This document shows, in pieces, positions 1 to 64,000 of a stretch of 64,000 bases of DNA. The position numbers and the translations under genes are program-made. Positions within the stretch are counted from its first letter, which is position 1, and every line of letters begins with the position of its first letter. Source of the DNA: a virus; the IMG/VR virus record IMGVR_UViG_3300020156_000448, positions 61,054 to 125,053 of that record; one strand, given 5' to 3'. The notes below the pieces were generated by a model, which ran no database searches, had not been told where the DNA came from, and saw only the letters and a list, made by a program, of their open reading frames with translations.

Positions 1-361
1 TATAAGCGATGCAAGCTTCTAATCCCAACTTATCAGCAGTAGATACTGGCATAATCTGACCAAGGCTTGTAGTGCATGTTAATGCTTTAACTACCTTCCT
101 TGGGGGTTCACTGTACAGTGTTGCTTGTATAATGTGTCTAATATCATCGTAGCTTTCTGGAGGTCGCTCGTCAGCTAAATTGCTATCAAAAGCCACCTTA
201 ATGGCAGCTTCAACAACATCATAATTGTGCCCCTCGGTTAGCAATCTATGGGTAATTTGCTCAGCATTATAATCAACTTGTAGCTCTTTTACCTTAGCCA
301 CAACAGAGCGAACCATATCTTGCTTCCTTTTCGAGAGTACTTTCATTAATTGTTCGTACAT
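1..361 (-). CDS. Hypothetical protein, truncated by the window edge (MYEQLMKVLSKRKQDMVRSVV...)
   Basis: Translated by hand: ATG at 361 with an open frame running to position 1; co-oriented with the upstream genes. Not in the ORF track. Confidence 0.7.
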   Translation of the reverse strand, partial: MYEQLMKVLSKRKQDMVRSVVAKVKELQVDYNAEQITHRLLTEGHNYDVVEAAIKVAFDSNLADERPPESYDDIRHIIQATLYSEPPRKVVKALTCTTSLGQIMPVSTADKLGLEACIAY

Positions 362-387
362 AGCAGTTTACGTCTTTAAGCTTCAGT

Positions 388-1344
388 TTAGTAAGCTTGG
401 GCACCAAGTCCTATAATCTGATCTTGATTCAACTGCGCCTCATATACAAACCCGCCTTTAGCTCTTCCAAGGCGATCTTGAGTAATACCCACAAGCAATC
501 CGTTTCTGTTCGCTTTAACAACTGTGCCTCTTACAGGCATTCCATCTGCTTCGTACCATTCGAGGTTGCTACCAATAGTGATATCCAAGCCTCTAGCATC
601 TTTATACGACAATTTAGATATATCTATGTAATCATCTTCTGTTTGCCATTCAATTGAGCAATTTTCATTACGAGCAAACTTAATTAAGGGATCATTTGGA
701 TTAACTGTTGCCACTGTGCCAATTCCGCCTTCAGGTGTCCACTCATACATGATGACATCATTTCTAGTAAAATTACCTGAAGCTGCAACTACAGCGTTCC
801 AGGCGCTTCCATCCTCTAGATTGCCTTTAAGGGACGCATATACAGTTCCCTTATTATGCCAAATTCCGCCCTCTTCGCTAAGGTTCATACCTTTGTTTTT
901 AATATATTCATATGTATTGGCAATGACATGCTGAAGCAATTCCTGAGAAACAAATCTGGAAGAACCACACTCGCAAGTAAATCCCTTTTGGAGATTTGCA
1001 CGCTTGTAGTTATCTCCGCAACCTGCGCATTCAAACAATTTATCATTCTTATCTTCGTGAGCGCGTTTAATTTCATCTGTTGCAGTTACGGCAGTGCCAC
1101 AATGATCGCATAGACCTTGACACTGATTAATTAAATAATCTTTAGTAAACATTTTACTGCAAGCTTCGCAAACGAAATCTGCATACTTAGACATCTCCGC
1201 TCTACTTTGCATCAAATTGGCTTCTCTGCGCTTATTAGCAAGCTTCTCGGTTAAGTCATTCAACCATGACCTGTCACCATCACGCTTATTTACAAGGCTA
1301 TAATCATGGTGTTCCATAGATTTTTCCTCCAGGTTTTTATGCAA
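388..1344 (-). CDS. Hypothetical protein with multiple CxxC zinc-ribbon motifs (probable start ATG at 1317)
   Basis: CEAC, CDHC, CAGC and CEC motifs; GGAGGA Shine-Dalgarno upstream of the MEHHDY start. Confidence 0.7.
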   Translation of the reverse strand: MHKNLEEKSMEHHDYSLVNKRDGDRSWLNDLTEKLANKRREANLMQSRAEMSKYADFVCEACSKMFTKDYLINQCQGLCDHCGTAVTATDEIKRAHEDKNDKLFECAGCGDNYKRANLQKGFTCECGSSRFVSQELLQHVIANTYEYIKNKGMNLSEEGGIWHNKGTVYASLKGNLEDGSAWNAVVAASGNFTRNDVIMYEWTPEGGIGTVATVNPNDPLIKFARNENCSIEWQTEDDYIDISKLSYKDARGLDITIGSNLEWYEADGMPVRGTVVKANRNGLLVGITQDRLGRAKGGFVYEAQLNQDQIIGLGAQAY

Positions 1345-1385
1345 TAAATCTTCAAATGATTTTTACTAAAGTCCTTTTATTAGTA

Positions 1386-1706
1386 TTAAAATTCATTATC
1401 ATACAATGCATTAGCTAAGTACTTATTTATAATCAACTTGGGCATTTCTGTTTCAATATGCCTTTTTATATTCTGTGAGAAGGTATAATTTCTAAGATCA
1501 GAGTTATATACACCGTCACAAAACAAAATATAGGAGTCATTTACCAAATCTTCAAAATAAGATTCGACTTCGAACTTTACCACATTAATCATAATTATCT
1601 TTTTAATGATTGGAAAATAATGATCCCACAGCTTATTAATCGCATTAGTATCATTATCTTCTTGAGCTAAATATACAAGATAATTAAGATTCTTCTGGGA
1701 AAGCAT
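1386..1706 (-). CDS. Stand-alone sigma-70 region 1.2/2-like small protein
   Basis: LVYLAQEDNDTNAINKLWDHYFPIIKKI...FEDLVNDSYILFCDGVYN resembles the sigma region 2 helices; no region 4. Confidence 0.5.
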   Translation of the reverse strand: MLSQKNLNYLVYLAQEDNDTNAINKLWDHYFPIIKKIIMINVVKFEVESYFEDLVNDSYILFCDGVYNSDLRNYTFSQNIKRHIETEMPKLIINKYLANALYDNEF

Positions 1707-2226
1707 CCTTTACCACATCCTTAAGAGCTTGCAGGTCTATGGAGCCATATCTCTTTATTCCCCAAAATAATAAGCCTAGTGCATCGGCTTCATCTTCGCT
1801 CTCAATTTTCTTATTAAAATTAGTCTTTGCAGCCGCAATCATATCTTGCTTAGAAGCGCCACCATCTCCTGTTGCAGACAATTTAATTGTTGTTGGAGAT
1901 ATTCCCTGATATAAAATATTATTAACTGTACAGAATCGTTTTACAATCCCTTGAAGTTCACCTTGCACTATTAGTGCACGAGACTGGGTTTTACTTCCCT
2001 TACTTCGAGCGCATTCAAATAAAACCAGATCAATGCCTAGCTCCAGCATTTCGTTAAGGTTAGCTTCCATTCTAAGAAGGCGCATGTCCTTACTTTCATC
2101 TAATTTTATCTTACCGCAATCCCACGCTCCGCTTTTGACTTTCTTAGGACTAGCTGAATCCCAATATGCCCAACCCGTGGTCGATGCAACATCTAAACAT
2201 AGAAGCTTCAATATAATATCCCTCAC
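1684..2226 (-). CDS. ruvC: Holliday junction resolvase, RuvC family
   Basis: LCLDVASTTGWA (first Asp), VLFE, SPTTIKLSATGDGGASKQDM, and DEADALGL. Confidence 0.9.
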   Translation of the reverse strand: MRDIILKLLCLDVASTTGWAYWDSASPKKVKSGAWDCGKIKLDESKDMRLLRMEANLNEMLELGIDLVLFECARSKGSKTQSRALIVQGELQGIVKRFCTVNNILYQGISPTTIKLSATGDGGASKQDMIAAAKTNFNKKIESEDEADALGLLFWGIKRYGSIDLQALKDVVKDAFPEES

Positions 2227-2279
2227 TAATAGTGTATATAGATATTATACTATATTTTTACTGCATTAGACCTATTTGA

Positions 2280-2567
2280 TTAATCTTCTGGCTCTTTAAC
2301 TCTGAGTGTCCATTTATAAATCGAGCCATAATCACAGGTATCGCATCCATGACTATGTTCTCTATCAGGCTCTTCAAAATCGGCAGTTTTAAATAACTGC
2401 GATAATGCAATAATTGTTTTTGTCTTAAGCGGACAATATTCATACATTCTTTGTGCAGATATTGTTACATAACCATTATCTCTAATAATTTTTAATTCGG
2501 TGGATTCAATGTCGTAACTATGTAAACCGTCAAAAATGATATTTTTTATTTGTTCGTCAGTAATCAT
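2280..2567 (-). CDS. Hypothetical phage-type protein with a GCDTCDYG motif
   Basis: 95-aa ORF in operon context; CxxC motif. Confidence 0.65.
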   Translation of the reverse strand: MITDEQIKNIIFDGLHSYDIESTELKIIRDNGYVTISAQRMYEYCPLKTKTIIALSQLFKTADFEEPDREHSHGCDTCDYGSIYKWTLRVKEPED

Positions 2568-2578
2568 CTTATTTCTTT

Positions 2579-3655
2579 CTAATTTAATAATAGAGAATGC
2601 TGTTGTTGACCATAAAACATAAACAAAAACTCAAGCAATAACTGATATCGGCGTTCATTGGAAAGATTTTCTTTTCTTCCTAAAAGCTGAGCGTCACCCA
2701 AAAACCTATACATTAAGACAAGTTGATCCATTTGCTTTGATCTAGCCACGTTGCACGCAATTTTTAACACAAAAGGGTGGGGTGGGGTGATTCCTTCCTG
2801 CCCATATTCAATTGCATCTTGCTTTATTGCATCTCTAATTGAAGTTGCGTCATGATATCCAATATCCATATACTTCTTCATTAAAATCCATGTTCTAGCC
2901 TTGATTAATAAATTATGAAATATTAACTCTGGATGGACTTCACGCTCTCGAATTAGAGCATTTAAAATTGTTAGACTTTTGTTGAAATTACCGTCCTCAA
3001 GAGAGGAGATGAAACTAAAAATAGAAACGTCAGAAACGTCAGGAATCAGAATTTCAACATCAGAAACTGAGATGGGTCTAGATACGGAATTATAACATAG
3101 CCTTAATTTTTCTAATTCTGAAACCAGTACGCCTATATTATATTTACAGCGTCTCAATAAAAAAGATACAACTATATTACTCTCAAACACAATCCCTAAA
3201 TTATTAATTCTGTCACCAACCCATGACTCGGCAAAATCGACAGCTTCTCCATTTAGTTTTCCATACTCATTTATTGGAGAAACACATTCTATAGATTGTC
3301 CTTCTTTATTGAAAGCCTTATAGAACTTCGTAGTTTTTTCAACTGAATCAGAACTAACTATAAAATATAGATTCTTATTTTTAGAGATGGTTTCAAGCGC
3401 TTTTACTATTAGTTCTTTTTGAGAAGAAGTAGGATTGGAAAGAAGCACAATCCTCTTTCCTCCCAATCCCATAGATCGAAATAAGTTGATTAATATTTCA
3501 TCTTCTATTTCTTTACCTTCAATTCTTCTCTTTACAAGATTGTTATCTCCAGATAAATTTTTAATTAAATCATCCTTACAAACTTGCATCAACAGCGGAT
3601 CGCCATGAACTAAAAAATAGTTTTTAGTTCCATGTTCCATATGGTTCAATACCAA
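2579..3655 (-). CDS. holA: DNA polymerase III delta subunit-like (clamp loader)
   Basis: N-terminal YFLVHGD, SELEKLRL, ISVSDVEILI...SIFSFISSL and C-terminal HPFVLK pattern typical of HolA; near dnaN and dnaX. Confidence 0.8.
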   Translation of the reverse strand: MVLNHMEHGTKNYFLVHGDPLLMQVCKDDLIKNLSGDNNLVKRRIEGKEIEDEILINLFRSMGLGGKRIVLLSNPTSSQKELIVKALETISKNKNLYFIVSSDSVEKTTKFYKAFNKEGQSIECVSPINEYGKLNGEAVDFAESWVGDRINNLGIVFESNIVVSFLLRRCKYNIGVLVSELEKLRLCYNSVSRPISVSDVEILIPDVSDVSIFSFISSLEDGNFNKSLTILNALIREREVHPELIFHNLLIKARTWILMKKYMDIGYHDATSIRDAIKQDAIEYGQEGITPPHPFVLKIACNVARSKQMDQLVLMYRFLGDAQLLGRKENLSNERRYQLLLEFLFMFYGQQQHSLLLN

Positions 3656-4460
3656 CCTCTACTAACTTGCGGTGCTGAATCCAGCCACCTGAAAAGTTTC
3701 CTGATTTCGTATCTTCAGTATAAGCCATTGCTTGATGCTCAAATGGTGAAGCATGCTGGGGTTCACTAGCCATAAGGCGCTTGCAGATATTTAAGTCTTG
3801 TTCCCATTTAGAGCGTTGTCCGTCATGATAATAATAAGATACTCTAGCACATCTACCAGCACTGATTCTCACTTTCTCAATCACTTCTAATTCTTCTTCA
3901 TCAGGCAAAATGTAAGGAATATGCCACTCTCCAGGATGAAGCACCTGAGGAACACTTTGATCATACAAGATATGCATTTTACGAGCAATATCACTTATCT
4001 CTGGCTGTGCATCAGCATGATCTCTTAGCTTAAAAAAGTTTTCAAAATCAGTAGCAGTTACTACGACATTAGCTGCAAGCCAAGGTTCGATCAATCTATT
4101 GCATACTTGTTTATGCAATCCAATTTTCTCTAAAGTCCAATGACTTAAACATACTGCCCTAGAGGTTAGTTTCCAGATAAGCTTTGCAATAATTAAGTGG
4201 ATTCCACTCAACTCTTCTTGCGCCTGCATACCCTTTTGGTTCTTACCCCAATGAACAGGCATAAAAGGCGTTTTAAGCACCATTTCTCGCATCTTCTTAG
4301 CTGGAACGGCTCTAGAGCTTGCTGCGTTTCTAGAAAACTGTCTATGCGTATTCCATTCAGCAAGTAAAAGCTTCCAAAGACTCACCTGAAAGGTGGTGAT
4401 TCTTTTGCCAGTGACTGAATTAATTGAGTCACAAATAATTTTAACGTCATCAAAATCCAA
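3624..4460 (-). CDS. thyX: Flavin-dependent thymidylate synthase (phage type)
   Basis: EWNTHRQFSRNAASSRA signature, NFFKLR, AQPEI and HASPFEH. Confidence 0.9.
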   Translation of the reverse strand: MDFDDVKIICDSINSVTGKRITTFQVSLWKLLLAEWNTHRQFSRNAASSRAVPAKKMREMVLKTPFMPVHWGKNQKGMQAQEELSGIHLIIAKLIWKLTSRAVCLSHWTLEKIGLHKQVCNRLIEPWLAANVVVTATDFENFFKLRDHADAQPEISDIARKMHILYDQSVPQVLHPGEWHIPYILPDEEELEVIEKVRISAGRCARVSYYYHDGQRSKWEQDLNICKRLMASEPQHASPFEHQAMAYTEDTKSGNFSGGWIQHRKLVEVGIEPYGTWN

Positions 4461-4496
4461 ACTAATATTCTCCTATCTTGTATACATGTATATAAC

Positions 4497-6605
4497 TTAT
4501 TTATTTGACATATCTTGCTTGAAGTCTTTTATTAAATTCAAAAAGCAATCACCATAGCTAGGCTCTTTGTCATAATCATCGCCTTCGTGATTTGTAATAT
4601 ATGGTTCAATTTGAGAATCCTCGTACCATTCATTATAACTTGTTACGAGAAGAACCTTTTGGTTTCCATAAAAGAATTGTTTTGCCCATTGGTAGTAAGA
4701 TTTAAAAAATTCACCATCTTCAGCGGCTATAGGATAATGATTTTTAATGCTGCGGACAGCCGAATCATCATACCTCGGCATAATCGTAGGAGCTACAAGA
4801 GTCGCCGCATCTTTTGCCAATTGCAGAAAGTCTCTATATGGAGTATTTATAAATTCTAAATAGTTTTTACCAGTATAGAAATTATTTTCACAAACATCTC
4901 CAGGAATATACATATTATATCCATATATTGCATCTAGATTTAAAAGCCTGTTTAAGGCATTGGGTTTTTTGTCCCACCATATTTCATCTCCAAATATATA
5001 TAAATCTGGTATTCCTGATTCTGCCGCTAGTTTTCTAATCGATACAACTTCTTCTAAGCTTCCTTGGATTGCCCTTGATGCATAGAAAAATATCACAGGC
5101 TTCTCATCCATCCTAAACCATATGCTATCTCCCAAGAGAGGAGATAAAAATCTAAAGGCTTTCTTAAAATGTTCATAGAAATTATTATTAACGTTTACGG
5201 GATCGCCAAATACGTTTGTAAGTTCATAATGAACGCAAATTTTAAAATCTTTTTTCTTGGCGGCAGCAGCCATGACACTTAAAAAGTAATTACTGTATTC
5301 TGAACCATCATATGATACAATAAAGAAGTTAATTCCAGAACTAGAAGCCTGATCAATATGAGCTTCAATCGTGCGCTCATCAAGACTGCGATACCAACCT
5401 AATTCTGGACTCCCTCCATACTTCTTATACCTTGCACACGAAGCTCTCCAATCATTTTCCTTATACCAGCCGTAGTAAAAAGCGCCAACAAGATTCCCTG
5501 TTGGCGCTTCACTAAAATCTTCACGTACTCGTCTGGTTCGATAGAGATATTTTACTTTAACGCTTCGTTGCAAGGCGTCATTAAATACGCCTAAATGATT
5601 TTGTAGTACATTAATTCCATTTATATGCACACCATATACATCTATGTGAATTCTGTCAAAAGTAGAAGATTTAAAATGGGATAGTGGAATTTCACTCCAA
5701 CTATTAGTTTCACGCATATGAATACCAATGTGATAACTATTTTTGTTAGATATATGCATCACAGGTTCGTTATGTTCGTTTAGAAGATATACTATTGGAT
5801 CATCATGAGAAGTGTCCACAGTCTCATAAGCGAATCCAGAAAACATATCAACTTCTTTATATGAGTTTTCCACTGGCAACTTGTATCCTTCCATGCCTCC
5901 CACATCTGCATGAGTTACTTTTAAATTCATTAACCCATACAACTTAAAACCTTTATCTCTTGCCGATTGAGAGAAAGCTATTCCATCTGGAATGTCTTCA
6001 TCAGCTTCAAAATAATTACATCCTGCTTCGATTACTTCTCGCTTACAAAAGAAAGCTCCATCAACACAAGAAAGCTCTAAGATAGAATCATTTGGATTTT
6101 TTTCAGCAAGCTCTTTGAAATTCAAACCTTCATGTCCGCTGGTGAGGTCATATAGAACATCATTTGGAAGATAGGTAGGTGCCATCATAATATGCTTATC
6201 ATGAGATAAAGCAACATTAATGAAATCTTGTGGAATTTCAGTAAAATCACTATCTATAATCCAATAGTAATCTTCGTAGCCGTAATGATTACTCATTACA
6301 TGCTGGCGCAACGTCTTAAACGCTTTGCATCTCTCTGCCTGAACCTCTGGAATATGGCGCTTCTCATGAAGAAGGTGAAAGCCGATGTCTTTCTTTTCAA
6401 ATACAACTCGCTTATATCCCTTGAGAGAAGGTAATATATCTGAGACAATATACTCATATGATCCATCAACGCTATCGTTTTCCAATATGGATAAAGATAT
6501 TAATTGTCTTGGATAGTCAAGTTTATTAATTTGATCAAATAAATTACGAAGATATTTTTTGGTATTCTTTACCTGAACACAAATAAATACTGTTTTGCCC
6601 GACAT
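4497..6605 (-). CDS. Fusion of an ANP1/GT62-like GT-A glycosyltransferase with a GH99-like glycoside hydrolase
   Basis: N-terminal LDYPRQLISLSILENDS...WIIDSD (DxD); C-terminal VGAFYYGWY, PELGWYRS, IEAHIDQA and TSYNEWYEDSQIEP (GH99 ExxE motif). Confidence 0.75.
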   Translation of the reverse strand: MSGKTVFICVQVKNTKKYLRNLFDQINKLDYPRQLISLSILENDSVDGSYEYIVSDILPSLKGYKRVVFEKKDIGFHLLHEKRHIPEVQAERCKAFKTLRQHVMSNHYGYEDYYWIIDSDFTEIPQDFINVALSHDKHIMMAPTYLPNDVLYDLTSGHEGLNFKELAEKNPNDSILELSCVDGAFFCKREVIEAGCNYFEADEDIPDGIAFSQSARDKGFKLYGLMNLKVTHADVGGMEGYKLPVENSYKEVDMFSGFAYETVDTSHDDPIVYLLNEHNEPVMHISNKNSYHIGIHMRETNSWSEIPLSHFKSSTFDRIHIDVYGVHINGINVLQNHLGVFNDALQRSVKVKYLYRTRRVREDFSEAPTGNLVGAFYYGWYKENDWRASCARYKKYGGSPELGWYRSLDERTIEAHIDQASSSGINFFIVSYDGSEYSNYFLSVMAAAAKKKDFKICVHYELTNVFGDPVNVNNNFYEHFKKAFRFLSPLLGDSIWFRMDEKPVIFFYASRAIQGSLEEVVSIRKLAAESGIPDLYIFGDEIWWDKKPNALNRLLNLDAIYGYNMYIPGDVCENNFYTGKNYLEFINTPYRDFLQLAKDAATLVAPTIMPRYDDSAVRSIKNHYPIAAEDGEFFKSYYQWAKQFFYGNQKVLLVTSYNEWYEDSQIEPYITNHEGDDYDKEPSYGDCFLNLIKDFKQDMSNK

Positions 6606-6608
6606 TTA

Positions 6609-7763
6609 CTAAGCCTCGCTTAAAAGTCCTACTAAACTGGCGAATGAATTATCCATAATGATTTTAAGAGGAGCTTCGCCATTTAAATCAAAGAATATTT
6701 CTACGTCTTCGCCTTCAACATTGTTTAACACATCAAGAATATATTGGGTATTAGTAGCAAAACTAGCTGTTCCGTTTATGCTCGCTGGAATCATCTCGTC
6801 GCCGCCTCCAACTGCTCCATAATCACCGAAACGAGCATCTGATCCAAGAGAAAGAGTTTGTTCATCTCCATTGAAAATCCATGAAGAAACAGGGGAAGAG
6901 TTCATGGTATTCTTTAGTGCAGATACAAGATCATCTTTGTTGACTGTAGCTCCGTTTGCGTACTCTCTATTGATATTAGTTTTCCAGTCAGGATAATTGG
7001 CAGCTAACTGGCGAGAATAAAACTTCATCATGGACTGCTTTACCATAATAATTTTTCCATCAGTAGCTATTTCTAAAGGGTTAATATCATCAAGCAGAGA
7101 TATCATTTCTTTTGCCCAAGCATTAAAGAAATAAAATACTCCATCTCCTTCCAAATAGCCAGGGGTGCCAATAGTGAAAGCAATTCTCTCTTCGTCACTT
7201 CCTACAGCGCATAATTCTCCATTAAAAGATTCAATTTTAATATTAGTTAACTCTAACTGATCTTGTTGCTTATAGGTAGCAAACTCGGTTTTCTTAATTA
7301 CCTTTTTAAAAAAAGAAGGCTCCATCTTTACGACTTTAATTTCATCGGAGAATCTAAAATCCCCCATTAAGAAACCCTCTACATTACTGCAAGGAACCCA
7401 ATAAGAAAGCTTCCTGCCATTACCTTTAGCAGCCTCAAGAACAAAGCGCTGGCTTATCAATTCCCCTTGTTGCTTCTCTTCAGCAAGAGAAACTTCAATG
7501 TTGGTATCGGGATAGCCTTTTATAAGATCAACCAGCTTTTGTCCCAAAACGCAACAAGAACCATTTTCCTCAATGGTAAGATAATTACCTATAGGTATAG
7601 TATAGTCTATCTTAATGTTCATATCGGTTGCTACCATGCGAAGACCTTCTGCGGTAGCTTCATGATAGATAAACCTGTAAATGCTATCTTCAGTACGGTG
7701 GAGTGCTCGACGCATTTTGTCGAGCACTCCACTATATACTGACTTATCAATGATAAACCGCAT
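6609..7763 (-). CDS. dnaN: DNA polymerase III beta sliding clamp
   Basis: MRFII, LRMVATDM, AVGSDEERIA, SRQLAANYPDW and NTQYILDVL; 384 aa. Confidence 0.9.
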   Translation of the reverse strand: MRFIIDKSVYSGVLDKMRRALHRTEDSIYRFIYHEATAEGLRMVATDMNIKIDYTIPIGNYLTIEENGSCCVLGQKLVDLIKGYPDTNIEVSLAEEKQQGELISQRFVLEAAKGNGRKLSYWVPCSNVEGFLMGDFRFSDEIKVVKMEPSFFKKVIKKTEFATYKQQDQLELTNIKIESFNGELCAVGSDEERIAFTIGTPGYLEGDGVFYFFNAWAKEMISLLDDINPLEIATDGKIIMVKQSMMKFYSRQLAANYPDWKTNINREYANGATVNKDDLVSALKNTMNSSPVSSWIFNGDEQTLSLGSDARFGDYGAVGGGDEMIPASINGTASFATNTQYILDVLNNVEGEDVEIFFDLNGEAPLKIIMDNSFASLVGLLSEA

Positions 7764-8263
7764 TACTCACCCACATCAATTTGAACACTTGCCATCTGGA
7801 AAACGTTCGTTAAGTATTCAATTCTATCCTCTACTGCACTAATGGTCTCATTAAGAACAGAGGGATCAAAGTTTGGTTCTATTTCAACATCATTAATAGG
7901 CTCATTGCTAAAAGAATCGTAATAATCATTTCGAACCCTCTTGAGGCGCGAAATAAAAGCAATATTAGCATCTAGCGTAAGCTTAACTTCTTTTAATGTT
8001 ACTCTCTTAGCTTCACCATCGTTAGCATCTTCAATATCTACAAGGTTGGACAATAAGGCTCGCTCAGCAAGAACGAGTAAATCTGTCTTTTCTTTTGAAA
8101 GTTCTAAATACTCACCCTGTAAATCCTCAAAGCTAATTTCTGGATTGCTTCCCTTAGCTACAAACGCCAGTTTGTCTGCGACATAGGTATTATCTGCTAT
8201 TTTATCTTCTATATTTTGCAGTCTAATATAAAGTTGATTTAAAGTCATTTTACTGTTCACCAA
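7763..8263 (-). CDS. Helical hypothetical protein (weak DIP1984-family-like pattern)
   Basis: [17 protein letters not shown]...VTLKEV; overlaps both neighbours, consistent with translational coupling. Confidence 0.55.
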
Positions 8264-8843
8264 TTTTTGTAATTTGTTTATCGATGAGCTTGTATTCTAC
8301 GGCGTCCAAACTACTTAACCAATAATCTCTTTCACAGTCGGCATGAATTTTTTCATAAGGCTGACCGCTGTGATGAGACATAATCTGATAAAGACGTTCT
8401 TTAAGTCTAAGCATTTCTTTCAAATCAATTTCTGCATCTGTGGCAACGCCTCTAAAGCCGCCGCGAGGCTGATGGATCATAATTCTGCTGTTCGGCATTC
8501 CGAACCTTTTGCCAGCAGCACCAGCCGATAGCAATACCGCAGCCATAGAAGCAGCCTGACCGATACATACAGTAGATACATCTGATTTAATAGCCTGCAT
8601 TACATCATAAATAGCAAGACCTGCGGTAATCACACCACCTGGACTATTAATGTATAGATAAATATCTTTTCCTGGAGCATCTGCATCTAAGAAAAGCAAC
8701 TGTGCTACAATAGAATTTGCTAGATGATCATCGATAGGATCGCTTAACATAATGATTCTATCTTTTAAAAGTCTGCTATAAATGTCATAGCTACGCTCAG
8801 AGCGTTCAGTTTTTTCAATTACGAAAGGAATTGCGTTTCTCAC
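8250..8843 (-). CDS. clpP: ATP-dependent Clp protease proteolytic subunit
   Basis: [28 protein letters not shown] (catalytic Ser), IMIHQP (His) and ERDYW (Asp). Confidence 0.97.
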
Positions 8844-8855
8844 TATATCCCACTT

Positions 8856-9851
8856 CTATCTGTTTAAATAATCATGAACCTGTCTCTCGAAAGTAGAAAG
8901 CTCATATTGTTCTACCTCGTTCAGTGCTACTAAATTCAATTCTTTTCTCAAAGAATTAATAATATCAGCTAATTTGATATTTGTAGATTTAAAGCCAGCG
9001 GCTCCACGGTGTCCTCCACCGCCCATTCTAGTAGCGAATTTAGCTAAGTCCAGATCGTCGAGAGAAGTTTTTAGCGAAATATTACCACTTTTATGATAGT
9101 ATATAATAGCAGAGCAATAGTTGGATAAAACGGAAACTAAATGTTGACTATCTAACTTATAAGTTGGATCATAAGCCACACATATTTGACTATCATTATC
9201 CCAATAAACCTTCACGTTCTTAAATGCGTCCCATTCTTTTTTGGAACCCTGAACAGCAGTTTGCGTTACCAAATATTGAAGGCGTTCGTTCGTTATATCA
9301 ACTTGGGATATCGCTTGGGCTGATTCTAATCCCCAATATTGCAATCCAAGCGTATCTTTAATTATTCCTAATGCAAGTACATCATTTTTTAGTCTAAAGC
9401 TATTTACTAAAATAGAGCAGGTTGAGCCTGCTAATTCGAGATGCGTAGTGTGGTTAGGATTTCCCATTCTTATTACTGGGCTGGATGTGGTAACATCTGG
9501 GAAAGTTTCCCTAATCCTATGAATATGATGATCGATATTATATACGAAATGCCTATTTAAATCAATAGGGAAACCTGTCCTATTAGGAGAAGGCTCACAA
9601 TCTACTACATACAACAACTTTACTGATTGACAAAATGGATGTTTAGGCGTGGTGATAATTAAATCTTTATTTTCATCAACTAAAAAAGCAAGGTTCTTAG
9701 GGTGGTTAGGAAGAAAAATATATGCTTTCTTGCCTTGGGATATTAGATGTTTCGCAATTGCAATTGATGAACATAAGCAATCTGCATCAGGAGATAAATG
9801 ACCCATGATTAGCGCATCATCTTCCTTTAAATCGTACTTATAAAAACTCAT
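8856..9851 (-). CDS. DHH/DHHA1 phosphoesterase (NrnA-like)
   Basis: GHLSPDADC, VVDC, IDHH, KDT and GGGGHRGAAG motifs. Confidence 0.85.
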   Translation of the reverse strand: MSFYKYDLKEDDALIMGHLSPDADCLCSSIAIAKHLISQGKKAYIFLPNHPKNLAFLVDENKDLIITTPKHPFCQSVKLLYVVDCEPSPNRTGFPIDLNRHFVYNIDHHIHRIRETFPDVTTSSPVIRMGNPNHTTHLELAGSTCSILVNSFRLKNDVLALGIIKDTLGLQYWGLESAQAISQVDITNERLQYLVTQTAVQGSKKEWDAFKNVKVYWDNDSQICVAYDPTYKLDSQHLVSVLSNYCSAIIYYHKSGNISLKTSLDDLDLAKFATRMGGGGHRGAAGFKSTNIKLADIINSLRKELNLVALNEVEQYELSTFERQVHDYLNR

Positions 9852-9859
9852 TAAACTTC

Positions 9860-10222
9860 CTATTCTGGCAAGATCACCTGCATGCCGAATCGTAGCAACT
9901 TTTCATCAGAAATTCGATTACCTCCACAAACCCACTCGCCTTGGAGTCTGCCGCATTTATCACAATGGTTTCTCAATCCCATTTTCTGTCCACTGCTAGC
10001 CATCTTGCTCAAAAATTGAGATTGTTGAAATGTAAATTTTCTGGCTTCCAAATCTGCCGTAATTAAATTAGTGACCTTTTTAACAACTTCTCTAACATCA
10101 AAATCACCATCAAACTCATCCAGAGCGTCTGCTAAAGTGTATTCTTCGCCGTTGATATCGATGCTAATTTCAGCTAATTGATCTTCAATTATTTTACCAA
10201 TCTGCTGGGATAAGCGCTTCAT
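9860..10222 (-). CDS. Hypothetical protein
   Basis: 120-aa ORF in operon; CDKC motif. Confidence 0.6.
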   Translation of the reverse strand: MKRLSQQIGKIIEDQLAEISIDINGEEYTLADALDEFDGDFDVREVVKKVTNLITADLEARKFTFQQSQFLSKMASSGQKMGLRNHCDKCGRLQGEWVCGGNRISDEKLLRFGMQVILPE

Positions 10223-10225
10223 GTA

Positions 10226-10603
10226 TTACAAGCCTCTAATATTAATTTTAAGCTTACCATCCTGGGCATCCCCAAGTAATCTGGTAAGATTAATAGGTTG
10301 CTTTCTGGCTTTTTCTTCTGCCTCTGCATCTCTAACAACTACTCTATTAGTCGTCTCAGGAGCAACTGGATTACCTTCCATAGCCTGCTTTTCAAGCTCT
10401 GCTGTAATAGCGTCTTTCTTTACAACCACTACCGTTCCTGAACGGTTGCACTGACAACAGAAAATCTCTCTTCTTGGTCTCAAATTAACTGGTGTGCCGC
10501 CGCTATCTGTTTTAATGATGGTGTGAATTTCGAATTCCACGCTACCATTCCCACAATGCTGGCAATAATATTCATCTTGGCTTCCGAGAATTGGAATAGA
10601 CAT
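10226..10603 (-). CDS. Hypothetical zinc-ribbon protein
   Basis: CQHC...CCQC; AGGAG Shine-Dalgarno. Confidence 0.65.
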   Translation of the reverse strand: MSIPILGSQDEYYCQHCGNGSVEFEIHTIIKTDSGGTPVNLRPRREIFCCQCNRSGTVVVVKKDAITAELEKQAMEGNPVAPETTNRVVVRDAEAEEKARKQPINLTRLLGDAQDGKLKINIRGL

Positions 10604-10619
10604 TTGTTGCTCCTATATA

Positions 10620-11396
10620 TTATTTCTTTGTCTTGCTTTGTTTTACTACATCTTTTGTATACTCTTTTTTTAGTTGAGCAGCAGACTTTTTTGTTTTCTT
10701 TTTATCAATCTTAACTGGAGGAGGCGTTTCTATAATATTTCTACCGACAAGTTCCTCTTTGACCTTATCTACTTTTTTCTTGGCTCTTTGAATAGCATTA
10801 TCTACGCTTTTGTTTTCAATATTAAGAGTTTCGGAGATTTCGTCATAAGACATATTTTCCAAATATAATTCAAAGACTTCTTTTTCCATTTTGGTTAAAT
10901 GATTAAAGAAAACTGCTTTGATATACTCAGCATATTGTCTATCTTCGATCTTTTTAGCGACAGAAAAATCACTTCCAAATGACGCAATCTTCTCGTGCTT
11001 ATCACACTCATTGCCATCTTCATCGTAAAGCAAACTATCAATTGAAGAGGCATCATTTAGCATTCTATGCTTTTGACGACGACTTTCGTCCATCAAAGAA
11101 ATAACTCTACGTCTAAAGAATATAAAAGCGAAGTATCTAAAAGTGGTGTTTGGTCGATAGTCGAATTTCTCGATTGCCTTCATTAGCATGATGGAGCATT
11201 CACTTTTAATATCATCTTCATCATAGCCTCTAACCCACCATCTGTACTGGGTGTGGATTTTCTTAATATCAGGCTCAACTAAATTAAGAAGAAATTCGAA
11301 GGCATCGCTATCTCCAGCTTTCGCTAGTGTAACGTACCTTCGAATTTCTTCTTCTTTCGCCGTCATTTTCGGCGCTTCATTAAAATCTGGTTCCAT
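10620..11396 (-). CDS. RNA polymerase sigma factor, SigH/Spo0H-like
   Basis: AKAGDSDAFEFL, DDIKSECSIMLMKAIEKFD, LTKMEKEVFELYLENMSYDEIS and KSVDNAIQRAKKK (the SigH region 4 pattern KSIDNALQR). Confidence 0.85.
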   Translation of the reverse strand: MEPDFNEAPKMTAKEEEIRRYVTLAKAGDSDAFEFLLNLVEPDIKKIHTQYRWWVRGYDEDDIKSECSIMLMKAIEKFDYRPNTTFRYFAFIFFRRRVISLMDESRRQKHRMLNDASSIDSLLYDEDGNECDKHEKIASFGSDFSVAKKIEDRQYAEYIKAVFFNHLTKMEKEVFELYLENMSYDEISETLNIENKSVDNAIQRAKKKVDKVKEELVGRNIIETPPPVKIDKKKTKKSAAQLKKEYTKDVVKQSKTKK

Positions 11397-11421
11397 ACTA
11401 TGGTATCATGTGAGTTTGCCT

Positions 11422-12537
11422 TTAGGTATGATACATAGTCATTGCCTTTTGCAGTGCAACATCTACAAATATTCTAGGGTTTTGGTTATATACCAAATCT
11501 TTTGTAGAGCTACTTAATGTATATATAGTTCCAGCTAATCGCTGACTATCAAAACATTGGCTCAAAGTCATTAGTTCATTTGCTTGCTCTTCGGATTGGT
11601 AATTTGGCAACACATTTACATCACCAGTTACTTTATAAGCATAAATACCATACAGGTTTTCAATTACTTCATCGAGTATATTGGCTGCATTTATTGACGC
11701 CTTTTCTAATCCGTTGGTTATTTTCAATACCTTGCCCATATCTCGCTCAAGCAAAGCATAGAGTATGTGAATGATAAATCTATAATCAAACGAGTTTGTG
11801 ATACTTGAAGCTACCTCTTTTACTATCCTTCCAGAGCCTGCTAAAATAGCCTTCTCTAGCAAGGATAGGGCATCCCTCATCCCTCCTTTAGCGTTTTTGC
11901 TTATCAGGCGTAGAGCGACTTCTTCATACTCTATTCCTTCAGTTTTACATACGCTTTTTAGTCGGTCAAGTATTTGTTCTGAGGTAAACTTGCTAAATTC
12001 AAAAGAAATACATCTACTAAGGATGGTTTCTGGTATTCGATCTGATCCAGTAGTGCATAAAACTATATAAGTGTGAGGAGGAGGTTCCTCTAAAAACTTC
12101 AGCAAGGCACCAAAAGCGTCGTTTGAGAGGTTTTGAAACTCGTCAATGATAAGAACCCTATTTCTAACACTAAAAGACGCATAATTGGCGCTCTGCTTTA
12201 GTTTCTTAATATCATCGATGCCTCTGTTTGAGGCAGCATCTATTTCTATGACACCATCACAAGTACCACGCTCTATAGATATGCAAGCATTACACTGCAA
12301 ACACGGACTGCTAGTGCTTGTTTTTACGGTCTCGCAATTAAGGCACTTGGCAATAATTCTTGCGGAACTAGTCTTACCTGTTCCTTTTGGACCTCTCAGC
12401 ATAGTGCAAAACGGTACTTGGTTATTATCGGCGGCGTACACCAAAGAACTCACATTTAAGTATTGCCCTATAATTTCTTTAAGAGTCCTTGGTCTGTACT
12501 TATTCGGTAGATTCAGTGCCACCTTTTTTCCTTTCAA
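11422..12537 (-). CDS. dnaX: DNA polymerase III gamma/tau subunit (short, gamma-length)
   Basis: KYRPRTLKEIIGQ, GPKGTGKTS, Zn module CLNC...CLQCNAC, EIDAASN, IIDE, SRC and GGMRDALSLL. Confidence 0.95.
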   Translation of the reverse strand: MKGKKVALNLPNKYRPRTLKEIIGQYLNVSSLVYAADNNQVPFCTMLRGPKGTGKTSSARIIAKCLNCETVKTSTSSPCLQCNACISIERGTCDGVIEIDAASNRGIDDIKKLKQSANYASFSVRNRVLIIDEFQNLSNDAFGALLKFLEEPPPHTYIVLCTTGSDRIPETILSRCISFEFSKFTSEQILDRLKSVCKTEGIEYEEVALRLISKNAKGGMRDALSLLEKAILAGSGRIVKEVASSITNSFDYRFIIHILYALLERDMGKVLKITNGLEKASINAANILDEVIENLYGIYAYKVTGDVNVLPNYQSEEQANELMTLSQCFDSQRLAGTIYTLSSSTKDLVYNQNPRIFVDVALQKAMTMYHT

Positions 12538-13135
12538 GGAAGGCTTTATATTCTTGGATTAAGCTTGAAGCACCTTCGTAATCCTTTTCTTGCAGCTTTG
12601 CTCTAATTAATGAAGAGTACGGCTGTGTATCTCCGATAATTTTAGCGCAACTCTGAGGATTTAGAGCTTTGTGAGCCTTGGCTTTTCTGCCTCTTACGTG
12701 ATGATACTTAGCCTTTTCTTCAATAAACTGCCAGTAATCAAGATGTTCACGTAATTTAACGCAGTTCTGTGACCATGCTACTGTCATTTCAAGCATAAAT
12801 TCCATCTTGCATACAAAGAAATCAATCAATTCTTCACAGCTTTTAAAAGAGGGGAAATTATCTTGTTTATATGCGTTTATAAAGTCATCCAACTCTTGCT
12901 CTTCTATAAATATAGAAGGGTCTTCTTCATTTTCTGAATTATCATCTATTCCCTTATGCTCTTCGAACATCAAGGTGATTTTTGTCCATACCATCTCGTC
13001 TGCCAAAATATACAAACCTTCGTCAGTAAAGTTTGACAGACTGGTTAAAACGCGAGAAGGAATATTTTCTGTAGACAGATTGTTTATGTTGTCTATGAAC
13101 CATTTTCCAGCCAACGTATTATACACACTTTTCAT
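12500..13135 (-). CDS. Hypothetical protein
   Basis: 211-aa ORF in operon context. Confidence 0.6.
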   Translation of the reverse strand: MKSVYNTLAGKWFIDNINNLSTENIPSRVLTSLSNFTDEGLYILADEMVWTKITLMFEEHKGIDDNSENEEDPSIFIEEQELDDFINAYKQDNFPSFKSCEELIDFFVCKMEFMLEMTVAWSQNCVKLREHLDYWQFIEEKAKYHHVRGRKAKAHKALNPQSCAKIIGDTQPYSSLIRAKLQEKDYEGASSLIQEYKAFLERKKGGTESTE

Positions 13136-13164
13136 AAGAGCCTCAAGAACTAGTTTTTATAGTG

Positions 13165-13872
13165 CTAAGCACTATCTTCTTTAAGAAAATTTCGTGCAAA
13201 TTCCTTTGCATCCTCTTGTAAATCAACAATTGTGGAGTTGTTATCCACACTATGATTAACACGAGAGTCTGAAATTAGCATGCCTGATTTTTCGCTTATA
13301 TGACCATCAGTATTGGCTATTTCCGCTTCTTTTCTATATATGTCTACCAAATAATCCAAAAAATTAGTCTCATTAGGATATCTAATATCAGGAACAAGAA
13401 CTACCAATTTATGCTGTGGATACTTTTGACTTAACGTATTTAATTCTTTAATGGCGTTCATTCTCAAGGAATTGACCCATATATCAAAGTCAAATCCCTC
13501 TCTCATGACTTCAGTACCAAAATACTGAAGAATGTCTCTTGCTGTCATTTTGCCTTGTTTGCCGTACTTATTATCGGCTTTCCAATCCCACAGTGTTGGG
13601 GATTCTTTTTGTGCTTGAGTACCATACATCTGTTCATCAGACAGACCAAATATGCACTTTGCAGCGGATTTTAATGGATCAGCTAGGGACATTTTAGTAG
13701 CATGAATACCATGTTCAAATCGATCTACATTATTGATCTCTTCAATAAAAGCATCAGCCCATGTATCTTTGCCACTGCGCTTGCCGCTCTTTCGAGCGGC
13801 AACCCCAATGTACGTAATTTCTTTATGCAACTTCACAACTTCTTTCTTGAGACGCAAACACAACTTTGTCAT
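13165..13872 (-). CDS. Deoxynucleoside monophosphate kinase (T4 gp1-like); true start probably near 13830
   Basis: GKRSGKDT, SLADPLK, RDILQYFGTEVMR, DIRYPNE and HISE. Confidence 0.85.
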   Translation of the reverse strand: MTKLCLRLKKEVVKLHKEITYIGVAARKSGKRSGKDTWADAFIEEINNVDRFEHGIHATKMSLADPLKSAAKCIFGLSDEQMYGTQAQKESPTLWDWKADNKYGKQGKMTARDILQYFGTEVMREGFDFDIWVNSLRMNAIKELNTLSQKYPQHKLVVLVPDIRYPNETNFLDYLVDIYRKEAEIANTDGHISEKSGMLISDSRVNHSVDNNSTIVDLQEDAKEFARNFLKEDSA

Positions 13873-16345
13873 CTTCTAAGTCTGCGATCACTAGTCTCTT
13901 CTCTAAACTCTCATCCAAGTCCAAAAGGAATTCGGATAGAGGGTCCAATACTACAGTTTGGAAAATTCTCTTTAAAGGTCTGAATCCATACTCTTCATCA
14001 TAACCTTCTTTAATCAACTTATCTTTAATTGATTGAGTTAATTCAAGATGAAGATTCTGTTCGCCAAGATTCTTGGAATTATACTTATTAATATGGATAT
14101 CCAATATTTCGTAGCAATCTTCTTTGCTTAGATGACGGAATACGTGAATTCCATCTAATCTGTTAAGAAATTCTGCTCTAAACTGCTTTTTAGCAGCTTC
14201 CATATAGCGCTCTTTTTCGCGTTCTGCATTTTCTTCAACGCCATTATTTTGAACAAGACCAACTACTTTATTCTTAACCTTTTTCGAACCTACATTTGAG
14301 GTCATGATAATAACAGCGTTCTTGAATGAGATAACATTCTTTTTACTGTCAGTGATCCGACCTTCTTCTAGAATTTGAAGGAAAGCCATCAGTACATCAG
14401 GATGAGCTTTTTCAATTTCATCTACAAGAATAACTGTATATGGACGACGACGAAGCGGTTCAAAGACACCAGCGTTATCATGACCAATATATCCTGGAGC
14501 AGCACCTGTAAGCCTTGCTGCATCATGACGTTCCTGGTATTCCGACATATCAAGGGTGAGAAGTGCGTTTTCGTCACCGAATACATAATCAGCAAGAGCC
14601 TTTGCAAGTTCAGTCTTTCCGACGCCTGTTGGACCTAGGAATAAGAAGCTTCCCATAGGCTTGTTAGGCTCTTTTAGACCTGTGCGACTTCTCTTCATTG
14701 CTCTCGAAAGGGCAGCAATTGCCTCTTTCTGAGAAACGACGCGCTTGGCTAATTCTGCGTCCATATTTTTATACTTAGCTTTATCTTCTTCGCTACGAAG
14801 CTTTGTAAGAGGAACGCTGGTCATTGTAGATACTACTTGTAAAACTTCATCTGTTTCTACCAGATATGACTTTTCTTTAACTTTGTTAAGCCACTCTTTA
14901 TTTTCTTTGCGCAGAATAATTTCCAAATCAGTTTTACGCTGATCAAGCTCTTCGCATTTTTCAAATGCTTCCTCTAGAACCAAAGCATTCCACTTGGTAT
15001 CAAGTTCAGCAATTTCTTCTTCAATCTTGATAATATTTTCTGGCTTATCAAGAATGCGAAGCTTAGCGCGTGCGCCTACTTCATCAATAATATCAATTGC
15101 TTTATCGGGGAAATTTCTATCTGGAATATACTTATCAGCAAGTCTAACAGCTTCAAGAAGCGCGGAGTCCTGATATGTAACTCCGTGGAAATCCTCATAC
15201 TTAGGTTTTAGACCTTTAAGAATTTCCAAAGTCTGATCACGATTAGTAGCATTCACAACGATTGGCTGAAATCTTCTATCTAGAGCACGATCTTTCTCGA
15301 TAAACTTACGATATTCCTCAGTTGTTGTCAAACCGATGAGGCGGAGGGTTCCACGAGCCAACGGCTGCTTAATCATGTTAGAAGCGTCTATAGAACCTTC
15401 AGCAGCGCCAGCGCCAGCCAGTGTATGCATTTCATCTACAACAGCGATGATATTAGGATCATCTTCTAACTCTTTAATAAGCTGCTTTAATCTCTCTTCA
15501 AACTGACCACGATATTTTGTACCAGCAACAAGAGAGCCTAAATCTACCGAACATAGACGCTTATCTCTTAATGACTCAGGGGCATCCTGCGAAACAATTT
15601 TGAGAGCCAAACCTTCAACAATGGCACTCTTTCCTGTTCCTGATTCACCAATCAAAACAGGGTTATTTTTGCTTTTGCGTGCAAGAATCTGTAGCAAACG
15701 TTGTAATTCTGCCTCTCTTCCAATCATTGGATCGAGCTTACCCTGTTTTGCTCTTTCGGTTAAATCAACACAGTATGCATCAATAGCACTTCCCTTAGGA
15801 GCCTTCTTATTAGAAGTGCGTGAATTCGCGGACGGTGTAGCAAGACCAGCTTCGCGGCTTGGAGTTTCAACTATTCTATCAGAAATAGTTCCCGCATTAT
15901 TAATTATATCAATGTACTGCTGACGAGCAATCTCAAACGTTAGTCCAAATTTGGCTAAAATATCAGAAGCTCTGGAATCGCCCCGCAGTACTGCTAGTAA
16001 GAAGTGCCCAGTGCAAGTAAGGTCATGTTGTAAATCTCGTGAAATTTTCTCAGAATCTTCAAGAACAAAGATAAGCTCTTTGGTAAAAGCAGGCTGTGAA
16101 ATAACAGCTTCCATTAATTCATTTTTGCTAATTTTGGCGAATGTTCCATAAAGCTCTTTGCGAAGAGCCTTAATTGAGGTATCGCATTCTTGAAGAAGTG
16201 TATAACCAACACCAGCTTTCAAGTCAATCATTGCGACAAGAAAATGCTCAATCGTAATGTTATCACTGCTATTATTCTTTGCAAGCTTACTTGCCAAGAT
16301 ATTGCAGTCCATAAACTTATTCGAAGGTTCTCTTGGTTCTCTCAT
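13823..16345 (-). CDS. clpC: ClpC-type AAA+ unfoldase
   Basis: Two Clp-N repeats (EHFL, GHFL), GESGTGKS, AGTKYRGQFEERL, UVR-type middle domain, GPTGVGKTEL and FRAEFLNRLD. Confidence 0.93.
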   Translation of the reverse strand: MREPREPSNKFMDCNILASKLAKNNSSDNITIEHFLVAMIDLKAGVGYTLLQECDTSIKALRKELYGTFAKISKNELMEAVISQPAFTKELIFVLEDSEKISRDLQHDLTCTGHFLLAVLRGDSRASDILAKFGLTFEIARQQYIDIINNAGTISDRIVETPSREAGLATPSANSRTSNKKAPKGSAIDAYCVDLTERAKQGKLDPMIGREAELQRLLQILARKSKNNPVLIGESGTGKSAIVEGLALKIVSQDAPESLRDKRLCSVDLGSLVAGTKYRGQFEERLKQLIKELEDDPNIIAVVDEMHTLAGAGAAEGSIDASNMIKQPLARGTLRLIGLTTTEEYRKFIEKDRALDRRFQPIVVNATNRDQTLEILKGLKPKYEDFHGVTYQDSALLEAVRLADKYIPDRNFPDKAIDIIDEVGARAKLRILDKPENIIKIEEEIAELDTKWNALVLEEAFEKCEELDQRKTDLEIILRKENKEWLNKVKEKSYLVETDEVLQVVSTMTSVPLTKLRSEEDKAKYKNMDAELAKRVVSQKEAIAALSRAMKRSRTGLKEPNKPMGSFLFLGPTGVGKTELAKALADYVFGDENALLTLDMSEYQERHDAARLTGAAPGYIGHDNAGVFEPLRRRPYTVILVDEIEKAHPDVLMAFLQILEEGRITDSKKNVISFKNAVIIMTSNVGSKKVKNKVVGLVQNNGVEENAEREKERYMEAAKKQFRAEFLNRLDGIHVFRHLSKEDCYEILDIHINKYNSKNLGEQNLHLELTQSIKDKLIKEGYDEEYGFRPLKRIFQTVVLDPLSEFLLDLDESLEKRLVIADLEDDKVVFASQERSCEVA

Positions 16346-16374
16346 ATATTATGTTTCCCAATTACATATTTGGT

Positions 16375-16641
16375 TTAACTGCGTGAGCAAACTTGCTCAA
16401 TGCGCTGTTCTGGTAAAACGGCTTGGGAACGATATACTTCTTTTCCATTCTTCTGTATTACAAATAGTGGAACATCGTCTTCGTTTTTTACACCGTATGA
16501 TTTGATTACATTTAAATGCTTGCTATTATTCACGTCATACAGTTCATAATTGTATTTATCTGCTATTAAAAATATTTGCATCTTACAACGATGGCAATGA
16601 CCGTTACTAATTATGATAATTTTAATATTTTCAGGGATCAT
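16375..16641 (-). CDS. Small thioredoxin/glutaredoxin-like protein
   Basis: CHRC, VP (cis-Pro position) and NGKEVYR; close to nrdJ. Confidence 0.65.
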   Translation of the reverse strand: MIPENIKIIIISNGHCHRCKMQIFLIADKYNYELYDVNNSKHLNVIKSYGVKNEDDVPLFVIQKNGKEVYRSQAVLPEQRIEQVCSRS

Positions 16642-16643
16642 TA

Positions 16644-17444
16644 CTAACCTCTTAAATATTTTAATTTGCTATTAAAAGTTTCGATTACATCAATAAAATC
16701 TTTTGGTAAATATTCTTTTACTTTATCTGTTGTCTCGGAATCAATATCACCATAATATGCTTCTGCAATATTGCCTGCAATGCATGCCATAGTATCTGTA
16801 TCGCCATTTAAACACACAGCCTTACGAATAGCATCTTCTACAGATTCAGATTCTAAAAACGCAATAATCGATTCAGGTACACTTTCTTGACAAGAAACTC
16901 TAAATCCATAGTTACCCTTAATATCATCATAACTTCTCGATAGATCATATCCAATAACGTGCTCTATCACTTCTTTAATATGATCTTTAGGAACATGTTG
17001 CTTTGCTAAGAAGATTGCGCCAGCGGTAGCCTTTGCCCCCTTGATGCCCTCTGGGTGATTATGAGTAATGCTTGCGCTTGCTTCCGCTTCTATCATACAA
17101 AACTCCCAAGATTTAGCCGCATAACCAACAGCAGCCACCCTCATAGCAGAACCGTTACCATAACTATTATAAGGTTCTGAGCGTGATGCTTGAACCCATT
17201 TTACAAAGTTTCCACCGTAGCCTGCACTTGGATATTTATGAGCATATTCTTTTGCCTTTTCAGCCCACGAATATTTATTATTAATACTATCTGCTTGGGC
17301 TACCATTAAAACTGTATCGTCTGTGAAAGTACATCCTTCTGCAAACAATTCAAAATCATAAGGAATAGAGGCTGTCTTCTTCTGCCAAGCACTTCTTTCA
17401 AATCTGGAGCCTACGATATCTCCTAAAATCCCACCGTATAACAT
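16644..17444 (-). CDS. ADP-ribosylglycohydrolase (DraG/ARH family)
   Basis: GDIVGS, FTDDT, SYGNGSAMR, THNHPEG and GDTDTMACIAG. Confidence 0.93.
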   Translation of the reverse strand: MLYGGILGDIVGSRFERSAWQKKTASIPYDFELFAEGCTFTDDTVLMVAQADSINNKYSWAEKAKEYAHKYPSAGYGGNFVKWVQASRSEPYNSYGNGSAMRVAAVGYAAKSWEFCMIEAEASASITHNHPEGIKGAKATAGAIFLAKQHVPKDHIKEVIEHVIGYDLSRSYDDIKGNYGFRVSCQESVPESIIAFLESESVEDAIRKAVCLNGDTDTMACIAGNIAEAYYGDIDSETTDKVKEYLPKDFIDVIETFNSKLKYLRG

Positions 17445-17461
17445 ATATTTTCCTTTAAAAT

Positions 17462-17492
17462 AAAAAAATGGCGCATACTTATGTATACGCCA
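17462..17492 (-). terminator. Intrinsic terminator-like hairpin
   Basis: TGGCGCATAC/GTATACGCCA stem followed by a T-run on the minus strand. Confidence 0.6.
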
Positions 17493-17500
17493 AACTTTAA

Positions 17501-17797
17501 TTAATATTCTTCCTCACTATGTCTACCATCTAGTGCCGCTACATGAAACCCAATCAATGGCTCTTCAGCCTCAACGTCTTCACTATACTCACATTCATGA
17601 GGATCATTCTCATATATATAATCCACTTGCTCTTGCGTTAATTCCACATTAGATGCAATAATCATATAGTATGCGCCTTTTGAATCAGCAGCGCCTGTAT
17701 CAATAGCCGTTACAAACTTCTCCCCAAATGTCTGGAGCAATAGTTTTATTTTTTCCACATCATGATGCAGAACATTTAAAACAAGTATTCTTTTCAT
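17501..17797 (-). CDS. Hypothetical acidic protein
   Basis: 98-aa ORF between two terminator-like hairpins. Confidence 0.6.
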   Translation of the reverse strand: MKRILVLNVLHHDVEKIKLLLQTFGEKFVTAIDTGAADSKGAYYMIIASNVELTQEQVDYIYENDPHECEYSEDVEAEEPLIGFHVAALDGRHSEEEY

Positions 17798-17811
17798 ATT
17801 TTTCTTTCTAT

Positions 17812-17851
17812 AAAAGAAAAGCCTCTCTCATCAAAAATAGTGAGAGAGGCT
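17812..17851 (-). terminator. Intrinsic terminator after nrdJ
   Basis: Perfect 11-bp stem AGCCTCTCTCA/TGAGAGAGGCT, then TTTCTTTT on the minus strand. Confidence 0.8.
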
Positions 17852-17859
17852 CTGTTAAT

Positions 17860-20325
17860 TTACATGCACTTAGAAGCACCGCAGTTTTTACAAACTTGAC
17901 ACCCGTTCTCACGAATAATAGCATCTTGCTTACATTCAGCGCAAGTGGTTCCACTTACTTCACTGCCATCAGCGATGTATTTCTTTAAGGTGCGAGCAAG
18001 CACCTTAGAAAAGCTCTGCAAATCACCGCGGGTTTTTTCAAGCTGCGCTACTACGAAATTACAATCAGCGCCATGACGAAGTGCTGTTGAAATCATACGT
18101 GTCAGAGCATCTTTTTCATCGTTATGTCTAGATGTTAAAGAATACGTTTGATCTCCAGAAACTAACTCATATCTGCCACGAGCACGTTTAACCACTACAC
18201 CTTCGGTTACTGTCTTCGGAATAATAATTTCTCCCTCAGAATCGTGATTCATATCTGCAAATATTTCATACGGATCGCCATCAAGCAAGCCAACTGCAAC
18301 ATAATAACGAATCCCTTTAGCTGTTGCATGATGCACTTCAGCAGGCATTGACTCTTTACGCTTTGGAGCTTTTGTCTTAGTGATCTTGTCTTCGGAAACT
18401 ACAGCAACAGCTTTGGAAGTGTCAACTAACACACCATCTCTACAGCCAGAACGATATACAGTTATACCCTTGAGACCCGATTTCCACGCTGCTTCATAAA
18501 TCTCAGCAACCTTTTCTACAGTAACGTTATTAGGTAGATTAATAGTGCTTGAAATTGCGTGACAAACATGCTTTTGAGCAGCAGCTTGAAGTTTTACGCG
18601 ATTTACCCAATCAATATCCTCTGCACAGCAGCCTGCCCATGGAGATTTGGATTCATCATCATTGCCCGTAATATCCATCCACATTTTAACTTTAGGATGA
18701 TATACTTTAAACTCTTGCCAAGCATCACCAGTTTTATCAATAAAGTCAATTCTAACATTCTTATCGCTAGGATTAACCTTTTTGCGTCTGGTGTAGCCCA
18801 TCATAAATACAGGCTCAATTCCAGAAGATGTCTGCGTCTCAATAGAAACACTTCCAGCAGGAGCAGTTGTCAAAAGAGCGATATTGCGACGACCATATTT
18901 TTGCATGTCGGCAAATAACTCAGGGTCTTCTTCAGCAATTCTTTGTATATATTCGCAATTCTTTTCAGCTTCAGCGCTATATACCTTAAATGATCCAAGC
19001 TCCATTGCCATATCAACAGATGAACGATAAGCGCCAAGCTTTAAGGTCTTATAAATCTTCTCCGTCATCTCAATACTATCATCAGAACCATATCTTACGC
19101 CACAGGCAGCAACAGCATCGCCTAGAGCGGTAATTCCAGTTCCAGTTCTACGACCTTCAACACAGAAACGAAGCACATCATGCCACATTCTTAGTTCACG
19201 ATGTTTCGTGTCTGCATCTTCTGGATCGTTTTCAACTTTTTTGATAATAGCTTCAATCTTTTCAGCTTCAAGATCAACCAGATCATCCATGAGTCTCTGA
19301 GCAATCTTGGAATCTTCATAGAAGCGCTCATAATCAAAATAAGCTTTTTCTGCGAATGGATTGACTACATAACTAAATAAATTTAGAAGAAGTAGACGAC
19401 AGCTATCAAGAGGAGATAAGTTAATCTCGCTACAAGGATTAGTTCCACGACTTCTGTATTCCTCATAATAATCAGCAGGGGTATTCTTGGTTACGTTATC
19501 CCAAAAAAGAAGACCTGGCTCTGCCATTTCATGAGCATTTTTAATTATCTCAATCCATACTTCTCTTGCGCGTACCATCTGAGAAACTACTGGCTTTTCT
19601 CCTGGCTTTAAAACAACAGGAAAACGTAGTTCGTACTCTTCATCATTTTGAACAGCGTTTAAGAATTCATCAGTTAAACGTAATGAAATGTTAGCTCCTG
19701 TTACCTTAGTGCGATCATTCTTAATTCTAGTAAAATCTAAAACCTGAGGATGATGCACAGACAATGTGAGCATTAATGCGCCACGTCTTCCAGCCTGCCC
19801 AACTTCTCGAATGGAATTTGAATAACGCTCCATAAAAGGCAAAATGCCAGTACTCGTTCTTGAAGAGTTCTTGGTCGGCATGCCTGCTGGTCTGATTTCT
19901 GACAAATCAACACCTGTGCCGCCACGACGCTTTGAAATCTGAACAAGCTGCTCATCAACCTTCATCACGCCGCCATAAGAATCTTCTGGAACATCCAAAA
20001 GGTAACAGTTACTTAAGCTGATTGTTTGATATGTATTACCGATACCATACATTGGGCTTCCCTGAGGAACAATGTATTTAAATCTATCCAAAAGATTAAA
20101 TATATACTCTTCTGATAAGGGTTTTTTAAACTTACCCTTTTCGATTCTAGCAAATTCCTTCGCGATACGCCTGTGCATATCCGCAGGTGTTAATTCAACC
20201 AGATTTAACTCCGCGTCTCTTAAAGCATACTTATCCACAAATACTTTTGCAGCGAGTTCATCTCCGCCAAAGTATTCTAAAGATGCTTCAAACGCTTCTT
20301 GATCTGAGTAAATCTTCTTTTCCAT
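17860..20325 (-). CDS. nrdJ: Class II (adenosylcobalamin-dependent) ribonucleotide reductase
   Basis: LSNC, TNPCSE, RRTGTG, APAGSVS, SSGIEP, GITVYR and a C-terminal TSCPD/Zn-ribbon (CAEC...CKNC); no NrdB in the window. Confidence 0.93.
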   Translation of the reverse strand: MEKKIYSDQEAFEASLEYFGGDELAAKVFVDKYALRDAELNLVELTPADMHRRIAKEFARIEKGKFKKPLSEEYIFNLLDRFKYIVPQGSPMYGIGNTYQTISLSNCYLLDVPEDSYGGVMKVDEQLVQISKRRGGTGVDLSEIRPAGMPTKNSSRTSTGILPFMERYSNSIREVGQAGRRGALMLTLSVHHPQVLDFTRIKNDRTKVTGANISLRLTDEFLNAVQNDEEYELRFPVVLKPGEKPVVSQMVRAREVWIEIIKNAHEMAEPGLLFWDNVTKNTPADYYEEYRSRGTNPCSEINLSPLDSCRLLLLNLFSYVVNPFAEKAYFDYERFYEDSKIAQRLMDDLVDLEAEKIEAIIKKVENDPEDADTKHRELRMWHDVLRFCVEGRRTGTGITALGDAVAACGVRYGSDDSIEMTEKIYKTLKLGAYRSSVDMAMELGSFKVYSAEAEKNCEYIQRIAEEDPELFADMQKYGRRNIALLTTAPAGSVSIETQTSSGIEPVFMMGYTRRKKVNPSDKNVRIDFIDKTGDAWQEFKVYHPKVKMWMDITGNDDESKSPWAGCCAEDIDWVNRVKLQAAAQKHVCHAISSTINLPNNVTVEKVAEIYEAAWKSGLKGITVYRSGCRDGVLVDTSKAVAVVSEDKITKTKAPKRKESMPAEVHHATAKGIRYYVAVGLLDGDPYEIFADMNHDSEGEIIIPKTVTEGVVVKRARGRYELVSGDQTYSLTSRHNDEKDALTRMISTALRHGADCNFVVAQLEKTRGDLQSFSKVLARTLKKYIADGSEVSGTTCAECKQDAIIRENGCQVCKNCGASKCM

Positions 20326-20342
20326 TCTTATATTTCTCCTAC

Positions 20343-20696
20343 TTATTCCGCATACTTAAACTTATTATCATCAAAAAACTTTCCATCTTTATAATTCTCA
20401 TCAAAGGGATTAATACCACTATCCTGTTGTGGAATAGCACCTTCGTAGTTTTGAAGAGTTAATTTAAAACCTCTTCCACTAACTACTCTGCCATTCATTA
20501 ATGCCGCTGTACGAGACATTTCTTCTGCTATGTCCATACCTGTCTCAAACTTAAAGACCTCGGCGGTCAATGGAACTCTAACCTTCTTTTGGTTTTGTTC
20601 ACAAATTCCGTCAATTAAAATAACTGGATTCCCAGTGTTATCAAACTGCGCATTTTCAACAATAATTGTATAAGTATTGTAGCCTTTCATATTCAT
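20343..20696 (-). CDS. Hypothetical protein
   Basis: 117-aa ORF; GAGGTG Shine-Dalgarno. Confidence 0.65.
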   Translation of the reverse strand: MNMKGYNTYTIIVENAQFDNTGNPVILIDGICEQNQKKVRVPLTAEVFKFETGMDIAEEMSRTAALMNGRVVSGRGFKLTLQNYEGAIPQQDSGINPFDENYKDGKFFDDNKFKYAE

Positions 20697-20760
20697 AATT
20701 CACCTCTATTGTATACATCTGTGCAATGTATATATTTACATATAAAAACAAGATAGAAGA

Positions 20761-21714
20761 TTATCCATCTACTATCTTGTCTAGATTCTTCTTAATGATA
20801 TTTTCCAAGAAATCCTGCTTCTGATCATCGGTCCATTTGGTTCTTGCTCTCACCAAAAATTCCACAGCCTCTTCTCCTACGATAAACAAAAGCACGTAAA
20901 TATGAAAAGCCAAATAACTAGAATTCTGCTCGTCTTTAGTGATGTCATATTCTAGAAAATTTGATTCGATTCTAGCTAACTTCTTGTAAATTGAATTAAG
21001 ATCAATATTGTTGCTCTCAACAGCTAGATTTTTACACTGTTTATAAATAAGGTTCTTAATATCAAAATCTTGCGCTAAACGTGCATTAATTTTTTCAGGG
21101 TTAAAATCTGTACCGAACAGTTCATCAATATAAGCGTTCTGCTTTTCCTGATCGACAGCATCTTTCTCAACTTCAATTTCACGCATAATTGGTGTTCCGT
21201 CAATGCCTTTAAGACCTGTCTCAACCTTTTCTTTCACCACTTGTTTAGAAATAAAACGCTCTGCGGTTACTTCTGCAACCCACGTCTTAGCACGATCTAT
21301 CCATTCATCATCAGGAATCATGCCGTAAGTACGGCAATTTGTCCATCTGTGACTATAGATGCTGCATGCATTAGTTTCCTGATCTAAAAGGACGCATGGC
21401 TTGGAATGATTATTATTTAGCACAGCTTCGTAGCACTTAAAAATCATTTCTTTTACGCGATCCTTCTTCCACGTTTGAAGGATGTGCTGATATGCATGAA
21501 TAAATTCTACGAAGTATAGCGGGGGCGATGCCTTACGACAGCATTCAGCCACGACTTCATGACCGACACCACCTTTAATGGGACACCCAAGACACTTACT
21601 AAGAGGCACCTTTTCGTGTACCTGAGTTTTTAATGCAGCAGAATGAGACATAAGCCTCATTTCTTGCATATTTACTTTATTGATATCAAACAAGTCTTTA
21701 ATTCCTTTGCGCAT
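20761..21714 (-). CDS. YkgJ-family (CxxCxxCC) cysteine-cluster protein
   Basis: CLGC...ECCRK and PCVLLD...CSIYSHRWTNCRTYG. Confidence 0.75.
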   Translation of the reverse strand: MRKGIKDLFDINKVNMQEMRLMSHSAALKTQVHEKVPLSKCLGCPIKGGVGHEVVAECCRKASPPLYFVEFIHAYQHILQTWKKDRVKEMIFKCYEAVLNNNHSKPCVLLDQETNACSIYSHRWTNCRTYGMIPDDEWIDRAKTWVAEVTAERFISKQVVKEKVETGLKGIDGTPIMREIEVEKDAVDQEKQNAYIDELFGTDFNPEKINARLAQDFDIKNLIYKQCKNLAVESNNIDLNSIYKKLARIESNFLEYDITKDEQNSSYLAFHIYVLLFIVGEEAVEFLVRARTKWTDDQKQDFLENIIKKNLDKIVDG

Positions 21715-21796
21715 TTTTGGTTAATAAAGCTATATGTAATATATGCGTCTATACTTCTTATAGTAGCATAGTAGCATTTTTATGCTAATAAAAATT

Positions 21797-21832
21797 AAAA
21801 AAAACCAAGAGTATATATTATACCCTTGGTTT
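21797..21832 (-). terminator. Intrinsic terminator-like hairpin
   Basis: AAACCAAGAGTATA/TATACCCTTGGTTT inverted repeat with a T-run on the minus strand. Confidence 0.6.
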
Positions 21833-21853
21833 CAATCTAATAACTAAGTGTTA

Positions 21854-22096
21854 TTAATAGTTTCTGTTGCTAGAACGATCAGCACGAAACTTAGGCACAA
21901 ATGAGATTTTATCTCTATTGAACCCAATAACAGGAATGCCGTTAAGACGACACATATTAATCGTTTCCTTGCCAAGAGGAGTTTCTACAGGCTTTGGGCG
22001 TAGACGATCCTTTAGACGATCTAGACGATCCTTCTTAGGTCTCTTTTTAGGAACCGACTTTTCACGTTCATTCCAGTTTAAATTATCCTTACTCAT
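21854..22096 (-). CDS. Small, very basic hypothetical protein
   Basis: 80 aa, K/R-rich; GGAG Shine-Dalgarno. Confidence 0.6.
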   Translation of the reverse strand: MSKDNLNWNEREKSVPKKRPKKDRLDRLKDRLRPKPVETPLGKETINMCRLNGIPVIGFNRDKISFVPKFRADRSSNRNY

Positions 22097-22140
22097 ATAA
22101 GAACTTTCTCCATTATGGATGTAATACTATTATTATACGC

Positions 22141-22178
22141 AAAAATAGACACCCAAATATAAGGTGTCTATTTTCTTT
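22141..22178. terminator. Bidirectional terminator-like hairpin
   Basis: AAAATAGACACC/GGTGTCTATTTT. Confidence 0.65.
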
Positions 22179-22192
22179 TAAATTTATTAATT

Positions 22193-22834
22193 TTATTCAT
22201 CAAGTGGAAGAATTCTCACTTGTGAACCCCTAATTGATTGCTTAAGCAATTTTATCTCACGACGCTGATACATAAACGCAATTAAACCAAAAGCTGCCAA
22301 AATGACGACAACGTATCCTATAGGATTATTATAGCTTGTAACTTGCTTAGAATTATTATCTCTGCCAGCGTTACTTTCCATTTTTGTTTCAATATTTCTT
22401 TGGAGCGCCGAAAAATTATTCTCCATTGTACTTACGACATTAGCGGTATTGTTGATTGCAACTGTTAATGTGGTTAAAACTTCAGCTTGGGCTGTGGCAG
22501 TTGCGTTTAAATGTTTTATGGCATTTGCTTGCACGTCCATATTTGCTTGCACATTAGCTTCCATTCCTGTTAATCTGCCATTGATTCCGATCAATCCGTT
22601 TTGCTGCGCCTGAAAAGCCTCTTGCGTGTTCTTTAAAGCCTTTTTAATGCTTCCAATGTCTTCACTATAGTCAGTGGTATCAATTCCGTTTGTTGGGGCT
22701 TCTGTGAAGATTGGCGGGGTGGGCTGAAAATTGTTTGTCTGCTCTTTGGGAGCCATAGTAGCGCAAGCGGTCATACTAAGAAGACCTAGTATGACCGCTG
22801 CATTTTTAACTATTTGTTTAATGTTGATTCTCAT
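22193..22834 (-). CDS. Lipoprotein with a coiled-coil and a C-terminal transmembrane helix (u-spanin-like topology)
   Basis: Signal peptide ending LLSMTA-C, heptad-like core, then IGYVVVILAAFGLIAFMY and a basic tail. Confidence 0.65.
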   Translation of the reverse strand: MRINIKQIVKNAAVILGLLSMTACATMAPKEQTNNFQPTPPIFTEAPTNGIDTTDYSEDIGSIKKALKNTQEAFQAQQNGLIGINGRLTGMEANVQANMDVQANAIKHLNATATAQAEVLTTLTVAINNTANVVSTMENNFSALQRNIETKMESNAGRDNNSKQVTSYNNPIGYVVVILAAFGLIAFMYQRREIKLLKQSIRGSQVRILPLDE

Positions 22835-22839
22835 GGTTG

Positions 22840-23112
22840 TTAGCGGATGATAAAATCCGCCTGCTTTCCACCAGGAATATTTACAACAGAGCCTTCGATC
22901 TGAGGCATAGGTGCACCATCTTTAGCAATAACAACAGCGCGAAAATGCTGTGTGTCAGTTGTTGCTGTATCTACTTTTGATAGAGTTGTTGCATACTTTT
23001 CGGTTTCATAGCTTACAGAATTGTAGCCAAATTTTGCTCCCTTTGCATACTGGCAACCTGCAACAGCCAAAACAGTAATAGCAAGAGTAATTGCGCAAAA
23101 AATCTTTTTCAT
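22840..23112 (-). CDS. Small lipoprotein (start re-assigned to ATG 23112)
   Basis: MKKIFCAITLAITVLAVAG-C lipobox; AAGGAG Shine-Dalgarno upstream of 23112. Confidence 0.75.
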   Translation of the reverse strand: MKKIFCAITLAITVLAVAGCQYAKGAKFGYNSVSYETEKYATTLSKVDTATTDTQHFRAVVIAKDGAPMPQIEGSVVNIPGGKQADFIIR

Positions 23113-23122
23113 ATAATTCTCC

Positions 23123-23521
23123 TTAATATGTTTTTGGTTCGGGGTTAGGTGTAGGTGTAGGAGTGGGAATTGGAGCAGGGGTTGGAATAGGCTCTGCAAC
23201 AGGAACGGGCTTCTGGGATTGAGTCTGAAATACAGCATCTCCAGTATTATTAACCACTTTGCCTAGACCGTCTCCAATAGAATCAGCACCAGCCACCACA
23301 GCAGGTGCCCACATGTTGCCTGTGACTATACCAGCGGAAGTTGATCCAATAACTTTTATCGACCTTATATCAGGCTTACTAACGTTAGAAATTTCAACAC
23401 CATCTTGCTTTAAAGTACTAGTATTCTCTACAAGAAAATATACACCGCCACCTTTCGATGTTTGAAAGGCACATCCTGTAAACAATACACTTATCAAAAT
23501 AAGCGCTGAGAATTTTTTCAT
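23123..23521 (-). CDS. Lipoprotein with a Pro/Thr-rich C-terminal tail
   Basis: MKKFSALILISVLFTG-C lipobox; PIPTPAPIPTPTPTPNP tail. Confidence 0.75.
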   Translation of the reverse strand: MKKFSALILISVLFTGCAFQTSKGGGVYFLVENTSTLKQDGVEISNVSKPDIRSIKVIGSTSAGIVTGNMWAPAVVAGADSIGDGLGKVVNNTGDAVFQTQSQKPVPVAEPIPTPAPIPTPTPTPNPEPKTY

Positions 23522-23748
23522 TAGTCCCCTCGTTCACGATAGATTGAATCAACTACATCTTGGTAAGTTTTATCCTCATAGCGACGAGCACGCTTTTCTT
23601 CTTCCAATGCTCGCTCTGCTATAGTTTTTCTTACCGATTCACCACGACAGCTTGTGCAAGTCTGGATTTTCTTTCCTTGAGAATTCATACCGCTAACCTC
23701 ATGGAGAGTAATTGTGTTGCACTTGGAACAGCTTGTATAATGTGTCAT
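23521..23748 (-). CDS. Small zinc-ribbon protein
   Basis: CSKC...H...CTSC. Confidence 0.65.
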   Translation of the reverse strand: MTHYTSCSKCNTITLHEVSGMNSQGKKIQTCTSCRGESVRKTIAERALEEEKRARRYEDKTYQDVVDSIYRERGD

Positions 23749-23807
23749 TTTTTCACCGCCTTTTCATAATCATAAATATTGTCTTCTTTATAGCGTTAAT
23801 TTTTCCT

Positions 23808-24044
23808 CTACAAAGAGTACCAATATCTTTGATCTTTTGTTGTTATTTTAACTGAGCATTTTTGTTTATGACTGTTGCATAAATAAACTTCCGCCTTAAG
23901 AACATCTTTAATTAAAGGCAAGCTAGAACTACAGCCTGCGGATATGATTCCAGAGAATAACTGCTCTAAATTAGAGACAGGTAATGCTCTAAGCATCTGT
24001 TCGCCGCATTCTAGGCAGGAAGGATTTGCAGTATAATTTTTCAT
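23808..24044 (-). CDS. Small hypothetical Cys-containing protein
   Basis: CLEC...CNSH; start abuts the upstream stop. Confidence 0.5.
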   Translation of the reverse strand: MKNYTANPSCLECGEQMLRALPVSNLEQLFSGIISAGCSSSLPLIKDVLKAEVYLCNSHKQKCSVKITTKDQRYWYSL

Positions 24045-24460
24045 TAGAATCTTCTATGCTTGTGCTTTTGACTATAAAGAATATTATTCCAATGATCTAC
24101 CATTGTTTCGACGAAACATAAATTTCTAATATAATCTAAAGGGGTATATCCAGCGTAAATCATGTTTTCTATATGACTATCATCAAAAAACTTACCTGCG
24201 CCTTTGCGATCAAGTGACCTCATTCCAGTATCTATAACTTCTCCAACGGTTGCCTCTCCTGTTTTTATCGCCAAAACTTTTTCACGAAGCTTCCAATTGA
24301 GGAGATAGTCATAATTATTGAATGTAAGATGACAATCTGGACATACATAAGTAACGGTTGTGTACTCTTCATCTACATTATGTGATTCTATATTAAAACT
24401 AAAACATTTAGGACACATTAAAACACTTGGCTTGTTATTAATCTTCTTCATTATATTCAA
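24044..24460 (-). CDS. Zinc-ribbon hypothetical protein
   Basis: CPKC...CPDC. Confidence 0.65.
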   Translation of the reverse strand: MNIMKKINNKPSVLMCPKCFSFNIESHNVDEEYTTVTYVCPDCHLTFNNYDYLLNWKLREKVLAIKTGEATVGEVIDTGMRSLDRKGAGKFFDDSHIENMIYAGYTPLDYIRNLCFVETMVDHWNNILYSQKHKHRRF

Positions 24461-24848
24461 TCCTTATAATTGTATCGTAAATTACTTTTAGTAATCTTTC
24501 TAGTTTCACTCTGCTTCTTAGGTTTCTTCCAGTGGCTCTGAATCTCGCTGCGTCTTGCGCACCAATGCCAGGAAAGTCGGCTGAAGATATAATTCCCATA
24601 TCACTTAAATTGATATGCAAAAATGTAGGACCATCTGGATCAAGCAAATAACTGGCTGGATTTTCTTCCGTTTCAGGGGTATAGCCAAAATGAATTGGAG
24701 ATGTAAACGCATCAATCAAGTCAAATCTTCTGTTCCGAAGAGCTTCTTCAATTGTATATTCTTGATCAGCCACAATTAGCTTGGTGTTTTCTCCATGCAA
24801 GTTGTTTATATATGCTAATGCTCTGGAAATTATAACTGCTTCATCCAT
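24438..24848 (-). CDS. Hypothetical protein
   Basis: 136-aa ORF overlapping both neighbours. Confidence 0.6.
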   Translation of the reverse strand: MDEAVIISRALAYINNLHGENTKLIVADQEYTIEEALRNRRFDLIDAFTSPIHFGYTPETEENPASYLLDPDGPTFLHINLSDMGIISSADFPGIGAQDAARFRATGRNLRSRVKLERLLKVIYDTIIRIEYNEED

Positions 24849-25087
24849 TAGAGTTTCCTCATTTTAGGAAGTGTATTAAACTTCTTTATATTATCTGCAT
24901 CAATCCAATCCATTCGGTTCAACTGTTTACACTCAGGACAAGCATAAGTGATTGACCCTTCTTTAAAGGAAAGTCTTACTGGCACTATGTTGGTGTTATT
25001 TTCATCGCCAACAAGACCTGTATCCATTGTGGAAAAGCTATGATTACATTCGGCGCACTCAAATACGAAAGCAGCTATATATGCCAT
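24848..25087 (-). CDS. Small zinc-ribbon protein
   Basis: CAEC...CPEC; AGGAG Shine-Dalgarno. Confidence 0.65.
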   Translation of the reverse strand: MAYIAAFVFECAECNHSFSTMDTGLVGDENNTNIVPVRLSFKEGSITYACPECKQLNRMDWIDADNIKKFNTLPKMRKL

Positions 25088-25090
25088 AAA

Positions 25091-25600
25091 TTAACTCCTA
25101 AAGTCTCTTGATGGTCTTAGTCCGAAATTACGCGCCTTACTTTGATCACTGGCGCTCATTCCATCCCACTGTGCGTTAGGAACAACAGTTCCTCCTCGTG
25201 ACTGGACGCCAACTTGATCAGCAGCTTCTTTAGTGCTGAGACCCATGCTACGCCTCTTGGCTCGGTCTTCACGCATCTTTTCCATCATCTTCTTATGCTT
25301 GCCCTGATACTTCATTCCTTTATTATCTTTGGTAAACCATCCCTGACCTTTAAAGATAATCTGTGGAGCATAAATAACCCTTTCTATTTCGCCGCAATCA
25401 TCCTTCAGACAATCTTCAGAAAAAGACTGTGCACCGTCTTCAAATAACAGATGTTCTCCACCAGCTATTTGTAAATCGGAAGCATCTTCATTGGCTAAAT
25501 GATATTCAATTAACTCTTTCATTTCATTAAACTTAACAGCCATGGGATGATCTATCTGATAGATATTACCATGCTTTTTGCAGCAGTATGCATATTTCAT
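25091..25600 (-). CDS. FmdB-family zinc-ribbon regulatory protein with an insertion
   Basis: YAYCCKKHG...HPM...CLKDDCG..ERVIYAPQIIFKGQGWFTKD matches the FmdB pattern (FKGSGWY.TD). Confidence 0.65.
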   Translation of the reverse strand: MKYAYCCKKHGNIYQIDHPMAVKFNEMKELIEYHLANEDASDLQIAGGEHLLFEDGAQSFSEDCLKDDCGEIERVIYAPQIIFKGQGWFTKDNKGMKYQGKHKKMMEKMREDRAKRRSMGLSTKEAADQVGVQSRGGTVVPNAQWDGMSASDQSKARNFGLRPSRDFRS

Positions 25601-25998
25601 TTGTTTTCTTCTCCTAATATGAATCCTGTAGAGAAAGGGCGTCTAGGTTGATATTGACCACACCACTTTACCTCTGTGCCAATCACTACATTTGTATCTA
25701 GAAACTTTAATATTACATCATCTAGGGCATCCAGTATTGGACAATCATCCTTATGTATGCATTCGTGCTGAGTACCTACGCCACAATGAGAAGTAACAAT
25801 CACTGCCGAGGGCTGAGAGTTATCATGACGCATATGTGCTTCAGTAGCATCAGGCATTGTTTCTGTCTTGATAACAATCTCTTTCTCAGGAGCCACAGTT
25901 GGCTCTAAAGCAGGAGGAAGTGGAACAGATTCTTCAATTAATGAAGAATCATTTTCCGAATAAACTTTTATTGGCTTATAATTATTGCGCTTCGCCAT
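25597..25998 (-). CDS. Hypothetical protein
   Basis: 133-aa ORF; CIHKDDC...WC. Confidence 0.6.
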   Translation of the reverse strand: MAKRNNYKPIKVYSENDSSLIEESVPLPPALEPTVAPEKEIVIKTETMPDATEAHMRHDNSQPSAVIVTSHCGVGTQHECIHKDDCPILDALDDVILKFLDTNVVIGTEVKWCGQYQPRRPFSTGFILGEENK

Positions 25999-26683
25999 TT
26001 TCTACACTTCCCGCTTTGATGTTTCTTATTTCATCTCTGATCTGAGCAGCCAACTTATAATCTTTGTGGTAAATAGCTTCTTTTTTATCTTTTTCCAGCT
26101 TTGTCAAAATATCTTCTGTTGTCAATCCAGAAGACGCCTTTGCCCTTTGGTCGGAAATATTCTTCCTCTTCTCTTGAAGAATATTTATATACTGTGAAAT
26201 CTCATCTCTAAATTCATAAAAGCAAAATGCGCAACCTTGCATATCTTGTCTTAGAAATCTATCTAGTAAGATTCCACAACACCGACATCTTCCAGAGAGG
26301 ACGTGAACCGAAAAAACATGCTCTGGATCAATTAGGATATCCATTTCCGAATCAAGCCCAGTATCATTGATTGAACTACGAACAAAAGATGGAAGCTGAT
26401 CATATAAAAAGCTGTCCCTACGTGGAGATAGAGAAGTGATATTATCTACTTTGTTTCTGGTGACATACTCAATATCATCATATGATACTGAATTCTTTTC
26501 CATAACATCCCTTAACCAGTCCACCAATTCTCTGGAATCGGCTTTAAAGCCTTCTCTCATACTACCAAAACAAGCCTTACATAATGGAACAAAAGATATA
26601 CGGCAGTCATCTTTAGCTGCATAGCTAATTTCTGCCGTTTTCTTATTGCATTTTGCACACATTGGTCGCTGCTTCTTATCCAT
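25982..26683 (-). CDS. mcsA: McsA-like ClpC adaptor (CxxC clusters plus UVR domain)
   Basis: CAKC, LCKAC, CRCCG, GCAFC, and a C-terminal UVR motif LEKDKKEAIYHKDYKLAAQIRDEIRNI. Confidence 0.8.
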   Translation of the reverse strand: MDKKQRPMCAKCNKKTAEISYAAKDDCRISFVPLCKACFGSMREGFKADSRELVDWLRDVMEKNSVSYDDIEYVTRNKVDNITSLSPRRDSFLYDQLPSFVRSSINDTGLDSEMDILIDPEHVFSVHVLSGRCRCCGILLDRFLRQDMQGCAFCFYEFRDEISQYINILQEKRKNISDQRAKASSGLTTEDILTKLEKDKKEAIYHKDYKLAAQIRDEIRNIKAGSVENGEAQ

Positions 26684-26696
26684 TAACTAATCTCCA

Positions 26697-28793
26697 TTAT
26701 TTGTTTAAACTATTATACAGCTTTTCTGCTCTTTTTAAACCCAGAATACTGATAACTTTCTCTTTATTGTTTAATATATCTTGTTTATTACATATGCCTT
26801 CAGCATACAATCTTTCTGCGAACACTCTTCCAATTTCAGGCAAACTAACCAATGGGACATATTTTCTTTGAACGCCATATTGTAGTCTTAGGCGTAGAAC
26901 ATCCCACTCCATAGGGTCGTACTTCCAGCCAACCACTTGGCTAGATTTTGCTGCCATTGGTCTGCCGTACTTAATATGCATCAATTTCAACGTAGCAAAT
27001 ACACGCTCTAAATCAGATAATAACGCGAAGTGCAAGCTACGCAAACAATCGTCTGGATCAATGCCTTTCAGCATATACCAATAAACAGCAGCTACCTTAG
27101 TTTGCGGACCCATAAATCCAAGCCTTTTGGCAATGTCTGTCACCATAGAAGATTCTTTTTCAGCGTTTGATAAAAAGGCACCCGATTCAGGTTTATAACC
27201 AAAAACGTTTGCTAATGCCCAGCAAACCTTAATGTCATTTTCTTCCATACGATAATGATTATCACCAGTGGCTTTTATCCCAATATTTACTATTTCGGAG
27301 AAATTCGTAAACCAATCTGCCACATCAAGAGGGTCCATATACATTGCGCTTGTGATCGCTCCAAGCTGCGTGGTTTCCCACTTGTTCTCTTCTTCATTAA
27401 AGCGAATCATTCTCTTGTGACGCAAGAAGTTCAGAACCTGTTCGCAAGTCTCTTCTGTCAAAAGGTCATTTTGAACAGCAGCCAGAGAACGTTCATACCA
27501 AGTATAAAGGTCTTCCTTATTGCAAATCTTGCCTGAGTTAATTTCATTAACTACATGAAACATCAGTGTCTTTGGGTCATTGAGCTTTGATCTAATCTCA
27601 AAGCCGCCAGTAATTCTCTTTATCTCGTTAAATGATTTACTTGCAGGAATTAAGATATATGCATCGCCTTCCGTGTGGAACTTAATACGTCCTGCACGTC
27701 CGCATGCCTGTTCTATATCAGCAGTATCCATTTCTTCTAAGCCATATGAGGTATGCGCTAAAATGACTCTTCTAGCGTTTACGTTTACACCCCAAGCCAA
27801 AGTACTTGATGCTACTAATACTTGAATCTTTCCGCTATCAAAGTCATCTTGAATTTCTTTCTTTTTCGCTGGTGTAAGATCGGCGTTATGAAAATCTGAA
27901 GTAAAGCCTCTTCTATTGAGAATTTCTGCAAATTTCTTTCCCCAGTTTTTATTTCCAGCAAACACCAAAAATTGATCATTGGGAAAACGAGACACAATAT
28001 CCAATGCTGCTTGCATCCGCATTACTTCCAAATCCTGATAGCGCTTCTTTTTATTTTCAGCCATGTCATTAAACTCAATAAAATGCTTATTAAGTTTACA
28101 TGGTCTATAATCGGATTTAACGAGCACTGCATTACGGCGCGTCATTCTTTTTAGCCATACAACATAATCATTGGCATTTGGAACCGTCGCGCTCATTAAT
28201 ACAATTCTGCACTTTGGATTGTTTTCATTAAAGCGCATTAAAGCAGTCTCTAAGCGAGGACCGCGACCTTTGGAGCCAATTAGGTGTGATTCATCAACTA
28301 CAAGAACTCCAACGTCATGAAGCCACTTATTACTATGATAATTGCGGGTTTTGCTATCAAGCATTTCAGAAGTACATACAACAATATGAGAATCATGCAG
28401 TTGCGCAGCTTTTTGCGCATTCATCTGATGATCTCCAGTCAGTACCGCAATTTTAAGATTACCAAAAGAATGGCGCTCTTCTGACCAATCATGAAGCTTT
28501 TCTTCAGCCAAAGCCTTCATTGGAGCAAGGTATATGGCTCTCTTCTTATATTCTCCAGAACGTATATTTTGAGCAATAGCTAATTCTGCCACTACAGTCT
28601 TGCCTGCGCAAGTTGGAGCAAGAACAACCACATGATTATCTTCTTTATCTACTTCTGCCGCAAATTTGCTTTGAAATGGATTAAGGTGACTAAAATCATA
28701 CTTAACCAAATGGGATACGCAAGAAGTTCTAACGCATTCCGATTGCGGATTATGTGCTCCTAAAGGCTGTATTTTATCTGTAATAATTTCCAT
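26697..28793 (-). CDS. Ski2/Hel308-like SF2 helicase
   Basis: LNPFQ, APTCAGKT, PMKALAEEK, DESH, MSAT, TLAWGVN, QACGRAGR, RLQYGV and an HhH (LPEIGRVFAERLY). Confidence 0.9.
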   Translation of the reverse strand: MEIITDKIQPLGAHNPQSECVRTSCVSHLVKYDFSHLNPFQSKFAAEVDKEDNHVVVLAPTCAGKTVVAELAIAQNIRSGEYKKRAIYLAPMKALAEEKLHDWSEERHSFGNLKIAVLTGDHQMNAQKAAQLHDSHIVVCTSEMLDSKTRNYHSNKWLHDVGVLVVDESHLIGSKGRGPRLETALMRFNENNPKCRIVLMSATVPNANDYVVWLKRMTRRNAVLVKSDYRPCKLNKHFIEFNDMAENKKKRYQDLEVMRMQAALDIVSRFPNDQFLVFAGNKNWGKKFAEILNRRGFTSDFHNADLTPAKKKEIQDDFDSGKIQVLVASSTLAWGVNVNARRVILAHTSYGLEEMDTADIEQACGRAGRIKFHTEGDAYILIPASKSFNEIKRITGGFEIRSKLNDPKTLMFHVVNEINSGKICNKEDLYTWYERSLAAVQNDLLTEETCEQVLNFLRHKRMIRFNEEENKWETTQLGAITSAMYMDPLDVADWFTNFSEIVNIGIKATGDNHYRMEENDIKVCWALANVFGYKPESGAFLSNAEKESSMVTDIAKRLGFMGPQTKVAAVYWYMLKGIDPDDCLRSLHFALLSDLERVFATLKLMHIKYGRPMAAKSSQVVGWKYDPMEWDVLRLRLQYGVQRKYVPLVSLPEIGRVFAERLYAEGICNKQDILNNKEKVISILGLKRAEKLYNSLNK

Positions 28794-28810
28794 TTATACT
28801 CACATAATAC

Positions 28811-28852
28811 GCTTGAAATTAGAAAGAAAATCATTTCTCTCTAATTTCAAGC
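28811..28852. repeat. Long inverted repeat (hairpin) between the spoVS-like and helicase genes
   Basis: GCTTGAAATTAGAAAGAAA/TTTCTCTCTAATTTCAAGC; 19-bp stem with one mismatch. Confidence 0.75.
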
Positions 28853-28859
28853 ACAAGAT

Positions 28860-29267
28860 TTAAACCTGAATAATTCCCTGGGATTCTAAGTCATCTGTTA
28901 TAACCGAAATAGAATCATCAACAGTAGGATAAATAGAAATAATAATACCAGTTCTTGTAATGCCTGCAATAATGGGTCTTGGCTCCATAAACACAGCATC
29001 AAAATGAACCTTTATACCGTCTTGCTCAAGAATATCAGTAGCGCAGATCAGCCCCTTCATTCCTTGCCAAGTTGGACCATGCAGAACACAATGCAATTCG
29101 CAGTATCCGAATTCTTTTATATTCCCCACGATAGTCTTTGCTAATCTCTTAGGCGGAGTGTCTGCGGCGACCATTAACTTGGGACTGTCGGGTTTGGTTC
29201 TTTTAAAACCTTCCTCATCAAGCTTTATAGTATCCAATTCGATGGTATTTTTCTTTATGTCTTCCAT
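28860..29267 (-). CDS. spoVS: SpoVS-like (Alba-fold) protein
   Basis: LMVAADTPPKRLAKTIVGNIKEFGYCEL...QGMKGL...GIKVHFDAVF...RTGIIISI aligns by eye with SpoVS LKVSAKS.PNSVAGA...NQAVKA...G.DL.C.PAF...RTAIKLIV. Confidence 0.65.
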   Translation of the reverse strand: MEDIKKNTIELDTIKLDEEGFKRTKPDSPKLMVAADTPPKRLAKTIVGNIKEFGYCELHCVLHGPTWQGMKGLICATDILEQDGIKVHFDAVFMEPRPIIAGITRTGIIISIYPTVDDSISVITDDLESQGIIQV

Positions 29268-29339
29268 TTTATATTTACCTTTCTTTAAGGATGTATATAT
29301 GTATATATCATGCTACTAATTTTGGTACAAATTATATGG

Positions 29340-30506
29340 TTATATATTCAAGTGGAGCTTTATCTCTTTGCAGCTTTTCAACTTACTTAACCAAAACTTA
29401 ACTTCGTCTTCTTCATAATTAAAAAATTTACTTAAATCAGCAGAAGTATATCCACTAAATACAAGAGGAAGAATGTTTTCGAAGAACTTAATTAAGCCTG
29501 CTTTATCCTTGGTATGCTTGAAAAACTTTCTCTTTCTGTACCCCAAATATTTAGAGTGCAATACTTCTGAGAATTTAGCCGAGTATTCCTTGCACATATC
29601 TGTTAAAGCTAGACTCATGCTCTCTGGAACAAAACAAGAAGTGTCTTCCCCGATATCAGAGATATAATATCCTTTCATCATTAGAGATGGCTGTCTTTTA
29701 TCTATGATGATATTTGCGTAATCCTCTCCAGTAGTAGCATCTACATCATAAATATAAATATTAGGAGAAGCAATATCAGCGTTAGGAAACATATGCCTAT
29801 AGGAGTTTACGATTACGGATTTAATTGCCGCTCTCTGTCTCGTACTATATTCATTGCCTTCCCAAGCAAACTTGCCTTTTTCAGCAGGCTCTTCCCAAGA
29901 GTCAAATTCTTCTTTGCCTATTTCGCCAATAATGTGATTATGAAGATGAGAATGTCCTGGAAATCCTGGCAGGGCTTTAGACTTATTTTGAAGCAAATGA
30001 ATTCGAGTAATTGCCCCAACGTATCTCCCGCAAAGTTGGCATTGAACGCCATTGGCTTTACTAGCTCTAGAGTTTTTTCTTTCAAAATCTTCAAATCTAC
30101 ACTTAACATTATTGGTTAAGTATGTATGAAACTTACTGTCTTCTCCATTATATGTCATTACAGATACAAAGAATCTGTGCAGAAGATCGGCATACATATC
30201 ATCGGTATCTTCAATATGAAAATTACAACATTGTTTATAAAGCCAATCTTCATATTTAAAGAACAACTCATTAAACTCTACTGTGTCAAAGCGACCTTTA
30301 TCAGTCACAAAGTTTTCAATAAACTTATTACATGTGGGACATTTGATCTTTAGTACTATTTTGCCTCTTGGGTCTTTTGGATGATCATCATACAGCATTT
30401 CATAATTACATACTGTGCACTGCCATTTTCCTCCTGACCTGTATTCTTCATACTGTTGCTTGACCTTAGCTATTAATTGTTTTTCATATACATTTTTTTT
30501 AGTCAT
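29340..30506 (-). CDS. Divergent sigma-70-like protein with zinc-binding insertions
   Basis: Region-2-like FNELFFKYEDWLY...DDMYADL...KFHTYL...RFEDFERK; C-terminal HTH GYTSADLSKFFNYEEDEVK; CTVC/CPTC and CQLC..H..H modules. Confidence 0.55.
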   Translation of the reverse strand: MTKKNVYEKQLIAKVKQQYEEYRSGGKWQCTVCNYEMLYDDHPKDPRGKIVLKIKCPTCNKFIENFVTDKGRFDTVEFNELFFKYEDWLYKQCCNFHIEDTDDMYADLLHRFFVSVMTYNGEDSKFHTYLTNNVKCRFEDFERKNSRASKANGVQCQLCGRYVGAITRIHLLQNKSKALPGFPGHSHLHNHIIGEIGKEEFDSWEEPAEKGKFAWEGNEYSTRQRAAIKSVIVNSYRHMFPNADIASPNIYIYDVDATTGEDYANIIIDKRQPSLMMKGYYISDIGEDTSCFVPESMSLALTDMCKEYSAKFSEVLHSKYLGYRKRKFFKHTKDKAGLIKFFENILPLVFSGYTSADLSKFFNYEEDEVKFWLSKLKSCKEIKLHLNI

Positions 30507-31494
30507 CGTAATCTAACCTCTTGTCAATCTTAATATACAACTTGTTCATTCTTTCATCTCCACCCATCTCTTCATATTGTTCAGGAAAGCAATTGTGCAT
30601 AAAAGGGCAAGGTGGAAACTTTACGCTCCCTTGTGGGGCTGGGTAGCCTTGGCAGCTAAACTTCAAATCCCTATAACCGTAGGGTAATATTTCTGGAATC
30701 ATAGACTCAGGGATATCTGGAACAGTGCCTTCCCTATAACACTTAATTCCCAATGCTGCTCTTTTCTTAACTTCTTCAATGATTTCATTATCTTGAACAA
30801 GTAGAAATTCTTTAATTTCCATGCTGTTCTTATTTTCATAGAACAAGAAGGCGGCAGGCACACCTAAAATATACATGTAGATATTGACCTGAAACACATG
30901 AGCTTCCAATGGCTCATTTCTGCGATTAAGCTCATCATATACTGATTTACTGCATGTTTTAAAATCGATAACAAAAAGATTACCATTTAATGCCAAAACG
31001 CCATCAGTATGACCATGAAGTTCCATTTCTTCATCATCTACAGATAGCTCTTTATATTCAAAAATAGACTTAGGACCAGCAACAATATTTCCAACATCAT
31101 CAACTACGGCAGATGTCTTTTTAGCATTGTTGCAATTGGGACATTCAGAAGGCTTTAGTACGCCAATCTTTGAGTCGTTTCCGATTACAAATTCACAATT
31201 AGAGCAAATCCAACGACCATAAAGGAAGCCCATATCACCAAAATGGGATTGAAGTCTAGCATGAGTGCTATGACCATTTTCAAACGTTCTCTGCATCTTA
31301 GGAATTGTATAGAATTTGCCTTCATGCCCTAGACGCATTTTTACCGCTTTACGTATGCAGTAACCCATATCTGAGGGATGGAATTTTCTATACGATCTAA
31401 ACTGAGAATTAACATGATCGTGGGTCAACCAATCATCATACTTCTTGGTTATCACGTCAGTTACTCTCACATTTTTATAAATATCAAGGCTCAT
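30499..31494 (-). CDS. Cas4-like PD-(D/E)XK exonuclease with a Zn-ribbon insert
   Basis: HPSDMGYC, GHSTH, GHTDG, VIDFKT, QVNIYM and a C-terminal C...CPF..C. Confidence 0.85.
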   Translation of the reverse strand: MSLDIYKNVRVTDVITKKYDDWLTHDHVNSQFRSYRKFHPSDMGYCIRKAVKMRLGHEGKFYTIPKMQRTFENGHSTHARLQSHFGDMGFLYGRWICSNCEFVIGNDSKIGVLKPSECPNCNNAKKTSAVVDDVGNIVAGPKSIFEYKELSVDDEEMELHGHTDGVLALNGNLFVIDFKTCSKSVYDELNRRNEPLEAHVFQVNIYMYILGVPAAFLFYENKNSMEIKEFLLVQDNEIIEEVKKRAALGIKCYREGTVPDIPESMIPEILPYGYRDLKFSCQGYPAPQGSVKFPPCPFMHNCFPEQYEEMGGDERMNKLYIKIDKRLDYDD

Positions 31495-31495
31495 T

Positions 31496-32311
31496 TTAAT
31501 TCGTCACTTTCAACAAAGAACTTAATCTTTGTCTTTGTCTTTCTTCGAAGCTGGTGCTTTTATCCTTTAAAATTTGATCAATTCTGTCTTTTATTGGTTG
31601 TGCGCCGTATTGCATTACAAATTGATGAGGATCGTATCCATCTGGTAATAAAACATAATCGGAGTCAAAAGTTATGTCATGTTTTGCCCTATTTAAAAAC
31701 TTCAGTCCGGCTGAATCATGATCAAAAAGAAAGATTGCCAGATCACAATATCTCAATAATTTATTAACGTGATGTTCAGTAAGTGCTGATCCCAGTACTC
31801 CCACGACATTTTTAATACCGTGCTGGTATAAAATAGCAACGTCAAATTGACCTTCCGCTATGATTACATAGTTTTCTTTGATGATGTGCTTTTTAGCCAC
31901 GTTAAGTCCGAATAAGAAGCTACTCTTAATAAATGAGCTATGAAGTTTGGATTTATGATAGTCTTTCTTTTCAGAACCGTCTGCCGACCTCCAAGAAACA
32001 ATTCTGTTTGTCTCTGTTTCTAGAACGTATTTATTACCTATTGCGTCTTGGTAATCATAAGTTATCATTCTTCCAGAAAGAGCCACAGGAACATTGTATT
32101 CATCTATGAGAGGAAATATAATCCTGCGCTCCCATCTCTTATCCTTATAACCGTCTTCTCCTGTAATAGGACCAAGACACCATCCCACTCTATAATCTGA
32201 GATGGTGTCTTGACTAATACCGCGAGAAGCTAGATAATCTCTTGCTACTAAGCCATCTTCCGACTGAAGTTGATATTGAAAAGATTCAACTAATTTAGCA
32301 AGATTTTCCAT
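31496..32311 (-). CDS. dnaG: DNA primase catalytic core (TOPRIM) lacking the zinc-binding and helicase-binding domains
   Basis: YLASRGIS, RIIFPL, SGR, LFGL, AEGQFDV, GSALT, FDHDSAG and PDGYDP; no N-terminal CHC2 finger. Confidence 0.9.
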   Translation of the reverse strand: MENLAKLVESFQYQLQSEDGLVARDYLASRGISQDTISDYRVGWCLGPITGEDGYKDKRWERRIIFPLIDEYNVPVALSGRMITYDYQDAIGNKYVLETETNRIVSWRSADGSEKKDYHKSKLHSSFIKSSFLFGLNVAKKHIIKENYVIIAEGQFDVAILYQHGIKNVVGVLGSALTEHHVNKLLRYCDLAIFLFDHDSAGLKFLNRAKHDITFDSDYVLLPDGYDPHQFVMQYGAQPIKDRIDQILKDKSTSFEERQRQRLSSLLKVTN

Positions 32312-32314
32312 TTA

Positions 32315-33520
32315 CTATTCTTCAATTCCTAGAAGTCTATTTCTTTCTTTTTCAATAATTACTTCCAGCTTATCCATAGAAAATGTCTCTGGAAGCAATT
32401 CTTCTTTAAGCTCTTGTGCAGCTTGCATCAGAAAGATACGACTTGCCATTTCGCCAACTAAGTCACCAAGGGTTGCTTGCTTAACAAAGTCTTCAAATGA
32501 TGGATAAGTCAGTTTATCATCATCTAATGTCTTGTAGATGATTTCACCCTTATATATTCTCCAAATACCAGCTTTTTTAGCTTTCCCTATTACTTCCATA
32601 ATCATATCAGGATCATCGAAGTACAACTCAAACACGCCTGCTCTCATTGGGGGTGCGAATTTATTTTTGATAAACTTTACAACTACATATTGACCAATAA
32701 CATTTTCTTGAGTATCGTATATATTGTAAGATTTTTCTTTTTCGTCGTAATGCTTACGAACGTCACAGCGAACCTGAGCAAAGAACTTAAGTGCACGTCC
32801 GCCTGGAGTATCGTCAGGGTTAGCAAACTTAGAAGCATTCATCTTGGTTCTTAACTGATTAATCAACACTACCGCTGTCTGGAATTGGCGGCAAAGTGGA
32901 GCCAATTTAGAAAGTGCACGTGTCAGAAGTTTAGCAATAGGAGCATAGTTCTGATCTTCTAAGCTGGATTCCATTTCAACCTTAGGCTGCAAGGCGGCTA
33001 CGGAGTCGATAACCACAATAGAGATTAAACCTTGCTTGATAAGCTCATATATCTTTTCAAATAGGTCTTCTCCCATACAAGGCTCAATCTTAATTAATTG
33101 TGCCGTATCGATACCAATTTTTTGCATGCGCTCATTGGTTGTTCCACCTTCCAAGTCGCAATACACTGCGTACTTATCAGGAAATACTCTTTGCGCCATT
33201 GCTACCAAGCGCTGAGCCATATAAGATTTACCAGAGCTTTCTGGACCATACAATTCGATGATAGCATTATTAGGATAACCTCCAATGCCTGCCGCTGTAT
33301 CCACCATTGGGAATCCACTTGGGATTGGAACAGTAGGATACCAACTTTCATCTGCAAAGCCAGCGCCTACACCAACCATTTCTTCATCTTTGTATGCTGT
33401 GTTTAATTTGGATAATACCTTCTTAATTTTTGCTTCTGTAGCTTTATCCTTAGAAGGTACAGGATCGCTAACTGAAAAAGAGGAGCCAGGAAGACCTGGC
33501 TCCTTATTAATATTTGTCAT
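32315..33520 (-). CDS. recA: Recombinase A
   Basis: GIGGYP, IELYGPESSGKS, VVIDSVAAL, INQLR, TPGGRALKF and KNKFAPP. Confidence 0.95.
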   Translation of the reverse strand: MTNINKEPGLPGSSFSVSDPVPSKDKATEAKIKKVLSKLNTAYKDEEMVGVGAGFADESWYPTVPIPSGFPMVDTAAGIGGYPNNAIIELYGPESSGKSYMAQRLVAMAQRVFPDKYAVYCDLEGGTTNERMQKIGIDTAQLIKIEPCMGEDLFEKIYELIKQGLISIVVIDSVAALQPKVEMESSLEDQNYAPIAKLLTRALSKLAPLCRQFQTAVVLINQLRTKMNASKFANPDDTPGGRALKFFAQVRCDVRKHYDEKEKSYNIYDTQENVIGQYVVVKFIKNKFAPPMRAGVFELYFDDPDMIMEVIGKAKKAGIWRIYKGEIIYKTLDDDKLTYPSFEDFVKQATLGDLVGEMASRIFLMQAAQELKEELLPETFSMDKLEVIIEKERNRLLGIEE

Positions 33521-33533
33521 TTTACTACCTCAA

Positions 33534-34640
33534 TTATTTAACTACTTGCTGCAAGCTTGCTAGCATGTCATCAACACTAGGAACGGCTGTATTTGCCATT
33601 GGAGCGGCTGCTTGTGGGGCGGCTGCTTGCTGAGGCTCATATACAGGTGTGATGGGAGCAGTCGGCTGAGATACATATGCGCCAGCGGCTGGCTCAGCTT
33701 GCATTGAAGCCTGAGGTGCCTGTTGTGGCTGATATATTGGCTGCTGTTGAACTACTTGAGCAGGTGCTTGCGGCTGAAAGGCTGGCTGTGCAGGAGCTAC
33801 AGGTGCCTGTGGTTGGTAAGCTGGCTGTTGCTGTGGAATAACCACATTCGGAGCAGGAGCAGCGCTACCAGTGCGGAAACCACCAGCATTGCCGCCAAAA
33901 CCACCAGCGGTATTGCCTCCGCTAGCAGCAGGAGCTTCAGGATTTAACACTGAGTTCTTGTTGATTAGCGGATTGTATTCATCAACTAGATTGTATACAA
34001 GGGGCTTATTTGTTCCACCACCGTTAAAGAGCATTTCATACTCTTGTTGAGAAATCGGCGCAGTGCCTGGATCACTCCAAGATGCTTCATAAATGATTTC
34101 TCTAGGCTCTGGCTTCTGACCAGCAGGCTTACGAGGATACTTAACTTCGATTGTGAAAACTGGACCATAAGTAGGGTCACTTGGATAATAGCCTGTCTGG
34201 TTATAGAAGTCTTCCAGCCATTTGTATACAGCGTAAGGAAATTCCATTACGCGAACATTTGGTGGGCTACCAGCGGCTTTAAGCTGATCGTTCTCATTCT
34301 GTTCGAGAACGTTAATCACAAATCGCTTACGGGATTCATCTGATTCGCACTTGTAGCAGTAAGTCTGCTCTGAAGTATAATCTACTAGATTTCCAGCGGC
34401 GTCGCGCTGCTTGTAGATATAGTCACCGCGCCTAATTGACCCATCTTCTGCGGTATAATCTGGATTGCGAATCTCTAGGGTCTTTGCGCAAATCTTACGC
34501 CCATCGGGATTCCAATGGAAGAGAAATGCGTGATATTCTCCAAGTAGTCTAACTCTATAGACTCCTGGTTCACTAATTTTAAGATACTTATCGTTCTTTC
34601 TTGCAGCACTAGCTGCTCTTACGCCTGTTCCAAACAACAT
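33534..34640 (-). CDS. gp32-like single-stranded DNA-binding protein with a Pro/Gln/Ala-rich tail (start re-assigned to 34640)
   Basis: YLKI...YRVRLL...HW...C...CYKC...RFVINV...VRVMEF...DPTYG pattern; low-complexity tail; GGAGGA Shine-Dalgarno before MLFGTG; directly upstream of recA. Confidence 0.65.
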   Translation of the reverse strand: MLFGTGVRAASAARKNDKYLKISEPGVYRVRLLGEYHAFLFHWNPDGRKICAKTLEIRNPDYTAEDGSIRRGDYIYKQRDAAGNLVDYTSEQTYCYKCESDESRKRFVINVLEQNENDQLKAAGSPPNVRVMEFPYAVYKWLEDFYNQTGYYPSDPTYGPVFTIEVKYPRKPAGQKPEPREIIYEASWSDPGTAPISQQEYEMLFNGGGTNKPLVYNLVDEYNPLINKNSVLNPEAPAASGGNTAGGFGGNAGGFRTGSAAPAPNVVIPQQQPAYQPQAPVAPAQPAFQPQAPAQVVQQQPIYQPQQAPQASMQAEPAAGAYVSQPTAPITPVYEPQQAAAPQAAAPMANTAVPSVDDMLASLQQVVK

Positions 34641-34761
34641 TTTGTTGTCCTCCGTATGTTTAACTATATGATTTACGTTATTTAACACTCTTTGAGTGAA
34701 ACGTTCGAAACATATATACAATTTGTATACAATTAACTAATGTATATATTTACTAACAATC

Positions 34762-35421
34762 CTATCTTTTTCTATCTACTTGAATAGAACGCCCAGGACT
34801 GAGATTCTCTCGATTTTGCCAGTAACCTAACACACGTGATAAGTCATCTCTAGCAGCTTCGACAGCCTCGCGTTTACCTTGCACATTAAAAAGCAAATCT
34901 TCATACACTTGCTTTTTAAAGTAAATGTCTTGAAGCTTAACTACGACTTCTGCTTTCTTAATATCACCTGTCTTCTTCTTGTCGTTGGGACTATTTAACA
35001 AGATGAATGCAGATAATAAATCGTAGCATTTATCAATCCACTTCAAGTATGCCAATACTAGCTTCTCTTGCCGAATCAAGTAACTTCTAGCAGAGGAGGT
35101 TTCCAAAAAAGACTGATCAAATGAATGGTAATCAACACCTCTCACATCGAGTTGATACTCTTCACAATACTGAATGAGTTGCTTTTCATCAAATCGACAA
35201 ACACTAGACAAAAGTTTGTCAACAATGATCTTTGCTTTCATAACTTGCTCTTCAGTTATTGGCTGACTATTCTCTAAAGCTTCGGCAATAATCTCTTTTT
35301 GCTTTTCAAAAGCTTCTAGAGGCGTTACATCTTTCTCTATAACTTCGTCTTCAACAAAAGGGGGTTCTTTTGAACCTTCTTCGATATCATCAGTTGATAA
35401 ATCTTCATTTTCTTCCGTCAT
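34762..35421 (-). CDS. Helical protein, possible UvsY-like recombination mediator
   Basis: Long amphipathic helices; lies upstream of the SSB and recA genes. Function is inferred from context only. Confidence 0.4.
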   Translation of the reverse strand: MTEENEDLSTDDIEEGSKEPPFVEDEVIEKDVTPLEAFEKQKEIIAEALENSQPITEEQVMKAKIIVDKLLSSVCRFDEKQLIQYCEEYQLDVRGVDYHSFDQSFLETSSARSYLIRQEKLVLAYLKWIDKCYDLLSAFILLNSPNDKKKTGDIKKAEVVVKLQDIYFKKQVYEDLLFNVQGKREAVEAARDDLSRVLGYWQNRENLSPGRSIQVDRKR

Positions 35422-35447
35422 GGAAACACCATATTCCTTGTTGAATT

Positions 35448-35897
35448 TTAACCAATGTCAGGTATTCTGTTCATGACGCCATGTACTGGCAAATTTGCTT
35501 CAATTTCTAAAGCTGGATCAGAAACTTCACCATACTTTATCATCTGAGACAGATCATTTGGTACACTATTATTATTCTGAATTGGAAGTGGGATTCCTTC
35601 TTCCTGAGAATAATTAGGTTGATTTAAATTATACTGCACATTATTGATATTATTAATGTTATCTGGTACATGACCCTGAATACTAGAAACAATATTGAAA
35701 TCAATTTCTGGTAAATTTAACGATCTTAAAACATCCTGAGCATCACTAATACACTCTTGTTTTACCTGCTGAAAAACATCCTGATGAGCAGCGTGATCTG
35801 GTTGGTTAACATCAACTTTTGCTTCTGTCCAAACCTCAAACCACTCATATCTTCTTGGAGCTACACGAAGTCTAACTCCCTTTGTAATCTGCGCCAT
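35448..35897 (-). CDS. Hypothetical protein
   Basis: 149-aa ORF; GAGG Shine-Dalgarno. Confidence 0.6.
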   Translation of the reverse strand: MAQITKGVRLRVAPRRYEWFEVWTEAKVDVNQPDHAAHQDVFQQVKQECISDAQDVLRSLNLPEIDFNIVSSIQGHVPDNINNINNVQYNLNQPNYSQEEGIPLPIQNNNSVPNDLSQMIKYGEVSDPALEIEANLPVHGVMNRIPDIG

Positions 35898-35899
35898 TT

Positions 35900-36181
35900 T
35901 TAATCCTCGTCTTTTGCTTCCATTGGGAATATTAAGATATTACCCTTGTGACCATCTCTAATTAAATGATCTATTAAATTTGCTTCACATTTCATCATAA
36001 CTGATGCATGATCTGTTGCTCTGATTGGATTAGAACTAGGGACAGCATCTAAGTAGATAAAAGCCCAGCCATTTTCATCTCTCTTTATATCTTCCTTATT
36101 TCCTCTGATCTTAAATCCAAATTTCTCTGAGTGTGAATTGGCGTATTTTAGCGTCAATTTCATCAATTCATCGTCTGTCAT
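35900..36181 (-). CDS. Hypothetical protein
   Basis: 93-aa ORF; start overlaps the dnaE-C stop. Confidence 0.6.
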   Translation of the reverse strand: MTDDELMKLTLKYANSHSEKFGFKIRGNKEDIKRDENGWAFIYLDAVPSSNPIRATDHASVMMKCEANLIDHLIRDGHKGNILIFPMEAKDED

Positions 36182-38082
36182 TAAAATACACCTTTTAATC
36201 TTGGAATGGTCTTATTTTTAGATGGACCTTTACCCATTCTATCCTTAATACCTTGGCATCTAATGAACTCTGATTTTAATTCTGGTTCGCTCCCAAAGCA
36301 ATTAAGTGCGCCTGCGTTAATAAGACATTCCACAACACTCTTAGAGACTTTATTACTAGTTGTTGCTCCAAGATAAAAATCTTGAAATGTATTATACGGC
36401 TGATTGGCACAAATTTCTCTCTGTGCTTCAGTGCCCACACCTTTAATACAACTTAAAGGCTTGCGAATTTTATCATCTTCGATAGTGTATACATTTTTGC
36501 TATGATTAATATCAACAGGAAGAAACTTGATGTTAAAATATCTTGTAGCTTCGCGCTCATAATACTCTAAGTTTTCATCACAGTCTGCACCACCGCTATT
36601 TAATTCCACAGTTAACAACGCGCTATAGAACTCTCTAGGAAACAAAGCTTTAAGAAATGCAGTTGCATAAGCCAAATAAGCATAAGCCGCTGAGTGAGCC
36701 TTATTAAAGCAATAATTACCAAACTTCTCAAACTGATCCCAAAGGTTCGACACTTCCGCATCTCCCATGAGACCTGTTTCTTTAGCTCTTGCCCTGAACT
36801 TAGCCGCCATTTCAGGAAGTTTTTTAACGTCCTTTTTACCAATAATTTTTCTGAATTCATCGGCTTCTGTCTTGGTAAATCCAGCCAGAATTTGACACGT
36901 CTTCATTAACTGTTCCTGATAAATAAACAATCCTAATGTGCTCTTTAGAATATCATATAGAGCAGGATGAGGATAATTAATAGCACTTGCATTACTCTTT
37001 CTTTCAATAAAGAAGTTATGATAGCCGTTTGCTAGCGGTCCTGGTCTATAAAGAGCCACACCAGCTACTAAATCATCAAAGCATGTGGGCTGTAATTCCA
37101 TAAGGAACTTTGTAAAACCATATTTTTCAAACTGAAAAATACCTTTTGTAATTCCCTTGGCAATTAGATTAATAACACTAGGCGCAGTCTGTGTATCAAA
37201 AGGATTGAGATTCCAAATATCTATATCCTTGCCGTGACGCGCCTTAATCATATTAAGAGCCATATGAACAACCCTAAGCGTCTTTACGCCAAGAGTATCC
37301 ATCTTCATACATCCAAGCTCTTCACAGTCATGCATATCGAATTGTGTGATATAAATAACTTTCTTGGTGTCTTCTTCTTTCGAAAAGTGAAGAGGAATTA
37401 ATTCGGCAATTGGCTCGTCGGTAATAATAATTCCGCCTGCGTGCTTGCCTGTACTGGCTTTAATGCCAAATATCTTCTTAGCATCTACAAGAATGTTATC
37501 TAATTCAGGATGGGCTTGGCGATATGCGGCAAAATTAGCCTCATTAATAGCAGCGTCAAAGTCTTCGTTTAATCTGGTATCTACCAGCTTGGATAAGAAT
37601 ATAGCTGTATCAGAAATACTCATCACTTCACCATTTTCTGAGGGAAGCTGAAGACCATGATACTTAGATGCGTTTTGAAGAGCACCTTTTACTTTCCAGT
37701 TGCCAAATGTACCAATTGGAGCAACGTGATCAGCCCCGTATTTTTGAGTAATATATGCCTGAACTGGAGTAATGTCTTCAAAGTCAGTATCAATATCAGG
37801 AGGACTATATCTTACAAGATAATAATCATCTCTTAAATTAAGAGGTTTATCAAAATCACAACATACATCTGTTACTCCTATTAAATAGGACAAATAACAA
37901 TTAGCTTTATTAACACTGCCTTTAAAGTTTTGATTTACTAGCTTTCCTAGCGTCCTATAAAGACTCGGATGCTGCTCAAAGAAGTCCATCTCCTCACGCA
38001 GTCTCATCATTTCGACTGAATTCGGGTCAGTGTTGGCTAATCTTGTTCTATCTATCAGACTAAATAATTTTTGTCTATCCAT
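36181..38082 (-). CDS. dnaE: DNA polymerase III alpha, C-terminal half (palm/thumb/fingers/HhH)
   Basis: PDIDTDF (catalytic Asps), GKHAGG, TQFD, KMDTLG, GIFQFE, ALYRPGP, IYQEQ, FNKAHSAAY and IKGVG. Confidence 0.93.
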   Translation of the reverse strand: MDRQKLFSLIDRTRLANTDPNSVEMMRLREEMDFFEQHPSLYRTLGKLVNQNFKGSVNKANCYLSYLIGVTDVCCDFDKPLNLRDDYYLVRYSPPDIDTDFEDITPVQAYITQKYGADHVAPIGTFGNWKVKGALQNASKYHGLQLPSENGEVMSISDTAIFLSKLVDTRLNEDFDAAINEANFAAYRQAHPELDNILVDAKKIFGIKASTGKHAGGIIITDEPIAELIPLHFSKEEDTKKVIYITQFDMHDCEELGCMKMDTLGVKTLRVVHMALNMIKARHGKDIDIWNLNPFDTQTAPSVINLIAKGITKGIFQFEKYGFTKFLMELQPTCFDDLVAGVALYRPGPLANGYHNFFIERKSNASAINYPHPALYDILKSTLGLFIYQEQLMKTCQILAGFTKTEADEFRKIIGKKDVKKLPEMAAKFRARAKETGLMGDAEVSNLWDQFEKFGNYCFNKAHSAAYAYLAYATAFLKALFPREFYSALLTVELNSGGADCDENLEYYEREATRYFNIKFLPVDINHSKNVYTIEDDKIRKPLSCIKGVGTEAQREICANQPYNTFQDFYLGATTSNKVSKSVVECLINAGALNCFGSEPELKSEFIRCQGIKDRMGKGPSKNKTIPRLKGVF

Positions 38083-38092
38083 TTATATGCAC

Positions 38093-38557
38093 CTAAAACT
38101 CCGTAGGCGGTAACGCCTTAACTTCTTCTTCTTTTTCTTCTAGTTTAACTAGGTTTAAGCCAATAGTTTTTGCTGCTTCTAACACTTTTTCGTCCACGCG
38201 ATAAGCATTTCTAAAAAACACTGTCTTAATTCCAGAGTTAGCTATTAATTTAAAACATCCGTAGCAAGGAAATGCTGTTACGTACATTTCGGCACCTTCT
38301 ATTTTGACGCCATTACGAGCGGCTTGAATTAAACTATTTGCTTCTGCATGGACAGTGCGGACGCAGTGCCCATCAACCATTTGGTGATCCGCATCATCGC
38401 AATGGGGCGTGCCTTTTATGCTACCATTATAGCCTGTAGATAAAATAGTTTTATCTCTTACAACCACAGCGCCAACATGAAGACGGTTACAGGTTGCTCT
38501 GGTGGAAACCTGTTCGGCAATCTGCATAAAATATTCATTCCAAGAAACTCTAGACAT
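38093..38557 (-). CDS. dCMP deaminase (ComEB-like)
   Basis: RATCNRLHVGA, GYNG, HAEANS and PCYGC. Confidence 0.93.
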   Translation of the reverse strand: MSRVSWNEYFMQIAEQVSTRATCNRLHVGAVVVRDKTILSTGYNGSIKGTPHCDDADHQMVDGHCVRTVHAEANSLIQAARNGVKIEGAEMYVTAFPCYGCFKLIANSGIKTVFFRNAYRVDEKVLEAAKTIGLNLVKLEEKEEEVKALPPTEF

Positions 38558-38723
38558 TCAAATTTACTCCAAAAAATTTCATAACTTTTCTTATCGAAAT
38601 TTGAATTCTATAAGAAAATGAACGTTTTCTTTCATCCTCTTCAATTTGATCCAGAATCCTCTGATAAGCAGTGGCGCGGCTTCCTGGAAGAGTGAATTCG
38701 GGAATAATAATTATTGGCTTCAT
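38550..38723 (-). CDS. 57-aa small ORF missed by the ORF track (MKPIIIIPEFTLPGSRATAYQRILDQIEED...)
   Basis: Its ATG overlaps the dnaE-N stop (ATGA) and its stop overlaps the start of the deaminase; it fills the gap exactly. Confidence 0.6.
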   Translation of the reverse strand: MKPIIIIPEFTLPGSRATAYQRILDQIEEDERKRSFSYRIQISIRKVMKFFGVNLNV

Positions 38724-40057
38724 TCTACAAAGTCTCTCTCTTCCAAAACAAAGCCTTTTTCAGCAGCTAAGAAGCGCTCAAAGTCCAAGTCATACAAAAT
38801 AGGATCGATATTAGTAATACCTAGGCAAAACAGCATTAAAGAGCCTGCACCAGAACCTCTTCCTGGTCCCACAAAGATGTTATTTTTCCAAGCCCACTGT
38901 ATATAATCTCTAACCACAATAAAGTATTTGGAAAACTCTGTCTTTGTTACAACAGATAGCTCGTAAGTTAATCTATCCTTATATCTTTGGTCATTGTGGT
39001 ATCCCTTTTGAATGAGACCTTTCCACGATAAGAATGTGAGATACTGACCGTTCTTGTCCAAATGTCCAATAGTAGCTTTCCACGCATCCCTAAATTTACA
39101 GAATGCTTCGTAATCATCTTGGGTCTCTAGGTCAAAGTTAGGCAAGCGAGCTTTTGCTCTTGCTCCCAAGGGAATATCTACATTACACTTTTCTGCAATC
39201 GCCATAGTTTCTTCAATTGCAAATTGCAAACCCCCGAAGGTGGAATAGATTTCATCTGGAGTCTTTAAATAAAACTCGTTAAAATCACCATCCCTGCCTT
39301 CATTATTGTTGGCTGTGGTTAGGTCTTTACCAAACTGGCGAGCCTTCTTAATCTGCTGAGCCTGAAAGTCATCCTTACAGATATAGTGAGTGTCGTTTGT
39401 TAGCACCGAGCGTATACCAAGCTCTTGAGAAAGTCTAATGGTATTTTCCAGCACCATGCGCTGCTTTACGGCAAAATCACCTTGACCGCCTTGCAGGACG
39501 CCTTGGTTGTCCATAGCATGAAACATTAACTCTAGGTAATAATCGTCCTTGAAACGTTCTTTATATTTAGAGGCAACCATTTTAGCCATATTATAGCCTT
39601 CGTTGCCCTGATGTTTCAAGAATGATTCCGCTATTTCTCCCTTAATGCAGGCAGAACTAACAATGAGACCATCGCCATATTTATCCAACAAATCAAAGTC
39701 TAGGCGTGGTCGCGCATAATAGCGCTCTTGCTCATAGGATACTGTGGCAAGTTTTTTAAGATTCTTCCAACCTTGATCATTTTTTGCTATTAATAGCAAA
39801 TGGTTATTCGATCTCGAAGATTTATCGAGAGAATTATTGCACACATAAGCTTCCATGCCCAAGATAGGTTTAATACCTTCTTCTTGGCAAGCTTTATAGA
39901 ATTTAATCGAACCAGATAGCGTTCCATGGTCTGTTAATGCCAAAGCTGGCATACCCATGTTTTTCGCTGTTTTTACAAAATCTTTAATTTTACACAATCC
40001 GTCAATCAATGAATATTCGGAATGATTGTGTAATGAAACGTACATCTTATCTGACAT
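38720..40057 (-). CDS. dnaE: DNA polymerase III alpha, N-terminal half (PHP domain plus the GRGS segment)
   Basis: LHNHSEYSLIDG, TDHG, GMEAY, HLLL, SACIKGE, TNDTHY, GPGRGSGAGS, LGITNIDP and FERFL, followed shortly by a stop. Confidence 0.93.
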   Translation of the reverse strand: MSDKMYVSLHNHSEYSLIDGLCKIKDFVKTAKNMGMPALALTDHGTLSGSIKFYKACQEEGIKPILGMEAYVCNNSLDKSSRSNNHLLLIAKNDQGWKNLKKLATVSYEQERYYARPRLDFDLLDKYGDGLIVSSACIKGEIAESFLKHQGNEGYNMAKMVASKYKERFKDDYYLELMFHAMDNQGVLQGGQGDFAVKQRMVLENTIRLSQELGIRSVLTNDTHYICKDDFQAQQIKKARQFGKDLTTANNNEGRDGDFNEFYLKTPDEIYSTFGGLQFAIEETMAIAEKCNVDIPLGARAKARLPNFDLETQDDYEAFCKFRDAWKATIGHLDKNGQYLTFLSWKGLIQKGYHNDQRYKDRLTYELSVVTKTEFSKYFIVVRDYIQWAWKNNIFVGPGRGSGAGSLMLFCLGITNIDPILYDLDFERFLAAEKGFVLEERDFVE

Positions 40058-40079
40058 TTGTCACCTTGCATTATATAAA

Positions 40080-40099
40080 GGTGGGGATTTCTCCCCACC
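40080..40099 (-). terminator. GC-rich hairpin after the def-like gene
   Basis: GGTGGGGA-TTTC-TCCCCACC, followed by TTTAT on the minus strand. Confidence 0.6.
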
Positions 40100-40111
40100 C
40101 ATCTTTATTTA

Positions 40112-40726
40112 TTAGATCACTAGATTGGGCTTGTCAGTAGGCTCTGGATTCTTACCAACCTCATGGAGAGTTTTGCCGTGGATATGATCGTATAGATGAT
40201 GGATTACAATTGCACCCAAATCTGTAAATCTCTTCTCTCTCGTCTTGCCTTCCATGTCCTTATATGTAACTTTAATAACCAAACAACGCTTAGTCTTAAA
40301 GCTCAAATTAGGAATTGAAGGACAAGATTCCACTACTTCTCTTGTATACTTTGATGGTTTAATTTCTTTAATAGAGGGATTAACCATTAAAGTGGATTTA
40401 GGCTTGGTAGCAAGTAGAAACATTTGTAAGTCATGACCTACCTGCTGGGCTGAAACTCCGTAAGATTCACGCATGGCTAAATACTGTTCCATTTTACGCA
40501 AACAAATATCTGCTTCAGCCATATTTCCAGATGTTACGCGACGACCTTTAGTGGTCATGATCGGATCATCGTATTCTACAATTAACTTGGTTTCAAATGT
40601 CATTGATTCTGTAAGATCAATTTCTGAATCAATAACACTGGACAAATTCGCTAATGAGGAACCACTTGGCAAAATTGCATGATGATGGTGATCACAACCC
40701 TCTGAACAAGAGTGCGTATCGCTCAT
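40112..40726 (-). CDS. def: Peptide deformylase-like protein with degenerate catalytic motifs
   Basis: YGVSAQQVG (motif 1 GxGxAAxQ), MVNP, ESCPSIP (motif 2 EGCLS) and IHHLYDHIHG (motif 3 QHExDH, with Glu replaced by Leu). Confidence 0.8.
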   Translation of the reverse strand: MSDTHSCSEGCDHHHHAILPSGSSLANLSSVIDSEIDLTESMTFETKLIVEYDDPIMTTKGRRVTSGNMAEADICLRKMEQYLAMRESYGVSAQQVGHDLQMFLLATKPKSTLMVNPSIKEIKPSKYTREVVESCPSIPNLSFKTKRCLVIKVTYKDMEGKTREKRFTDLGAIVIHHLYDHIHGKTLHEVGKNPEPTDKPNLVI

Positions 40727-40735
40727 AATATTTCC

Positions 40736-41536
40736 TTATTCTTTGTATTTCTCGTCATCATGGTTGGAAACACCTGCTATAAAACTAGAAGCTTTATAAC
40801 TGAACATTGTAAGATGAGGGGATGCTAAAAGGAATCCAAAAATTACTCTCTCGTCTTTAATCTCGTGTGTGGACGTGTATTTTTGTGAAAATCTACTGCT
40901 ATCGGGATCGATAGATAGTTGAAATTCAAGCATCTGAAGATTAAGTTCATCTTTTGTAGGAGCAAAGAAAGTCTTTATAATCATTGGACTCAAATCTCTG
41001 CCCTTATTTGGTTTTAGAATTACGGCTCCAATATGGGCGGGACCAGCAAAATTACGAAGTCCATAACCACTCACATTGTTTCCCTTTCGAAAATGATACT
41101 GTTTTACAAGTTCATTTCCAATATTGAAAGCCTCATCTAAAATTGCCGAACCGTCACTATTTCTATTTAATTCCATAGGTGGAATTGTTTTCAAGAATCC
41201 TGGAGTGGATATAAATCCATTCTCTGTTATATAAGTATAATCAAAATCTGAATAGGTGTCTGTTGAGATAAACAGATCGATTGGGTCTAAACCCACTATT
41301 TTATTATAACCTACTTCTTGAGAATAGAATGAAGACGGACCAACGTAAAGTGATTCGTTCGTTTTCCAACTTATATTGGTTTCATCAATGCCAGTTAATT
41401 GATCTAATTTATGAAGCGGAACACCATTATTCATCAATAACCCTGCGCTACCACCGTCAGCTACCCTATGAAATACAGGAATAACCATAAATGGGAACGT
41501 AGCCCTGTGTTCAACTAAATTAATTATCTCTGCCAT
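40736..41536 (-). CDS. Hypothetical protein
   Basis: 266-aa ORF; AGGT Shine-Dalgarno. Confidence 0.65.
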   Translation of the reverse strand: MAEIINLVEHRATFPFMVIPVFHRVADGGSAGLLMNNGVPLHKLDQLTGIDETNISWKTNESLYVGPSSFYSQEVGYNKIVGLDPIDLFISTDTYSDFDYTYITENGFISTPGFLKTIPPMELNRNSDGSAILDEAFNIGNELVKQYHFRKGNNVSGYGLRNFAGPAHIGAVILKPNKGRDLSPMIIKTFFAPTKDELNLQMLEFQLSIDPDSSRFSQKYTSTHEIKDERVIFGFLLASPHLTMFSYKASSFIAGVSNHDDEKYKE

Positions 41537-41595
41537 TAAATCTACCTACGAAAGTCTTTATTTGTTATATACATGAGAAGAGACTTTATTCTAAT

Positions 41596-42759
41596 TTATT
41601 GGTAGCATCGACAATGTTTGTAGATAAAATCACTTAGCATGCTATTAAATGAATCTTTATCTTCAGAAGGACTATGGCTAAAATAAACCAAAGCCTCGTG
41701 TTTCCCAATTTTGTGTGGTCTATTTCTCCCGACAAAGCTGGCACAATCTATGTTTTCATTTTCGATGAAGTATTTAATGGTCTGTGATCCAATTAGCATA
41801 ATTGCATCAGGTTTTAGAATTTCAATCCGCTTATTAAGCCATTTGTTTTTACAAAGAATAGCCTCTTTGAATGGATTATTTTGATTGGAATAACAATTAA
41901 ATATATAATCTATCCAAACATTTTCTTTTTCAATGCCTGACTTGGAAAGATAGTCAATTAACTCTTCCCTGCCTTTGCCTCCCATCCCCAAAGCATCTTC
42001 TTCTGAGAGCGGAGAATCAAGCACAAACATAACATTAGATACATGGCTACCAAAGCCCGTTACTACACTCTTGCATCCGTAACGAAGACTACAATCGGTA
42101 CATGTTTTATTATCTAATCGAAGCTCTTCTATAGTCTTTTTTTTCTCATCCAAAGCTGATTCCAGAGTCTTGATGCTGGGCAATATTTCATTTTTAATTC
42201 TAGAAAGTTGCCTTTGATCCTGATCTACAATCGCTTGATCTAATACTTGATATATACGCCCTATCATGGCATCGATCTTAGGGGAGTTAAATTTTCTAGA
42301 AATTCTTTTTCCCTCAACCGAAACTAGATAATTAATATTGTTAGCATCAGGTTCACTATAGTCGTTAAGACACAAGGTTCTCAAAAAATCTTCGTATGCC
42401 ATTTCTGACAAAGAGACATTTGAAATGTCGTTTTTTAATCCTAATTTTGCTGCAAAAAAACCTACAGCTTGACCCCACGTGCTAAAGCCTTTATACTCTT
42501 TGGCAAATGCAATTACATCCCCGCCTCTATGACACTGACCAAAACAATACCAAGATTGGTCATATGTATAAACACGAAAACTAGGAGTGTTTTCTTTATG
42601 AAGCGGACAGCAGCAAGAGAGCATTTCTGCTCCAGACTTATATCCCGCACTAGATAAATGAACACCTTCTTGTTGAAGAAAGTCTACAAGCGAAACGCGC
42701 TTGCGGATTTCGTCCGCAAGCCGTTTCGCCTCTATGTAGTGAAGTTTATTTTCCTGCAT
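41596..42759 (-). CDS. Primase CHC2 zinc-binding domain fused to a degenerate family-4 uracil-DNA glycosylase-like domain
   Basis: CPLHKENTPSF...WYCFGQCHRGGDVIAF; C-terminal CTDCSL...VVTGFGS...VMFVLDSP...FNC...C..WL...IEILKPDAIMLIG...HSPS. Confidence 0.85.
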   Translation of the reverse strand: MQENKLHYIEAKRLADEIRKRVSLVDFLQQEGVHLSSAGYKSGAEMLSCCCPLHKENTPSFRVYTYDQSWYCFGQCHRGGDVIAFAKEYKGFSTWGQAVGFFAAKLGLKNDISNVSLSEMAYEDFLRTLCLNDYSEPDANNINYLVSVEGKRISRKFNSPKIDAMIGRIYQVLDQAIVDQDQRQLSRIKNEILPSIKTLESALDEKKKTIEELRLDNKTCTDCSLRYGCKSVVTGFGSHVSNVMFVLDSPLSEEDALGMGGKGREELIDYLSKSGIEKENVWIDYIFNCYSNQNNPFKEAILCKNKWLNKRIEILKPDAIMLIGSQTIKYFIENENIDCASFVGRNRPHKIGKHEALVYFSHSPSEDKDSFNSMLSDFIYKHCRCYQ

Positions 42760-44395
42760 TTATTGAGCCATCTAAATTAATGAGAGCATCTAAGTTTAAA
42801 GAGTTTACGTTATTCTGAGCAATATCGGAATAAATTCCTTCTCTGTCAGCCGCCAAGACAGGAACTTCCGCCTCACCGCCTATACGGGCAGCGCCTCTTC
42901 CAGCGTTCCACGGAACCATAATTGTATCTCCATTGTTTTGCCGCACTGGAGAACCCTGCATATTTGCAGCTTCGTCAGCAATGCCGCCAATGGGAGCAAA
43001 TCCAACAGTATTTTGTGGGTCTTCAAACTTACACAAGTCTCCAAGGAATATTAAATCAACTCTCCAGTCCTTAGAACCGTTTCTCTGTTTTACCAATCCA
43101 ATAGTAACACTGTTTGAATCATCTGGGTTAATCTTAATCGTGATAACCGCATCAGCATCCTGACCTGGCTGGTTAGAGCCTTCGAGGTTTTCTAGTCCCA
43201 ATTCAGTTTCCTTTTTGTTTCTAACCCATCTTACAGAGTTTCTATTAGCCTGAGCCAATAGAATAGCAGCATGATCCCAGCGCTTTGCCAAATCACGGAT
43301 TTCCTTAGCAATATCTCCTAGGTCCGTGCTTCTATTATCTCTTCTAACGTTTGGGGGTTTAATAAGCCCAAGGTGATCCCAAATAATAATATCTGGTGGG
43401 TCATTCTTGTAGTGCTTCTCTAGCTTGGCTTCGATTTGAGATACTGTAAATTTACCTGCCTGAACTTCGATGACTCTAAAGTAAGAACCATCTCCACCAT
43501 CTTTTTTTCTAGACTTTAAGCGGTTTCTCCACTCATCGATCTTAGCAATATCTACATCTTTTAATTCGCCGTTAATCCATGCGTTATGCGAAATACCGCA
43601 TTCAGCAGAAGCGATCTTGCGCATAAAATCTTCACGGGATTCTTCGCATGAGATCACCAATATTTTGGCTTTATACTGAAGCTGAATTTTCCTAGCTACA
43701 CATCTAGCAAATGAGGTTTTACCAGAAGAAGACATACCCATAATGATGGACATTTTCTTCTTTTCAAAACCATTAAACTTCTTATCAATGATGCCATATC
43801 CAGTTTTGTATCCTGTATACATGTCTGGATTTTCTTTTCTGCGTACAGCATCATCAAATATTAAATCCACACCATCGTCTTCAAGATCAGACATCTTGTA
43901 AGACTCTTCTTCTGCGTATACTTCTTCAATTCTATGGAGCTTATGAAGAAGAGATGTGTAGGCATCCTTAATATCAGCGCCTTTAATATCTTCATTGTAT
44001 TTTCTATAAGCTTCAAGAATACTATACCCAGCCACAGTATGTTGCCACTGCTCGAACTTAACTGGAAAATCATCTTCTTGATATTCATAAGAAAGAAGAT
44101 TATCATAGAATTCTTCGTATGGAGCTATTAAGGGATTATTAATTCCTTGAAGTCTGAATGAAGTTATGATGCGCTCAATAAATTGAGCTTTTGTAATAAC
44201 AGCATCATGCTTCTCAAAGCACTCTACAACTCTTCTGAAAAAAAGTTGACAGTCTTCATTGAGAAACCAGTTTGGGTCTACTCCACGGTCTAGCGTGTAG
44301 CGAATATATTTTTTATCTTTAATCAAAAATGAGAGAATAACTAATTCTAACTCATTCTCAACTACTGATATTTGATCTAATTGTCCTATTGACAT
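42746..44395 (-). CDS. dnaB: Replicative DNA helicase
   Basis: GYKTGY, GMSSSGKT, ISCEE, IWDHLGLI, LAQANR, GQDAD and KQRNG. Confidence 0.9.
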   Translation of the reverse strand: MSIGQLDQISVVENELELVILSFLIKDKKYIRYTLDRGVDPNWFLNEDCQLFFRRVVECFEKHDAVITKAQFIERIITSFRLQGINNPLIAPYEEFYDNLLSYEYQEDDFPVKFEQWQHTVAGYSILEAYRKYNEDIKGADIKDAYTSLLHKLHRIEEVYAEEESYKMSDLEDDGVDLIFDDAVRRKENPDMYTGYKTGYGIIDKKFNGFEKKKMSIIMGMSSSGKTSFARCVARKIQLQYKAKILVISCEESREDFMRKIASAECGISHNAWINGELKDVDIAKIDEWRNRLKSRKKDGGDGSYFRVIEVQAGKFTVSQIEAKLEKHYKNDPPDIIIWDHLGLIKPPNVRRDNRSTDLGDIAKEIRDLAKRWDHAAILLAQANRNSVRWVRNKKETELGLENLEGSNQPGQDADAVITIKINPDDSNSVTIGLVKQRNGSKDWRVDLIFLGDLCKFEDPQNTVGFAPIGGIADEAANMQGSPVRQNNGDTIMVPWNAGRGAARIGGEAEVPVLAADREGIYSDIAQNNVNSLNLDALINLDGSINAGK

Positions 44396-44410
44396 TAATT
44401 GCTCCTAATT

Positions 44411-45193
44411 TTATGAGAGATAACGGTATTCTTGCTGGAAGACTTGTAATAAAAAGTCTAATTCAGCCGCCGTGTAATTGGGCTTATCGTTTCTCTTCTG
44501 CTTTAGGAACGCGACGAGAGCATCGATATTATAAGTAATATCTGCTCTATTATCCTGCTCGTGAATAATCTCACAGGAAATTATAAACTCATCGAAATAA
44601 CTAATTAAAGATTCAGAATACTGGGTAGATAAAACCCTTGGGTCTACGTAGGCAGAAAATATCGTTGGCTTATTTTCTTTTCTTCTCTCTAAAACCACAT
44701 CCGCAAACCCATTGCAGACTTTGCTTGTTCTTAAGCATTTTGGAGAAACGCTATCAAGCATAAGAAAATCTACATTATGGTAGCGCTCTCTTACTTCAGC
44801 GTCACCATCCCAATCTAAATTCTCACAAAAAGTTGGAAAGCTTTCAAACATAGCTGTGTAACCGTATTCGATAGCTGCCCTCAGAATCAAAGTTCCAAGA
44901 AGACTCATTCCAAGCTTTTGGTTAGGCAGACCGTAAAGATATATGCCTTTGCCGCTCTCTCTATTTTTATGTATATTCAAAATATATTGGCGCGTCGTTT
45001 GAAGCGCGTTTTCTTTAGAAGGATTAACTTTGCCTCGAAGTGTGGCAACGTTATAGAATTTTGTTCCTTCTTTTCCCGTGAGGGAATAATCTAAAAATTC
45101 TGGCGGAATACCAGAACTTTTAATTTTGTTTTTGACATTTTCGTGATATACCTTTTGCAGATACTCTTTATAATTGTCGTCCAAGTTTTCCAT
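44411..45193 (-). CDS. DnaC/IstB-like helicase loader with degenerate Walker motifs
   Basis: SGIPPEF, GKGIYLYG-LPNQKLGMS (Walker A without the Lys), VDFLMLDSV and RRKENKPTIFS; directly upstream of dnaB. Confidence 0.7.
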   Translation of the reverse strand: MENLDDNYKEYLQKVYHENVKNKIKSSGIPPEFLDYSLTGKEGTKFYNVATLRGKVNPSKENALQTTRQYILNIHKNRESGKGIYLYGLPNQKLGMSLLGTLILRAAIEYGYTAMFESFPTFCENLDWDGDAEVRERYHNVDFLMLDSVSPKCLRTSKVCNGFADVVLERRKENKPTIFSAYVDPRVLSTQYSESLISYFDEFIISCEIIHEQDNRADITYNIDALVAFLKQKRNDKPNYTAAELDFLLQVFQQEYRYLS

Positions 45194-45205
45194 ATTGGAA
45201 ACTCC

Positions 45206-46162
45206 TTAAAATTCTTTCTTTTTGGACTTAAACACTTTTAAGCAATTGGCGTAATTTCTTTTAACTGTAGCCGTATCTCTCCACCATGGCTGTTCAGTAT
45301 ACTTAAAGAATTCAATCGCCTTTCTAAGGGCAGATTCACGCCAATTAATAGCCTTCCATGGGTATGGCTCCCACGCTATGGATGATTTAATGATTCTTTC
45401 AAATCTAGGTGCAGCAGAAACAGGGCTGCGTGAGGTATCTTCTCTGATAACTACGTCCACCTTGTTTAAAATAAGTCTAGAGATAGAATCAATCTCCATG
45501 CCTTCTTGAACTTCCAAGTAATATGCTACCATTGGAATTCCAAACTGCATGAGCAGTCTTACATTAAAATCAACAACTTGCTTATCATCATTTCTTTCCA
45601 TGTAATTACGGAAGGCAATGCGTAAGTCTTTTGGGTCAATGACCAGATCGCGGCTTGGAATTCTGCTTGTCGAATCAGCAATCTTCTTTACCGAGATCAC
45701 ATTCATATAATACTCTTTTAAATCTTCTTTTAGAGAAGAAGACAAATAAATCTGTCCTGTTGATTTAGCCCAAGGCATTCTTGTTTTTGCAGCCCAGTCA
45801 ATAAAATCAACAATTTCAGAATTAGACATTTCTAATTCTTGTCTGCCACAAGTTAAAATAGCTCCAAATGCTTGATTATCAAGTCTAATTTTACCTGGGT
45901 ACATATGCCCATATACTTTTCTAAACATGCGAGCAAAGTGACATCTGTAGTGAAGTGCATTCCAAGCATCTACAGGAAGACTCATATCAAGAGTAGCATC
46001 TCCACCACTTGCCCATACCTGCTGCTGCACTTCAGAAATCTTAGGAGGAGCTTCAGTATGCTTTTCATTACCATCGCTACTAGCAACAGGTTTAGGTGTT
46101 ATAGATATCTGCATTGCCACTTGAAAAGGATCAAAGGGTTTTTGATCAGTAGTTGCACTCAT
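45206..46162 (-). CDS. Hypothetical protein, candidate replication initiator
   Basis: 318 aa; first gene of the dnaC-dnaB operon and adjacent to the putative origin; no recognisable motif. Confidence 0.55.
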   Translation of the reverse strand: MSATTDQKPFDPFQVAMQISITPKPVASSDGNEKHTEAPPKISEVQQQVWASGGDATLDMSLPVDAWNALHYRCHFARMFRKVYGHMYPGKIRLDNQAFGAILTCGRQELEMSNSEIVDFIDWAAKTRMPWAKSTGQIYLSSSLKEDLKEYYMNVISVKKIADSTSRIPSRDLVIDPKDLRIAFRNYMERNDDKQVVDFNVRLLMQFGIPMVAYYLEVQEGMEIDSISRLILNKVDVVIREDTSRSPVSAAPRFERIIKSSIAWEPYPWKAINWRESALRKAIEFFKYTEQPWWRDTATVKRNYANCLKVFKSKKKEF

Positions 46163-47019
46163 TCATTTCTCCGTTATATCAAGACGTTATAGTTATGTTT
46201 TCTTAGCTGCTAAGATTTAAGCCTCTAAAGAAAATTTTTGATTTTTCAATCACTTTGATTTTACTCAACTTGAATGATAATAAAAGGGGAAAGAAGGTTT
46301 AAAACTTCTCTCCCTCTTTGTTTATGGGGGGGTTTCATACAGCTTAATAATAAGGCATTGATTTACGGCTTTGTAGCAATTCTGTGCGATACAGCAAATC
46401 AACTCACTTGTTAGGTCAGCTATTTCGTATACTTGGATTTGTTAGCATTTATTCAATATCACGTATACATCATTTTTCTTTATATTGTTTGTTTTGAAGA
46501 ATGATTTTAAAACTTGTGTATAAAAATTTGAACTTGTTTTGAAGACCTGTTTGAAGAGTGATCAATCTAAGTTCGAAGCGTTTCAGAAAATTCCTCGTTC
46601 CCTTCGCTCCGCTCAGTCACTTCGGGCGTGACCATCTTTCGCTTCGCTCAAGTGGTCCTTTAACTCGCTGCGACTGCGCTACGCTTGTCTTTGCTCGTCG
46701 TACTGCCTTGTAAGGCTTTTACACCCCCTTCCCCCCTTGTTAGGGGGCTTATTAATTCGAAAGATTTTATGTTGTTACTTTTTCGTTTATATTATAATAT
46801 ATATAAAAAGACGCTGAGCAGCGTCCAATTCAAAACGAACACTGCACAGTGTAGAAACTAATGTTTGAAACTCTGTTGTCTAGAAAATCAAAATGTTTTA
46901 ATTGGATTCCTTTAATAGCATTTTATACACAGGCTGTGAATAAACAATTAACTCAAGTGATAAGGGAGATATACACATGCGAAAGGTGTATATAAATTAA
47001 TACTGGCTCAGGAGAGCAT
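46163..47019. other. Putative replication origin / divergent control region
   Basis: Largest non-coding gap, where gene orientation flips; DnaA-box matches at 46515-46523, 46923-46931 and 46935-46943; TGTTT(T)GAAGA x3; CGCTNCGCT x3; several hairpins; AT-rich tract at ~46760-46810. Confidence 0.6.
46923..46943. promoter_or_regulatory. Inverted pair of DnaA boxes (TTATACACA-ggc-TGTGAATAA)
   Basis: Both 9-mers fit TTWTNCACA exactly and are separated by 3 bp. Confidence 0.55.
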
Positions 47020-48354
47020 ATGAGCACTAAAGAATGGAGACTTGACGAAGTTGAGTCTTTGATTGAATTAAAAAGCCGTGAACTCAGCGATAGTGATATT
47101 TCTGCTATCCTGAATCGCTCCAGAGATTCCATCCGAAAGAAGTGGAAGAGAGTTAAAGAAAATCCTCCTGTTGCGTTTGATAATAGTGTTGTAGTGGATT
47201 TTAAAACAGAAGAAGAAACCGTAAATCCGCATGAATATCTAGCCTCTAAGATTAAGTCGTTAAAAAGTGACCTTGTTCGCAAAGATGATCTAAAGACTTT
47301 TAGTGATTTGCTAAAGAGCAAGGCTTCCTATGAAATCCTTGGCGATAAGCTAGTTACTGCCGTTGAATCGTTGCCGCCTGTATCTCCACGTAAGCTAACC
47401 GTTCCTAAACCGACCACGAGTAGTTCTGAAGAAGTAGCAGTTCTCGTAATTTCCGATTGGCATGTAGGTCTGCTTGTAGACCCTGATGAGAATTATAATC
47501 TCGGCAATTTTAATATAGACATCTTTAGACAGCGTTGCAAAGAGATGACTCAGAGAGTCATAGATATTATTACTTTGCATCGTAAAATGTATCCAGTAAC
47601 AAAGCTAGTAATATTCTGCCTTGGAGATTTGGTTCAAGGTATGAATCGTGTAGGAAAATGGACTCCTGTTCATATGGAGCAGGACATCTTAACTCAGGTA
47701 TTCTCCTGTTTGGAAGAGCTTGAGATTATGATTGCAAAGTTCGTACAGTTCTTTGCGAACGTAGAATTCCATGGTGTAGTTGGAAATCATGGCAGAATGG
47801 CTGAAAAGGGCTTTGAGAAGGATTATGTAAACTGGGACTACCTAGCTTACATTTATCTACAAAAAGGCTTGCAGCATCAAGATAATCTATTATTTAATAT
47901 CGGCAAGAGCTTGATTCAAATCGCTCAGGTTCAGAATACTAAATTCTTACTCACTCATGGTGACGAGTTTAGAGGCGATGCAGGACTTCTTCGCGGAGAA
48001 ATGAGATATAGAGGCTTGATTTCTCAGTTTAAGAATCAAGATGAGGGCTTAAGACTACTTGCTCCATTTATTGAGCGTGTAGAGAAAAGTCCAAACAATA
48101 TGGCTCTTCAAACAGAATTAGTATCTGCTGCTCTTCAGTATGCCAAAGCTTTCGATCACATGGTTGTTGGACACATGCATATTGCTGGAGTAATGCCGAC
48201 AACCGCAGGCAATAAGATTATTCGTAATGGAACCTTAATTGGTGGTGATAACTACTCAATTAGAAATATTCAGAGTGCATCTGTGCCGACGCAGAAGTTA
48301 TTTGGTGTAAACCATAAAAGAATTACATGGCAGTATGACTTGGAACTTGATTAA
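47020..48354 (+). CDS. N-terminal HTH plus calcineurin-like metallophosphoesterase
   Basis: W...E..SL...SDSDISAILNRSRDSIRKKW (HTH); SDWHVG, LGDL, GNHG, HGD and GHMH. Confidence 0.85.
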   Translation: MSTKEWRLDEVESLIELKSRELSDSDISAILNRSRDSIRKKWKRVKENPPVAFDNSVVVDFKTEEETVNPHEYLASKIKSLKSDLVRKDDLKTFSDLLKSKASYEILGDKLVTAVESLPPVSPRKLTVPKPTTSSSEEVAVLVISDWHVGLLVDPDENYNLGNFNIDIFRQRCKEMTQRVIDIITLHRKMYPVTKLVIFCLGDLVQGMNRVGKWTPVHMEQDILTQVFSCLEELEIMIAKFVQFFANVEFHGVVGNHGRMAEKGFEKDYVNWDYLAYIYLQKGLQHQDNLLFNIGKSLIQIAQVQNTKFLLTHGDEFRGDAGLLRGEMRYRGLISQFKNQDEGLRLLAPFIERVEKSPNNMALQTELVSAALQYAKAFDHMVVGHMHIAGVMPTTAGNKIIRNGTLIGGDNYSIRNIQSASVPTQKLFGVNHKRITWQYDLELD

Positions 48355-48444
48355 TAAAGAATAATGACATATATCGCTTGTATACATTTTAGAGGTTATT
48401 TCTCATAGAAACCGTATATGTATTGTATACATCCTCGGAGGAAA

Positions 48445-48594
48445 ATGAAAATGGCAATGATTAAGCGTAGCGCGATCAAGAAAGAGAACATTCAGGACAT
48501 TAAAGTATCTGACGTTCAAAATGAAAATGTAAAACAAGGTTCTAACTGCTGTGACGGAAGCTGCAAGTGTAATTGTAAAGATAAGAATAGGTAA
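48445..48594 (+). CDS. 49-aa small ORF with a Cys-rich C-terminus (...[18 protein letters not shown])
   Basis: Strong GGAGGA Shine-Dalgarno directly upstream; translated by hand; overlaps the helicase start. Confidence 0.45.
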   Translation: MKMAMIKRSAIKKENIQDIKVSDVQNENVKQGSNCCDGSCKCNCKDKNR

Positions 48595-50143
48595 TGTAAA
48601 GAGTCAAATTCTTTATGATCCAGCAACTTATGGAGAGTATTTCCAAAGCTGTATGGATGCAATTGACAATCATACCACAGTAGTTGTAAAAGATCACGAG
48701 ATGACCCCTGCCTTCCAGAAGGGTTATTGGGATGGTATGATACACTTGTTTAATTCATGCACCATGAATAAGAATAATCTTGGTGCCTTTGAGTTTTACA
48801 CGGGAAAATTAAGAACCGTACTCGAAATCCTTCGCCGTTTCGGGTATACTGTAGAATTTATTGATAATCGGTATAGACCCGAAACGGGAAGAATCGAATA
48901 TGAATGGAATGAAAAATTCCCACCCTATGACTTCCAAGAAGAAATTATAAATACTGCCGTAGCAAAAAATAGAGGCATTATTAAATTGGCAACTGGCGGG
49001 GGTAAAACCAACGTTGCTGCTGGGGTAATCCAAAAACTTGGCGTAGCTCCCTTTATATTTTTTGTAACCACCAAAGACCTTATGGATCAGGCATATAAGC
49101 GTTTTAAAAGCCTATTAAAAACCGATAAGATTGGCAGAATTGGTGATGGTCATTGTGAAATTTACGATGTAAACGTTTGTACGATCCAGACATGCGTAAT
49201 GGCGTTTGGGAAAGAAGAAGAATATCTTGCTCAGCAAAAGAAAATGAGTTCTCTTCTTGAAGGCGGCAAGACATCTAAAGAAAAATTAGTTAGTGCAGAA
49301 CGCTATCAAGACATTAGAGACTTGGTAATAAATGCAGAAGGCATTATATTTGACGAAATTCACCATGCAGCAAGTGATACTTGTCGTATGATTCTAGAGT
49401 TCTGTGATAAAGCTTTATTTAGATACGGTCTTGGAGCCACTGTGGAACGAGATGATGGTTTAGATAAAGTTATCGAAGCCCTATTTGGTGACTATATTTG
49501 CAATATATCTTTATCATATTTGATTAAGCGTGGGTTCTTAATCCCGCCAACCATATTTATGGTTCCTCAAAAAGATGACTTAGGAATGTGTGAGAATTAT
49601 CAAACAGAATACAAAACATACGTTACAGAAAATCACACAAGAAATCAAAAAATAGCCCAATGCGCTGCTGCTGCAATTGGTGGCGGTCTTCAAACCTTAG
49701 TTCTAGTAAGGTATATTCCCCACGGGGAAAAATTAGAGAAGATGATTAATAATATTGCAGGAGAAGGTTCTGCTATATTATTGCATGGAACTTTATCAAG
49801 CGCAAAACGAAAAGAATTAATTGGTAAAATGCAGTCCAAAGAGTTGAAGTGCATTATTGCTACATCTTTAGCAGATGAAGGACTTGATATTCAGTGCTTA
49901 CAATGCTTAGTGCTTGCTGGATCAGGGAAATCCTTTGTAAAAACAATTCAAAGGATTGGACGTGTAATTCGTCTTGATCCAGATAATCCCAATAAAGTGG
50001 CTATTGTATATGATTTTATGGATTTAGCTTCAAAGATTCTAAAGAAGCATTCATTACGACGCATGGCAATTTATTTGGAAGAAGAAATGTTTAAAGTTAT
50101 TGATATGCGCAAACAAGCGATAAAATCGCGTAAGGTATTTTAA
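48551..50143 (+). CDS. SF2 DEAD/DEAH helicase (UvsW/XPB-like)
   Basis: [29 protein letters not shown] and QRIGRVIR. Confidence 0.9.
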
Positions 50144-50156
50144 GAGAGGTAAGAAC

Positions 50157-51185
50157 ATGGACTTTTACGAAATACTTGGCGTGACTCCAGAATCTTCTGA
50201 AGAAGAAATTAAAAAAGCTTACAGAAGTCTGAGTAAAAAATATCATCCTGATTTAAATCCTAATAATCCAGAAGCTGAAGCTAAGATGAAAGAAATTTCT
50301 GAAGCATATACTGTGCTATCTAATCCTGATAAGCGCAGAGAATATGATATGCGCGGCAATGGTGGATTTGATTTTAGAGGAGGTAATCCATTTACTTCCG
50401 GCTTTGCAGACTTTTTTGATCTAAATGATATTATGAACCAAGCTTACAGTAATGTAAGGAGACAGCAAGCTGCCGTATTCCCAGTCACATTAACATTCAA
50501 TGAAACGTTCTTTGGTACAACGAAAAAAATTGCTTTAAAAAATATCAAAGCAAAATGTCATGCTTGCAATGGTCTTGGAACTGCTGATGGCAGTAATCCT
50601 AAATGCGTAAAGTGTAGCGGCACAGGACAGGTTAGGAAGCTTCAGCGAAATGCTATGATGCAAGTGGTTACATCTGTTGCGTGTGACGATTGCCAAGGGA
50701 AAGGCGTTGGGAAAATCGATCACCCGTGCTCTGATTGTACTGGCAATGGGTATCTTCTAACAAATCACGAAATTCATGTGGAATTCCCTTCAGGGACAAA
50801 GGTTGGTGATAAGTTAGTCCTGAATGGAAGAGGTCATTATGACAGATCGGGATTTACTAATGATTTAGTAATAGCTGTTACAGAGGTTATTAACGATACT
50901 CCGTATTCAAGATATAGAGAAGATTTGTTTTTAGAGGTTTCTTTGCCACTTCATGAGGTAATTGGTAAAGAATTTATTGAAGTGTCTCACTTAGATGGAA
51001 AGAAATACCAAATATCTCCAAATAGCGGAAATGATGTATCGCAGTTTTCAGGACAGGGATTTGGTGGCAGACATCCTGGAATTAAGGGTAATTTCGTAGT
51101 AAAATTAAATATTAAAATGCCTAAGAATATCGAAGCTGAAAAGCTTAATAAGCTTAAGCAATTACTGAATGATGCTGAGTATTAA
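50157..51185 (+). CDS. dnaJ: DnaJ chaperone (type I)
   Basis: J-domain with HPD, a G/F region and four CxxCxGxG repeats. Confidence 0.95.
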
Positions 51186-53893
51186 TGGATATCGTTTACG
51201 ATTCTCAAACCAAAAGAATTCTTAATTATTACAACACTAGCGGAGAAGTCAATAGAAACGGTTCCGTAAAGCGCGTTACTGTTTTTAGAGACATGGCTAA
51301 GTTTATTCCTCAAGAAAGAACTGTGGTATGGTCATGGATAACTGCCGAAGAGCAAGTTCGTATACCAGCGCATTTTTATAGCAATTTTAGGAACTACTTC
51401 ATCGTAGAGGATGAAAATCTCCACACTCCCGTAGCAATTAGGTTGAATAATATTATTTATCCTGTAAAACAAGCGGTTCGGGCAGATCATGATCTGCCCA
51501 TAATTTGGCATGGGTTATTTTACGATAGTGTTAGTTATTCTTTAATTAACAGAAAAATGGCTTTTTCATTAGCTGATAGAGGGTACAATCTTCAAGTATT
51601 TCCGATTAAAAGAAGTCCAGATCGTAATGAATTATCTAAAGAAGACTTAGAGAAGCTAATTGAATTAGGCGCGAATAAGCCAAACCTTGCAGAAAGAGAT
51701 TGTATTAGACTACACTGTTACCTTCCCACAGATAGAACACCACCAGCTAAATTTAATATTGCCTATACTATGATGGAGAGTCATGGGGTTAGACCTTTTT
51801 ATATAAGCGCCCTTAACAGTGATTATAATGAATCATGGTTTCCTTGCTTTGTAGAAGGCACCAATATTTTGTTAAAGAATGATATAGAAAAAATTGAAAA
51901 TGTTAAGGTGGCTAAGAGAGCTTATACCAAGCAGGGCAATTATAATAGAGTAATGGTAACAAGTGTAAAGCCATACTCAGGCGAATTAGTTTCTGTAGAT
52001 ACTGCTCTAATGGATCAAAATCTACTTGGAACTGCTGACCATCCTACTTTTTGTGTTAGTTTTTCTTCGAGTGGAGAAATAATAAGAGATGGAATTAAGC
52101 CATTAAAAGAATTAACCCAACAGGACTGGCTTATGTATCCAAGAGAGAAGATAAATTATTCTCTTGAAGAATTCTCTTTGAGCGATATGTTGAAAAAGAA
52201 TTTAGGTCGATCCAAAACCGTTGAAACTTATAGAGACAAGATTGTAATTACATGTAAAGATTATGTTTATAATCACATGTTGGAAGAGTTGACTAAGTAT
52301 CCATTTTTAATGAGTGGATCGAATATTATTAATGATAAAATGATTGTTAATGATGAGTTTATTCAACTTTTAGCAATGGTATTTGAAATTAGTTTTGATC
52401 AGACTAAAAAAGGCACTTTCGTATTTACGTTCAAAAAAAGCGAAAGCGAGATGGCTCAGCAAATGAGCCAACTTATAACTAATTGTTTTGGGATTCTTAA
52501 TAAAGTTAAACCGTTCAAAAGTCAGTACTTGGTTTTTGTTTATTCGGAAGTATTTATTGAAATCATGAGTTGCCTCTTGATGGCTCTTGATGAAAAAGCT
52601 AAATTTGATATCTTTGGTCAGCTTAATGAAAGGCAGTTAAAATTATTTTTAGATACTCTATTTTCTACACAAAGCAAAACTGCTAAAGGGAAAGTTAAAT
52701 ATTTAGGCTCCAAATATAGAATTAATTATCTTACAAGGATTCTTCTTAATTTAGGTATATTTCCTACAATCAGCAGAACAGAAGTTGATAATATGAATCA
52801 ATTGGAATTATCGTGGGATCAAAGTTCTTTATTAGTAAAGGAGAATCCTGAAAATTCCCGTTCTGCGCACCATGTAGCTACGGATGAATATGTGTACTTT
52901 AAGGTGATCGGGAAAAAGACACTATCTGTAAAAGATTTTCCTGTATATAATCTGGAAGTTAAAAAAGACAATACCTATATCGCCAATTTTGTGTCTGTGC
53001 ATAACTGTAATTTTAATATCAAGGGCTTTGTTGACGCTGGCTTACAAAAACCTACCCAACACATGCCTTTGGCAATAGATCATAAAAAGTTTGTCCCTGG
53101 ATTAGAGCGCGTAGAGGATGTAAATTTTCATATCTTGAATCCGAAGCCTGATAGATTTCCAGCAAGACCTCAAGGGTTTAAGTTTTTAGCCATTTTTAGG
53201 TACTCTTATAGAAAGGGACCAGACCTACTAATAAAAGCCTTTAGAAAGGCGTTTAAAGCCACTGATGATGTATCCTTGATCATCTTTAGCCGATCATATT
53301 TAGGAAACGTAGAAAACGACTCTATAAATACGACAGAAGCAACTTTAGCTGATTTATCTAAGTGGGTGGCTGAAGATGAAAATTCTGCCCCAATATATTG
53401 GTGTAGAGATTATTTACCTGATGAATTAATGCCAAATCTTTACGGATGGGCAGACTGTTTTGTTAGCACTTCTCGCGGAGAGGGCTTTGGACTTCCTCCA
53501 ATTGAAGCTGCTGCTTGCAAGATTCCTGTTATTGCTCCTAATCATTCCGCTATGGGAGATTATATGAATAATGAAAATGGCTATGTAATAGAATTAGATG
53601 GATTACAATCTTGCGGAATGATGGTAAAAGATGGGAATAAATTAAAATACCAAGGTCCAGACCCAAATTGGGCTGGGTGGATAACCCCAGGATATGTAAA
53701 TCAGGAATTTCCAATATGGGGAGAATCTGCTGTAAAACAAACCGCTGAGCTTATGCAGAGTGTAATTGAAAACCCAGCAGAAGCTCAGCGAAGAGCAGAA
53801 ATTTTTTATCAATTTGTATTGGATAATTATACTTGGGAAAAGGCGATTGATAGAATTGGAAACAGACTTAATGAGATTAAGAAGAAAATCTAG
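51185..53893 (+). CDS. GT4-like glycosyltransferase interrupted by an intein
   Basis: YTMMES, RKGPDLLI, DCFVSTSRGEGFGLPPIEAAAC and YTWE; intein at aa 221-607. Confidence 0.88.
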   Translation: MDIVYDSQTKRILNYYNTSGEVNRNGSVKRVTVFRDMAKFIPQERTVVWSWITAEEQVRIPAHFYSNFRNYFIVEDENLHTPVAIRLNNIIYPVKQAVRADHDLPIIWHGLFYDSVSYSLINRKMAFSLADRGYNLQVFPIKRSPDRNELSKEDLEKLIELGANKPNLAERDCIRLHCYLPTDRTPPAKFNIAYTMMESHGVRPFYISALNSDYNESWFPCFVEGTNILLKNDIEKIENVKVAKRAYTKQGNYNRVMVTSVKPYSGELVSVDTALMDQNLLGTADHPTFCVSFSSSGEIIRDGIKPLKELTQQDWLMYPREKINYSLEEFSLSDMLKKNLGRSKTVETYRDKIVITCKDYVYNHMLEELTKYPFLMSGSNIINDKMIVNDEFIQLLAMVFEISFDQTKKGTFVFTFKKSESEMAQQMSQLITNCFGILNKVKPFKSQYLVFVYSEVFIEIMSCLLMALDEKAKFDIFGQLNERQLKLFLDTLFSTQSKTAKGKVKYLGSKYRINYLTRILLNLGIFPTISRTEVDNMNQLELSWDQSSLLVKENPENSRSAHHVATDEYVYFKVIGKKTLSVKDFPVYNLEVKKDNTYIANFVSVHNCNFNIKGFVDAGLQKPTQHMPLAIDHKKFVPGLERVEDVNFHILNPKPDRFPARPQGFKFLAIFRYSYRKGPDLLIKAFRKAFKATDDVSLIIFSRSYLGNVENDSINTTEATLADLSKWVAEDENSAPIYWCRDYLPDELMPNLYGWADCFVSTSRGEGFGLPPIEAAACKIPVIAPNHSAMGDYMNNENGYVIELDGLQSCGMMVKDGNKLKYQGPDPNWAGWITPGYVNQEFPIWGESAVKQTAELMQSVIENPAEAQRRAEIFYQFVLDNYTWEKAIDRIGNRLNEIKKKI
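51845..53005 (+). mobile_element. Intein (387 aa) with a decayed LAGLIDADG endonuclease
   Basis: Block A CFVEGTNILL, block B TADHP, block F VYNLEV, block G VHN followed by Cys(+1); the LAGLIDADG positions read LLAMVFEIS and FLDTLFSTQS. Confidence 0.9.
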
Positions 53894-54863
53894 CTATTGC
53901 TTCTGTTGTAATATCTGAATTCACCATTTGCTCTACAAGTTGTTTAAAGGTGAATTCGGGTTGCCATCCAAGCTTTTGTCTAATTTTGGTACTATCCCCA
54001 ACAAGTAAATCTACTTCTGCGGGACGCATAAACTTTGCATCTTGTTTTACAAATCTTTCCCAGTTAGGCTCATCAATACACTCAAAAGCCACTTGTAGAA
54101 AATCGCGCACAGAATGAGTTTCACCTGTGGCTACTACGTAATCATCTGGCTCATCGCATTCAAGCATCATTATCATTGCGCGGCAATAATCTTGAGCATG
54201 ACCCCAATCCCGTTTAGCATCTAAATTACCCAGAGTAATTGTTTGCTTTCGATCATAATAAATCTTTGCAATAGCTTTCGTGATTTTTCGGGTTACGAAT
54301 TCTTCACCTCTTGTTGGTGATTCATGATTAAATAGAATCCCGTTACTAGCGAACATACCATAGCTTTCACGATAGTTAACAGTCATGTTGTAACCAAAGC
54401 ATTTTGCCACTCCGTAAGGGCTTCTTGGATAAAATGGAGTTTGTTCTGTTTGTGGAACTTCTCTAACTTTTCCAAACATCTCTGAAGAGCTAGCCTGATA
54501 GAATTTAATCTTCTTGTTGAGAATTCGAATAGCTTCTAAGCAATTAAGTGTTCCCATGCTAACCACATTTGATGTTAGGATAGGTTGATTCCATGATTCT
54601 CCAACAAAAGATTGTGCCGCCAAATTATAAAAATGATCAGGATTCGCTGTTTCAATAGCATTGATGATTGAACTCTGATCGGTAACATCTCCGTAAAGAA
54701 GATGGAAATTTTCATTTGTCATCAAGTCTTGAATCCTTTGAAGATTATGGTTCGCTGTTCTTCTGGAGATTCCATATACTGTATAGCCCTTAGCTAAGAG
54801 TAGTCTTGACAAAATGCTTCCATCCATGCCAGTAACGCCAGTAATTAAGGCTGTCTTATTCAT
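53877..54863 (-). CDS. gmd: GDP-mannose 4,6-dehydratase
   Basis: ALITGVTGMDGS, NLAAQSFV, YQASSSEMFG, PRSPYGVAK, LFNHESP, FVTRKIT and RDWGHA. Confidence 0.96.
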   Translation of the reverse strand: MNKTALITGVTGMDGSILSRLLLAKGYTVYGISRRTANHNLQRIQDLMTNENFHLLYGDVTDQSSIINAIETANPDHFYNLAAQSFVGESWNQPILTSNVVSMGTLNCLEAIRILNKKIKFYQASSSEMFGKVREVPQTEQTPFYPRSPYGVAKCFGYNMTVNYRESYGMFASNGILFNHESPTRGEEFVTRKITKAIAKIYYDRKQTITLGNLDAKRDWGHAQDYCRAMIMMLECDEPDDYVVATGETHSVRDFLQVAFECIDEPNWERFVKQDAKFMRPAEVDLLVGDSTKIRQKLGWQPEFTFKQLVEQMVNSDITTEAIARFSS

Positions 54864-55339
54864 TATTTATTCTTTCTAATAAAGAAGTCATATCCATCAA
54901 CTTCTCTATGTTCACCAATTTTGTTTTTTAATTCTTCTAAACTGTAGGAATTTATCCACCAGTTAGCTTCCCTATTATTAGGATGTTTGTCTTTAGTGTT
55001 ATAGGAACATATAAGTAAGTTACATGTGTCTAAATGGTTGTCTAAAAATTCTGTTGCATTTATGTATTCTAAAATTCCAAGACCGATAATTATGTCAGCA
55101 TTTTTTAATACAAGTTTATTTATGTCTATGTTTACATCTGGATCACCAATTAAGTCATATCCTGTATAACTTCTATGGGGTAAAATTTCTTTTAATTTTT
55201 TGGTTCCGCATCCGATATCAGATACATCTCCAATATAATTACCCATAATATCTTTATACAGCTTTTTTAGAGCAATGGCTCTATCGTAGAATCCATTATT
55301 CCAGCCACTATGTTGTTTCCAGCTTTCTAATTTTTTCAT
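54863..55339 (-). CDS. Small class I SAM-dependent methyltransferase
   Basis: VSDIGCG, YTGYD and GILEYI. Confidence 0.75.
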   Translation of the reverse strand: MKKLESWKQHSGWNNGFYDRAIALKKLYKDIMGNYIGDVSDIGCGTKKLKEILPHRSYTGYDLIGDPDVNIDINKLVLKNADIIIGLGILEYINATEFLDNHLDTCNLLICSYNTKDKHPNNREANWWINSYSLEELKNKIGEHREVDGYDFFIRKNK

Positions 55340-56132
55340 TCAATATTTCTCTCATTAAATCAATATTATTAATGTGCCTACTTTCTTGAAAATCATCACA
55401 TTTAAATCTATAATTGAAAGACTCGTAGCTTTTACCTGACTTGAAAGCCGCGATAGTGGAATGAAGCTTCATTGTAAACATAAAATTAACATTTTCTTTT
55501 ATAAAACGTACATATTCTGGATAAGGTAGAACATCTAGACATGGCGCATTCGGAAAATCTTTTTTCATTAAAATTTTATCTTCTGGACAAACAGGCATAA
55601 GAATCAACGACTCTCCATTTGTCATTTGATAAATACGATCCTTTATTGCTTTTGTATCATATCTTCCAGGACTCTCTCCATAACTTGCAGCATAGTTAAA
55701 TTTACCATACTCGCCATACTTTGTTGCTCCTAATAATAAATCATCAGCTAAAGCCGAATCTCCAGAAATTGATCCAAATTTTATTTTTTCTAAAGTTTTA
55801 ATTCCTCTAACAAAAAAATCTTCTTCTTTAAAATACTCTGGTATAAGTGGAATCCAATTATAATTTTCAGTGCAGTCTATCTCATCATAACCGACGCCGA
55901 ATGCAAATGTACTTTTGATATTATTGACTTTTATATTCTCAACAAAATATTTGAAAGCATTTTCCTTCTGATTGGTTATAAGACTTCCCCCTCCCAGTAC
56001 AGCTAACTTACATCCCTTCGGGTTTGTTGTTATATATTTTCTATAGTTTGGAGATAGTGACAAAACGAATGATCTAAAAACTGCATCATCCCCCATATTA
56101 TGCCCAGTAGGATATCCGTGATAATAAATCAT
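55308..56132 (-). CDS. Polysaccharide pyruvyltransferase-like protein
   Basis: HNMGDDAV, GGGSL, GVG, VRG, GDSA and MKLHSTIAA. Confidence 0.8.
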   Translation of the reverse strand: MIYYHGYPTGHNMGDDAVFRSFVLSLSPNYRKYITTNPKGCKLAVLGGGSLITNQKENAFKYFVENIKVNNIKSTFAFGVGYDEIDCTENYNWIPLIPEYFKEEDFFVRGIKTLEKIKFGSISGDSALADDLLLGATKYGEYGKFNYAASYGESPGRYDTKAIKDRIYQMTNGESLILMPVCPEDKILMKKDFPNAPCLDVLPYPEYVRFIKENVNFMFTMKLHSTIAAFKSGKSYESFNYRFKCDDFQESRHINNIDLMREILNEKIRKLETT

Positions 56133-56133
56133 A

Positions 56134-56829
56134 CTACTCTGGCTTCTTTAAGAAAAATATGCACGAAGTAAATTGGAAGTTTCCAATGTTGTGTTTATCG
56201 CAATTATTGAAGTCAAATGAGGTCTCTCCTATTAACTCACATCCAGAAGGATCAATTAATCTTTCCTTTAGTGATGCGTTGTCGTAGAAATATCCCCCTC
56301 TCACCCAATTATGAGAGGCGCAAGCATCCGTTCCTATAATAATAGTTCCTCCAGGTTTACAGACTCTAGATGCCTCAATAATAGCTTTTGTGTCTCCTTG
56401 ATGTATGTGTTCAATTGCAGAAAAGGAAACAACGATATCTGCTGAATCATCCGCATAAGTTAAACTTGTCATATCTTGAAATTCACACGTTAACCGCTCA
56501 GGATTAATGGCAGATTTTTTCCATAATTTAGTCCAATAATCTAAGTCTCCCAAATCTCCCCACCCAAGAAATACGTCACTTGCAAAAACCTTTGATGCGT
56601 CCTTGGTTAAGTAGGAACAGAAAAGGGAGTCTCTTGCTCCCAATTCATAAACTACCTTGTCTTTAAAGTCTACGTTATATAGAGAAACGGCGCAATCAAA
56701 ACTGCGTCCATACTTATGCCATTTGGCATCTTCTAAGCAGAATTTTTTATAGGCATCTTCAATTTCTCGCACTTTAGGAAATTGAGAGTAGGTTGCTTCT
56801 TGGTTGTAATACTGATTGAGATGAATCAT
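56134..56829 (-). CDS. Class I SAM-dependent methyltransferase (start re-assigned to ATG 56829)
   Basis: VYELGA, QDMTSLTYAD.SADIVVSFSAIEHI and RVCKPGG. Confidence 0.85.
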   Translation of the reverse strand: MIHLNQYYNQEATYSQFPKVREIEDAYKKFCLEDAKWHKYGRSFDCAVSLYNVDFKDKVVYELGARDSLFCSYLTKDASKVFASDVFLGWGDLGDLDYWTKLWKKSAINPERLTCEFQDMTSLTYADDSADIVVSFSAIEHIHQGDTKAIIEASRVCKPGGTIIIGTDACASHNWVRGGYFYDNASLKERLIDPSGCELIGETSFDFNNCDKHNIGNFQFTSCIFFLKKPE

Positions 56830-56831
56830 AA

Positions 56832-57809
56832 CTAAATGTCCTTTATGCCGTTTAATATTGTTGTTGCCCAGTGGTCCCATGTAAGCTTGCTTAAGGCTGT
56901 TTTTCTTCCATGCTCTTTAATATCATTATAACTATTGTAATTAATAAGAATATTATCAAGTTGTTTAGCTGCTATTTCTGAATCCCAATCCAAAACAACA
57001 CAGTCTTTTTGTAAGTCTAAAACTTTATCTAAATCCTTCACATGGTCTATCGCGAGTAGTCCGCCGCTTCCAAGAATTTGGCAAACCCTCTCATTGATGT
57101 ACTGCGAGCCATCTGGTCTTACATGTGTGCAAATATTAATTTTGCTATTGTGAAAGACTTTGTTAGAATTCTCAAAACTAACCCAGCCTTTATAATTGTC
57201 AGGAAATATGTTTTTAAAACTTTCCGATCCGTAGATATTTACTTTTCTGTGAGGAAGAGCTTCTATGATCGATGTAAGGAGTTTTTTCCTATCATAATGA
57301 TGATATTTAAAGAGGGGGTCTGTATATAAATTAGTACAAACAATACTTATATCACATGTATAGTCGTCATCTTTGGCTGGGAAATGGATTTCTGGATCAA
57401 ACCCTGGAGGACAATAAAGTGCGTTGCATCCAAAATAATTATAACGACTTACCGAGTCAGCGCAACAACTAAATGCCATATCCAGTAAAGCACATTTTTC
57501 TGGCATCTCTTTATGAACCTGCCATTGAAATGGGTCATCCCAAGAGTAAAGTATATGCTTGCATTTAATATTTTTCTTTATATAAGACAACTGCTTTGCG
57601 CTAAGCGTTTCTGCTCTCCACCATAGAACTACATCAGGATTTTGAGACTTCAAATCTTTTAATATTTGAACATGATGAGTTTTGCCTATCTCAGTTCTAT
57701 ATTGATAAGCGGGAATAAAATCCACTTGCACCCCAAGCTTCTCAAGAGCCTTTGATGCTCCTAAGAAACCATCCGCCAAGTGAAAGGCTCCCACTAAACT
57801 TATCTTCAT
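56832..57809 (-). CDS. CgeB-like GT-B glycosyltransferase
   Basis: WDDP, GFDPEIH, SKINI, NERVCQILGSG and TWDH. Confidence 0.8.
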   Translation of the reverse strand: MKISLVGAFHLADGFLGASKALEKLGVQVDFIPAYQYRTEIGKTHHVQILKDLKSQNPDVVLWWRAETLSAKQLSYIKKNIKCKHILYSWDDPFQWQVHKEMPEKCALLDMAFSCCADSVSRYNYFGCNALYCPPGFDPEIHFPAKDDDYTCDISIVCTNLYTDPLFKYHHYDRKKLLTSIIEALPHRKVNIYGSESFKNIFPDNYKGWVSFENSNKVFHNSKINICTHVRPDGSQYINERVCQILGSGGLLAIDHVKDLDKVLDLQKDCVVLDWDSEIAAKQLDNILINYNSYNDIKEHGRKTALSKLTWDHWATTILNGIKDI

Positions 57810-57880
57810 TAAATAGCTCCAGTTAATATTATAGTTTATATACGCTGTGGACGTATAATAATACCAGTGAGGTCAATCAA

Positions 57881-58846
57881 ATGAAATTAACTTGCATAAC
57901 TAATAAGGGCTGGAGCGGTGTAGTAGAAGCTCTTAATACCACAGTAAAAATTGTCGGCAGCGGCAGATGCTTGTGGGTTGATGATGATATAAGAAACAAT
58001 TTTAGAATATTCAATATACTTAATGAGATCGAATCTGATATCATACTGGTTGGCGGTTATGGACCGATAATTAATGGTTTAATTAATACGGGAGCAAACA
58101 AGAAAAGCAAGGTTGTAGTGCTTTGGTGTAGTAACATTCTTCAGAGTGAACTGACTGGTGAAATGGATCAATTTAACATGATTTTATCAATGTTAAGAGC
58201 AAAAAGGATTCATTCATTGGCTTTTATTGAAAAAGAATCCTATGTAGCAATGAAGAATCTTTTTCCTAAAGAAAATTTTTCCTACATGCCTGTCGTTCCT
58301 ATTGATAGGAACGTTGAAAATAAGGCTGTATTTCCAGATGATTCTTTTAACGTCGATGTTTTTTGCACGCCCGATGGTAGAAAAAATATCTATAATCAAT
58401 TGCTTGCCTTGCACGATATCTCCAAAGTACATGTTAATTATAGTAAGCCAAGTTATGTAAACTTGGTAAAAAACTTTCCAGGTATTATTAACCACGGAAG
58501 AATGAGCCTTTCTGATTTGGACACTTATAGTGCTGGAATGAATCTATGTTCCCAAGTTAGTATGAATGAATCATTTAATTATGTTGCCGCTGATCATATG
58601 TACATGGGAGTTCCCGTATTGGCTTCTAGGTTTGTTCCAGCAGTGTTTGATACATCCAGCGAATTAATTCATAAACATCTTATTGTCAATAATCCTATGG
58701 ATACTCAAGAGATTAAAGAGAAATCTTTATATATAAAAAACAACAAAGCTTTAAACAAAGAGTTAGGGGAAATTAGTAAGATTGAAATTCAAAAAATTCA
58801 TGAAATAAGAAGAGCCGACTTATTAGAAAGCATTGCGTCCCTATGA
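57881..58846 (+). CDS. Divergent GT-B (GT4-like) glycosyltransferase
   Basis: RKNIYNQ and SMNESFNYVAADHMYMGVPVL (the ExF..V..E motif with Asp). Confidence 0.7.
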   Translation: MKLTCITNKGWSGVVEALNTTVKIVGSGRCLWVDDDIRNNFRIFNILNEIESDIILVGGYGPIINGLINTGANKKSKVVVLWCSNILQSELTGEMDQFNMILSMLRAKRIHSLAFIEKESYVAMKNLFPKENFSYMPVVPIDRNVENKAVFPDDSFNVDVFCTPDGRKNIYNQLLALHDISKVHVNYSKPSYVNLVKNFPGIINHGRMSLSDLDTYSAGMNLCSQVSMNESFNYVAADHMYMGVPVLASRFVPAVFDTSSELIHKHLIVNNPMDTQEIKEKSLYIKNNKALNKELGEISKIEIQKIHEIRRADLLESIASL

Positions 58847-59931
58847 AAATATTGTTTGTAGGAAGATTCTTTTATCCCGAATTCGGAGGCGGAGAATTTT
58901 ACATAAAGAATGTGCTTAAGTATCTTGTTGATAAGGGTCATTATTGTACTGCTATGTGTTTTTATGACGGAAATACAAATCAAAAATTTACAAAATCGCA
59001 AGCACTAGTGGTTGATGGAATAAGGGTTCTTCAATCTCAGTGGTGTAATCCAATTCAAATTCAAAACGTATGCAAAGCCTCTGGCTGCGACGTAATGATT
59101 ACCCAGTCTACAGATTCTATGATGTTTTTACAAGCCGCTAAGCAAGTTGGTGTAAAAACTGTATTTGGTATCCACTTCTATAATGAAATCTGCTCAATGA
59201 CAAATGGTGGTCTTTATGTGAATGTTTTAAATGCTTTGCCAGAAGAAATTAAAATTGATCCAAATCAGCAAAAGCCATTTAGTTATTGTGATGAATTCTT
59301 TGTTAATTCAGATTATATGAGTCAGGTGGTTGAAAAATATGTAGGCAAAAAACCAAAACATGTTATTTATCCCCCAATTAATAAAGATTTTATTGCGCAA
59401 GAAAAAAAGCCCTCTCATGTGACGTATGTTAATCCATGCATAGGAAAGGGTATGGGTGTATTTTATAGCGTTGCTAAAAAGTTGCCAAATATACAATTTA
59501 AAATGCTGGGCGCTTTGGTAGATAAATCTCCCGTTAACATTAGAGTCTATGAAAATATAAAAAAGCTGCCCAATGTAGAAATTCTAGATACCGTTCAAGA
59601 TATGGGCAATATCTATCGATCTACTAAAGTCTTAATGACTCCCTCATTAGTCGATGAAACCTTTTCTATGGTGACTCTAGAAGCTTTGATGAATGGAATT
59701 CCTGTAATTGCCTCTAAATTCGGCAATCTACCCTACTTGTTAGAAAAGGGCGGTTACTGTTTGGATGTAGACAACATTAATGAGTGGGTTGACAAAATTA
59801 ATATTCTATTCAATAATCAAGACGAATACGACAAGGTTGTAAAAGAAGGAATGGAGCAAATAAAGAAATACGATTCGGAAGTCCAATGTGAAAAATTTCT
59901 TTCCATGCTAGAAGGCGTTGTAAGTGGGTAA
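58843..59931 (+). CDS. GT4 glycosyltransferase
   Basis: FYPEFGGGE, KG and PSLVDETFSMVTLEALMNGIPVIAS. Confidence 0.9.
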   Translation: MKILFVGRFFYPEFGGGEFYIKNVLKYLVDKGHYCTAMCFYDGNTNQKFTKSQALVVDGIRVLQSQWCNPIQIQNVCKASGCDVMITQSTDSMMFLQAAKQVGVKTVFGIHFYNEICSMTNGGLYVNVLNALPEEIKIDPNQQKPFSYCDEFFVNSDYMSQVVEKYVGKKPKHVIYPPINKDFIAQEKKPSHVTYVNPCIGKGMGVFYSVAKKLPNIQFKMLGALVDKSPVNIRVYENIKKLPNVEILDTVQDMGNIYRSTKVLMTPSLVDETFSMVTLEALMNGIPVIASKFGNLPYLLEKGGYCLDVDNINEWVDKINILFNNQDEYDKVVKEGMEQIKKYDSEVQCEKFLSMLEGVVSG

Positions 59932-60946
59932 AAAACTAACTGCCGTTGTTCATCATTATTATCCTGCCGTTGGCGGGGCAGAATTATCTTTACATAAAAA
60001 TCTCTCCAACTTGGTTAAAAAGGGATATGAATGTAGAGTTTTGTGCTTTATGGATAATGATAGTAGACCTTTTTCTGAAAGAAGAGAGTTTAATATTGAT
60101 GGTGTTGAAGTGATTCAATGCAAATTTCCTACCGAAAAAACATTCATTCAAGATAGTGTCAGAAATACAGATGTTATCATTACTATGCTTACGATGTCAC
60201 CGATCATTGTGCCTTATTGTCGAGAAATGAAAAAACCTATAATCAACATAGCATGCGATGAGATTTGTTTTTCAAATGGCAATATTGTAAACTCACTTCT
60301 ATACTCCAATATTGTGTTAGCAAACAGTGAATATACACAAAAAAGACTTAAAATAAAAGGTGTTGATAGTAGAATTTTTTTTCCTGATTTTAATCGATAC
60401 ACATCTAATGAAAAATGCAATAAAAAACATATTCTTTTCTTTAACCCTAGAAAACACAAGGGTCACGATATTGTAAAAGATTTAGTCTCACGGTTTGATA
60501 AATATAACTTTGTTATAGCTGGGTCAGATGGGTATGATGTTTGGACCAAGAAAAATGTAGAAAAATTAGAAGCAAATAACGTTCAGTATGTAGGTAATAT
60601 TGAACGTGCTGAAGTTTTGGATAATTTGTATAGAGAGGCGATAGTAACATTGGTTCCCTCTCAAGTTCCAGAAACCTTTAGTATGGTTGCTGCGGAATCA
60701 ATATGGAGAAATACTCCCGTTATAGCTTCCAGGTTTGGCGCTCTTCCTGATACTGTAGGCAAATGTGGCATAATTGTATCTGAATATACAAATCCATCAA
60801 GTTGGATGATTGCCCTCCATTCTTTTATGGAATCTAAGCCTACATATAATTTTGATGAGCAAAAGACTCAGCTAGATAAGTATTCTTCTTTGGAGATTTT
60901 GGAACAGTCTATCGAAGAAAGCATTAGGAATGAAAATAAAGTATAA
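59924..60946 (+). CDS. GT4 glycosyltransferase, paralogue of the upstream gene
   Basis: YYPAVGGAE, HKG and PSQVPETFSMVAAESIWRNTPVIAS. Confidence 0.9.
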   Translation: MGKKLTAVVHHYYPAVGGAELSLHKNLSNLVKKGYECRVLCFMDNDSRPFSERREFNIDGVEVIQCKFPTEKTFIQDSVRNTDVIITMLTMSPIIVPYCREMKKPIINIACDEICFSNGNIVNSLLYSNIVLANSEYTQKRLKIKGVDSRIFFPDFNRYTSNEKCNKKHILFFNPRKHKGHDIVKDLVSRFDKYNFVIAGSDGYDVWTKKNVEKLEANNVQYVGNIERAEVLDNLYREAIVTLVPSQVPETFSMVAAESIWRNTPVIASRFGALPDTVGKCGIIVSEYTNPSSWMIALHSFMESKPTYNFDEQKTQLDKYSSLEILEQSIEESIRNENKV

Positions 60947-61973
60947 AGCCCCTATTGAAGATAGGTCTGGATTAGGTGAGGCTAGTCGCCGTATATATAA
61001 GGCTTTATCCTTAGTGTTTGCAGAAATCGGAGTAGAGAAAATAGATATCTCTTCTGGTCCCGCTCACATAATTCCTCAAATACCTAATCCTCCCATCTAT
61101 AACAGCATTGAAGATTATGATGCTGTGGTAATCTTCTGCCCTCCGTATCAATTCAATAGATTTATTGAAAACGGCAAAAGAAACATAGGATATACTATGT
61201 GGGAAACAGATAAAATAGATACGGGGGATTTTTGCAAAATAGATTTATTGCTTGTGCCAACTTACGACAATGCTAATGCTTTTATGAAGGTCCATAATAA
61301 TGTCAAAGTTGCTGCTATTCCTCACAGTGATACCTTTAGCCATATTCCAAAAAATTCAAAGTATACATTCTATTCTATTTTTGATTGGACGGATAGAAAA
61401 AGCCCCATGGAAACTTTGGCTGCTTATTTTTTAGAGTTTCAAGACGATCCAGAAATATCTATGATTTTTAAAACAAACTCAAAGCCCAATATTGACATGC
61501 AGATCAATCGCCTAAAGCAAACTATGAAACTTTCTAATTTTCCTCATTGCGAGATTATTAGTGATAGTTGGTCTGAGTTTCAAATAAAAGAACTTCATCA
61601 AAAAAGCCATTGTTACGTTTCTCTCTCCAAAGGGGAAGGTTGTAATTTACCTCTTATGGATGCAGTATTTTATAGGAACCAAATTGTTTCTACCAACTGT
61701 GGATTTGTGGAATATCTAAGTAATCATTCCAATCTTTACGAAGTATCAGGAACAAAAGAGCCAGTGTTAGGAATGTCTTTCTTTCCTTATGTGGATGCCA
61801 CTCACAACTGGGTCGTCCCATCTATTACGGATGCACGTAAGAAAATGAGATATGCTTACAGGCTTTTTAAAGGTAAAGCAATAGACGACAATTTATTAAA
61901 ATATGAGACAGATAAATTGTATACAAAATTTAGTCCTCAAGCTATTGGCGATATAATCAAAGCATCAATTTGA
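60930..61973 (+). CDS. GT4-like glycosyltransferase, paralogue of the intein-containing GT
   Basis: SGLGEASR, IGYTMWETD, RKS and CYVSLSKGEGCNLPLMDA. Confidence 0.85.
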   Translation: MKIKYKAPIEDRSGLGEASRRIYKALSLVFAEIGVEKIDISSGPAHIIPQIPNPPIYNSIEDYDAVVIFCPPYQFNRFIENGKRNIGYTMWETDKIDTGDFCKIDLLLVPTYDNANAFMKVHNNVKVAAIPHSDTFSHIPKNSKYTFYSIFDWTDRKSPMETLAAYFLEFQDDPEISMIFKTNSKPNIDMQINRLKQTMKLSNFPHCEIISDSWSEFQIKELHQKSHCYVSLSKGEGCNLPLMDAVFYRNQIVSTNCGFVEYLSNHSNLYEVSGTKEPVLGMSFFPYVDATHNWVVPSITDARKKMRYAYRLFKGKAIDDNLLKYETDKLYTKFSPQAIGDIIKASI

Positions 61974-62025
61974 ATATAATCAAATCTGGATTGTTTATAA
62001 AGTAAATGATTTAGATGGTGATGAA

Positions 62026-62907
62026 GTGCCTGAACGTGCCGAAGTGGAAGTAACTAAAAATGATATATCAGCCATTACAAGCAACTGGCAACTCATTGGA
62101 TACAAAATCTTATGCGATAAGATAAGTATTAATGAGTCTCAATTAGAAAATGCAATCCAATCTCACGATAATCACTTAGAGTGGAGTTGTTGGGGTAAGC
62201 GGATTGTGCTTCGCATTGGTGATTATGAAAATGCGCCTCATTTAATTTTTGGTTTAGGAATGACAGGCTCTTTTACAATTAAAGAAGCTGATTGGTACGA
62301 TAAAAAACAACATCCTAGATTCTCTCTTATATATAGAGATGGTTCCAAAATTAAGCAGTTGGTATTTTGTGACGTGAGAAAATTTGGAAAGGTTTTCTTC
62401 CGAGATAAGGAAGATGATTTTCCTAAAATGTGGGTGTTTGATATTGGTCCTGGAAAGTATCCAGAAAATATCCGAATTGCAACTTTTGAGAAACTCTTAA
62501 ATAGGTGTGTAATCACAAGAAGAGTTAATAAGCCTATCAAATCATTTCTTTTGGATCAGAATGAGTTTGGCGGATATGGAAACTACATGGCTTGCGAGGT
62601 TTTGTTTAGGGCAAATATTCATCCAGAAACCAAAGTCAGAGATTTGACTACAGAGAATATATCAAATATAAGAAAAGAAACTTTCGAGTTAATTGATGAA
62701 ATGATTTCTCTTGGCGGAGTCACGCTTAAGGATTTTGTGCGACCAAACGGAAAATATGGCAAGGGCATAGAAAATTTAAAAGTATATGGCAGAAGAAATA
62801 AGCCATGTTTAAGATGCAATGATAGCATCGAGTATATAAAGCTGTCAGGCAGGGGTACTTTTTATTGTCCTTCATGTCAGCCTTCATTAATAACTATAGG
62901 TAAGTAA
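62026..62907 (+). CDS. mutM: Formamidopyrimidine-DNA glycosylase (Fpg/Nei family)
   Basis: N-terminal PE.AEV, GK, LGMTG, DVRKFG, LLDQ...GYGNYMACEVLF and a C-terminal Zn finger CLRC...RGTFYCPSCQ. Confidence 0.9.
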   Translation: MPERAEVEVTKNDISAITSNWQLIGYKILCDKISINESQLENAIQSHDNHLEWSCWGKRIVLRIGDYENAPHLIFGLGMTGSFTIKEADWYDKKQHPRFSLIYRDGSKIKQLVFCDVRKFGKVFFRDKEDDFPKMWVFDIGPGKYPENIRIATFEKLLNRCVITRRVNKPIKSFLLDQNEFGGYGNYMACEVLFRANIHPETKVRDLTTENISNIRKETFELIDEMISLGGVTLKDFVRPNGKYGKGIENLKVYGRRNKPCLRCNDSIEYIKLSGRGTFYCPSCQPSLITIGK

Positions 62908-62912
62908 CATAT

Positions 62913-63503
62913 ATGATAGACACATCTAAAGTAGCGGTGATTTCTCTTTACCGTGAAAATATCGTTAAGGCTAAGGATTTAGCCAAGAAGTTTGCCAAAT
63001 TCGACAAATGGGGCAATACCAAGTGGGGGTATGGCTTATTGAATGAGGGCAAAGAAAAGAACCGTGCTGAGTTTGTAGGTATGTGCGGAGAATTAGCATT
63101 TTCGGATTTCACTTCTCTTCCTGTAGATGAAGAAGTAAAAGCTAAAGGCAATGATTATGACTTTGAAATTCCTAACTCAGGTTATAAGATTGATGTAAAA
63201 ACTCATGCCAAAGATTATGGTTGGCATTTTATTAAAGCCGCCAATAAAGCTAACAGCGCACTTCTTCCATTGAAGTCCGACATCTATGTATTTGCAACAA
63301 TTAAAAAAGAAGCAGATGCTGAAGTAATTGTAGAATTGAATGGCTGGATTACTAAAAAGACGATTGAAGATAATGCTGCTGACAGGCTTGGTCCTGCTAT
63401 GAAGGGCGAACACATCAACTACTATATTCAAAAAGAAGAGTTGCAACCAATGAACCTACTCGTTGATCTTTTAAATAAGTACAGAGAAATTCAGGGTCTG
63501 TAA
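62913..63503 (+). CDS. PD-(D/E)XK nuclease-like protein
   Basis: GMCGELAF...YDFEI...KIDVKT. Confidence 0.55.
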   Translation: MIDTSKVAVISLYRENIVKAKDLAKKFAKFDKWGNTKWGYGLLNEGKEKNRAEFVGMCGELAFSDFTSLPVDEEVKAKGNDYDFEIPNSGYKIDVKTHAKDYGWHFIKAANKANSALLPLKSDIYVFATIKKEADAEVIVELNGWITKKTIEDNAADRLGPAMKGEHINYYIQKEELQPMNLLVDLLNKYREIQGL

Positions 63504-63577
63504 AAATCACACCGCTATAGTGAATAGCCCATGTAGCTAGTTGTACTCATAGGTAGAATAACGAAAAGGATTCTACA

Positions 63578-64000
63578 GTGAATATCAAAGAGCAAATTAA
63601 GGCAGACAGACTTCGTGCTAGAAAAGATCGTGACGAAGTAACTACAGGAACCTTAACATACATTATGGGACAGATTGAGCTACAGGAAAAAAGCCCTAAT
63701 GCTCCCAAGGATGTTCCTGTAGCTGTGATAAAATCTCATATTAAGAGTGTTAAAGAGAATGTGGAAGCAATTGGCAAAGAGTCTGACCACGCTAAGGCTG
63801 CATTTGCTGAGATTGAGTTGCTTCAGAAATATTTGCCTGAGCAGATTACTGCTGAAGATATTAGAAAATTCTGTACGGGTATGTGTGGCGGCGGTGTCCG
63901 TAACAAGGGTGAAATTTTGAAAGCTATCAAAAACACCTATGGCGCTGCTGTTGATATGAAAGAGGCAAGTCAGATTGTCGCGGAGTTCGTCAATGGATAA
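63578..64000 (+). CDS. GatB/YqeY-domain protein
   Basis: IKEQIKAD...ARKDRD, EIELLQKYLPEQIT and G...DMK.AS. Confidence 0.85.
   Translation: MNIKEQIKADRLRARKDRDEVTTGTLTYIMGQIELQEKSPNAPKDVPVAVIKSHIKSVKENVEAIGKESDHAKAAFAEIELLQKYLPEQITAEDIRKFCTGMCGGGVRNKGEILKAIKNTYGAAVDMKEASQIVAEFVNG

Follow-up and report, generated by a model that had tools for sequence, protein, structure and literature searches.

The window, a 64,000-nucleotide stretch of a 125,053-base viral record, carries on the minus strand, within positions 2579-45193, all the replication genes that an earlier note had listed, and sequence or structure matches bear out the list: (i) holA, a divergent dnaN and dnaX; (ii) dnaE in two genes; (iii) dnaB and an IstB/DnaC-like gene; and (iv) dnaG in two genes and an SSB gene. 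A terminase match (phrog_2, E=8e-14) together with a tail fibre match points to a phage, and the locus is probably the replication module of a large tailed phage, of at least 125 kb here and with relatives of up to 461 kb. The catalytic, clamp and clamp-loading parts are kept, and the domains that join them in bacteria are missing. The note saw neither holB nor dnaQ in the window; extended beyond it, the search for holB, dnaQ and an OB-fold gene likewise found none in the whole 125,053-base record, the scope of all absences given here, which is 76% complete according to CheckV and was searched at the HMM level. Another source holds a longer contig, of 160,387 bp.

The clamp-loader subunit delta is encoded by holA (2579..3655, 358 aa), which matches TIGR01128 over residues 15-327 with 100.5 bits (cut-off, 80), and tblastn finds no counterpart of it in 50,697 phage records. 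The dnaN-like gene (6609..7763, 384 aa) encodes a very divergent beta-type sliding clamp, recognized by the Pfam DNA_pol3_beta models in its N-terminal domain (37.1 bits) and, at 26.8 bits with a cut-off of 27, in its central domain, and by TIGR00663 over residues 1-375 with 109 bits, under the cut-off of 137.65. Only two close relatives were found for this clamp, at 85% and 42% identity, the next being cellular beta clamps at 22-24%.

The dnaX gene (11422..12537) encodes a gamma-length protein limited to domains I-III, of 371 aa when read from a TTG start (otherwise called as 366 aa). It matches DNA_pol3_delta2 with 114.7 bits and the ATPase lid model with 55.7 bits, and has a GKT Walker A motif at residues 49-57 and SRC at residues 174-176; the following gene begins 25 nt downstream. 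Residues 10-367 align to residues 6-358 of E. coli gamma/tau. The collar domain is retained; in E. coli it binds delta and delta-prime. Among the best 120 matches, 114 have lengths of 456-648 aa, and the relatives P0123 and P0124 have 366 and 367 aa, respectively. The absence of the tau C-terminal domains is read from this length and alignment; the Pfam models of tau domains IV and V also find no match in the record, a null result that says little because they clear the cut-off in just one of 14 control genomes. As for delta-prime, the record shows no second PF13177 gene and no TIGR00678 match beyond DnaX, a sub-cut-off PF13177 match of 14.1 bits lying inside a ClpB-like ORF, and every bacterial control genome gives a holB-model match.

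The polymerase subunit alpha is encoded in two pieces. The N-half (38720..40057, 445 aa) comprises the PHP domain (162.6 bits, residues 9-178) and the first part of the palm (model positions 2-98 of 260, at residues 339-434), aligns to residues 6-458 of Taq alpha in the PDB, and ends 15 residues beyond its last conserved alpha motif. The C-half (36181..38082, 633 aa) comprises the remainder of the palm (model positions 68-260) with the catalytic aspartates in the motif PDIDTDF at residues 95-101, the thumb, the fingers (161.6 bits) and the HhH (HHH_6, residues 518-598), and aligns to residues 427-953 of Taq and 366-893 of E. coli alpha; it stops about 35 residues past the HhH, with neither OB fold nor tau-binding domain. 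With filters off, a profile built from 49 cellular alpha C-terminal regions finds nothing below E=0.1 when run against all 1103 ORFs in the six frames of the record, and PF01336 (OB fold), PF00929 (DnaQ-type), PolA and PolB are not found in the record. Between the halves lies a dCMP deaminase gene (38093..38557; dCMP_cyt_deam_1, 91.7 bits; phrog_174, E=9e-51), a position at which relatives vary, from no gene in L020 to several in L019, and Pfam finds no intein domain at the break in either half.

The best PDB matches of both halves (C-half, E=1e-79; N-half, 7e-64) are PHP-proofreading DnaE1 structures, and residues H10, H12, D19, H44, E69, H86, C137, D222 and H224 of the PHP domain are identical to those of Taq. 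According to PMC3919608, nine such metal positions are conserved in DnaE1 and tied to proofreading. As the phage PHP domain keeps the Taq-type metal ligands, proofreading would need no DnaQ, and the N-half probably proofreads its own products through this domain.

The dnaB helicase gene (42746..44395, 549 aa) matches DnaB_C with 116.4 bits at residues 195-459; residues 155-459 align to residues 146-440 of DnaB from Geobacillus stearothermophilus, and the protein bears a 90-residue C-terminal extension. Adjacent to it, 44411..45193 encodes a 260-aa IstB/DnaC-type helicase-loader-like protein (phrog_50, E=6.4e-6; DnaI NF006505, E=2.2e-4, far under the cut-off) that resembles IstB_IS21 clusters in Atlas features (0.95) and structure (TM 0.63-0.68) and has no GK[ST] Walker A. 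Primase functions are divided between a 387-aa fusion of a DnaG zinc ribbon (61.4 bits, residues 13-111) with a UDG-like domain (26.2 bits, residues 240-365), whose gene (41596..42759) shares 14 nt with the end of dnaB, and a Toprim core standing alone (31496..32311, 271 aa; Toprim_4, 48.3 bits; DNAG_N, 47.8 bits), residues 10-249 of which align to residues 31-272 of the E. coli primase core 1dd9, with no domain beyond.

A recA-like recombinase gene (32315..33520; RecA, 191 bits) lies next to the SSB gene (33534..34721; likely start 34640, 368 aa), whose product carries a long P/Q-rich tail. The SSB has no Pfam match, and its AF2 model, with pLDDT of 82-93 across residues 21-170, has T4 and RB69 gp32 as its top five PDB fold matches (E 1e-4 to 1.5e-3), at low TM values of 0.24-0.43; Atlas features give 0.92 to gp32 clusters, and the His/Cys positions are almost invariant. 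By its predicted fold the protein is gp32-like, so the SSB of the earlier note stands as a gene, of T4 gp32 type; a bacterial-type SSB is rejected, PF00436 finding nothing in the record. The weak epsilon match of an ORF at 34762-35421 (E=0.008) is backed by neither the PDB nor PHROGs.

Just as the note had read from the letters, DnaX lacks the C-terminal domains of tau, alpha lacks its OB fold and tau-binding tail, and DnaG lacks the domain that binds the helicase: the length and alignment of DnaX, the DnaE alignments with the alpha C-terminal profile, and the end of the Toprim protein after its 1dd9-aligned core all agree. Its further claim that all canonical coupling interfaces were lost is overstated, since the phage keeps its clamp, the wrench of delta, the collar of DnaX and, at the position of the alpha-beta motif, a conserved C-terminal tail, and that they were lost together goes too far, as the loss cannot be dated and two loci with the same split site (L081 and L082) keep long, unrelated tails. 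A replisome wired differently from the bacterial one is plausible; that it may also be orthogonal to the host has a single pointer, the divergence of the clamp from cellular beta (22-24% identity).

The remaining tail (36184..36207, residues 626-633) is a candidate clamp-binding peptide. It is conserved in the relatives P0002-P0005, and the C-terminus of every truncated DnaE C-half is a conserved hydrophobic tail, placed like the internal clamp-binding motif of cellular alpha. Clamp-binding peptides follow the pattern Q-x-x-[LM]-F; the tail of the window does not fit it, and the analogous hydrophobic ends of L019, L020 and L075, ...[IM]F[GE], come near. Complex prediction of the clamp with DnaE-C residues 545-633, run on author-built alignments, scored 0.57, 0.57 and 0.51, and the best of three controls 0.00, with at least 73% contact agreement between runs and a partner pLDDT of at least 71. 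The mark set for such predictions is reached by 58 of 80 solved complexes and two of 110 mismatched pairs, and the scores fall in a weak band, at or below 0.60, that holds seven of the 80 solved complexes and both passing mismatches; moreover, solved clamp-peptide complexes exist, and the predictor may have reached this score by reproducing known structures. The prediction is weakly suggestive of binding of the clamp by the tail.

Comparison with relatives discloses the same architecture at increasing distance. At 43-52% identity, the C-half of P0002-P0005 ends at the place seen in the window, and in the N-terminally complete P0002-P0004 it also starts at the same site; at about 32% identity, deep relatives, including a complete 461-kb phage, preserve both the split site and the truncation point. 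Of 80 DnaE loci on viral contigs, 62 encode the two halves as one ORF, and a C-terminal region of cellular type is present in 44. Leaving aside L062, which the end of its contig interrupts, only L019, L020 and L075 have a tail of at most 40 residues after the HhH, the remaining 76 having at least 134. These three are split at the site and truncated at the place observed in the window, and two of their three contigs, including the complete one, carry a DnaX of 375-376 aa and a delta-like gene, with no delta-prime detected. The window and the three loci also have in common (i) the order dnaB, zinc-ribbon primase, dnaE-N, dnaE-C, SSB-like, recA, Toprim primase and nuclease, with shorter zinc-ribbon genes after dnaB in L020 and L075, and (ii) a second block of dNMP kinase, dnaX and a sigma-like gene. 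In a FastTree tree the two truncated DnaE clades are not joined; the common split site and the synteny suggest a single origin.

The complete 461-kb genome (G001) encodes a single DnaX of 375 aa and a delta-like gene, with no second PF13177, no holB match and no PF01336. About 100 kb away from dnaE it also encodes an RNase_T protein resembling DnaQ (66.6 bits), with no homologue in the record of the window, so that operation without an exonuclease is not a rule of the lineage. Whether the lengths might be ordinary for the donor lineage, as the earlier note had allowed, receives a divided answer: cellular DnaE homologues carry PF01336 and most of the best DnaX matches are longer, and since the nearest cellular homologues keep the missing domains the lengths are not ordinary for any cellular donor, whereas for the phage lineage they are ordinary. 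Judged from these alignments, the reduction is a lineage trait of the phage group.

Several readings of this reduced set compete. A hybrid, in which the phage parts plug into host delta-prime, epsilon, tau, chi-psi or SSB and are not orthogonal to the host, would account for the failure to find delta-prime and DnaQ in the record when each bacterial control has a holB match, and for the DnaX collar, the binder of delta and delta-prime in E. coli. We nevertheless consider it unlikely, because with no tau-binding tail on alpha and no alpha- and DnaB-binding domains on DnaX the canonical routes to host tau are closed; against it stand also a clamp just 22-24% identical to cellular clamps, an SSB of gp32 type rather than the chi-binding bacterial type, and a 100%-complete relative likewise with no detected delta-prime. 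It is more doubtful still that the missing pieces were overlooked, either in the part of the genome that the record does not cover, roughly 24%, where delta-prime, DnaQ or a coupling protein could sit (the DnaQ-like gene of G001 is itself distant from dnaE), or among fast-evolving ORFs of the module. Six of these (12500-13135, 34762-35421, 35448-35897, 35900-36181, 40736-41536 and 45206-46162) have no family match and any could be an unrecognized subunit, 35900-36181 even beginning on the dnaE-C stop codon; however, phmmer matches none of them to the 80 related loci, they are missed by profiles built from the ORFs that follow dnaE-C in L019, L020 and L075, and the alpha C-terminal profile and PF01336 are null in the record, the latter also in the complete relative.

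That the two dnaE genes serve repair or some accessory task, as DnaE2/ImuC does, with replication left to the host or to an unseen phage polymerase, is very improbable. Some jumbo phages have split minimal Pol III alpha modules beside a family B replicase (PMC7824862), and the record is incomplete; yet PolA and PolB are not found in it, the PHP ligands are intact, whereas DnaE2 and DnaE3 are described as losing these metal positions (PMC3919608), dnaE shares an operon-like block with the genes for DnaB, primase, SSB and RecA, and a clamp and its loader are also encoded by the phage.

The explanation we prefer, and regard as rather likely, is a C-family replicase pared down to catalytic and clamp parts within a loosely coupled phage replisome, the polymerase being held by the clamp. 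Alpha would be assembled from the N-half, contributing the PHP domain and early palm, and the C-half, contributing the catalytic aspartates, thumb, fingers and HhH. The divergent beta-type clamp would be loaded by the gamma-length DnaX and delta without delta-prime, in a putative 4+1 pentamer like T4 gp44/62, and DnaB loading would be aided by the ATPase-degenerate IstB/DnaC-like protein, with the two-protein primase, gp32-type SSB and RecA rounding out a set that may operate independently of the host. As DnaX has no tau domains IV-V, alpha no OB fold or tau-binding tail, and DnaG no C-domain, the loader could not act as polymerase-helicase hub; the fork would most likely be loosely coupled, with the polymerase retained by the phage's own clamp. 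Contacts of the helicase with polymerase or primase, if there are any, would be specific to the lineage, and candidates for them are the DnaB C-terminal extension and the zinc-ribbon protein translationally coupled to dnaB.

Compared with the E. coli Pol III holoenzyme (1jr3, 3glf, 5fku), the phage uses the same families for polymerase, clamp, clamp-loader ATPase and delta, preserving PDIDxDF, Walker A, the SRC motif and the collar domain, but its alpha comprises two polypeptides with neither OB fold nor tau-binding domain, its DnaX ends with domain III, as does the E. coli gamma truncation used for crystallography, its SSB is not of bacterial type, and delta-prime, epsilon, theta, chi and psi are not found in the record. 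The DnaE1 enzymes of Thermus aquaticus and mycobacteria (2hpi/4iqj, 5lew, 7pu7) share the PHP metal-ligand positions, identical between phage and Taq, but consist of one chain each, 1184-1220 aa long, that includes an OB fold and a C-terminal domain, where the phage protein ends some 35 residues past the HhH. In T4, a C-terminal tail tethers the polymerase to its own clamp, a 4+1 loader works without a tau-like hub, the gp32 SSB has a zinc site, and a RecA-family recombinase lies beside the replication genes. The logic proposed here, including the putative 4+1 stoichiometry, is that of T4 (gp43, gp45, gp44/62, gp41, gp61, gp32, UvsX), which in contrast employs a family B polymerase, a trimeric PCNA-like clamp and an RFC-like loader in place of bacterial families. 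A replication gene in two pieces with another gene between them recalls the fractured genes with split inteins described by Dassa et al. 2009 (PMC2677866), from which the dnaE halves differ in having no intein domain at the break. [quoted passage not shown] A phage-borne Pol III alpha with an N-terminal PHP domain is common to all; unlike those described, the present alpha is split before the catalytic aspartates, truncated and accompanied by delta.

The split and truncated replisome encoded by this DNA is real, conserved and architecturally unusual. The DNA is assigned to a phage because the 125,053-base IMG/VR record, of which the window forms bases 61054-125053, encodes outside the window a terminase large subunit (phrog_2, E=8e-14) and a protein resembling tail fibres, and because PHROG-typed genes for replication and nucleotide metabolism lie inside the window. 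CheckV estimates the completeness of the record at 76%, and the same DnaE protein is also present on a record from a 160,387-base contig. Nearly all genes at ~1-46 kb of the window lie on the minus strand, with a negative GC skew over the whole stretch. Every replication gene named in the earlier note, from holA to the SSB, is found with family or fold matches, all on the minus strand.

The Pol III α subunit is encoded by two ORFs, with a Pfam-typed dCMP deaminase gene in between, and not as a single polypeptide. The DnaE N-half (38720-40057, 445 aa) comprises the PHP domain (PF02811, 162.6 bits, residues 9-178) and palm positions 2-98 of 260, and has just 15 residues beyond the FERFL motif. 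The DnaE C-half (36181-38082, 633 aa) comprises palm positions 68-260, the fingers and HHH_6 (residues 518-598), its C-family core matching PF07733, PF17657 and PF14579, and keeps the catalytic aspartates, with PDIDTDF (95-101) and D262 aligning to Taq. In the alignment the two halves overlap on Taq 427-458, the C-half part of the overlap being of low confidence, and a blastp comparison of the N-half tail with the C-half head reveals no significant duplicated segment (E=0.41). A split intein at the break is rejected, no intein family being found among the Pfam matches of either half. The C-half aligns with Taq α 427-953 and E. coli α 366-893, and the chain stops 35 residues past the HhH. A profile of the post-HhH region (clamp motif, OB fold and C-terminal domain), built from 49 cellular DnaE sequences, finds nothing below E=0.1 among the 1103 six-frame ORFs of at least 40 aa in the record with filters off, and the OB-fold family PF01336 has no match in the record; the α subunit is thus missing both the OB fold and the tau-binding tail, as read initially from the window. 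At the sequence level, the ORFs 35900-36181 and 35448-35897 find no support as the missing OB or tau-binding pieces, since neither has a family match, a match to the C-terminal profile or a match among 80 viral-contig DnaE loci.

The N-half residues H10, H12, D19, H44, E69, H86, C137, D222 and H224 are identical to those of Taq α, and we take these nine to be the PHP metal ligands. In the available text of PMC3919608, nine such PHP positions, identified from Taq DnaE1 and PolC, are said to be retained by DnaE1 enzymes outside Proteobacteria and are linked with proofreading by a zinc-dependent exonuclease. Because the Taq-like ligands are kept, the missing DnaQ is predicted from sequence to leave no functional gap in proofreading. 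The lack of dnaQ noticed in the window extends to the whole 125,053-base, 76%-complete record, in which PF00929 has no match; the ORF 34762-35421 is rejected as a DnaQ, matching NF004963 alone (E=0.008), with nothing relevant in the PDB and nothing in PHROGs or Pfam. Neither PolA nor PolB is found in the record, so the split DnaE is the sole polymerase detected.

The last eight residues of the C-half are conserved in the clade of the present phage and lie ~27 residues beyond the HhH, presumably the place of the internal clamp-binding pentapeptide in E. coli α. Complex prediction of the clamp with DnaE C-half residues 545-633, with our own alignments as input, gives scores of 0.57, 0.57 and 0.51, against 0.00 for the best of three controls, with contacts agreeing to at least 73% and a partner pLDDT of at least 71. 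Of 80 solved complexes, 58 attain the mark for such predictions, as do 2 of 110 mismatched pairs; just 7 of those 80 complexes, and both of these mismatches, do so at scores of 0.60 or less. The pass may reflect likeness only, since similar clamp-peptide complexes are already solved. The prediction hints that the C-terminal tail of the C-half may bind the clamp. The beta-type clamp itself (dnaN-like gene, 6609-7763) is divergent in its profile matches: of its Pfam domains, the N-terminal one passes its cut-off, the central one falls 0.2 bits short and the C-terminal one is unmatched, while TIGR00663 covers positions 1-375 with 109 bits where 137.65 are required. Cellular beta can be aligned over the full length of the protein, at 22-24% identity.

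The clamp loader is reduced in a comparable fashion. DnaX (11422-12537, 371 aa; PF13177, 114.7 bits; PF22608, 55.7 bits) aligns through residues 10-367 with E. coli gamma/tau 6-358 and then stops, at the end of domain III, with the following gene starting 25 nt on. The Walker A, SRC and lid motifs and the collar domain III are all present, and delta is also encoded (holA, 2579-3655; TIGR01128, 100.5 bits against a cut-off of 80). The tau IV/V models PF12168 and PF12170 have no match in the record and clear their cut-off in just 1 of 14 control genomes; the absence of the tau C-terminal domains, already suspected from the window, is therefore read from the alignment and the length. Among the best 120 DnaX matches, 114 span 456-648 aa (median 557), and the other six comprise the phage clade (366, 366 and 367 aa), two proteins labelled partial and one of 418 aa from a 1.8-kb contig. 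TIGR00678 and PF13177 pass their thresholds on DnaX alone, the other matches in the record reaching 14-15 bits, below cut-off, inside a ClpB-like ORF, so no delta-prime is seen; the absence of holB from the window is thereby extended to all 125,053 bases of the 76%-complete record. A tblastn search of 50,697 phage records with HolA returns no match, and viral contigs scanned for exact peptides of HolA, or of the DnaE C-half alone, give nothing, an alignment query being needed. The triplet of dNMP kinase, dnaX and sigma-70-like genes, with dnaX flanked at 10620-11396 and 13165-13872, is conserved in 461-kb and 133-kb relatives, which suggests joint regulation of the clamp-loader gene and a phage sigma factor.

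At the helicase, DnaB (42746-44395) displays a 90-residue extension after the RecA domain, and the DnaB proteins of the relatives are also tailed. The gene for the zinc-ribbon primase protein (41596-42759) overlaps the dnaB end by 14 nt and encodes a fusion to a UDG-like domain (26.2 bits), whereas the zinc-ribbon genes behind dnaB at the deep-relative loci L020 and L075 span only ~200-216 aa. The Toprim core of the primase (31496-32311) is a separate protein, 9 kb from the zinc ribbon, whose alignment to E. coli primase is confined to the core and which ends after Toprim; the DnaG C-domain models PF08278 and PF10410, whose controls are weak, have no match in the record, in line with the missing helicase-binding domain. 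The IstB/DnaC-like gene (44411-45193) has weak HMM matches and a fold match, comparison with IstB_IS21 clusters giving 0.95 on Atlas features and a TM of 0.63-0.68; no GK[ST] Walker A is found in its protein sequence, so this loader-like protein may act without ATP hydrolysis. The SSB gene (33534-34721) is present as the earlier note had it, its attribution to the bacterial type failing because a search of the record with PF00436 yields nothing at E<=1. The AlphaFold model of the SSB, built from 12 homologues (pLDDT 82-93 across residues 21-170), has as its five best PDB matches the T4/RB69 gp32 cores (E 1e-4 to 1.5e-3, probability 0.99-1.00), with low TM values of 0.24-0.43; Atlas features give 0.92 to gp32, and H42, C51, C95 and C98 are conserved. 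Pfam gives nothing for this protein, and a PDB profile search with its alignment yields only a low-complexity match.

The reduced architecture is shared by a phage lineage and not by cells. Beyond its five close relatives, the DnaE C-half matches cellular DnaE at 33-38% identity, most of these carrying PF01336. The close relatives P0002-P0005, at 43-52% identity, end at the same place as the C-half, with a conserved tail, and P0002-P0004 also have the same starting point, P0005 being without its N-terminus; P0003 has an intein (PF14890) inserted after its FN-x-SH motif. Scanning IMG/VR with the alignment of P0002-P0005 yields 80 loci, in which the halves occur in one ORF (62), in different ORFs (17) or as a C part alone on a short contig (1). 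The cellular-type C-terminal profile matches 44 of the 80, and just four, L019, L020, L075 and L062, have 40 or fewer residues past the HhH, L062 being cut by the contig end. The dnaE split is the same in P0002-P0004, L019, L020 and L075; in the last three it falls at the exact site of the present gene, between the FERFL motif and the catalytic PDIDxDF, and a hydrophobic ...[IM]F[GE] tail closes each of their C-halves. These three loci and the present phage have a common gene order of dnaB, zinc-ribbon primase, dnaE N-half, dnaE C-half, SSB-like, recA, Toprim primase and PD-(D/E)XK nuclease. The DnaE N-half ORF of L020 (7184-9799 of that locus), of 872 aa, is ~390 aa longer than its relatives.

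The records holding L019 and L020 (G001 and G002) also have the dNMP kinase, dnaX and sigma-like triplet. G001, of 460,978 bases with terminal repeats and rated 100% complete, encodes a single DnaX of 375 aa (phmmer E=2e-50 to the present DnaX) and a delta-like gene; this complete genome has no second PF13177, no holB match beyond DnaX and no PF01336. It carries a DnaQ-like gene (66.6 bits) far from its dnaE, whose protein has no homologue in the present record. In a FastTree phylogeny with local support, the clade of the present phage and the L019 clade are each fully supported, both outside a group of 28 cellular sequences; the tree leaves the relation between the two clades unsettled, and with it whether the truncation arose once. 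L081 and L082 are split at the same site with tails of 291-340 residues that the cellular profile does not match, so the truncation may have followed the split.

Other genes of the phage deserve mention. It carries ClpP (8250-8843), a two-ring ClpB/ClpA-like AAA+ protein (13823-16345) and a full DnaJ (50157-51185), with a DnaJ homologue in the giant-phage record of L020 (E=3e-31). An ADP-ribosylglycohydrolase gene (16644-17444, minus strand) lies between the ClpB-like and RNR genes, and a peptide deformylase gene (40112-40726, minus strand) within the replication operon. The ORFs 13823-16345 and 17860-20325, considered as dnaE halves, are actually the ClpB-like ATPase and a ribonucleotide reductase. 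A sugar-metabolism block (53877-62907), with GDP-mannose 4,6-dehydratase and at least five glycosyltransferases, is unusual cargo at such a phage size. A family 4 glycosyltransferase of 902 aa (51185-53893, plus strand) has a weak intein-splicing match over residues 246-607 (23.1 bits against a cut-off of 35.8) and may contain an intein insertion. Outside the window, a 2025-aa ORF (G000:C1:49445-55522) carries a tRNA nucleotidyltransferase domain (phrog_2244, E=6e-42).

The most probable way in which this replisome operates can be outlined as follows. The α subunit would be a two-subunit enzyme, proofreading via its PHP domain and held on the phage's own clamp by the C-terminal tail. Clamp loading would be performed by DnaX and delta with no stator subunit, presumably as four DnaX and one delta, a 4+1 stoichiometry resembling that of T4 gp44/62. 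Without tau, no link from polymerase to helicase can run through the clamp loader, and the fork would be either loosely coupled, as the T4 fork is, or joined by lineage-specific contacts, for which the candidates are the 90-residue DnaB extension and the zinc-ribbon protein whose gene overlaps the dnaB end. The fullest form of this scheme is a doubtful one: that a large-to-giant phage lineage, from 125 kb to 461 kb, fully self-encodes a bacterial-type replisome without tau and delta-prime, comprising a gamma4-delta 4+1 loader, a private divergent beta clamp, a two-subunit PHP-proofreading α ending at a clamp-binding peptide, and lineage-specific polymerase, helicase and primase contacts, such as the DnaB extension and the DnaB-coupled zinc-ribbon protein. 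If true, it would represent a natural minimal Pol III holoenzyme without cross-talk to the host replisome.

The earlier note had proposed a replisome stripped of all coupling domains, possibly orthogonal to that of the host. This interpretation holds in part: the domains are indeed missing, but the clamp, the delta subunit, the DnaX collar and a conserved DnaE tail are kept. As for lengths ordinary in the donor lineage, the answer differs with the donor: for cells they are not ordinary (DnaE with PF01336, DnaX of 456-648 aa), and for the phage lineage they are (P0002-P0005, L019, L020 and L075), which also counts against that interpretation. If the lineage is self-sufficient, it defines a minimal functional Pol III set in which bacterial clamp loading without delta-prime could be studied, and it could be a basis for replication systems that leave that of the host undisturbed; if host subunits are needed, it reveals host interfaces that are usable by a phage even in the absence of tau.

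In models of the bacterial replisome, tau is the central element, binding polymerase, helicase and clamp loader. The polymerase, clamp, loader, helicase and primase of this lineage belong to bacterial families, yet all tau-type links and the delta-prime stator are missing, and this reduced arrangement is conserved across phages of 125 kb to 461 kb. In the literature searched, with supplements and most subscription journals outside its scope, no phage α is described that is broken ahead of the catalytic aspartates and truncated past the HhH, and no phage delta that lacks a delta-prime partner. In the accessible portion of PMC4889955, C-family polymerases are rare in phages, beta and gamma homologues are, among viruses, confined to phages, and DnaB, DnaG and a C-family polymerase occur together in just eight of the surveyed phages. 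The accessible portion of PMC7824862 describes a Pol III α closely like the host enzyme in group 3.2 jumbo phages, and in group 2.2 a different, minimal split Pol III module alongside a family B polymerase. Whether self-sufficient or dependent on host subunits, the present lineage extends this published picture of phage C-family replicases as host-like (PMC7824862) and rare (PMC4889955), in the text available from both sources: the α of group 3.2 phages, as described there, has a host-like architecture, whereas the present α is split and truncated.

Follow-up and report, generated by a model that had tools for sequence, protein, structure and literature searches.

The two genes analyzed here lie in a window of 64,000 nucleotides (positions 61,054 to 125,053 of the IMG/VR record IMGVR_UViG_3300020156_000448) from an uncultured large soil phage, whose record comprises 125,053 bp and is 76% complete. 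Both open reading frames, P0001 and P0002, were confirmed on the minus strand, and their layout with the neighboring replication genes is as follows, in coordinates of the window:

31496..32311, minus strand: P0001, DnaG catalytic core without a zinc-binding domain (ZBD), DNAG_N plus TOPRIM, 271 aa
36181..40057, minus strand: DnaE-type polymerase in two pieces, 38720-40057 (PHP and N part) and 36181-38082 (palm, fingers and HhH)
41596-42759, minus strand: P0002, whole ORF, CHC2 ZBD, helical module and family-4 UDG fold, 387 aa
42427..42759, minus strand: P0002 residues 1-111, DnaG-type CHC2 zinc-binding domain (C51, H54, C72, C76)
42106..42426, minus strand: P0002 residues 112-218, helical module
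41599..42105, minus strand: P0002 residues 219-387, family-4 UDG fold, putative pseudo-glycosylase
42746-44395, minus strand: dnaB, replicative helicase of DnaB type, 549 aa, extended at the C terminus by ~90 residues
44411..45193, minus strand: weak candidate for a DnaC/DnaI-like loader, upstream of dnaB

Between the P0001 and P0002 genes lie 9 kb and 12 ORFs of at least 57 aa; the two DnaE pieces are separated by a dCMP deaminase gene (38093-38557) and an ORF of 57 aa. The P0002 gene starts at 42759 and dnaB ends inside its start, an overlap of 14 nt, so P0002 and DnaB are probably made together. The whole 125,053-bp record has a single copy each of the ZBD, the UDG-superfamily domain and the TOPRIM domain; because it is 76% complete, a second primase or UDG may lie in the missing part. 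The phage also encodes a ThyX-like protein (41.6 bits) in addition to the dCMP deaminase, and searches of it found no homolog of classic thymidylate synthase or of a TS-type hydroxymethylase, a combination that fits ordinary thymine DNA. No dUTPase was found in the record.

P0001 matches the Pfam families DNAG_N (E = 2e-12) and Toprim_4 (E = 1.2e-12), and the same search returned neither Zn_ribbon_DnaG nor DnaB_bind; the helicase-binding domain PF10410 gave no match in P0001 or P0002 at E values up to 1. A preliminary description of this DNA, which took P0001 to be TOPRIM only, was right about the missing ZBD and too narrow otherwise, since DNAG_N is also present and the whole RNA-polymerase core is covered, to position 361 of 414 in TIGR01391. 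The protein corresponds to residues 125-361 of the 407 residues of Aquifex DnaG (2au3, E = 5.3e-36), ending ~25 residues past TOPRIM, with the final ~40-50 residues of a canonical core missing. The TOPRIM acidic residues E153, D197 and D199 are present and are invariant in all six ZBD-less cores aligned. The primase profile phrog_6444 is split between the two proteins exactly complementarily, positions 9-97 falling in P0002 and 119-379 in P0001. Together the pair thus carries the CHC2 ZBD (P0002) and the core with TOPRIM Glu and DxD (P0001) of a DnaG-type primase, and departs from that type in having ZBD and core on separate polypeptides and no C-terminal DnaB-binding domain.

The assignment of P0002 as a CHC2 domain, a helical stretch and a family-4 UDG-like domain overlapping the end of dnaB was borne out by Pfam and fold matches. 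Residues 13-111 match Zn_ribbon_DnaG (PF01807, E = 7.2e-17), and in the AlphaFold2 (AF2) model of the protein (mean pLDDT 85.7) the ZBD superposes on 1d0q_B (Z score of 12.8, 2.4 Å rmsd over 98 residues). All 17 family rows keep the ligands C51, H54, C72 and C76. The helical module consists of four helices (residues 114-130, 139-157, 160-178 and 182-218), with S147, K151 and D174 as its best-conserved positions; the fold search returned only generic helix bundles for it (Z scores of at most 9.3) and no specific structural relative. Proteins with ZBD and helical module but no UDG also exist (P0016, P0022, P0025, P0035 and P0067).

The C-terminal part adopts the family-4 UDG fold, closest to the Thermotoga maritima enzyme TM0511 (1l9g_A, Z score of 23.7, 2.1 Å rmsd over 178 residues); Foldseek returned 4zby (E = 4.7e-12), with TM scores by target of 0.72-0.79, and block-mean pLDDT across residues 211-380 is 79 to 95. 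The sequence scores are much lower. Residues 240-365 match UDG (PF03167) with E = 9.5e-6 and 26.2 bits against a cut-off of 24.3, whereas the NCBIfam type-4 UDG models fall far below their cut-offs (UDG_fam4, 49.4 bits against 125.3), and the score for UdgX is also short (TIGR03914, 37.3 bits against 189.95). At the positions of C220, C223, C289 and C303, the aligned Thermus thermophilus UDG (1ui0) likewise has cysteines, which we take to be its [4Fe-4S] ligands, and on this alignment the domain most likely still holds a cluster. The same alignment confirmed that the catalytic motifs are gone, as had been noted for GEAPG, the Asn and HPA. Motif A, GE(A/G)PG, reads LDSPL; the [DS]N before the third Cys reads DY; the P-F of PF.G is lost, leaving GMGGKG; and motif B, YHPS, reads SHSPS followed by a deletion of ~10 residues, where intact relatives have YHPSFILRVGG. 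The PF.G Phe and the Asn before the third Cys are uracil-pocket residues. Fold and four cysteines are thus those of a family-4 UDG, and motif A, Phe and Asn, and motif B with its loop are not. The domain carries a net charge of -2, compared with +3 to +9 in motif-intact fused relatives. The loss of four substrate or catalytic features and of the loop supports the earlier proposal that P0002 bears a non-catalytic, probable pseudo-glycosylase domain.

The search for zf-CHC2 plus UDG architectures that had been proposed yielded a small family of 19 cluster representatives including P0002, all uncultured; the fusion is rare and apparently undescribed. Conservation was counted over 17 rows, to which two intein-bearing representatives add to give 19; in those two the intein lies directly before the last zinc-ligand Cys. 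The Fe-S cysteines are kept in 17, 17, 16 and 17 of the 17 rows, GEAP in five of 17 (six of 19 with the intein-bearing rows). Motif-intact relatives score 74-86 bits on the Pfam UDG model, and in a quick tree (13 of 36 inner branches unresolved) the motif-intact rows branch at the base and the degenerate rows fall into two nested groups. P0002 and P0004 are 85% identical across the ZBD, 74% across the helical module and 62% across the UDG part; in the motif-intact pair P0008/P0009 conservation is highest across the UDG part. The 13 degenerate rows are only 22-35% identical to one another or to P0002, yet they retain the fold in full along with the four cysteines, and none of the 19 representatives is truncated or frameshifted. 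Two relatives carry the JGI name 'uracil-DNA glycosylase family 4'. Co-occurrence of a ZBD-UDG protein with a ZBD-less core was seen directly in the present record only; parallel series of identities suggest that it may extend to other genomes.

The complex of P0001 and P0002 was then modeled, as had also been proposed. The model passes with a score of 0.63, a measure of model confidence computed from shallow alignments with 6 and 17 unpaired rows; the best of three controls scored 0.00. Of 80 solved complexes 58 attain the pass mark, as do 2 of 110 mismatched pairs; because our own alignments were used, these counts apply here only approximately. At least 52% of contacts agree between runs and partner pLDDT is at least 79, with one of three runs scoring 0.40. 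In the model it is the helical module of P0002, rather than the ZBD, that docks on the P0001 TOPRIM domain (P0001 residues 71-72, 128, 131, 179-188 and 214 against P0002 residues 140-151 and 167-178), and because the ZBD is not involved the interface is unlikely to have been copied from the solved Aquifex ZBD-core structure. The predicted docking runs through the best-conserved residues of both families: S147 (15/17), K/R151 (17/17) and D/E174 (17/17) on the P0002 side, and L185, R187 and Y188 on the core side, invariant there and in gp419 of Bacillus phage G.

Phage G, which is cultured, offers a precedent for the split, with a 210-aa ORF (ZBD and helical module, no UDG) 154 kb from the ZBD-less core gp419. 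Comparison with the family profile matches the 210-aa ORF to P0002 residues 18-186 (hhalign, 99.1% probability), and gp419 shares an L..RY interface motif with P0001. Both phages encode ZBD and core on different polypeptides, from widely separated genes; the phage G small subunit differs in lacking a UDG, its UDG-superfamily match being a separate 331-aa ORF. A standalone primase-type Zn-ribbon beside DnaG in jumbo phages is already noted in PMC7824862, and the present genome, with a separate ZBD protein and a ZBD-less DnaG, follows that pattern. We know of no biochemistry for the split primase of phage G or of the present phage. In T7 gp4 and bacterial DnaG, ZBDs act on the cores of other subunits; there as here a template-reading ZBD would work with a TOPRIM core, but theirs is covalently linked whereas that of the present phage is a polypeptide of its own, equipped with a predicted docking bundle. 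The complementary single-copy halves, the complex model with its zero-scoring controls and the phage G precedent uphold the earlier suggestion of a two-subunit primase.

P0002 resembles the family-4 enzymes of T. maritima (1l9g) and T. thermophilus (1ui0) in fold, four cysteines and sequence (phmmer 1.2e-14), and differs in having no GE(A/G)PG, PF.G Phe, Asn before the third Cys or HPS loop. UDG4-PolA fusions of SP15-like, YerA41 and phiLo phages are described as active, reading dU in the template ahead of synthesis, in PMC13697223, and PMC10201439 gives the catalytic residues of N4-like fusions as unconserved. The ZBD-UDG family is similar in placing a family-4 fold on a replisome protein, with active and dead versions in one family, but here the fold sits C-terminally on the ZBD subunit of a primase, in a DnaE-type replisome, instead of on PolA; the phiLo polymerase itself is a fold match (9qhs_A, Z score of 13.9, 2.5 Å rmsd over 145 residues). 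A third partner is seen in P0140, a DnaE C-half with an intact UDG. Vaccinia D4, a catalytically active UDG of a different family without an Fe-S cluster, is likewise an architectural replisome part, in the E9-A20-D4 polymerase holoenzyme, and matches P0002 more distantly (8q3r_D, Z score of 8.2, 4.2 Å rmsd over 154 residues); its partner is a polymerase cofactor and not a primase. In archaeo-eukaryotic primases the large subunit, PriL/p58C, is non-catalytic and carries a [4Fe-4S] domain. The likeness to P0002, a [4Fe-4S]-type domain on a non-catalytic primase subunit, is by analogy only, as fold and primase superfamily are unrelated.

Taken together, we favor, at a probability of about 0.6 for the explanation as a whole, a two-subunit DnaG-type primase whose small subunit keeps a UDG4 fold as a structural or protein-contact module. 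P0001 would be the large subunit, the catalytic RNA-polymerase core, and P0002 would supply the template-reading ZBD in trans, the helical bundle after the ZBD holding it on TOPRIM in place of a covalent link, as model and conservation indicate. P0002 may also bring the core to the helicase, which is a guess. The UDG4 fold would descend from an active, replisome-tethered UDG of the kind still carried by motif-intact relatives, and in the P0002 lineage would have been kept as a structural or protein-contact module, whose exact role we infer.

The domain could instead be a decaying relic without a function of its own, tolerated through its fusion to an essential ZBD subunit. The faster evolution of the UDG part (62% against 85% for the ZBD between P0002 and P0004), the catalytic losses with the loop deletion, and the existence of UDG-less subunits fit this, but we consider it unlikely given the cysteines and fold kept in 13 degenerate rows at 22-35% identity, the absence of truncated or frameshifted forms among the 19 representatives, and the confident domain model. 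A reading covering both kinds of family member, in which the small subunit is the lagging-strand counterpart of UDG-PolA, is distinctly unlikely. An intact Fe-S UDG would ride the primase behind DnaB and scan the lagging-strand template for uracil before priming, and the degenerate fold would regulate, as a redox- or DNA-sensing Fe-S module gating primer initiation or hand-off; were both parts true, the subunit would be a bacterial-type analog of the Fe-S domain of the eukaryotic primase subunit PriL.

The preliminary description had preferred a non-catalytic sensor of a base, modification or ssDNA that licenses priming accordingly. Retention of fold and cysteines across deep divergence, the template reading described for active PolA-borne UDG (PMC13697223) and the apparent lack of a dUTPase in the record speak for it. 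We nevertheless find it quite improbable, as the pocket Phe, Asn, His context and following loop are all gone, the charge is -2 rather than +3 to +9, the ThyX-like protein and dCMP deaminase without a TS-type hydroxymethylase homolog fit ordinary thymine, and ZBD-helical proteins work without UDG in other phages, phage G included. Another hypothesis is that P0002 is a ZBD adaptor for a different step, for example repair recruitment or the loading of origin or helicase, with P0001 acting alone or with a host factor. Its gene does sit with dnaB and the DnaC-like gene, 9 kb from P0001, and the complex score did not rest on ZBD-core contacts; this is very improbable, however, since the sole ZBD of the record is DnaG-type and complementary to P0001 in phrog_6444, the complex model clears its pass mark and its controls score 0.00, and interface residues are conserved in both families. 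That P0002 simply joins a zinc finger to a working repair glycosylase we regard as extremely improbable: the Pfam score just above cut-off and the JGI names of two relatives are set against the missing motif A, Phe, Asn and motif-B loop, the UDG_fam4 shortfall, and the 74-86 bits of motif-intact relatives on the same Pfam model.

The system had been put forward as a candidate for an undescribed one. Split primases and UDG4-replicase fusions were already described, and what appears new is confined to the ZBD-UDG fusion and the predicted docking module. DnaG primases have been studied almost entirely as single chains, and a natural two-piece primase with a docking bundle would suit asking what the ZBD contributes in trans, and could help to explain how the fork is reached by a core that lacks the helicase-binding domain; the predicted interface residues are immediately testable as mutants. 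Because intact and degenerate forms occur in one family, catalytic and non-catalytic uses of the Fe-S glycosylase fold become directly comparable. The family extends the theme of phages tethering family-4 UDG folds to replication proteins, from PolA and a DnaE C-half to what would be the small subunit of a primase.

The 125,053-bp record is classed as a provirus and is estimated to be 76% complete; the region of the window is present in one DNA sequencing run, from a soil metagenome that is possibly the sample from which the record came, and no RNA run is listed. Bases 26 to 46 kb of the window form a replication module encoded entirely on the minus strand, and its genes are given here in transcription order, followed by two genes that lie beyond it.

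Replication genes of the window
44411-45193 (-), weak DnaC/DnaI-like gene
42746-44395 (-), DnaB
41596-42759 (-), P0002, ZBD-UDG protein
40736-41536 (-), 266-aa ORF without Pfam, PHROG or NCBIfam match
next (-), peptide-deformylase homologue
38720-40057 (-), DnaE N part (PHP and N part, 445 aa)
between the DnaE pieces (-), 57-aa ORF, then dCMP deaminase
36181-38082 (-), DnaE C part (palm/fingers/HhH, 633 aa)
between DnaE C part and RecA (-), four ORFs without assignment
32315-33520 (-), RecA
31496-32311 (-), P0001, primase catalytic core
next (-), Cas4-like nuclease, then sigma-like protein
6609-7763, beta clamp (beyond the module)
3624-4460, ThyX-like protein, 41.6 bits (beyond the module)

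Two ORFs of the module, of 395 aa at 33534-34721(-) and 318 aa at 45206-46162(-), were matched by nothing in Pfam, PHROG or NCBIfam. Like the primase, the DnaE-type polymerase is divided into two genes (36181-40057(-)), whose products match overlapping parts of DNA_pol3_alpha (2-98 and 68-260); neither product gave an intein-domain hit. DnaB carries a Gly/Ala/Asn-rich extension of about 90 residues C-terminal to DnaB_C (residues ~460-549, window 42746-43020(-)), possibly a docking tail for replisome partners. Outside the module, many glycan genes (several glycosyltransferases, a GDP-mannose 4,6-dehydratase, a pyruvyl transferase and a methyltransferase) occupy 4497-6605 and 51185-61973, and a DnaJ homologue lies at 50157-51185. 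The 902-aa group-1/GT4 glycosyltransferase at 51185-53893(+) also matches a 'GT4 in conflict systems' model and has a weak Intein_splicing match over residues 246-607 (23.1 bits against a cut-off of 35.8).

P0001 matches DNAG_N and three Toprim models, and a domain-model search found neither a zinc ribbon nor a DnaB-binding domain in it. The preliminary description of this protein as DnaG TOPRIM only was thus right about the absent ZBD and wrong in omitting DNAG_N. P0001 covers positions 119-379 of phrog_6444, a primase profile of 577 positions, aligns with residues 125-361 of the 407-residue Aquifex DnaG chain and ends ~25 residues past TOPRIM. Passages of PMC2147016 note a phage DnaG without a helicase-association domain and suggest an adaptor. 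The ZBD-less architecture is common to five proteins of 253 to 270 aa (identity to P0001 of 87, 59, 58, 44 and 32%), in which E153, D197 and D199 are invariant. These values fall in parallel with those for the relatives of P0002 (72, 41, 37 and 35%), which, as far as sequence comparison goes, fits co-inheritance of the ZBD-less core and the ZBD-UDG protein.

The start codon of P0002 sits 14 nt within the end of dnaB, and the first eight residues of its closest relative are identical to those of P0002 at seven positions. Residues 13-111 match the DnaG zinc ribbon (7.2e-17) and correspond to positions 9-97 of phrog_6444, the same profile that P0001 matches, while residues 240-365 match Pfam UDG barely over the cut-off (26.2 vs 24.3 bits). 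In an AF2 model built on a 17-row family alignment (mean pLDDT 85.7), the ZBD is followed by four helices (within residues 114-218) and then by an alpha/beta domain. VIA-align, run alongside Foldseek, superposed the alpha/beta domain on T. maritima family-4 UDG (Z 23.7, rmsd 2.1, 178 residues) and the ZBD on 1d0q_B (Z 12.8, rmsd 2.4, 98 residues), which bears out the three-part architecture that had been read from the sequence. The helical module gave only generic helix-bundle matches by VIA-align (Z of at most 9.3, below what the tool gives as noise for helical models); we considered that it might substitute for the C-terminal helical segment of the canonical core, which P0001 lacks. All four P0002 cysteines align to cysteines of T. 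thermophilus UDG in a phmmer alignment that pairs GEGPG with LDSPL, RPFVGKAG with GMGGKGRE and ITNIVKCRPP with IDYIFNCYSN; the retained cysteines, the change of GEAPG to LDSPL and the replacement of the TN Asn by DY were therefore all recovered.

We searched exhaustively with HMMER over 1.84 billion cluster representatives and examined the 150 best hits. These contain 16 full-length proteins of 363 to 406 aa with ZBD, helical module and UDG domain, and two more, P0010 (763 aa) and P0013 (738 aa), in which the same protein is broken by an intein; with P0002 itself, the search for zf-CHC2 plus UDG architectures called for in the preliminary description yields 19 representatives among the matches listed. 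Each of the ten relatives that were looked up is the sole member of its cluster and comes from a metagenome assembly; for two of the ten, the only name given is 'uracil-DNA glycosylase family 4'. The ZBD-UDG proteins form a genuine family, though a rare one. INPHARED returned 28 partial records for P0002, none full-length, and no DNA match, and a word-index protein search gave a single full-length relative. No copy was found in IMG/VR, metagenome contigs or the GTDB genome set: scans of viral, metagenome and genome contigs, for which the viral queries were P0002, P0001, alignment A2 and the relatives P0015 and P0017, matched nothing beyond generic ZBDs or canonical primases, and tblastn of the matched loci found no UDG part. 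The large clusters of the ESM Atlas likewise held no copy: comparison by structure gave just one cluster, of plain UDGs, and no feature match was usable. A match in Moorella phage MTATph1 was rejected as a relative, being a standalone UDG-like ORF. The inteins of P0010, P0013 and a further hit, P0091, lie in the DnaG-type zinc ribbon, directly before the last zinc-ligand Cys, which is the +1 residue; Intein_splicing scored 37.2 bits for P0010 and under the cut-off for P0013 and P0091, the latter also matching LAGLIDADG. Another relative, P0078 (359 aa), has an apparently reversed order, with a DNAG_N segment at the N terminus and the CHC2 ribbon at the C terminus (residues 275-356).

Across the whole record, at 76% completeness, the ZBD, the UDG-superfamily domain and TOPRIM are each encoded a single time. 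Prediction of a complex of P0001 and P0002 returned the verdict 'supports binding', with a score of 0.63 against 0.00 for the best of three controls; among solved complexes, 58 of 80 attain the mark for this verdict, as do 2 of 110 mismatched pairs, a calibration that is rough here because our own alignments were used. Three runs scored 0.63, 0.64 and 0.40, with at least 52% of contacts in agreement and partner pLDDT of at least 79. Confident contacts on P0001 involve residues 179-188 (a TOPRIM helix) together with 71-72, 128, 131 and 214, and on P0002 residues 140-151 and 167-178, in helices two and three of the module. The ZBD takes no part in them, which makes it unlikely that the score simply echoes the Aquifex ZBD-core complex already solved. 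The predicted contact positions are the best conserved in each family: S147 is kept in 15 of 17 rows and K/R151 and D/E174 in 17 of 17 on the P0002 side, and L185, R187 and Y188 are invariant among ZBD-less cores, unlike Aquifex DnaG (LLSKFTKK) and Bacillus DnaG (ILRRNVEE) at this site. The proposed two-subunit primase of P0001 and P0002 is thus well supported for a computational study, by the complementary single-copy domains, the complex score and a precedent in phage G, with binding predicted through the helical module rather than the ZBD.

In cultured Bacillus phage G (NC_023719.1), gp419 is a 235-aa ZBD-less DnaG (L047 2938-3645), and the only DnaG zinc ribbon is a 210-aa ORF (L048 1483-2115) 154 kb away. 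Family-profile alignment matches this ORF to P0002 residues 18-186, helical module included, with 99.1% probability; the UDG-superfamily match of phage G is a separate gene, in contrast to the fused domain of P0002. ZBD plus helical proteins of 190 to 232 aa without a UDG domain also occur (P0016, P0022, P0025, P0035 and P0067). In Helicobacter prophage BK070049 a 'similar to DnaG' feature lies 3.5 kb from a full DnaG CDS; we rejected it as a split primase, since the feature is probably a gene fragment next to a complete copy. Given the precedents, the split primase is already known as a genomic pattern, and in that respect the system is not the undescribed one that had been proposed. The CHC2-UDG fusion does appear to be new: we found no paper describing it, although the architecture tables of PMC7824862, the source of the jumbo-phage split primase, may list one. 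As far as our searches show, the docking module is not described in the literature either.

Motif counts were made over the 17 uninterrupted family rows, leaving out the intein-bearing P0010 and P0013. The CHC2 ligands are kept in all 17 and the Fe-S cysteines C220, C223, C289 and C303 in 17, 17, 16 and 17. GEAP of motif A is kept in five (P0008, P0009, P0014, P0017 and P0019), the P-F of PF.G and the Asn before the third Cys in seven each, and HP(S/A) of motif B in five; with the intein-bearing rows GEAP stands at 6 of 19, present in P0010 and absent from P0013. P0002 and its relatives P0004, P0011 and P0012 lack ~8-10 residues directly after motif B. The Pfam UDG score is 74-86 bits for motif-intact members and 26 for P0002. 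The family therefore holds both apparently working glycosylases and members, P0002 included, that cannot be. A quick tree was built from the UDG parts of 19 fused rows together with 17 free UDGs chosen by hand and three polymerase-fused UDGs. In it, 17 of the 19 fused rows form one group (SH-aLRT 93), with intact rows basal and degenerate rows in two nested groups, and P0017 and P0019 join a free UDG (97). This topology, in which 13 of 36 branches are unresolved, suggests at least two motif losses and possibly two fusions. Between P0002 and P0004 identity falls from 85% in the ZBD to 74% for the helical module and 62% for the UDG part; between P0008 and P0009, an intact pair, identity is highest in the UDG part (53% vs 41% and 23% elsewhere). 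P0002-type UDG domains have a net charge of -2 to -3 and intact fused domains of +3 to +9; the weight of this difference as evidence is small, since acidic domains also occur among free UDGs. With its uracil pocket gone and its motifs lost, the UDG-like domain of P0002 is strongly supported as a pseudo-enzyme, in agreement with its first reading as non-catalytic, and we favor a structural or protein-contact role for the retained Fe-S fold.

The further proposal that this domain licenses priming according to a base or modification is not upheld, given the missing pocket and a record, 76% complete, in which we saw no sign of non-canonical bases; the ThyX-like protein and dCMP deaminase are present, and neither a TS-type enzyme nor a dUTPase was found. 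PMC10201439 describes phage PolA enzymes with a fused family-4 UDG domain; some retain its catalytic residues, and in the N4-like ones, for which a processivity role is suggested, these residues are unconserved. PMC13697223 reports cryo-EM and assay results showing that SP15-like polymerases recognize dU ahead of the fork through their active UDG domain. Our hit list includes two UDG-exo-PolA proteins, P0052 and P0083, and P0140 is a DnaE C-half (fingers) that contains an intein and has an intact family-4 UDG at its C terminus. The profile phrog_4335 matches both the DnaE C part of this phage and the UDG part of P0002; as it joins DnaE-like and UDG-like segments, it indicates, with P0140, that other phages have family-4 UDG folds joined to parts of DnaE. 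With PolA and DnaE fusions known, the small subunit of primase is thus a third replisome partner of this fold. Motif-intact relatives of P0002 may be coupled to replication and search the lagging-strand template for uracil, and the predicted interface, together with the intact and degenerate pairs, makes the system directly testable.

Follow-up and report, generated by a model that had tools for sequence, protein, structure and literature searches.

Published precedents of a split DnaE polymerase, within the parts of the literature drawn on here, are DnaE divided by split inteins and the minimal split DNA polymerase III of jumbo phages. In T4-like jumbo phages, a minimal Pol III alpha comes as two proteins, the N-terminal one binding NTP and the C-terminal one binding Mg2+ and template, and, in the portion of that account used here, the halves are encoded at distant genes, are free of the other Pol III domains and occur together with a polymerase of family B (Iyer et al., 2021; PMC7824862). 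The "fractured genes" reported previously include dnaE and other replication genes, which the relevant passages describe as cut by split inteins, a free-standing homing endonuclease lying between the pieces (Dassa et al., 2009; PMC2677866). Genes in pieces without inteins, attributed to homing endonucleases, are known from T4-like phages, the cases treated in the section consulted being Aeh1 nrdA/mobE, phage 25 gene 43A/43B and T4 genes 39/60, and according to the same section 43A co-purifies with 43B and the two polymerise (PMC2988022).

The 125 kb IMG/VR virus record in this study derives from an uncultured soil phage. Its DnaE-type polymerase is encoded by two minus-strand genes with the break inside the catalytic core, and both lie within the 64,000-nucleotide stretch that was analyzed, hereafter the window. 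The replicative DnaE polymerase of this phage probably consists of two proteins that associate without covalent joining, with the active site lying across their interface.

Layout of the divided dnaE gene

The N-half (38720..40057, minus strand, 445 aa) carries the PHP domain, the N-terminal palm with GPGRGSGAGS and FERFL, and a 15-aa tail. GPGRGSGAGS, the nucleotide-binding Gly/Ser loop of the Pol-beta-type palm, occupies residues 397–406 (38840..38869, minus strand), and the tail, AAEKGFVLEERDFVE, directly follows FERFL as residues 431–445 (38723..38767, minus strand). The C-terminus of this half is FERFLAAEKGFVLEERDFVE, followed by TGA AGC CAA TAA. The C-half (36181..38082, minus strand, 633 aa), with AGGTG 7 nt upstream of its ATG, opens with a leader, a diverged palm-segment copy of the form RLxxEL...(GRGS lost)...NKxNC-YLSYLIGVT (residues 1–94; 37801..38082, minus strand). 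The catalytic strand PDIDTDF comes next (residues 95–101; 37780..37800, minus strand), bearing two of the three catalytic aspartates, and then the rest of the palm, thumb, fingers and HhH; the third catalytic aspartate is D262 (37297–37299, minus strand).

Between the halves, also on the minus strand, lie two intact genes that are coupled in translation: a 57-aa orphan ORF (38550..38723) whose ATG overlaps the TGA of the N-half (ATGA), and a dCMP/cytidine deaminase gene (38093..38557, 154 aa; Pfam dCMP_cyt_deam_1 PF00383, E 3.1e-26) whose translation shows HAE and PCxxC motifs. The 57-aa ORF matched no Pfam or PHROGs family, and its sole match among 5.8 billion proteins was itself. No terminator-like site was found on the coding strand between the halves. 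Where DnaE is usually a single continuous polypeptide, here there are two ORFs with stops and two genes between them. An earlier note on this DNA had given the coordinates and sequences of both halves and of the gap genes as they are found here, and the break it described between FERFL and PDID, with a C-half extension of ~94 residues, was borne out; the obstacle to read-through that it pointed to, a TGA with a TAA two codons on, also stands. Misassembly, which it had named as a possible refutation, was checked against a 95 kb contig produced by a second assembler from a soil-metagenome run (word depth 16.8), which matches positions 36000–40200 with 0 differences but is possibly from the same sample and so not independent.

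The N-half matched Pfam PHP (E 1.3e-47) and positions 2–98 of the DNA_pol3_alpha profile (E 1.3e-30), and the C-half matched positions 68–260 of that profile, so that the halves share 31 profile positions. The C-half also has the fingers (PF17657, E 1.3e-47) and HhH (HHH_6 PF14579, E 1.2e-18) of a C-family polymerase; an OB-fold/tau-binding C-terminus was not detected with Pfam. The alignment to Taq Pol III that the earlier note had proposed likewise gave overlapping stretches, residues 6–458 for the N-half and 427–953 for the C-half. Single-chain AF2 models had pLDDT values of 87.8 (N-half) and 92.3 (C-half), and the C-half model aligned to E. coli 2hnh with a VIA-align Z of 26.9 (model 86–614 on chain 392–910). 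In the single-chain model tail residues 433–436, 439–441, and 443–445 are disordered (pLDDT <50). The tail pattern is kept in the close family and has no counterpart in intact DnaE. By eye only, the tails of loci L004, L005, and L006 are alike.

Nine N-half residues (H10, H12, D19, H44, E69, H86, C137, D222, and H224), presumably the PHP metal ligands, align with Taq residues; seven of the nine do not vary within the family, and among 62 sequences H10, H12, and D19 are retained in 90% or more. Invariant, too, are G397, G399, R400, G401, S402, and G405 in 9/9 N-half family members, and D96, D98, D100, K260, and D262 of the C-half in the 85-sequence alignment A3. The motifs of a Pol-beta-type palm are therefore present in divided form, GPGRGS on the N-half and D96/D98/D262 on the C-half.

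The leader as a palm-segment copy

Comparison of 21 leaders with 40 intact DnaE sequences by hhalign gave a probability of 93.6% (E 2.1e-7), colinear, with leader columns 5–75 on intact columns 296–379, and the same leaders against the N-half family gave 91.8% (E 7.5e-7). In tblastn, residues 2–633 of the C-half match an intact Streptomyces phage DnaE of 1106 aa, starting at about codon 318. Pairwise BLASTP of the leader against the palm segment of the N-half reached an E-value of only 7.6, and the leader alone matched no Pfam family at E ≤ 10. The echo of the N-half that the earlier note had perceived in the leader is thus real at the level of profiles, yet invisible pairwise. About 75 palm residues occur twice in the split DnaE, once in canonical and once in degenerate form.

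GRGS is absent from every leader, and as judged by eye the leader is 9–13 residues shorter precisely at the strand and Gly-rich loop. The leader shares 41–48% identity with its three closest relatives, against 45–54% for the core. In the model of the C-half alone it forms helices at residues 3–8, 23–37, 40–50, and 63–67 (block pLDDT 82–93), with residues 84–90 disordered. N58, K59, and N61 are invariant in a 5-sequence family alignment, and the Ser (Ser/Cys) at the helix cap is retained by at least 90% of an 85-sequence set. In one structural comparison, an alignment of the same model with 3e0d (model 23–627 on chain 377–978), the leader falls on the canonical palm place.

The leader type is confined to the N-termini of C-halves and absent from intact DnaE among the 1552 sequences scored. 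A leader HMM exceeded both the canonical HMM and 20 bits in 28 of these, all 28 starting within residue 40, and seven of the 28 played no part in building the HMM. A canonical segment scored above 60 bits in 393 sequences, and in none of these did the leader HMM score higher; there it cross-matches the place of the canonical segment at ~15–21 bits among the matches listed.

Recurrence of the split in related phages

The survey of homologues proposed earlier found the same break, at the FERFL/PDID site, in 9 of 61 related IMG/VR loci. The leader-bearing two-piece architecture was seen in 22 representative proteins among those examined and in 5 of the 61 related viral loci. N-halves that are 51–62% identical (P0122, P0123, P0125, P0126, and P0128) end a few residues past FERFL, as do more distant ones at 36–38% (P0129, P0130, and P0164). 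On a profile built from 40 intact DnaE sequences, 9/9 N-halves stop at position 391–392, and four of five C-halves start at 362–364; that of the window matches from 391, its envelope opening at residue 55. The split is maintained rather than decaying.

Intact relatives exist, so that a gene lying here in two same-strand ORFs is continuous in L030 and in P0276, the latter within clade A. Split L044 shares 81% (N-half) and 73% (C-half) identity with intact L030. Its leader nevertheless reaches 30.7 bits with a leader HMM whose sequences come from unrelated clades, compared with 6.5 bits for the canonical HMM. With 73–81% identity to intact kin and a foreign leader type, L044 suggests that the split probably spreads in the manner of a cassette. 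An AU test rejects placing all 25 leader-type C-halves in a single clade (delta lnL 552.8, p 1.2e-30); such a test does not reject a single origin of clades A and B (p-AU 0.106), and firm evidence for independent acquisition therefore comes mainly from L043/L044. The suggestion that the arrangement arose by partial duplication holds in so far as the overlap is real, but the leader in L043/L044 belongs to a separate leader family and is not a copy of their own palm, which makes import with a mobile cassette likelier there than duplication in place.

Endonuclease genes occupy the gap in several relatives: LAGLIDADG genes in L043/L044, GIY-YIG+NUMOD3 genes in L050/L051, and a TnsA/Vsr-like gene in L005 (E 3e-5). 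Methylases or other cargo are found in L004, L055, and L064, and the window's own gap is without a homing endonuclease. The arrangement is probably the footprint of mobile gene-splitting at a homing-endonuclease site just before the catalytic strand, in which case the endonuclease slot would now be taken in this phage by the orphan ORF and the deaminase gene.

Inteins occur at the nucleotide-binding motif itself, within GRG|S in P0124 and as an N-intein terminus at GRG|S in P0127. Locus L005 encodes an N-part with a terminal N-intein, the endonuclease gene, and a 90-aa ORF made up of a C-intein and an S...FERFL-like...tail stretch. Splicing would here rebuild exactly such an N-half, with the leader-bearing C-half staying separate, and the split intein appears to be retained solely for rejoining the GRGS segment to the N-half. 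L005 joins both kinds of break, the split-intein and the leader type.

It is possible, though we put it forward tentatively, that tail, gap, and leader make up a portable cassette that splits genes without an intein and that homing has copied into unrelated phage dnaE genes. The endonuclease, or its successor, would carry along a stop and a restart, together with a degenerate copy of the palm segment by which the polymerase binds nucleotides, and the leader may be a stand-in that covers the C-half palm until the GRGS segment docks, or a later clamp of the pieces. If true, such a cassette would allow selfish DNA to enter an essential polymerase at its active site and leave the enzyme working.

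Proposed assembly of the enzyme and comparison with known systems

In the proposed pair, the N-half would give the PHP domain, a likely proofreading nuclease, and the nucleotide-binding GPGRGS strand-loop-helix of the palm, and the C-half the PDIDTDF aspartate strand, the third aspartate, thumb, fingers, and HhH DNA-binding part. With GPGRGS on one half and the aspartates on the other, the active site would span the subunit interface. The leader and the tail of the N-half most likely serve docking or folding of the pieces, not catalysis. The GRGS segment of the N-half appears to be needed, since it is invariant in 9/9 members, inteins sit in the motif in relatives, and the split intein of L005 would rebuild it.

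A model of the complex of the two halves reached an ipSAE of 0.88, against 0.00 for the best of three controls, the mark applied being one that 116 of 157 solved complexes attained, as did 2 of 215 mismatched pairs. Three model runs have at least 91% of contacts in common, with partner pLDDT of at least 86. The modelled interface includes N-half residues 394–405 and 427–445 and C-half residues 38–71 and 83–92, with contacts of N-half 395/396 (F395/V396) to C-half 101 (F101), 269, and 273, and of N-half 385–389 to C-half 107–111. On the question raised earlier of which palm copy completes the site, the model sets the GRGS strand of the N-half, not the leader, beside PDIDTDF and favors an active site assembled in trans, but this pass may be only recall of the single-chain fold, as intact DnaE structures are already solved.

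The earlier note offered two readings. Its heterodimer with a trans active site is the better supported, given GPGRGS invariant in 9/9 N-halves, the loss of GRGS in leaders, and the modelled F395/V396–F101 contact. Its other reading, a self-sufficient C-half from which a PHP proofreading subunit can detach, leaves the strict conservation of the N-half GRGS unexplained. In that case the C-half would bind nucleotide with its own leader (NKxN[SC] for GRGS), and the palm fragment of the N-half would be no more than a docking handle. The leader is conserved, with invariant N58, K59, and N61 and the kept helix-cap Ser, folds confidently in the C-half-alone model and overlays the canonical place in 3e0d, and nucleotide binding by the leader is for these reasons possible; against this stand the 9–13 residues missing (by eye) at strand and loop, the absence of a leader-type segment from any intact DnaE, the rebuilding of GPGRGS in L005, and the placement of the N-half strand in the complex model. 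We consider a self-sufficient C-half unlikely. Nor is it at all likely that the gene is broken and non-functional, with replication left to the host polymerase or to one encoded in the quarter of the genome that is missing. CheckV puts the completeness of the record at 76%, so another polymerase could lie outside it, and no PolA, PolB, or DnaQ-type family was found in its 125 kb; however, both frames are open at full length with all catalytic residues present, relatives down to 36–52% identity, and several lineages, keep the two-piece form, and the phage has its own clamp, clamp loader, helicase, and primase (the window encoding clamp, clamp loader, DnaB helicase, and primase parts).

Covalent joining of the halves, whether by RNA splicing, translational bypass, or a cryptic or degenerate split intein formed of tail and leader, is very improbable, even though relatives carry split inteins at or near the site (pieces in L064; L005, P0127, and P0269 at GRG|S). 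As the earlier note had stated, intein motifs are missing at the break: intein/Hint families matched neither half at E ≤ 0.01 nor the leader or the last 40 N-half residues at E ≤ 10, while the same scan detects inteins in P0124, P0127, P0269, L005, and L064. The leader is homologous to palm and not to Hint, the junction is without a Cys, Ser, or Thr following Asn, and a joined product would double the ~75 palm residues. No Rfam family, introns included, was matched over 35800–40400 at E ≤ 1, two intact coupled genes lie in the gap, and bypass would face the TGA and the later TAA. That a metagenome assembly has fused two different dnaE alleles is scarcely credible, in view of the second assembler's contig (0 differences, possibly the same sample) and of the same architecture on many unrelated contigs.

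The two-protein DnaE proposed here is 30–34% identical to solved DnaE structures over the aligned parts and shares the order PHP, palm, thumb, fingers, HhH with single-chain DnaE (Taq 2hpi/3e0d, E. coli 2hnh, M. tuberculosis 7pu7; Streptomyces phage PumpkinSpice gp81). It differs in consisting of two polypeptides, with ~75 palm residues doubled and the OB-fold/tau-binding C-terminus not detected. The jumbo-phage split, likened by its description in the portion of that paper used here, falls at the same subdomain boundary, GPGRGS...FERFL | PDIDTDF (PMC7824862). In contrast to what that portion describes, the present polymerase is full-size with PHP, fingers, and HhH, its halves are 1.3 kb apart, a palm-copy leader is present, and no other polymerase was found in the record, which has no PF00136 match.

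Adjacent same-strand halves, phage-like DNA, and endonucleases in the gap of relatives are shared with the fractured genes and the cyanobacterial split DnaE inteins, so far as the passages used describe them; the broken ends here, unlike those, are without split-intein halves and the gap is without a homing endonuclease (PMC2677866). As intein parts are absent, no splicing is expected. The locus resembles the T4-type genes in pieces, in the section of the review drawn on, in that an essential enzyme is cut at a functionally critical region into two polypeptides needing reassembly (PMC2988022). The DnaE pieces are predicted by the complex model to assemble, and the pair may be an active enzyme. 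Compared with the cases in that section (PMC2988022), the polymerase belongs to another family, and at the break the flanking segment is present again as a diverged, overlapping copy. A further difference from the T4-type genes is that the leader type recurs across lineages whose cores are not one clade.

The broken dnaE gene and its surroundings

The dnaE gene, which encodes a DnaE-type Pol III alpha, is broken between FERFL and PDID without an intein and with two genes between its halves, as the earlier note had described. The four genes are tightly packed on the minus strand. The N-half (38720-40057, minus strand; 445 aa, ending ...FERFLAAEKGFVLEERDFVE) is followed by an orphan ORF (38550-38723, minus strand; 57 aa), the ATG of which overlaps the TGA of the N-half, then by a dCMP deaminase gene (38093-38557, minus strand; 154 aa) with an 8-nt overlap with the orphan ORF, and finally by the C-half (36181-38082, minus strand; 633 aa), which is preceded by a 10-nt spacer containing AGGTG. 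An in-frame TAA two codons after the stop TGA of the N-half, which had also been reported, is present in the sequence. The N-half carries a PHP domain and DNA_pol3_alpha positions 2-98 in Pfam, and the C-half carries DNA_pol3_alpha positions 68-260 with the fingers and HhH domains; when aligned to Taq Pol III, the two cover residues 6-458 and 427-953, respectively.

No terminator-like site was found on the coding strand between the halves, Rfam gave no family at E ≤ 1 over 35800-40400, and a promoter scan did not rise above shuffled sequences (22 found against a mean of 17.8). Positions 36000-40200 are identical (0 differences) in a 95-kb contig that another assembler produced from a soil-metagenome run; this is not independent support, since the sample may be identical. 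A DNA-level search of phage records gave no match, and neither did a scan of viral contigs for peptide patterns of only the C-half. For the 57-aa ORF, neither a family (Pfam and other family searches) nor a homologue was found, which leaves a role as assembly factor, or an origin as the remnant of an endonuclease, unsupported. Directly upstream of the N-half is a peptide deformylase gene (40112-40726, minus strand; Pfam E 3.4e-26), with an 8-bp perfect GC-rich stem-loop (40080-40099) between the two.

The IMG/VR record, 125 kb long and classed there as a provirus, has the window as its right-hand 64 kb. No PolA, PolB or DnaQ-type family was found in this record, which is 76% complete by CheckV, and the split DnaE is therefore the only detectable replicase. 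All nine PHP positions of the N-half that we take to be metal ligands are kept, and the PHP domain is the only candidate proofreader. The window also encodes a beta-clamp-like processivity factor, a clamp loader, DnaB, a loader-like protein, RecA, a RecG-like helicase, a Cas4-like nuclease, a ribonucleotide reductase and a primase. The primase is likewise divided between two genes, separated by about 9 kb. One (41596-42759, minus strand) joins a CHC2 zinc-ribbon to a UDG-superfamily domain (Pfam E 7e-17 and 9.5e-6); the other (31496-32311, minus strand) encodes a primase core of 271 aa on its own (PHROGs 'DNA primase', E 3e-39). The C-half ends (36181-36210, minus strand) in ...IPRLKGVF, with ...IPKLRGVL and ...APRMNGVL in relatives, and the phage's own clamp gene lies at 6609-7763; it may be speculated from these peptides that the conserved end is a candidate clamp-binding motif.

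Conservation of the split and of the leader

The split is conserved and widespread. Eight more N-halves of 418–463 aa, 36–62% identical, all stop a few residues past FERFL, and on an HMM of 40 intact DnaE all nine N-halves end at position 391-392. Four of five C-halves start at 362-364 on the same HMM; for that of the window the alignment begins at 391 and the envelope at residue 55. C-halves of matching length and start are found in the related proteins P0002 (638 aa; 52% identical) and P0004 (632 aa), and P0003 (791 aa) has a matching start and an intein elsewhere in the protein. The N-half residues after FERFL (431–445, the tail) follow the pattern AAE(K/E/H)G-h-h-h-E-x-(R/K/Q)-(D/H)-(L/F) in six of the nine, namely the window's and five close relatives, a count that includes the SAENG variant of P0126.

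The same break was found in homologues, in 9 of the 61 IMG/VR loci retrieved through the N-half family (L004, L005, L006, L043, L044, L050, L051, L055 and L064). C-halves that start with a copy of the palm segment devoid of GRGS, here called leader-type, make up 22 of the 151 proteins examined, these being the best 150 matches of a profile search over 1.84 billion representatives together with five query-family proteins. A motif rule had flagged 25 of the 151, from which four were set aside (P0269, an intein C-part; P0274 and P0285, truncated fragments; and P0335, in which an almost canonical ARGS loop precedes the catalytic strand), and P0298, missed by the rule, was added later. Among the nine broken loci, five have a palm-type leader (L004, L005, L043, L044 and L055), the sequence of L006 stops before its C-half, and L050, L051 and L064 have ends of other types. 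In L050 (5992-11001) and L051 the tail is 45 aa and the leader 38 aa long; these ends do not resemble the palm-type leader, and Pfam gives no Hint family for them. The pieces of L064 (3751-9307) carry intein parts (Pfam Intein_splicing E 2e-10, with a weak Hom_end_hint match), the last piece beginning, by eye, with ...THN|T before PDIDSD. Phage DnaE is also broken elsewhere, at profile positions ~634/639 and ~750 (L013:5953-9757 and L052:5896-9952), and among P0131-P0240 there are many DnaE N-terminal proteins of 515–608 aa with PHP and part of the palm, from ENA and Logan assemblies with some contigs of 50–190 kb, which could be contig-end fragments or another split class.

In the C-half of the window, residues 1–94 (the leader) precede PDIDTDF at residues 95–101. 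The earlier note had read the leader as a duplicated palm segment that echoes the N-half; the overlap stands at the profile level, but the echo does not hold pairwise, as BLASTP of the two overlapping segments head-on gave no match (E 7.6). The leader alone matched no Pfam family at E ≤ 10. A first profile test of five leaders against nine N-half ends gave an hhalign E of 1.2e-4, and 21 leaders matched 40 intact DnaE with a probability of 93.6% and E 2.1e-7, colinearly (leader columns 5-75 with intact DnaE 296-379), and the N-half family with 91.8% and E 7.5e-7. A leader HMM cross-matches the canonical segment, the palm stretch with GPGRGS, of intact DnaEs in the right place at ~15–21 bits in the rows listed, and by tblastn residues 2-633 of the C-half align, starting near codon 318, with the one-piece DnaE (1106 aa) of Streptomyces phage PumpkinSpice. 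By eye, in the translations, the leader retains three helices, RLxxE(L/M), the next helix, and the [SC]-YLxYLxG(I/V)T helix. It is without the strand and Gly-rich GPGRGS loop, being about nine residues shorter at that place, where the leader family has G-x-x-N-[KRH]-x-N-[SC]. Judged by these profiles, the leader is clearly a second, diverged copy of the palm segment. A reading of the broken ends in the window as a dead-intein clasp is not supported, since they derive from the palm and do not resemble Hint. Its identity is 41–48% in close relatives (core 45–54%) and 15–26% in distant ones (core 32–37%).

Which copy completes the palm

The earlier note had offered either an active site assembled in trans or a self-sufficient C-half. 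The trans-assembled heterodimer is the best supported mechanism, and we consider it fairly probable from the conservation of the canonical segment, the arrangement of locus L005 and a two-chain model. GPGRGS is invariant in all nine N-halves. Twenty-eight sequences score higher on the leader HMM (>20 bits) than on the canonical one, seven of them independent of that HMM, and all 28 carry the segment N-terminally; no leader-type segment was found in intact DnaE among the 1552 sequences scored. Inteins interrupt the canonical loop in relatives, with a mini-intein between GRG and S in P0124, an N-intein at GRG|S forming the C-terminal end of P0127, and a C-intein followed by S... at the start of P0269. 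In L005 (5983-12345), on a 147-kb viral contig, DnaE is in four pieces. The N-part ends in GRG and an N-intein and is followed by a TnsA/Vsr-like endonuclease gene (E 3e-5), then by a 90-aa ORF consisting of a C-intein and an S...FERFL-like...tail stretch, directly by the leader-bearing C-half, and by a LAGLIDADG gene, the last DnaE piece starting at about profile position 750. Splicing here would rebuild a window-like N-half exactly and leave the C-half separate, and thus selection keeps the canonical segment on the N-half.

A self-sufficient C-half would have to complete the palm with its own leader, and on this the single-chain models can be read both ways. The C-half is modelled with pLDDT 92.3 and pTM 0.82, with the leader helical and residues 84-90 disordered, and it resembles E. 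coli, M. tuberculosis and Taq Pol III with Z 23–27 from about residue 86. The alignments start at residue 86 (2hnh), 23 (3e0d) and 40 (2hqa), so that only some reach the leader, and by their first and last aligned residues they disagree on whether it overlays the canonical palm. The N-half alone has pLDDT 87.8, its tail residues 433-445 being mostly <50. With the N-half and C-half residues 1-555 as input, and with alignments made for this analysis, the two-chain model has an ipSAE of 0.88 vs 0.00 for the best of three controls, the mark used being one that 116 of 157 solved complexes but also 2 of 215 mismatched pairs attain; runs have at least 91% of contacts in common, and partner pLDDT is at least 86. 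In this model the canonical segment of the N-half, and not the leader, fills the canonical place beside PDIDTDF, as a trans-assembled active site requires. The modelled contacts join N-half F395/V396, on the strand before GPGRGS, to C-half F101, where the catalytic strand ends, and to residues 269 and 273, N-half 385-389 to the helix at C-half 107-111, and PHP residues 47-52 and 101-105 to C-half 230-256. The confident interface includes the segments disordered in the single chains (within N-half 433-445; C-half 84-90) together with leader residues 38-71. The model is a likeness and not binding, and its pass may be memory of the fold because structures of intact DnaE have been solved.

Origin of the leader and relation to known systems

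The earlier note had also proposed that the break arose by partial duplication. The overlap fits this, but at least one lineage probably imported its leader as a module. In L044 the split is recent: up to ...FFRFID (L030 residue 415) the N-half shares 81% identity with the intact DnaE of L030, and from residue 390 onward the C-half shares 73%, so L030 residues 390-415 are represented twice. The L044 leader, however, scores 30.7 bits on a leader HMM for which only clades A and B of the core tree were used, vs 6.5 bits on the canonical HMM, on which its own N-half segment and intact relatives score 105–119 bits. The corresponding scores are 42.4/12.6 for L004, 25.6/15.1 for L055 and 56.1/2.9 for L005, and a profile comparison of the clade A leaders with those of clade B gives E 1.3e-13.

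On the core tree, built from HMM columns 395-880 without L004, L064 and P0359, which covered too few of them, five changes are needed for the leader-type state, and well-supported branches force at least four. The group was specified once a first FastTree had been inspected, but it is defined by the leader, which is absent from the tree columns. One origin for all leader-type splits was rejected, a single clade of all 25 leader-type C-halves having a delta lnL of 552.8 and p-AU 1.2e-30. The six changes counted on FastTree do not equal six events, since a single clade for A and B alone was not rejected (p-AU 0.106). Read most simply, the leader type would be a separate, old lineage of the palm segment that moves with the interruption. 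The gap holds a LAGLIDADG endonuclease gene in L043/L044, a GIY-YIG+NUMOD3 gene on the opposite strand in L050/L051, two N6/N4 DNA methylases and AAA_28 pieces in L004, five ORFs, one with a BrnA-like domain, in L055 (a 416-kb phage), a D12 methylase in L064, and the orphan ORF and dCMP deaminase in the window; from these contents, the gap acts as a slot for insertions that endonuclease genes make use of. Most likely, an endonuclease-bearing split allele would repair a cut intact allele, and the leader would move by co-conversion.

The openly accessible main-text literature gave no intein-less split of a full-size phage DnaE at this place with an overlapping palm copy, and such a split does not come up in the passages searched of two surveys on C-family polymerases from viruses and bacteria (PMC3201878, PMC12926913). 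If true, this would be a natural replicative C-family polymerase with a two-chain nucleotidyltransferase core, the nucleotide-binding loop and the metal-binding strand being on separate proteins. It is relevant to the question of how an essential gene can withstand a selfish endonuclease gene when neither an intein nor an intron is present, to gene fission stabilised by an overlapping, diverged junction copy, and to split-polymerase design. Such halves are easily labelled 'partial' or pseudogenes in annotation, yet are widespread in uncultured phages.

Split-intein DnaE is known from cyanobacteria and from metagenomic 'fractured genes' with an endonuclease between the halves (PMC2677866). Splits by homing endonucleases without an intein are described, in PMC2988022, for Aeh1 nrdA, T4 genes 39/60 and the B-family polymerase of phage 25, the pieces of which co-purify and polymerise. 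Also described is the minimal Pol III alpha of T4-like jumbo phages (Iyer et al., 2021; PMC7824862), in which an NTP-binding and a Mg-binding protein come from distant loci and which, judged by its description, has the same subdomain boundary as the dnaE break of the window.
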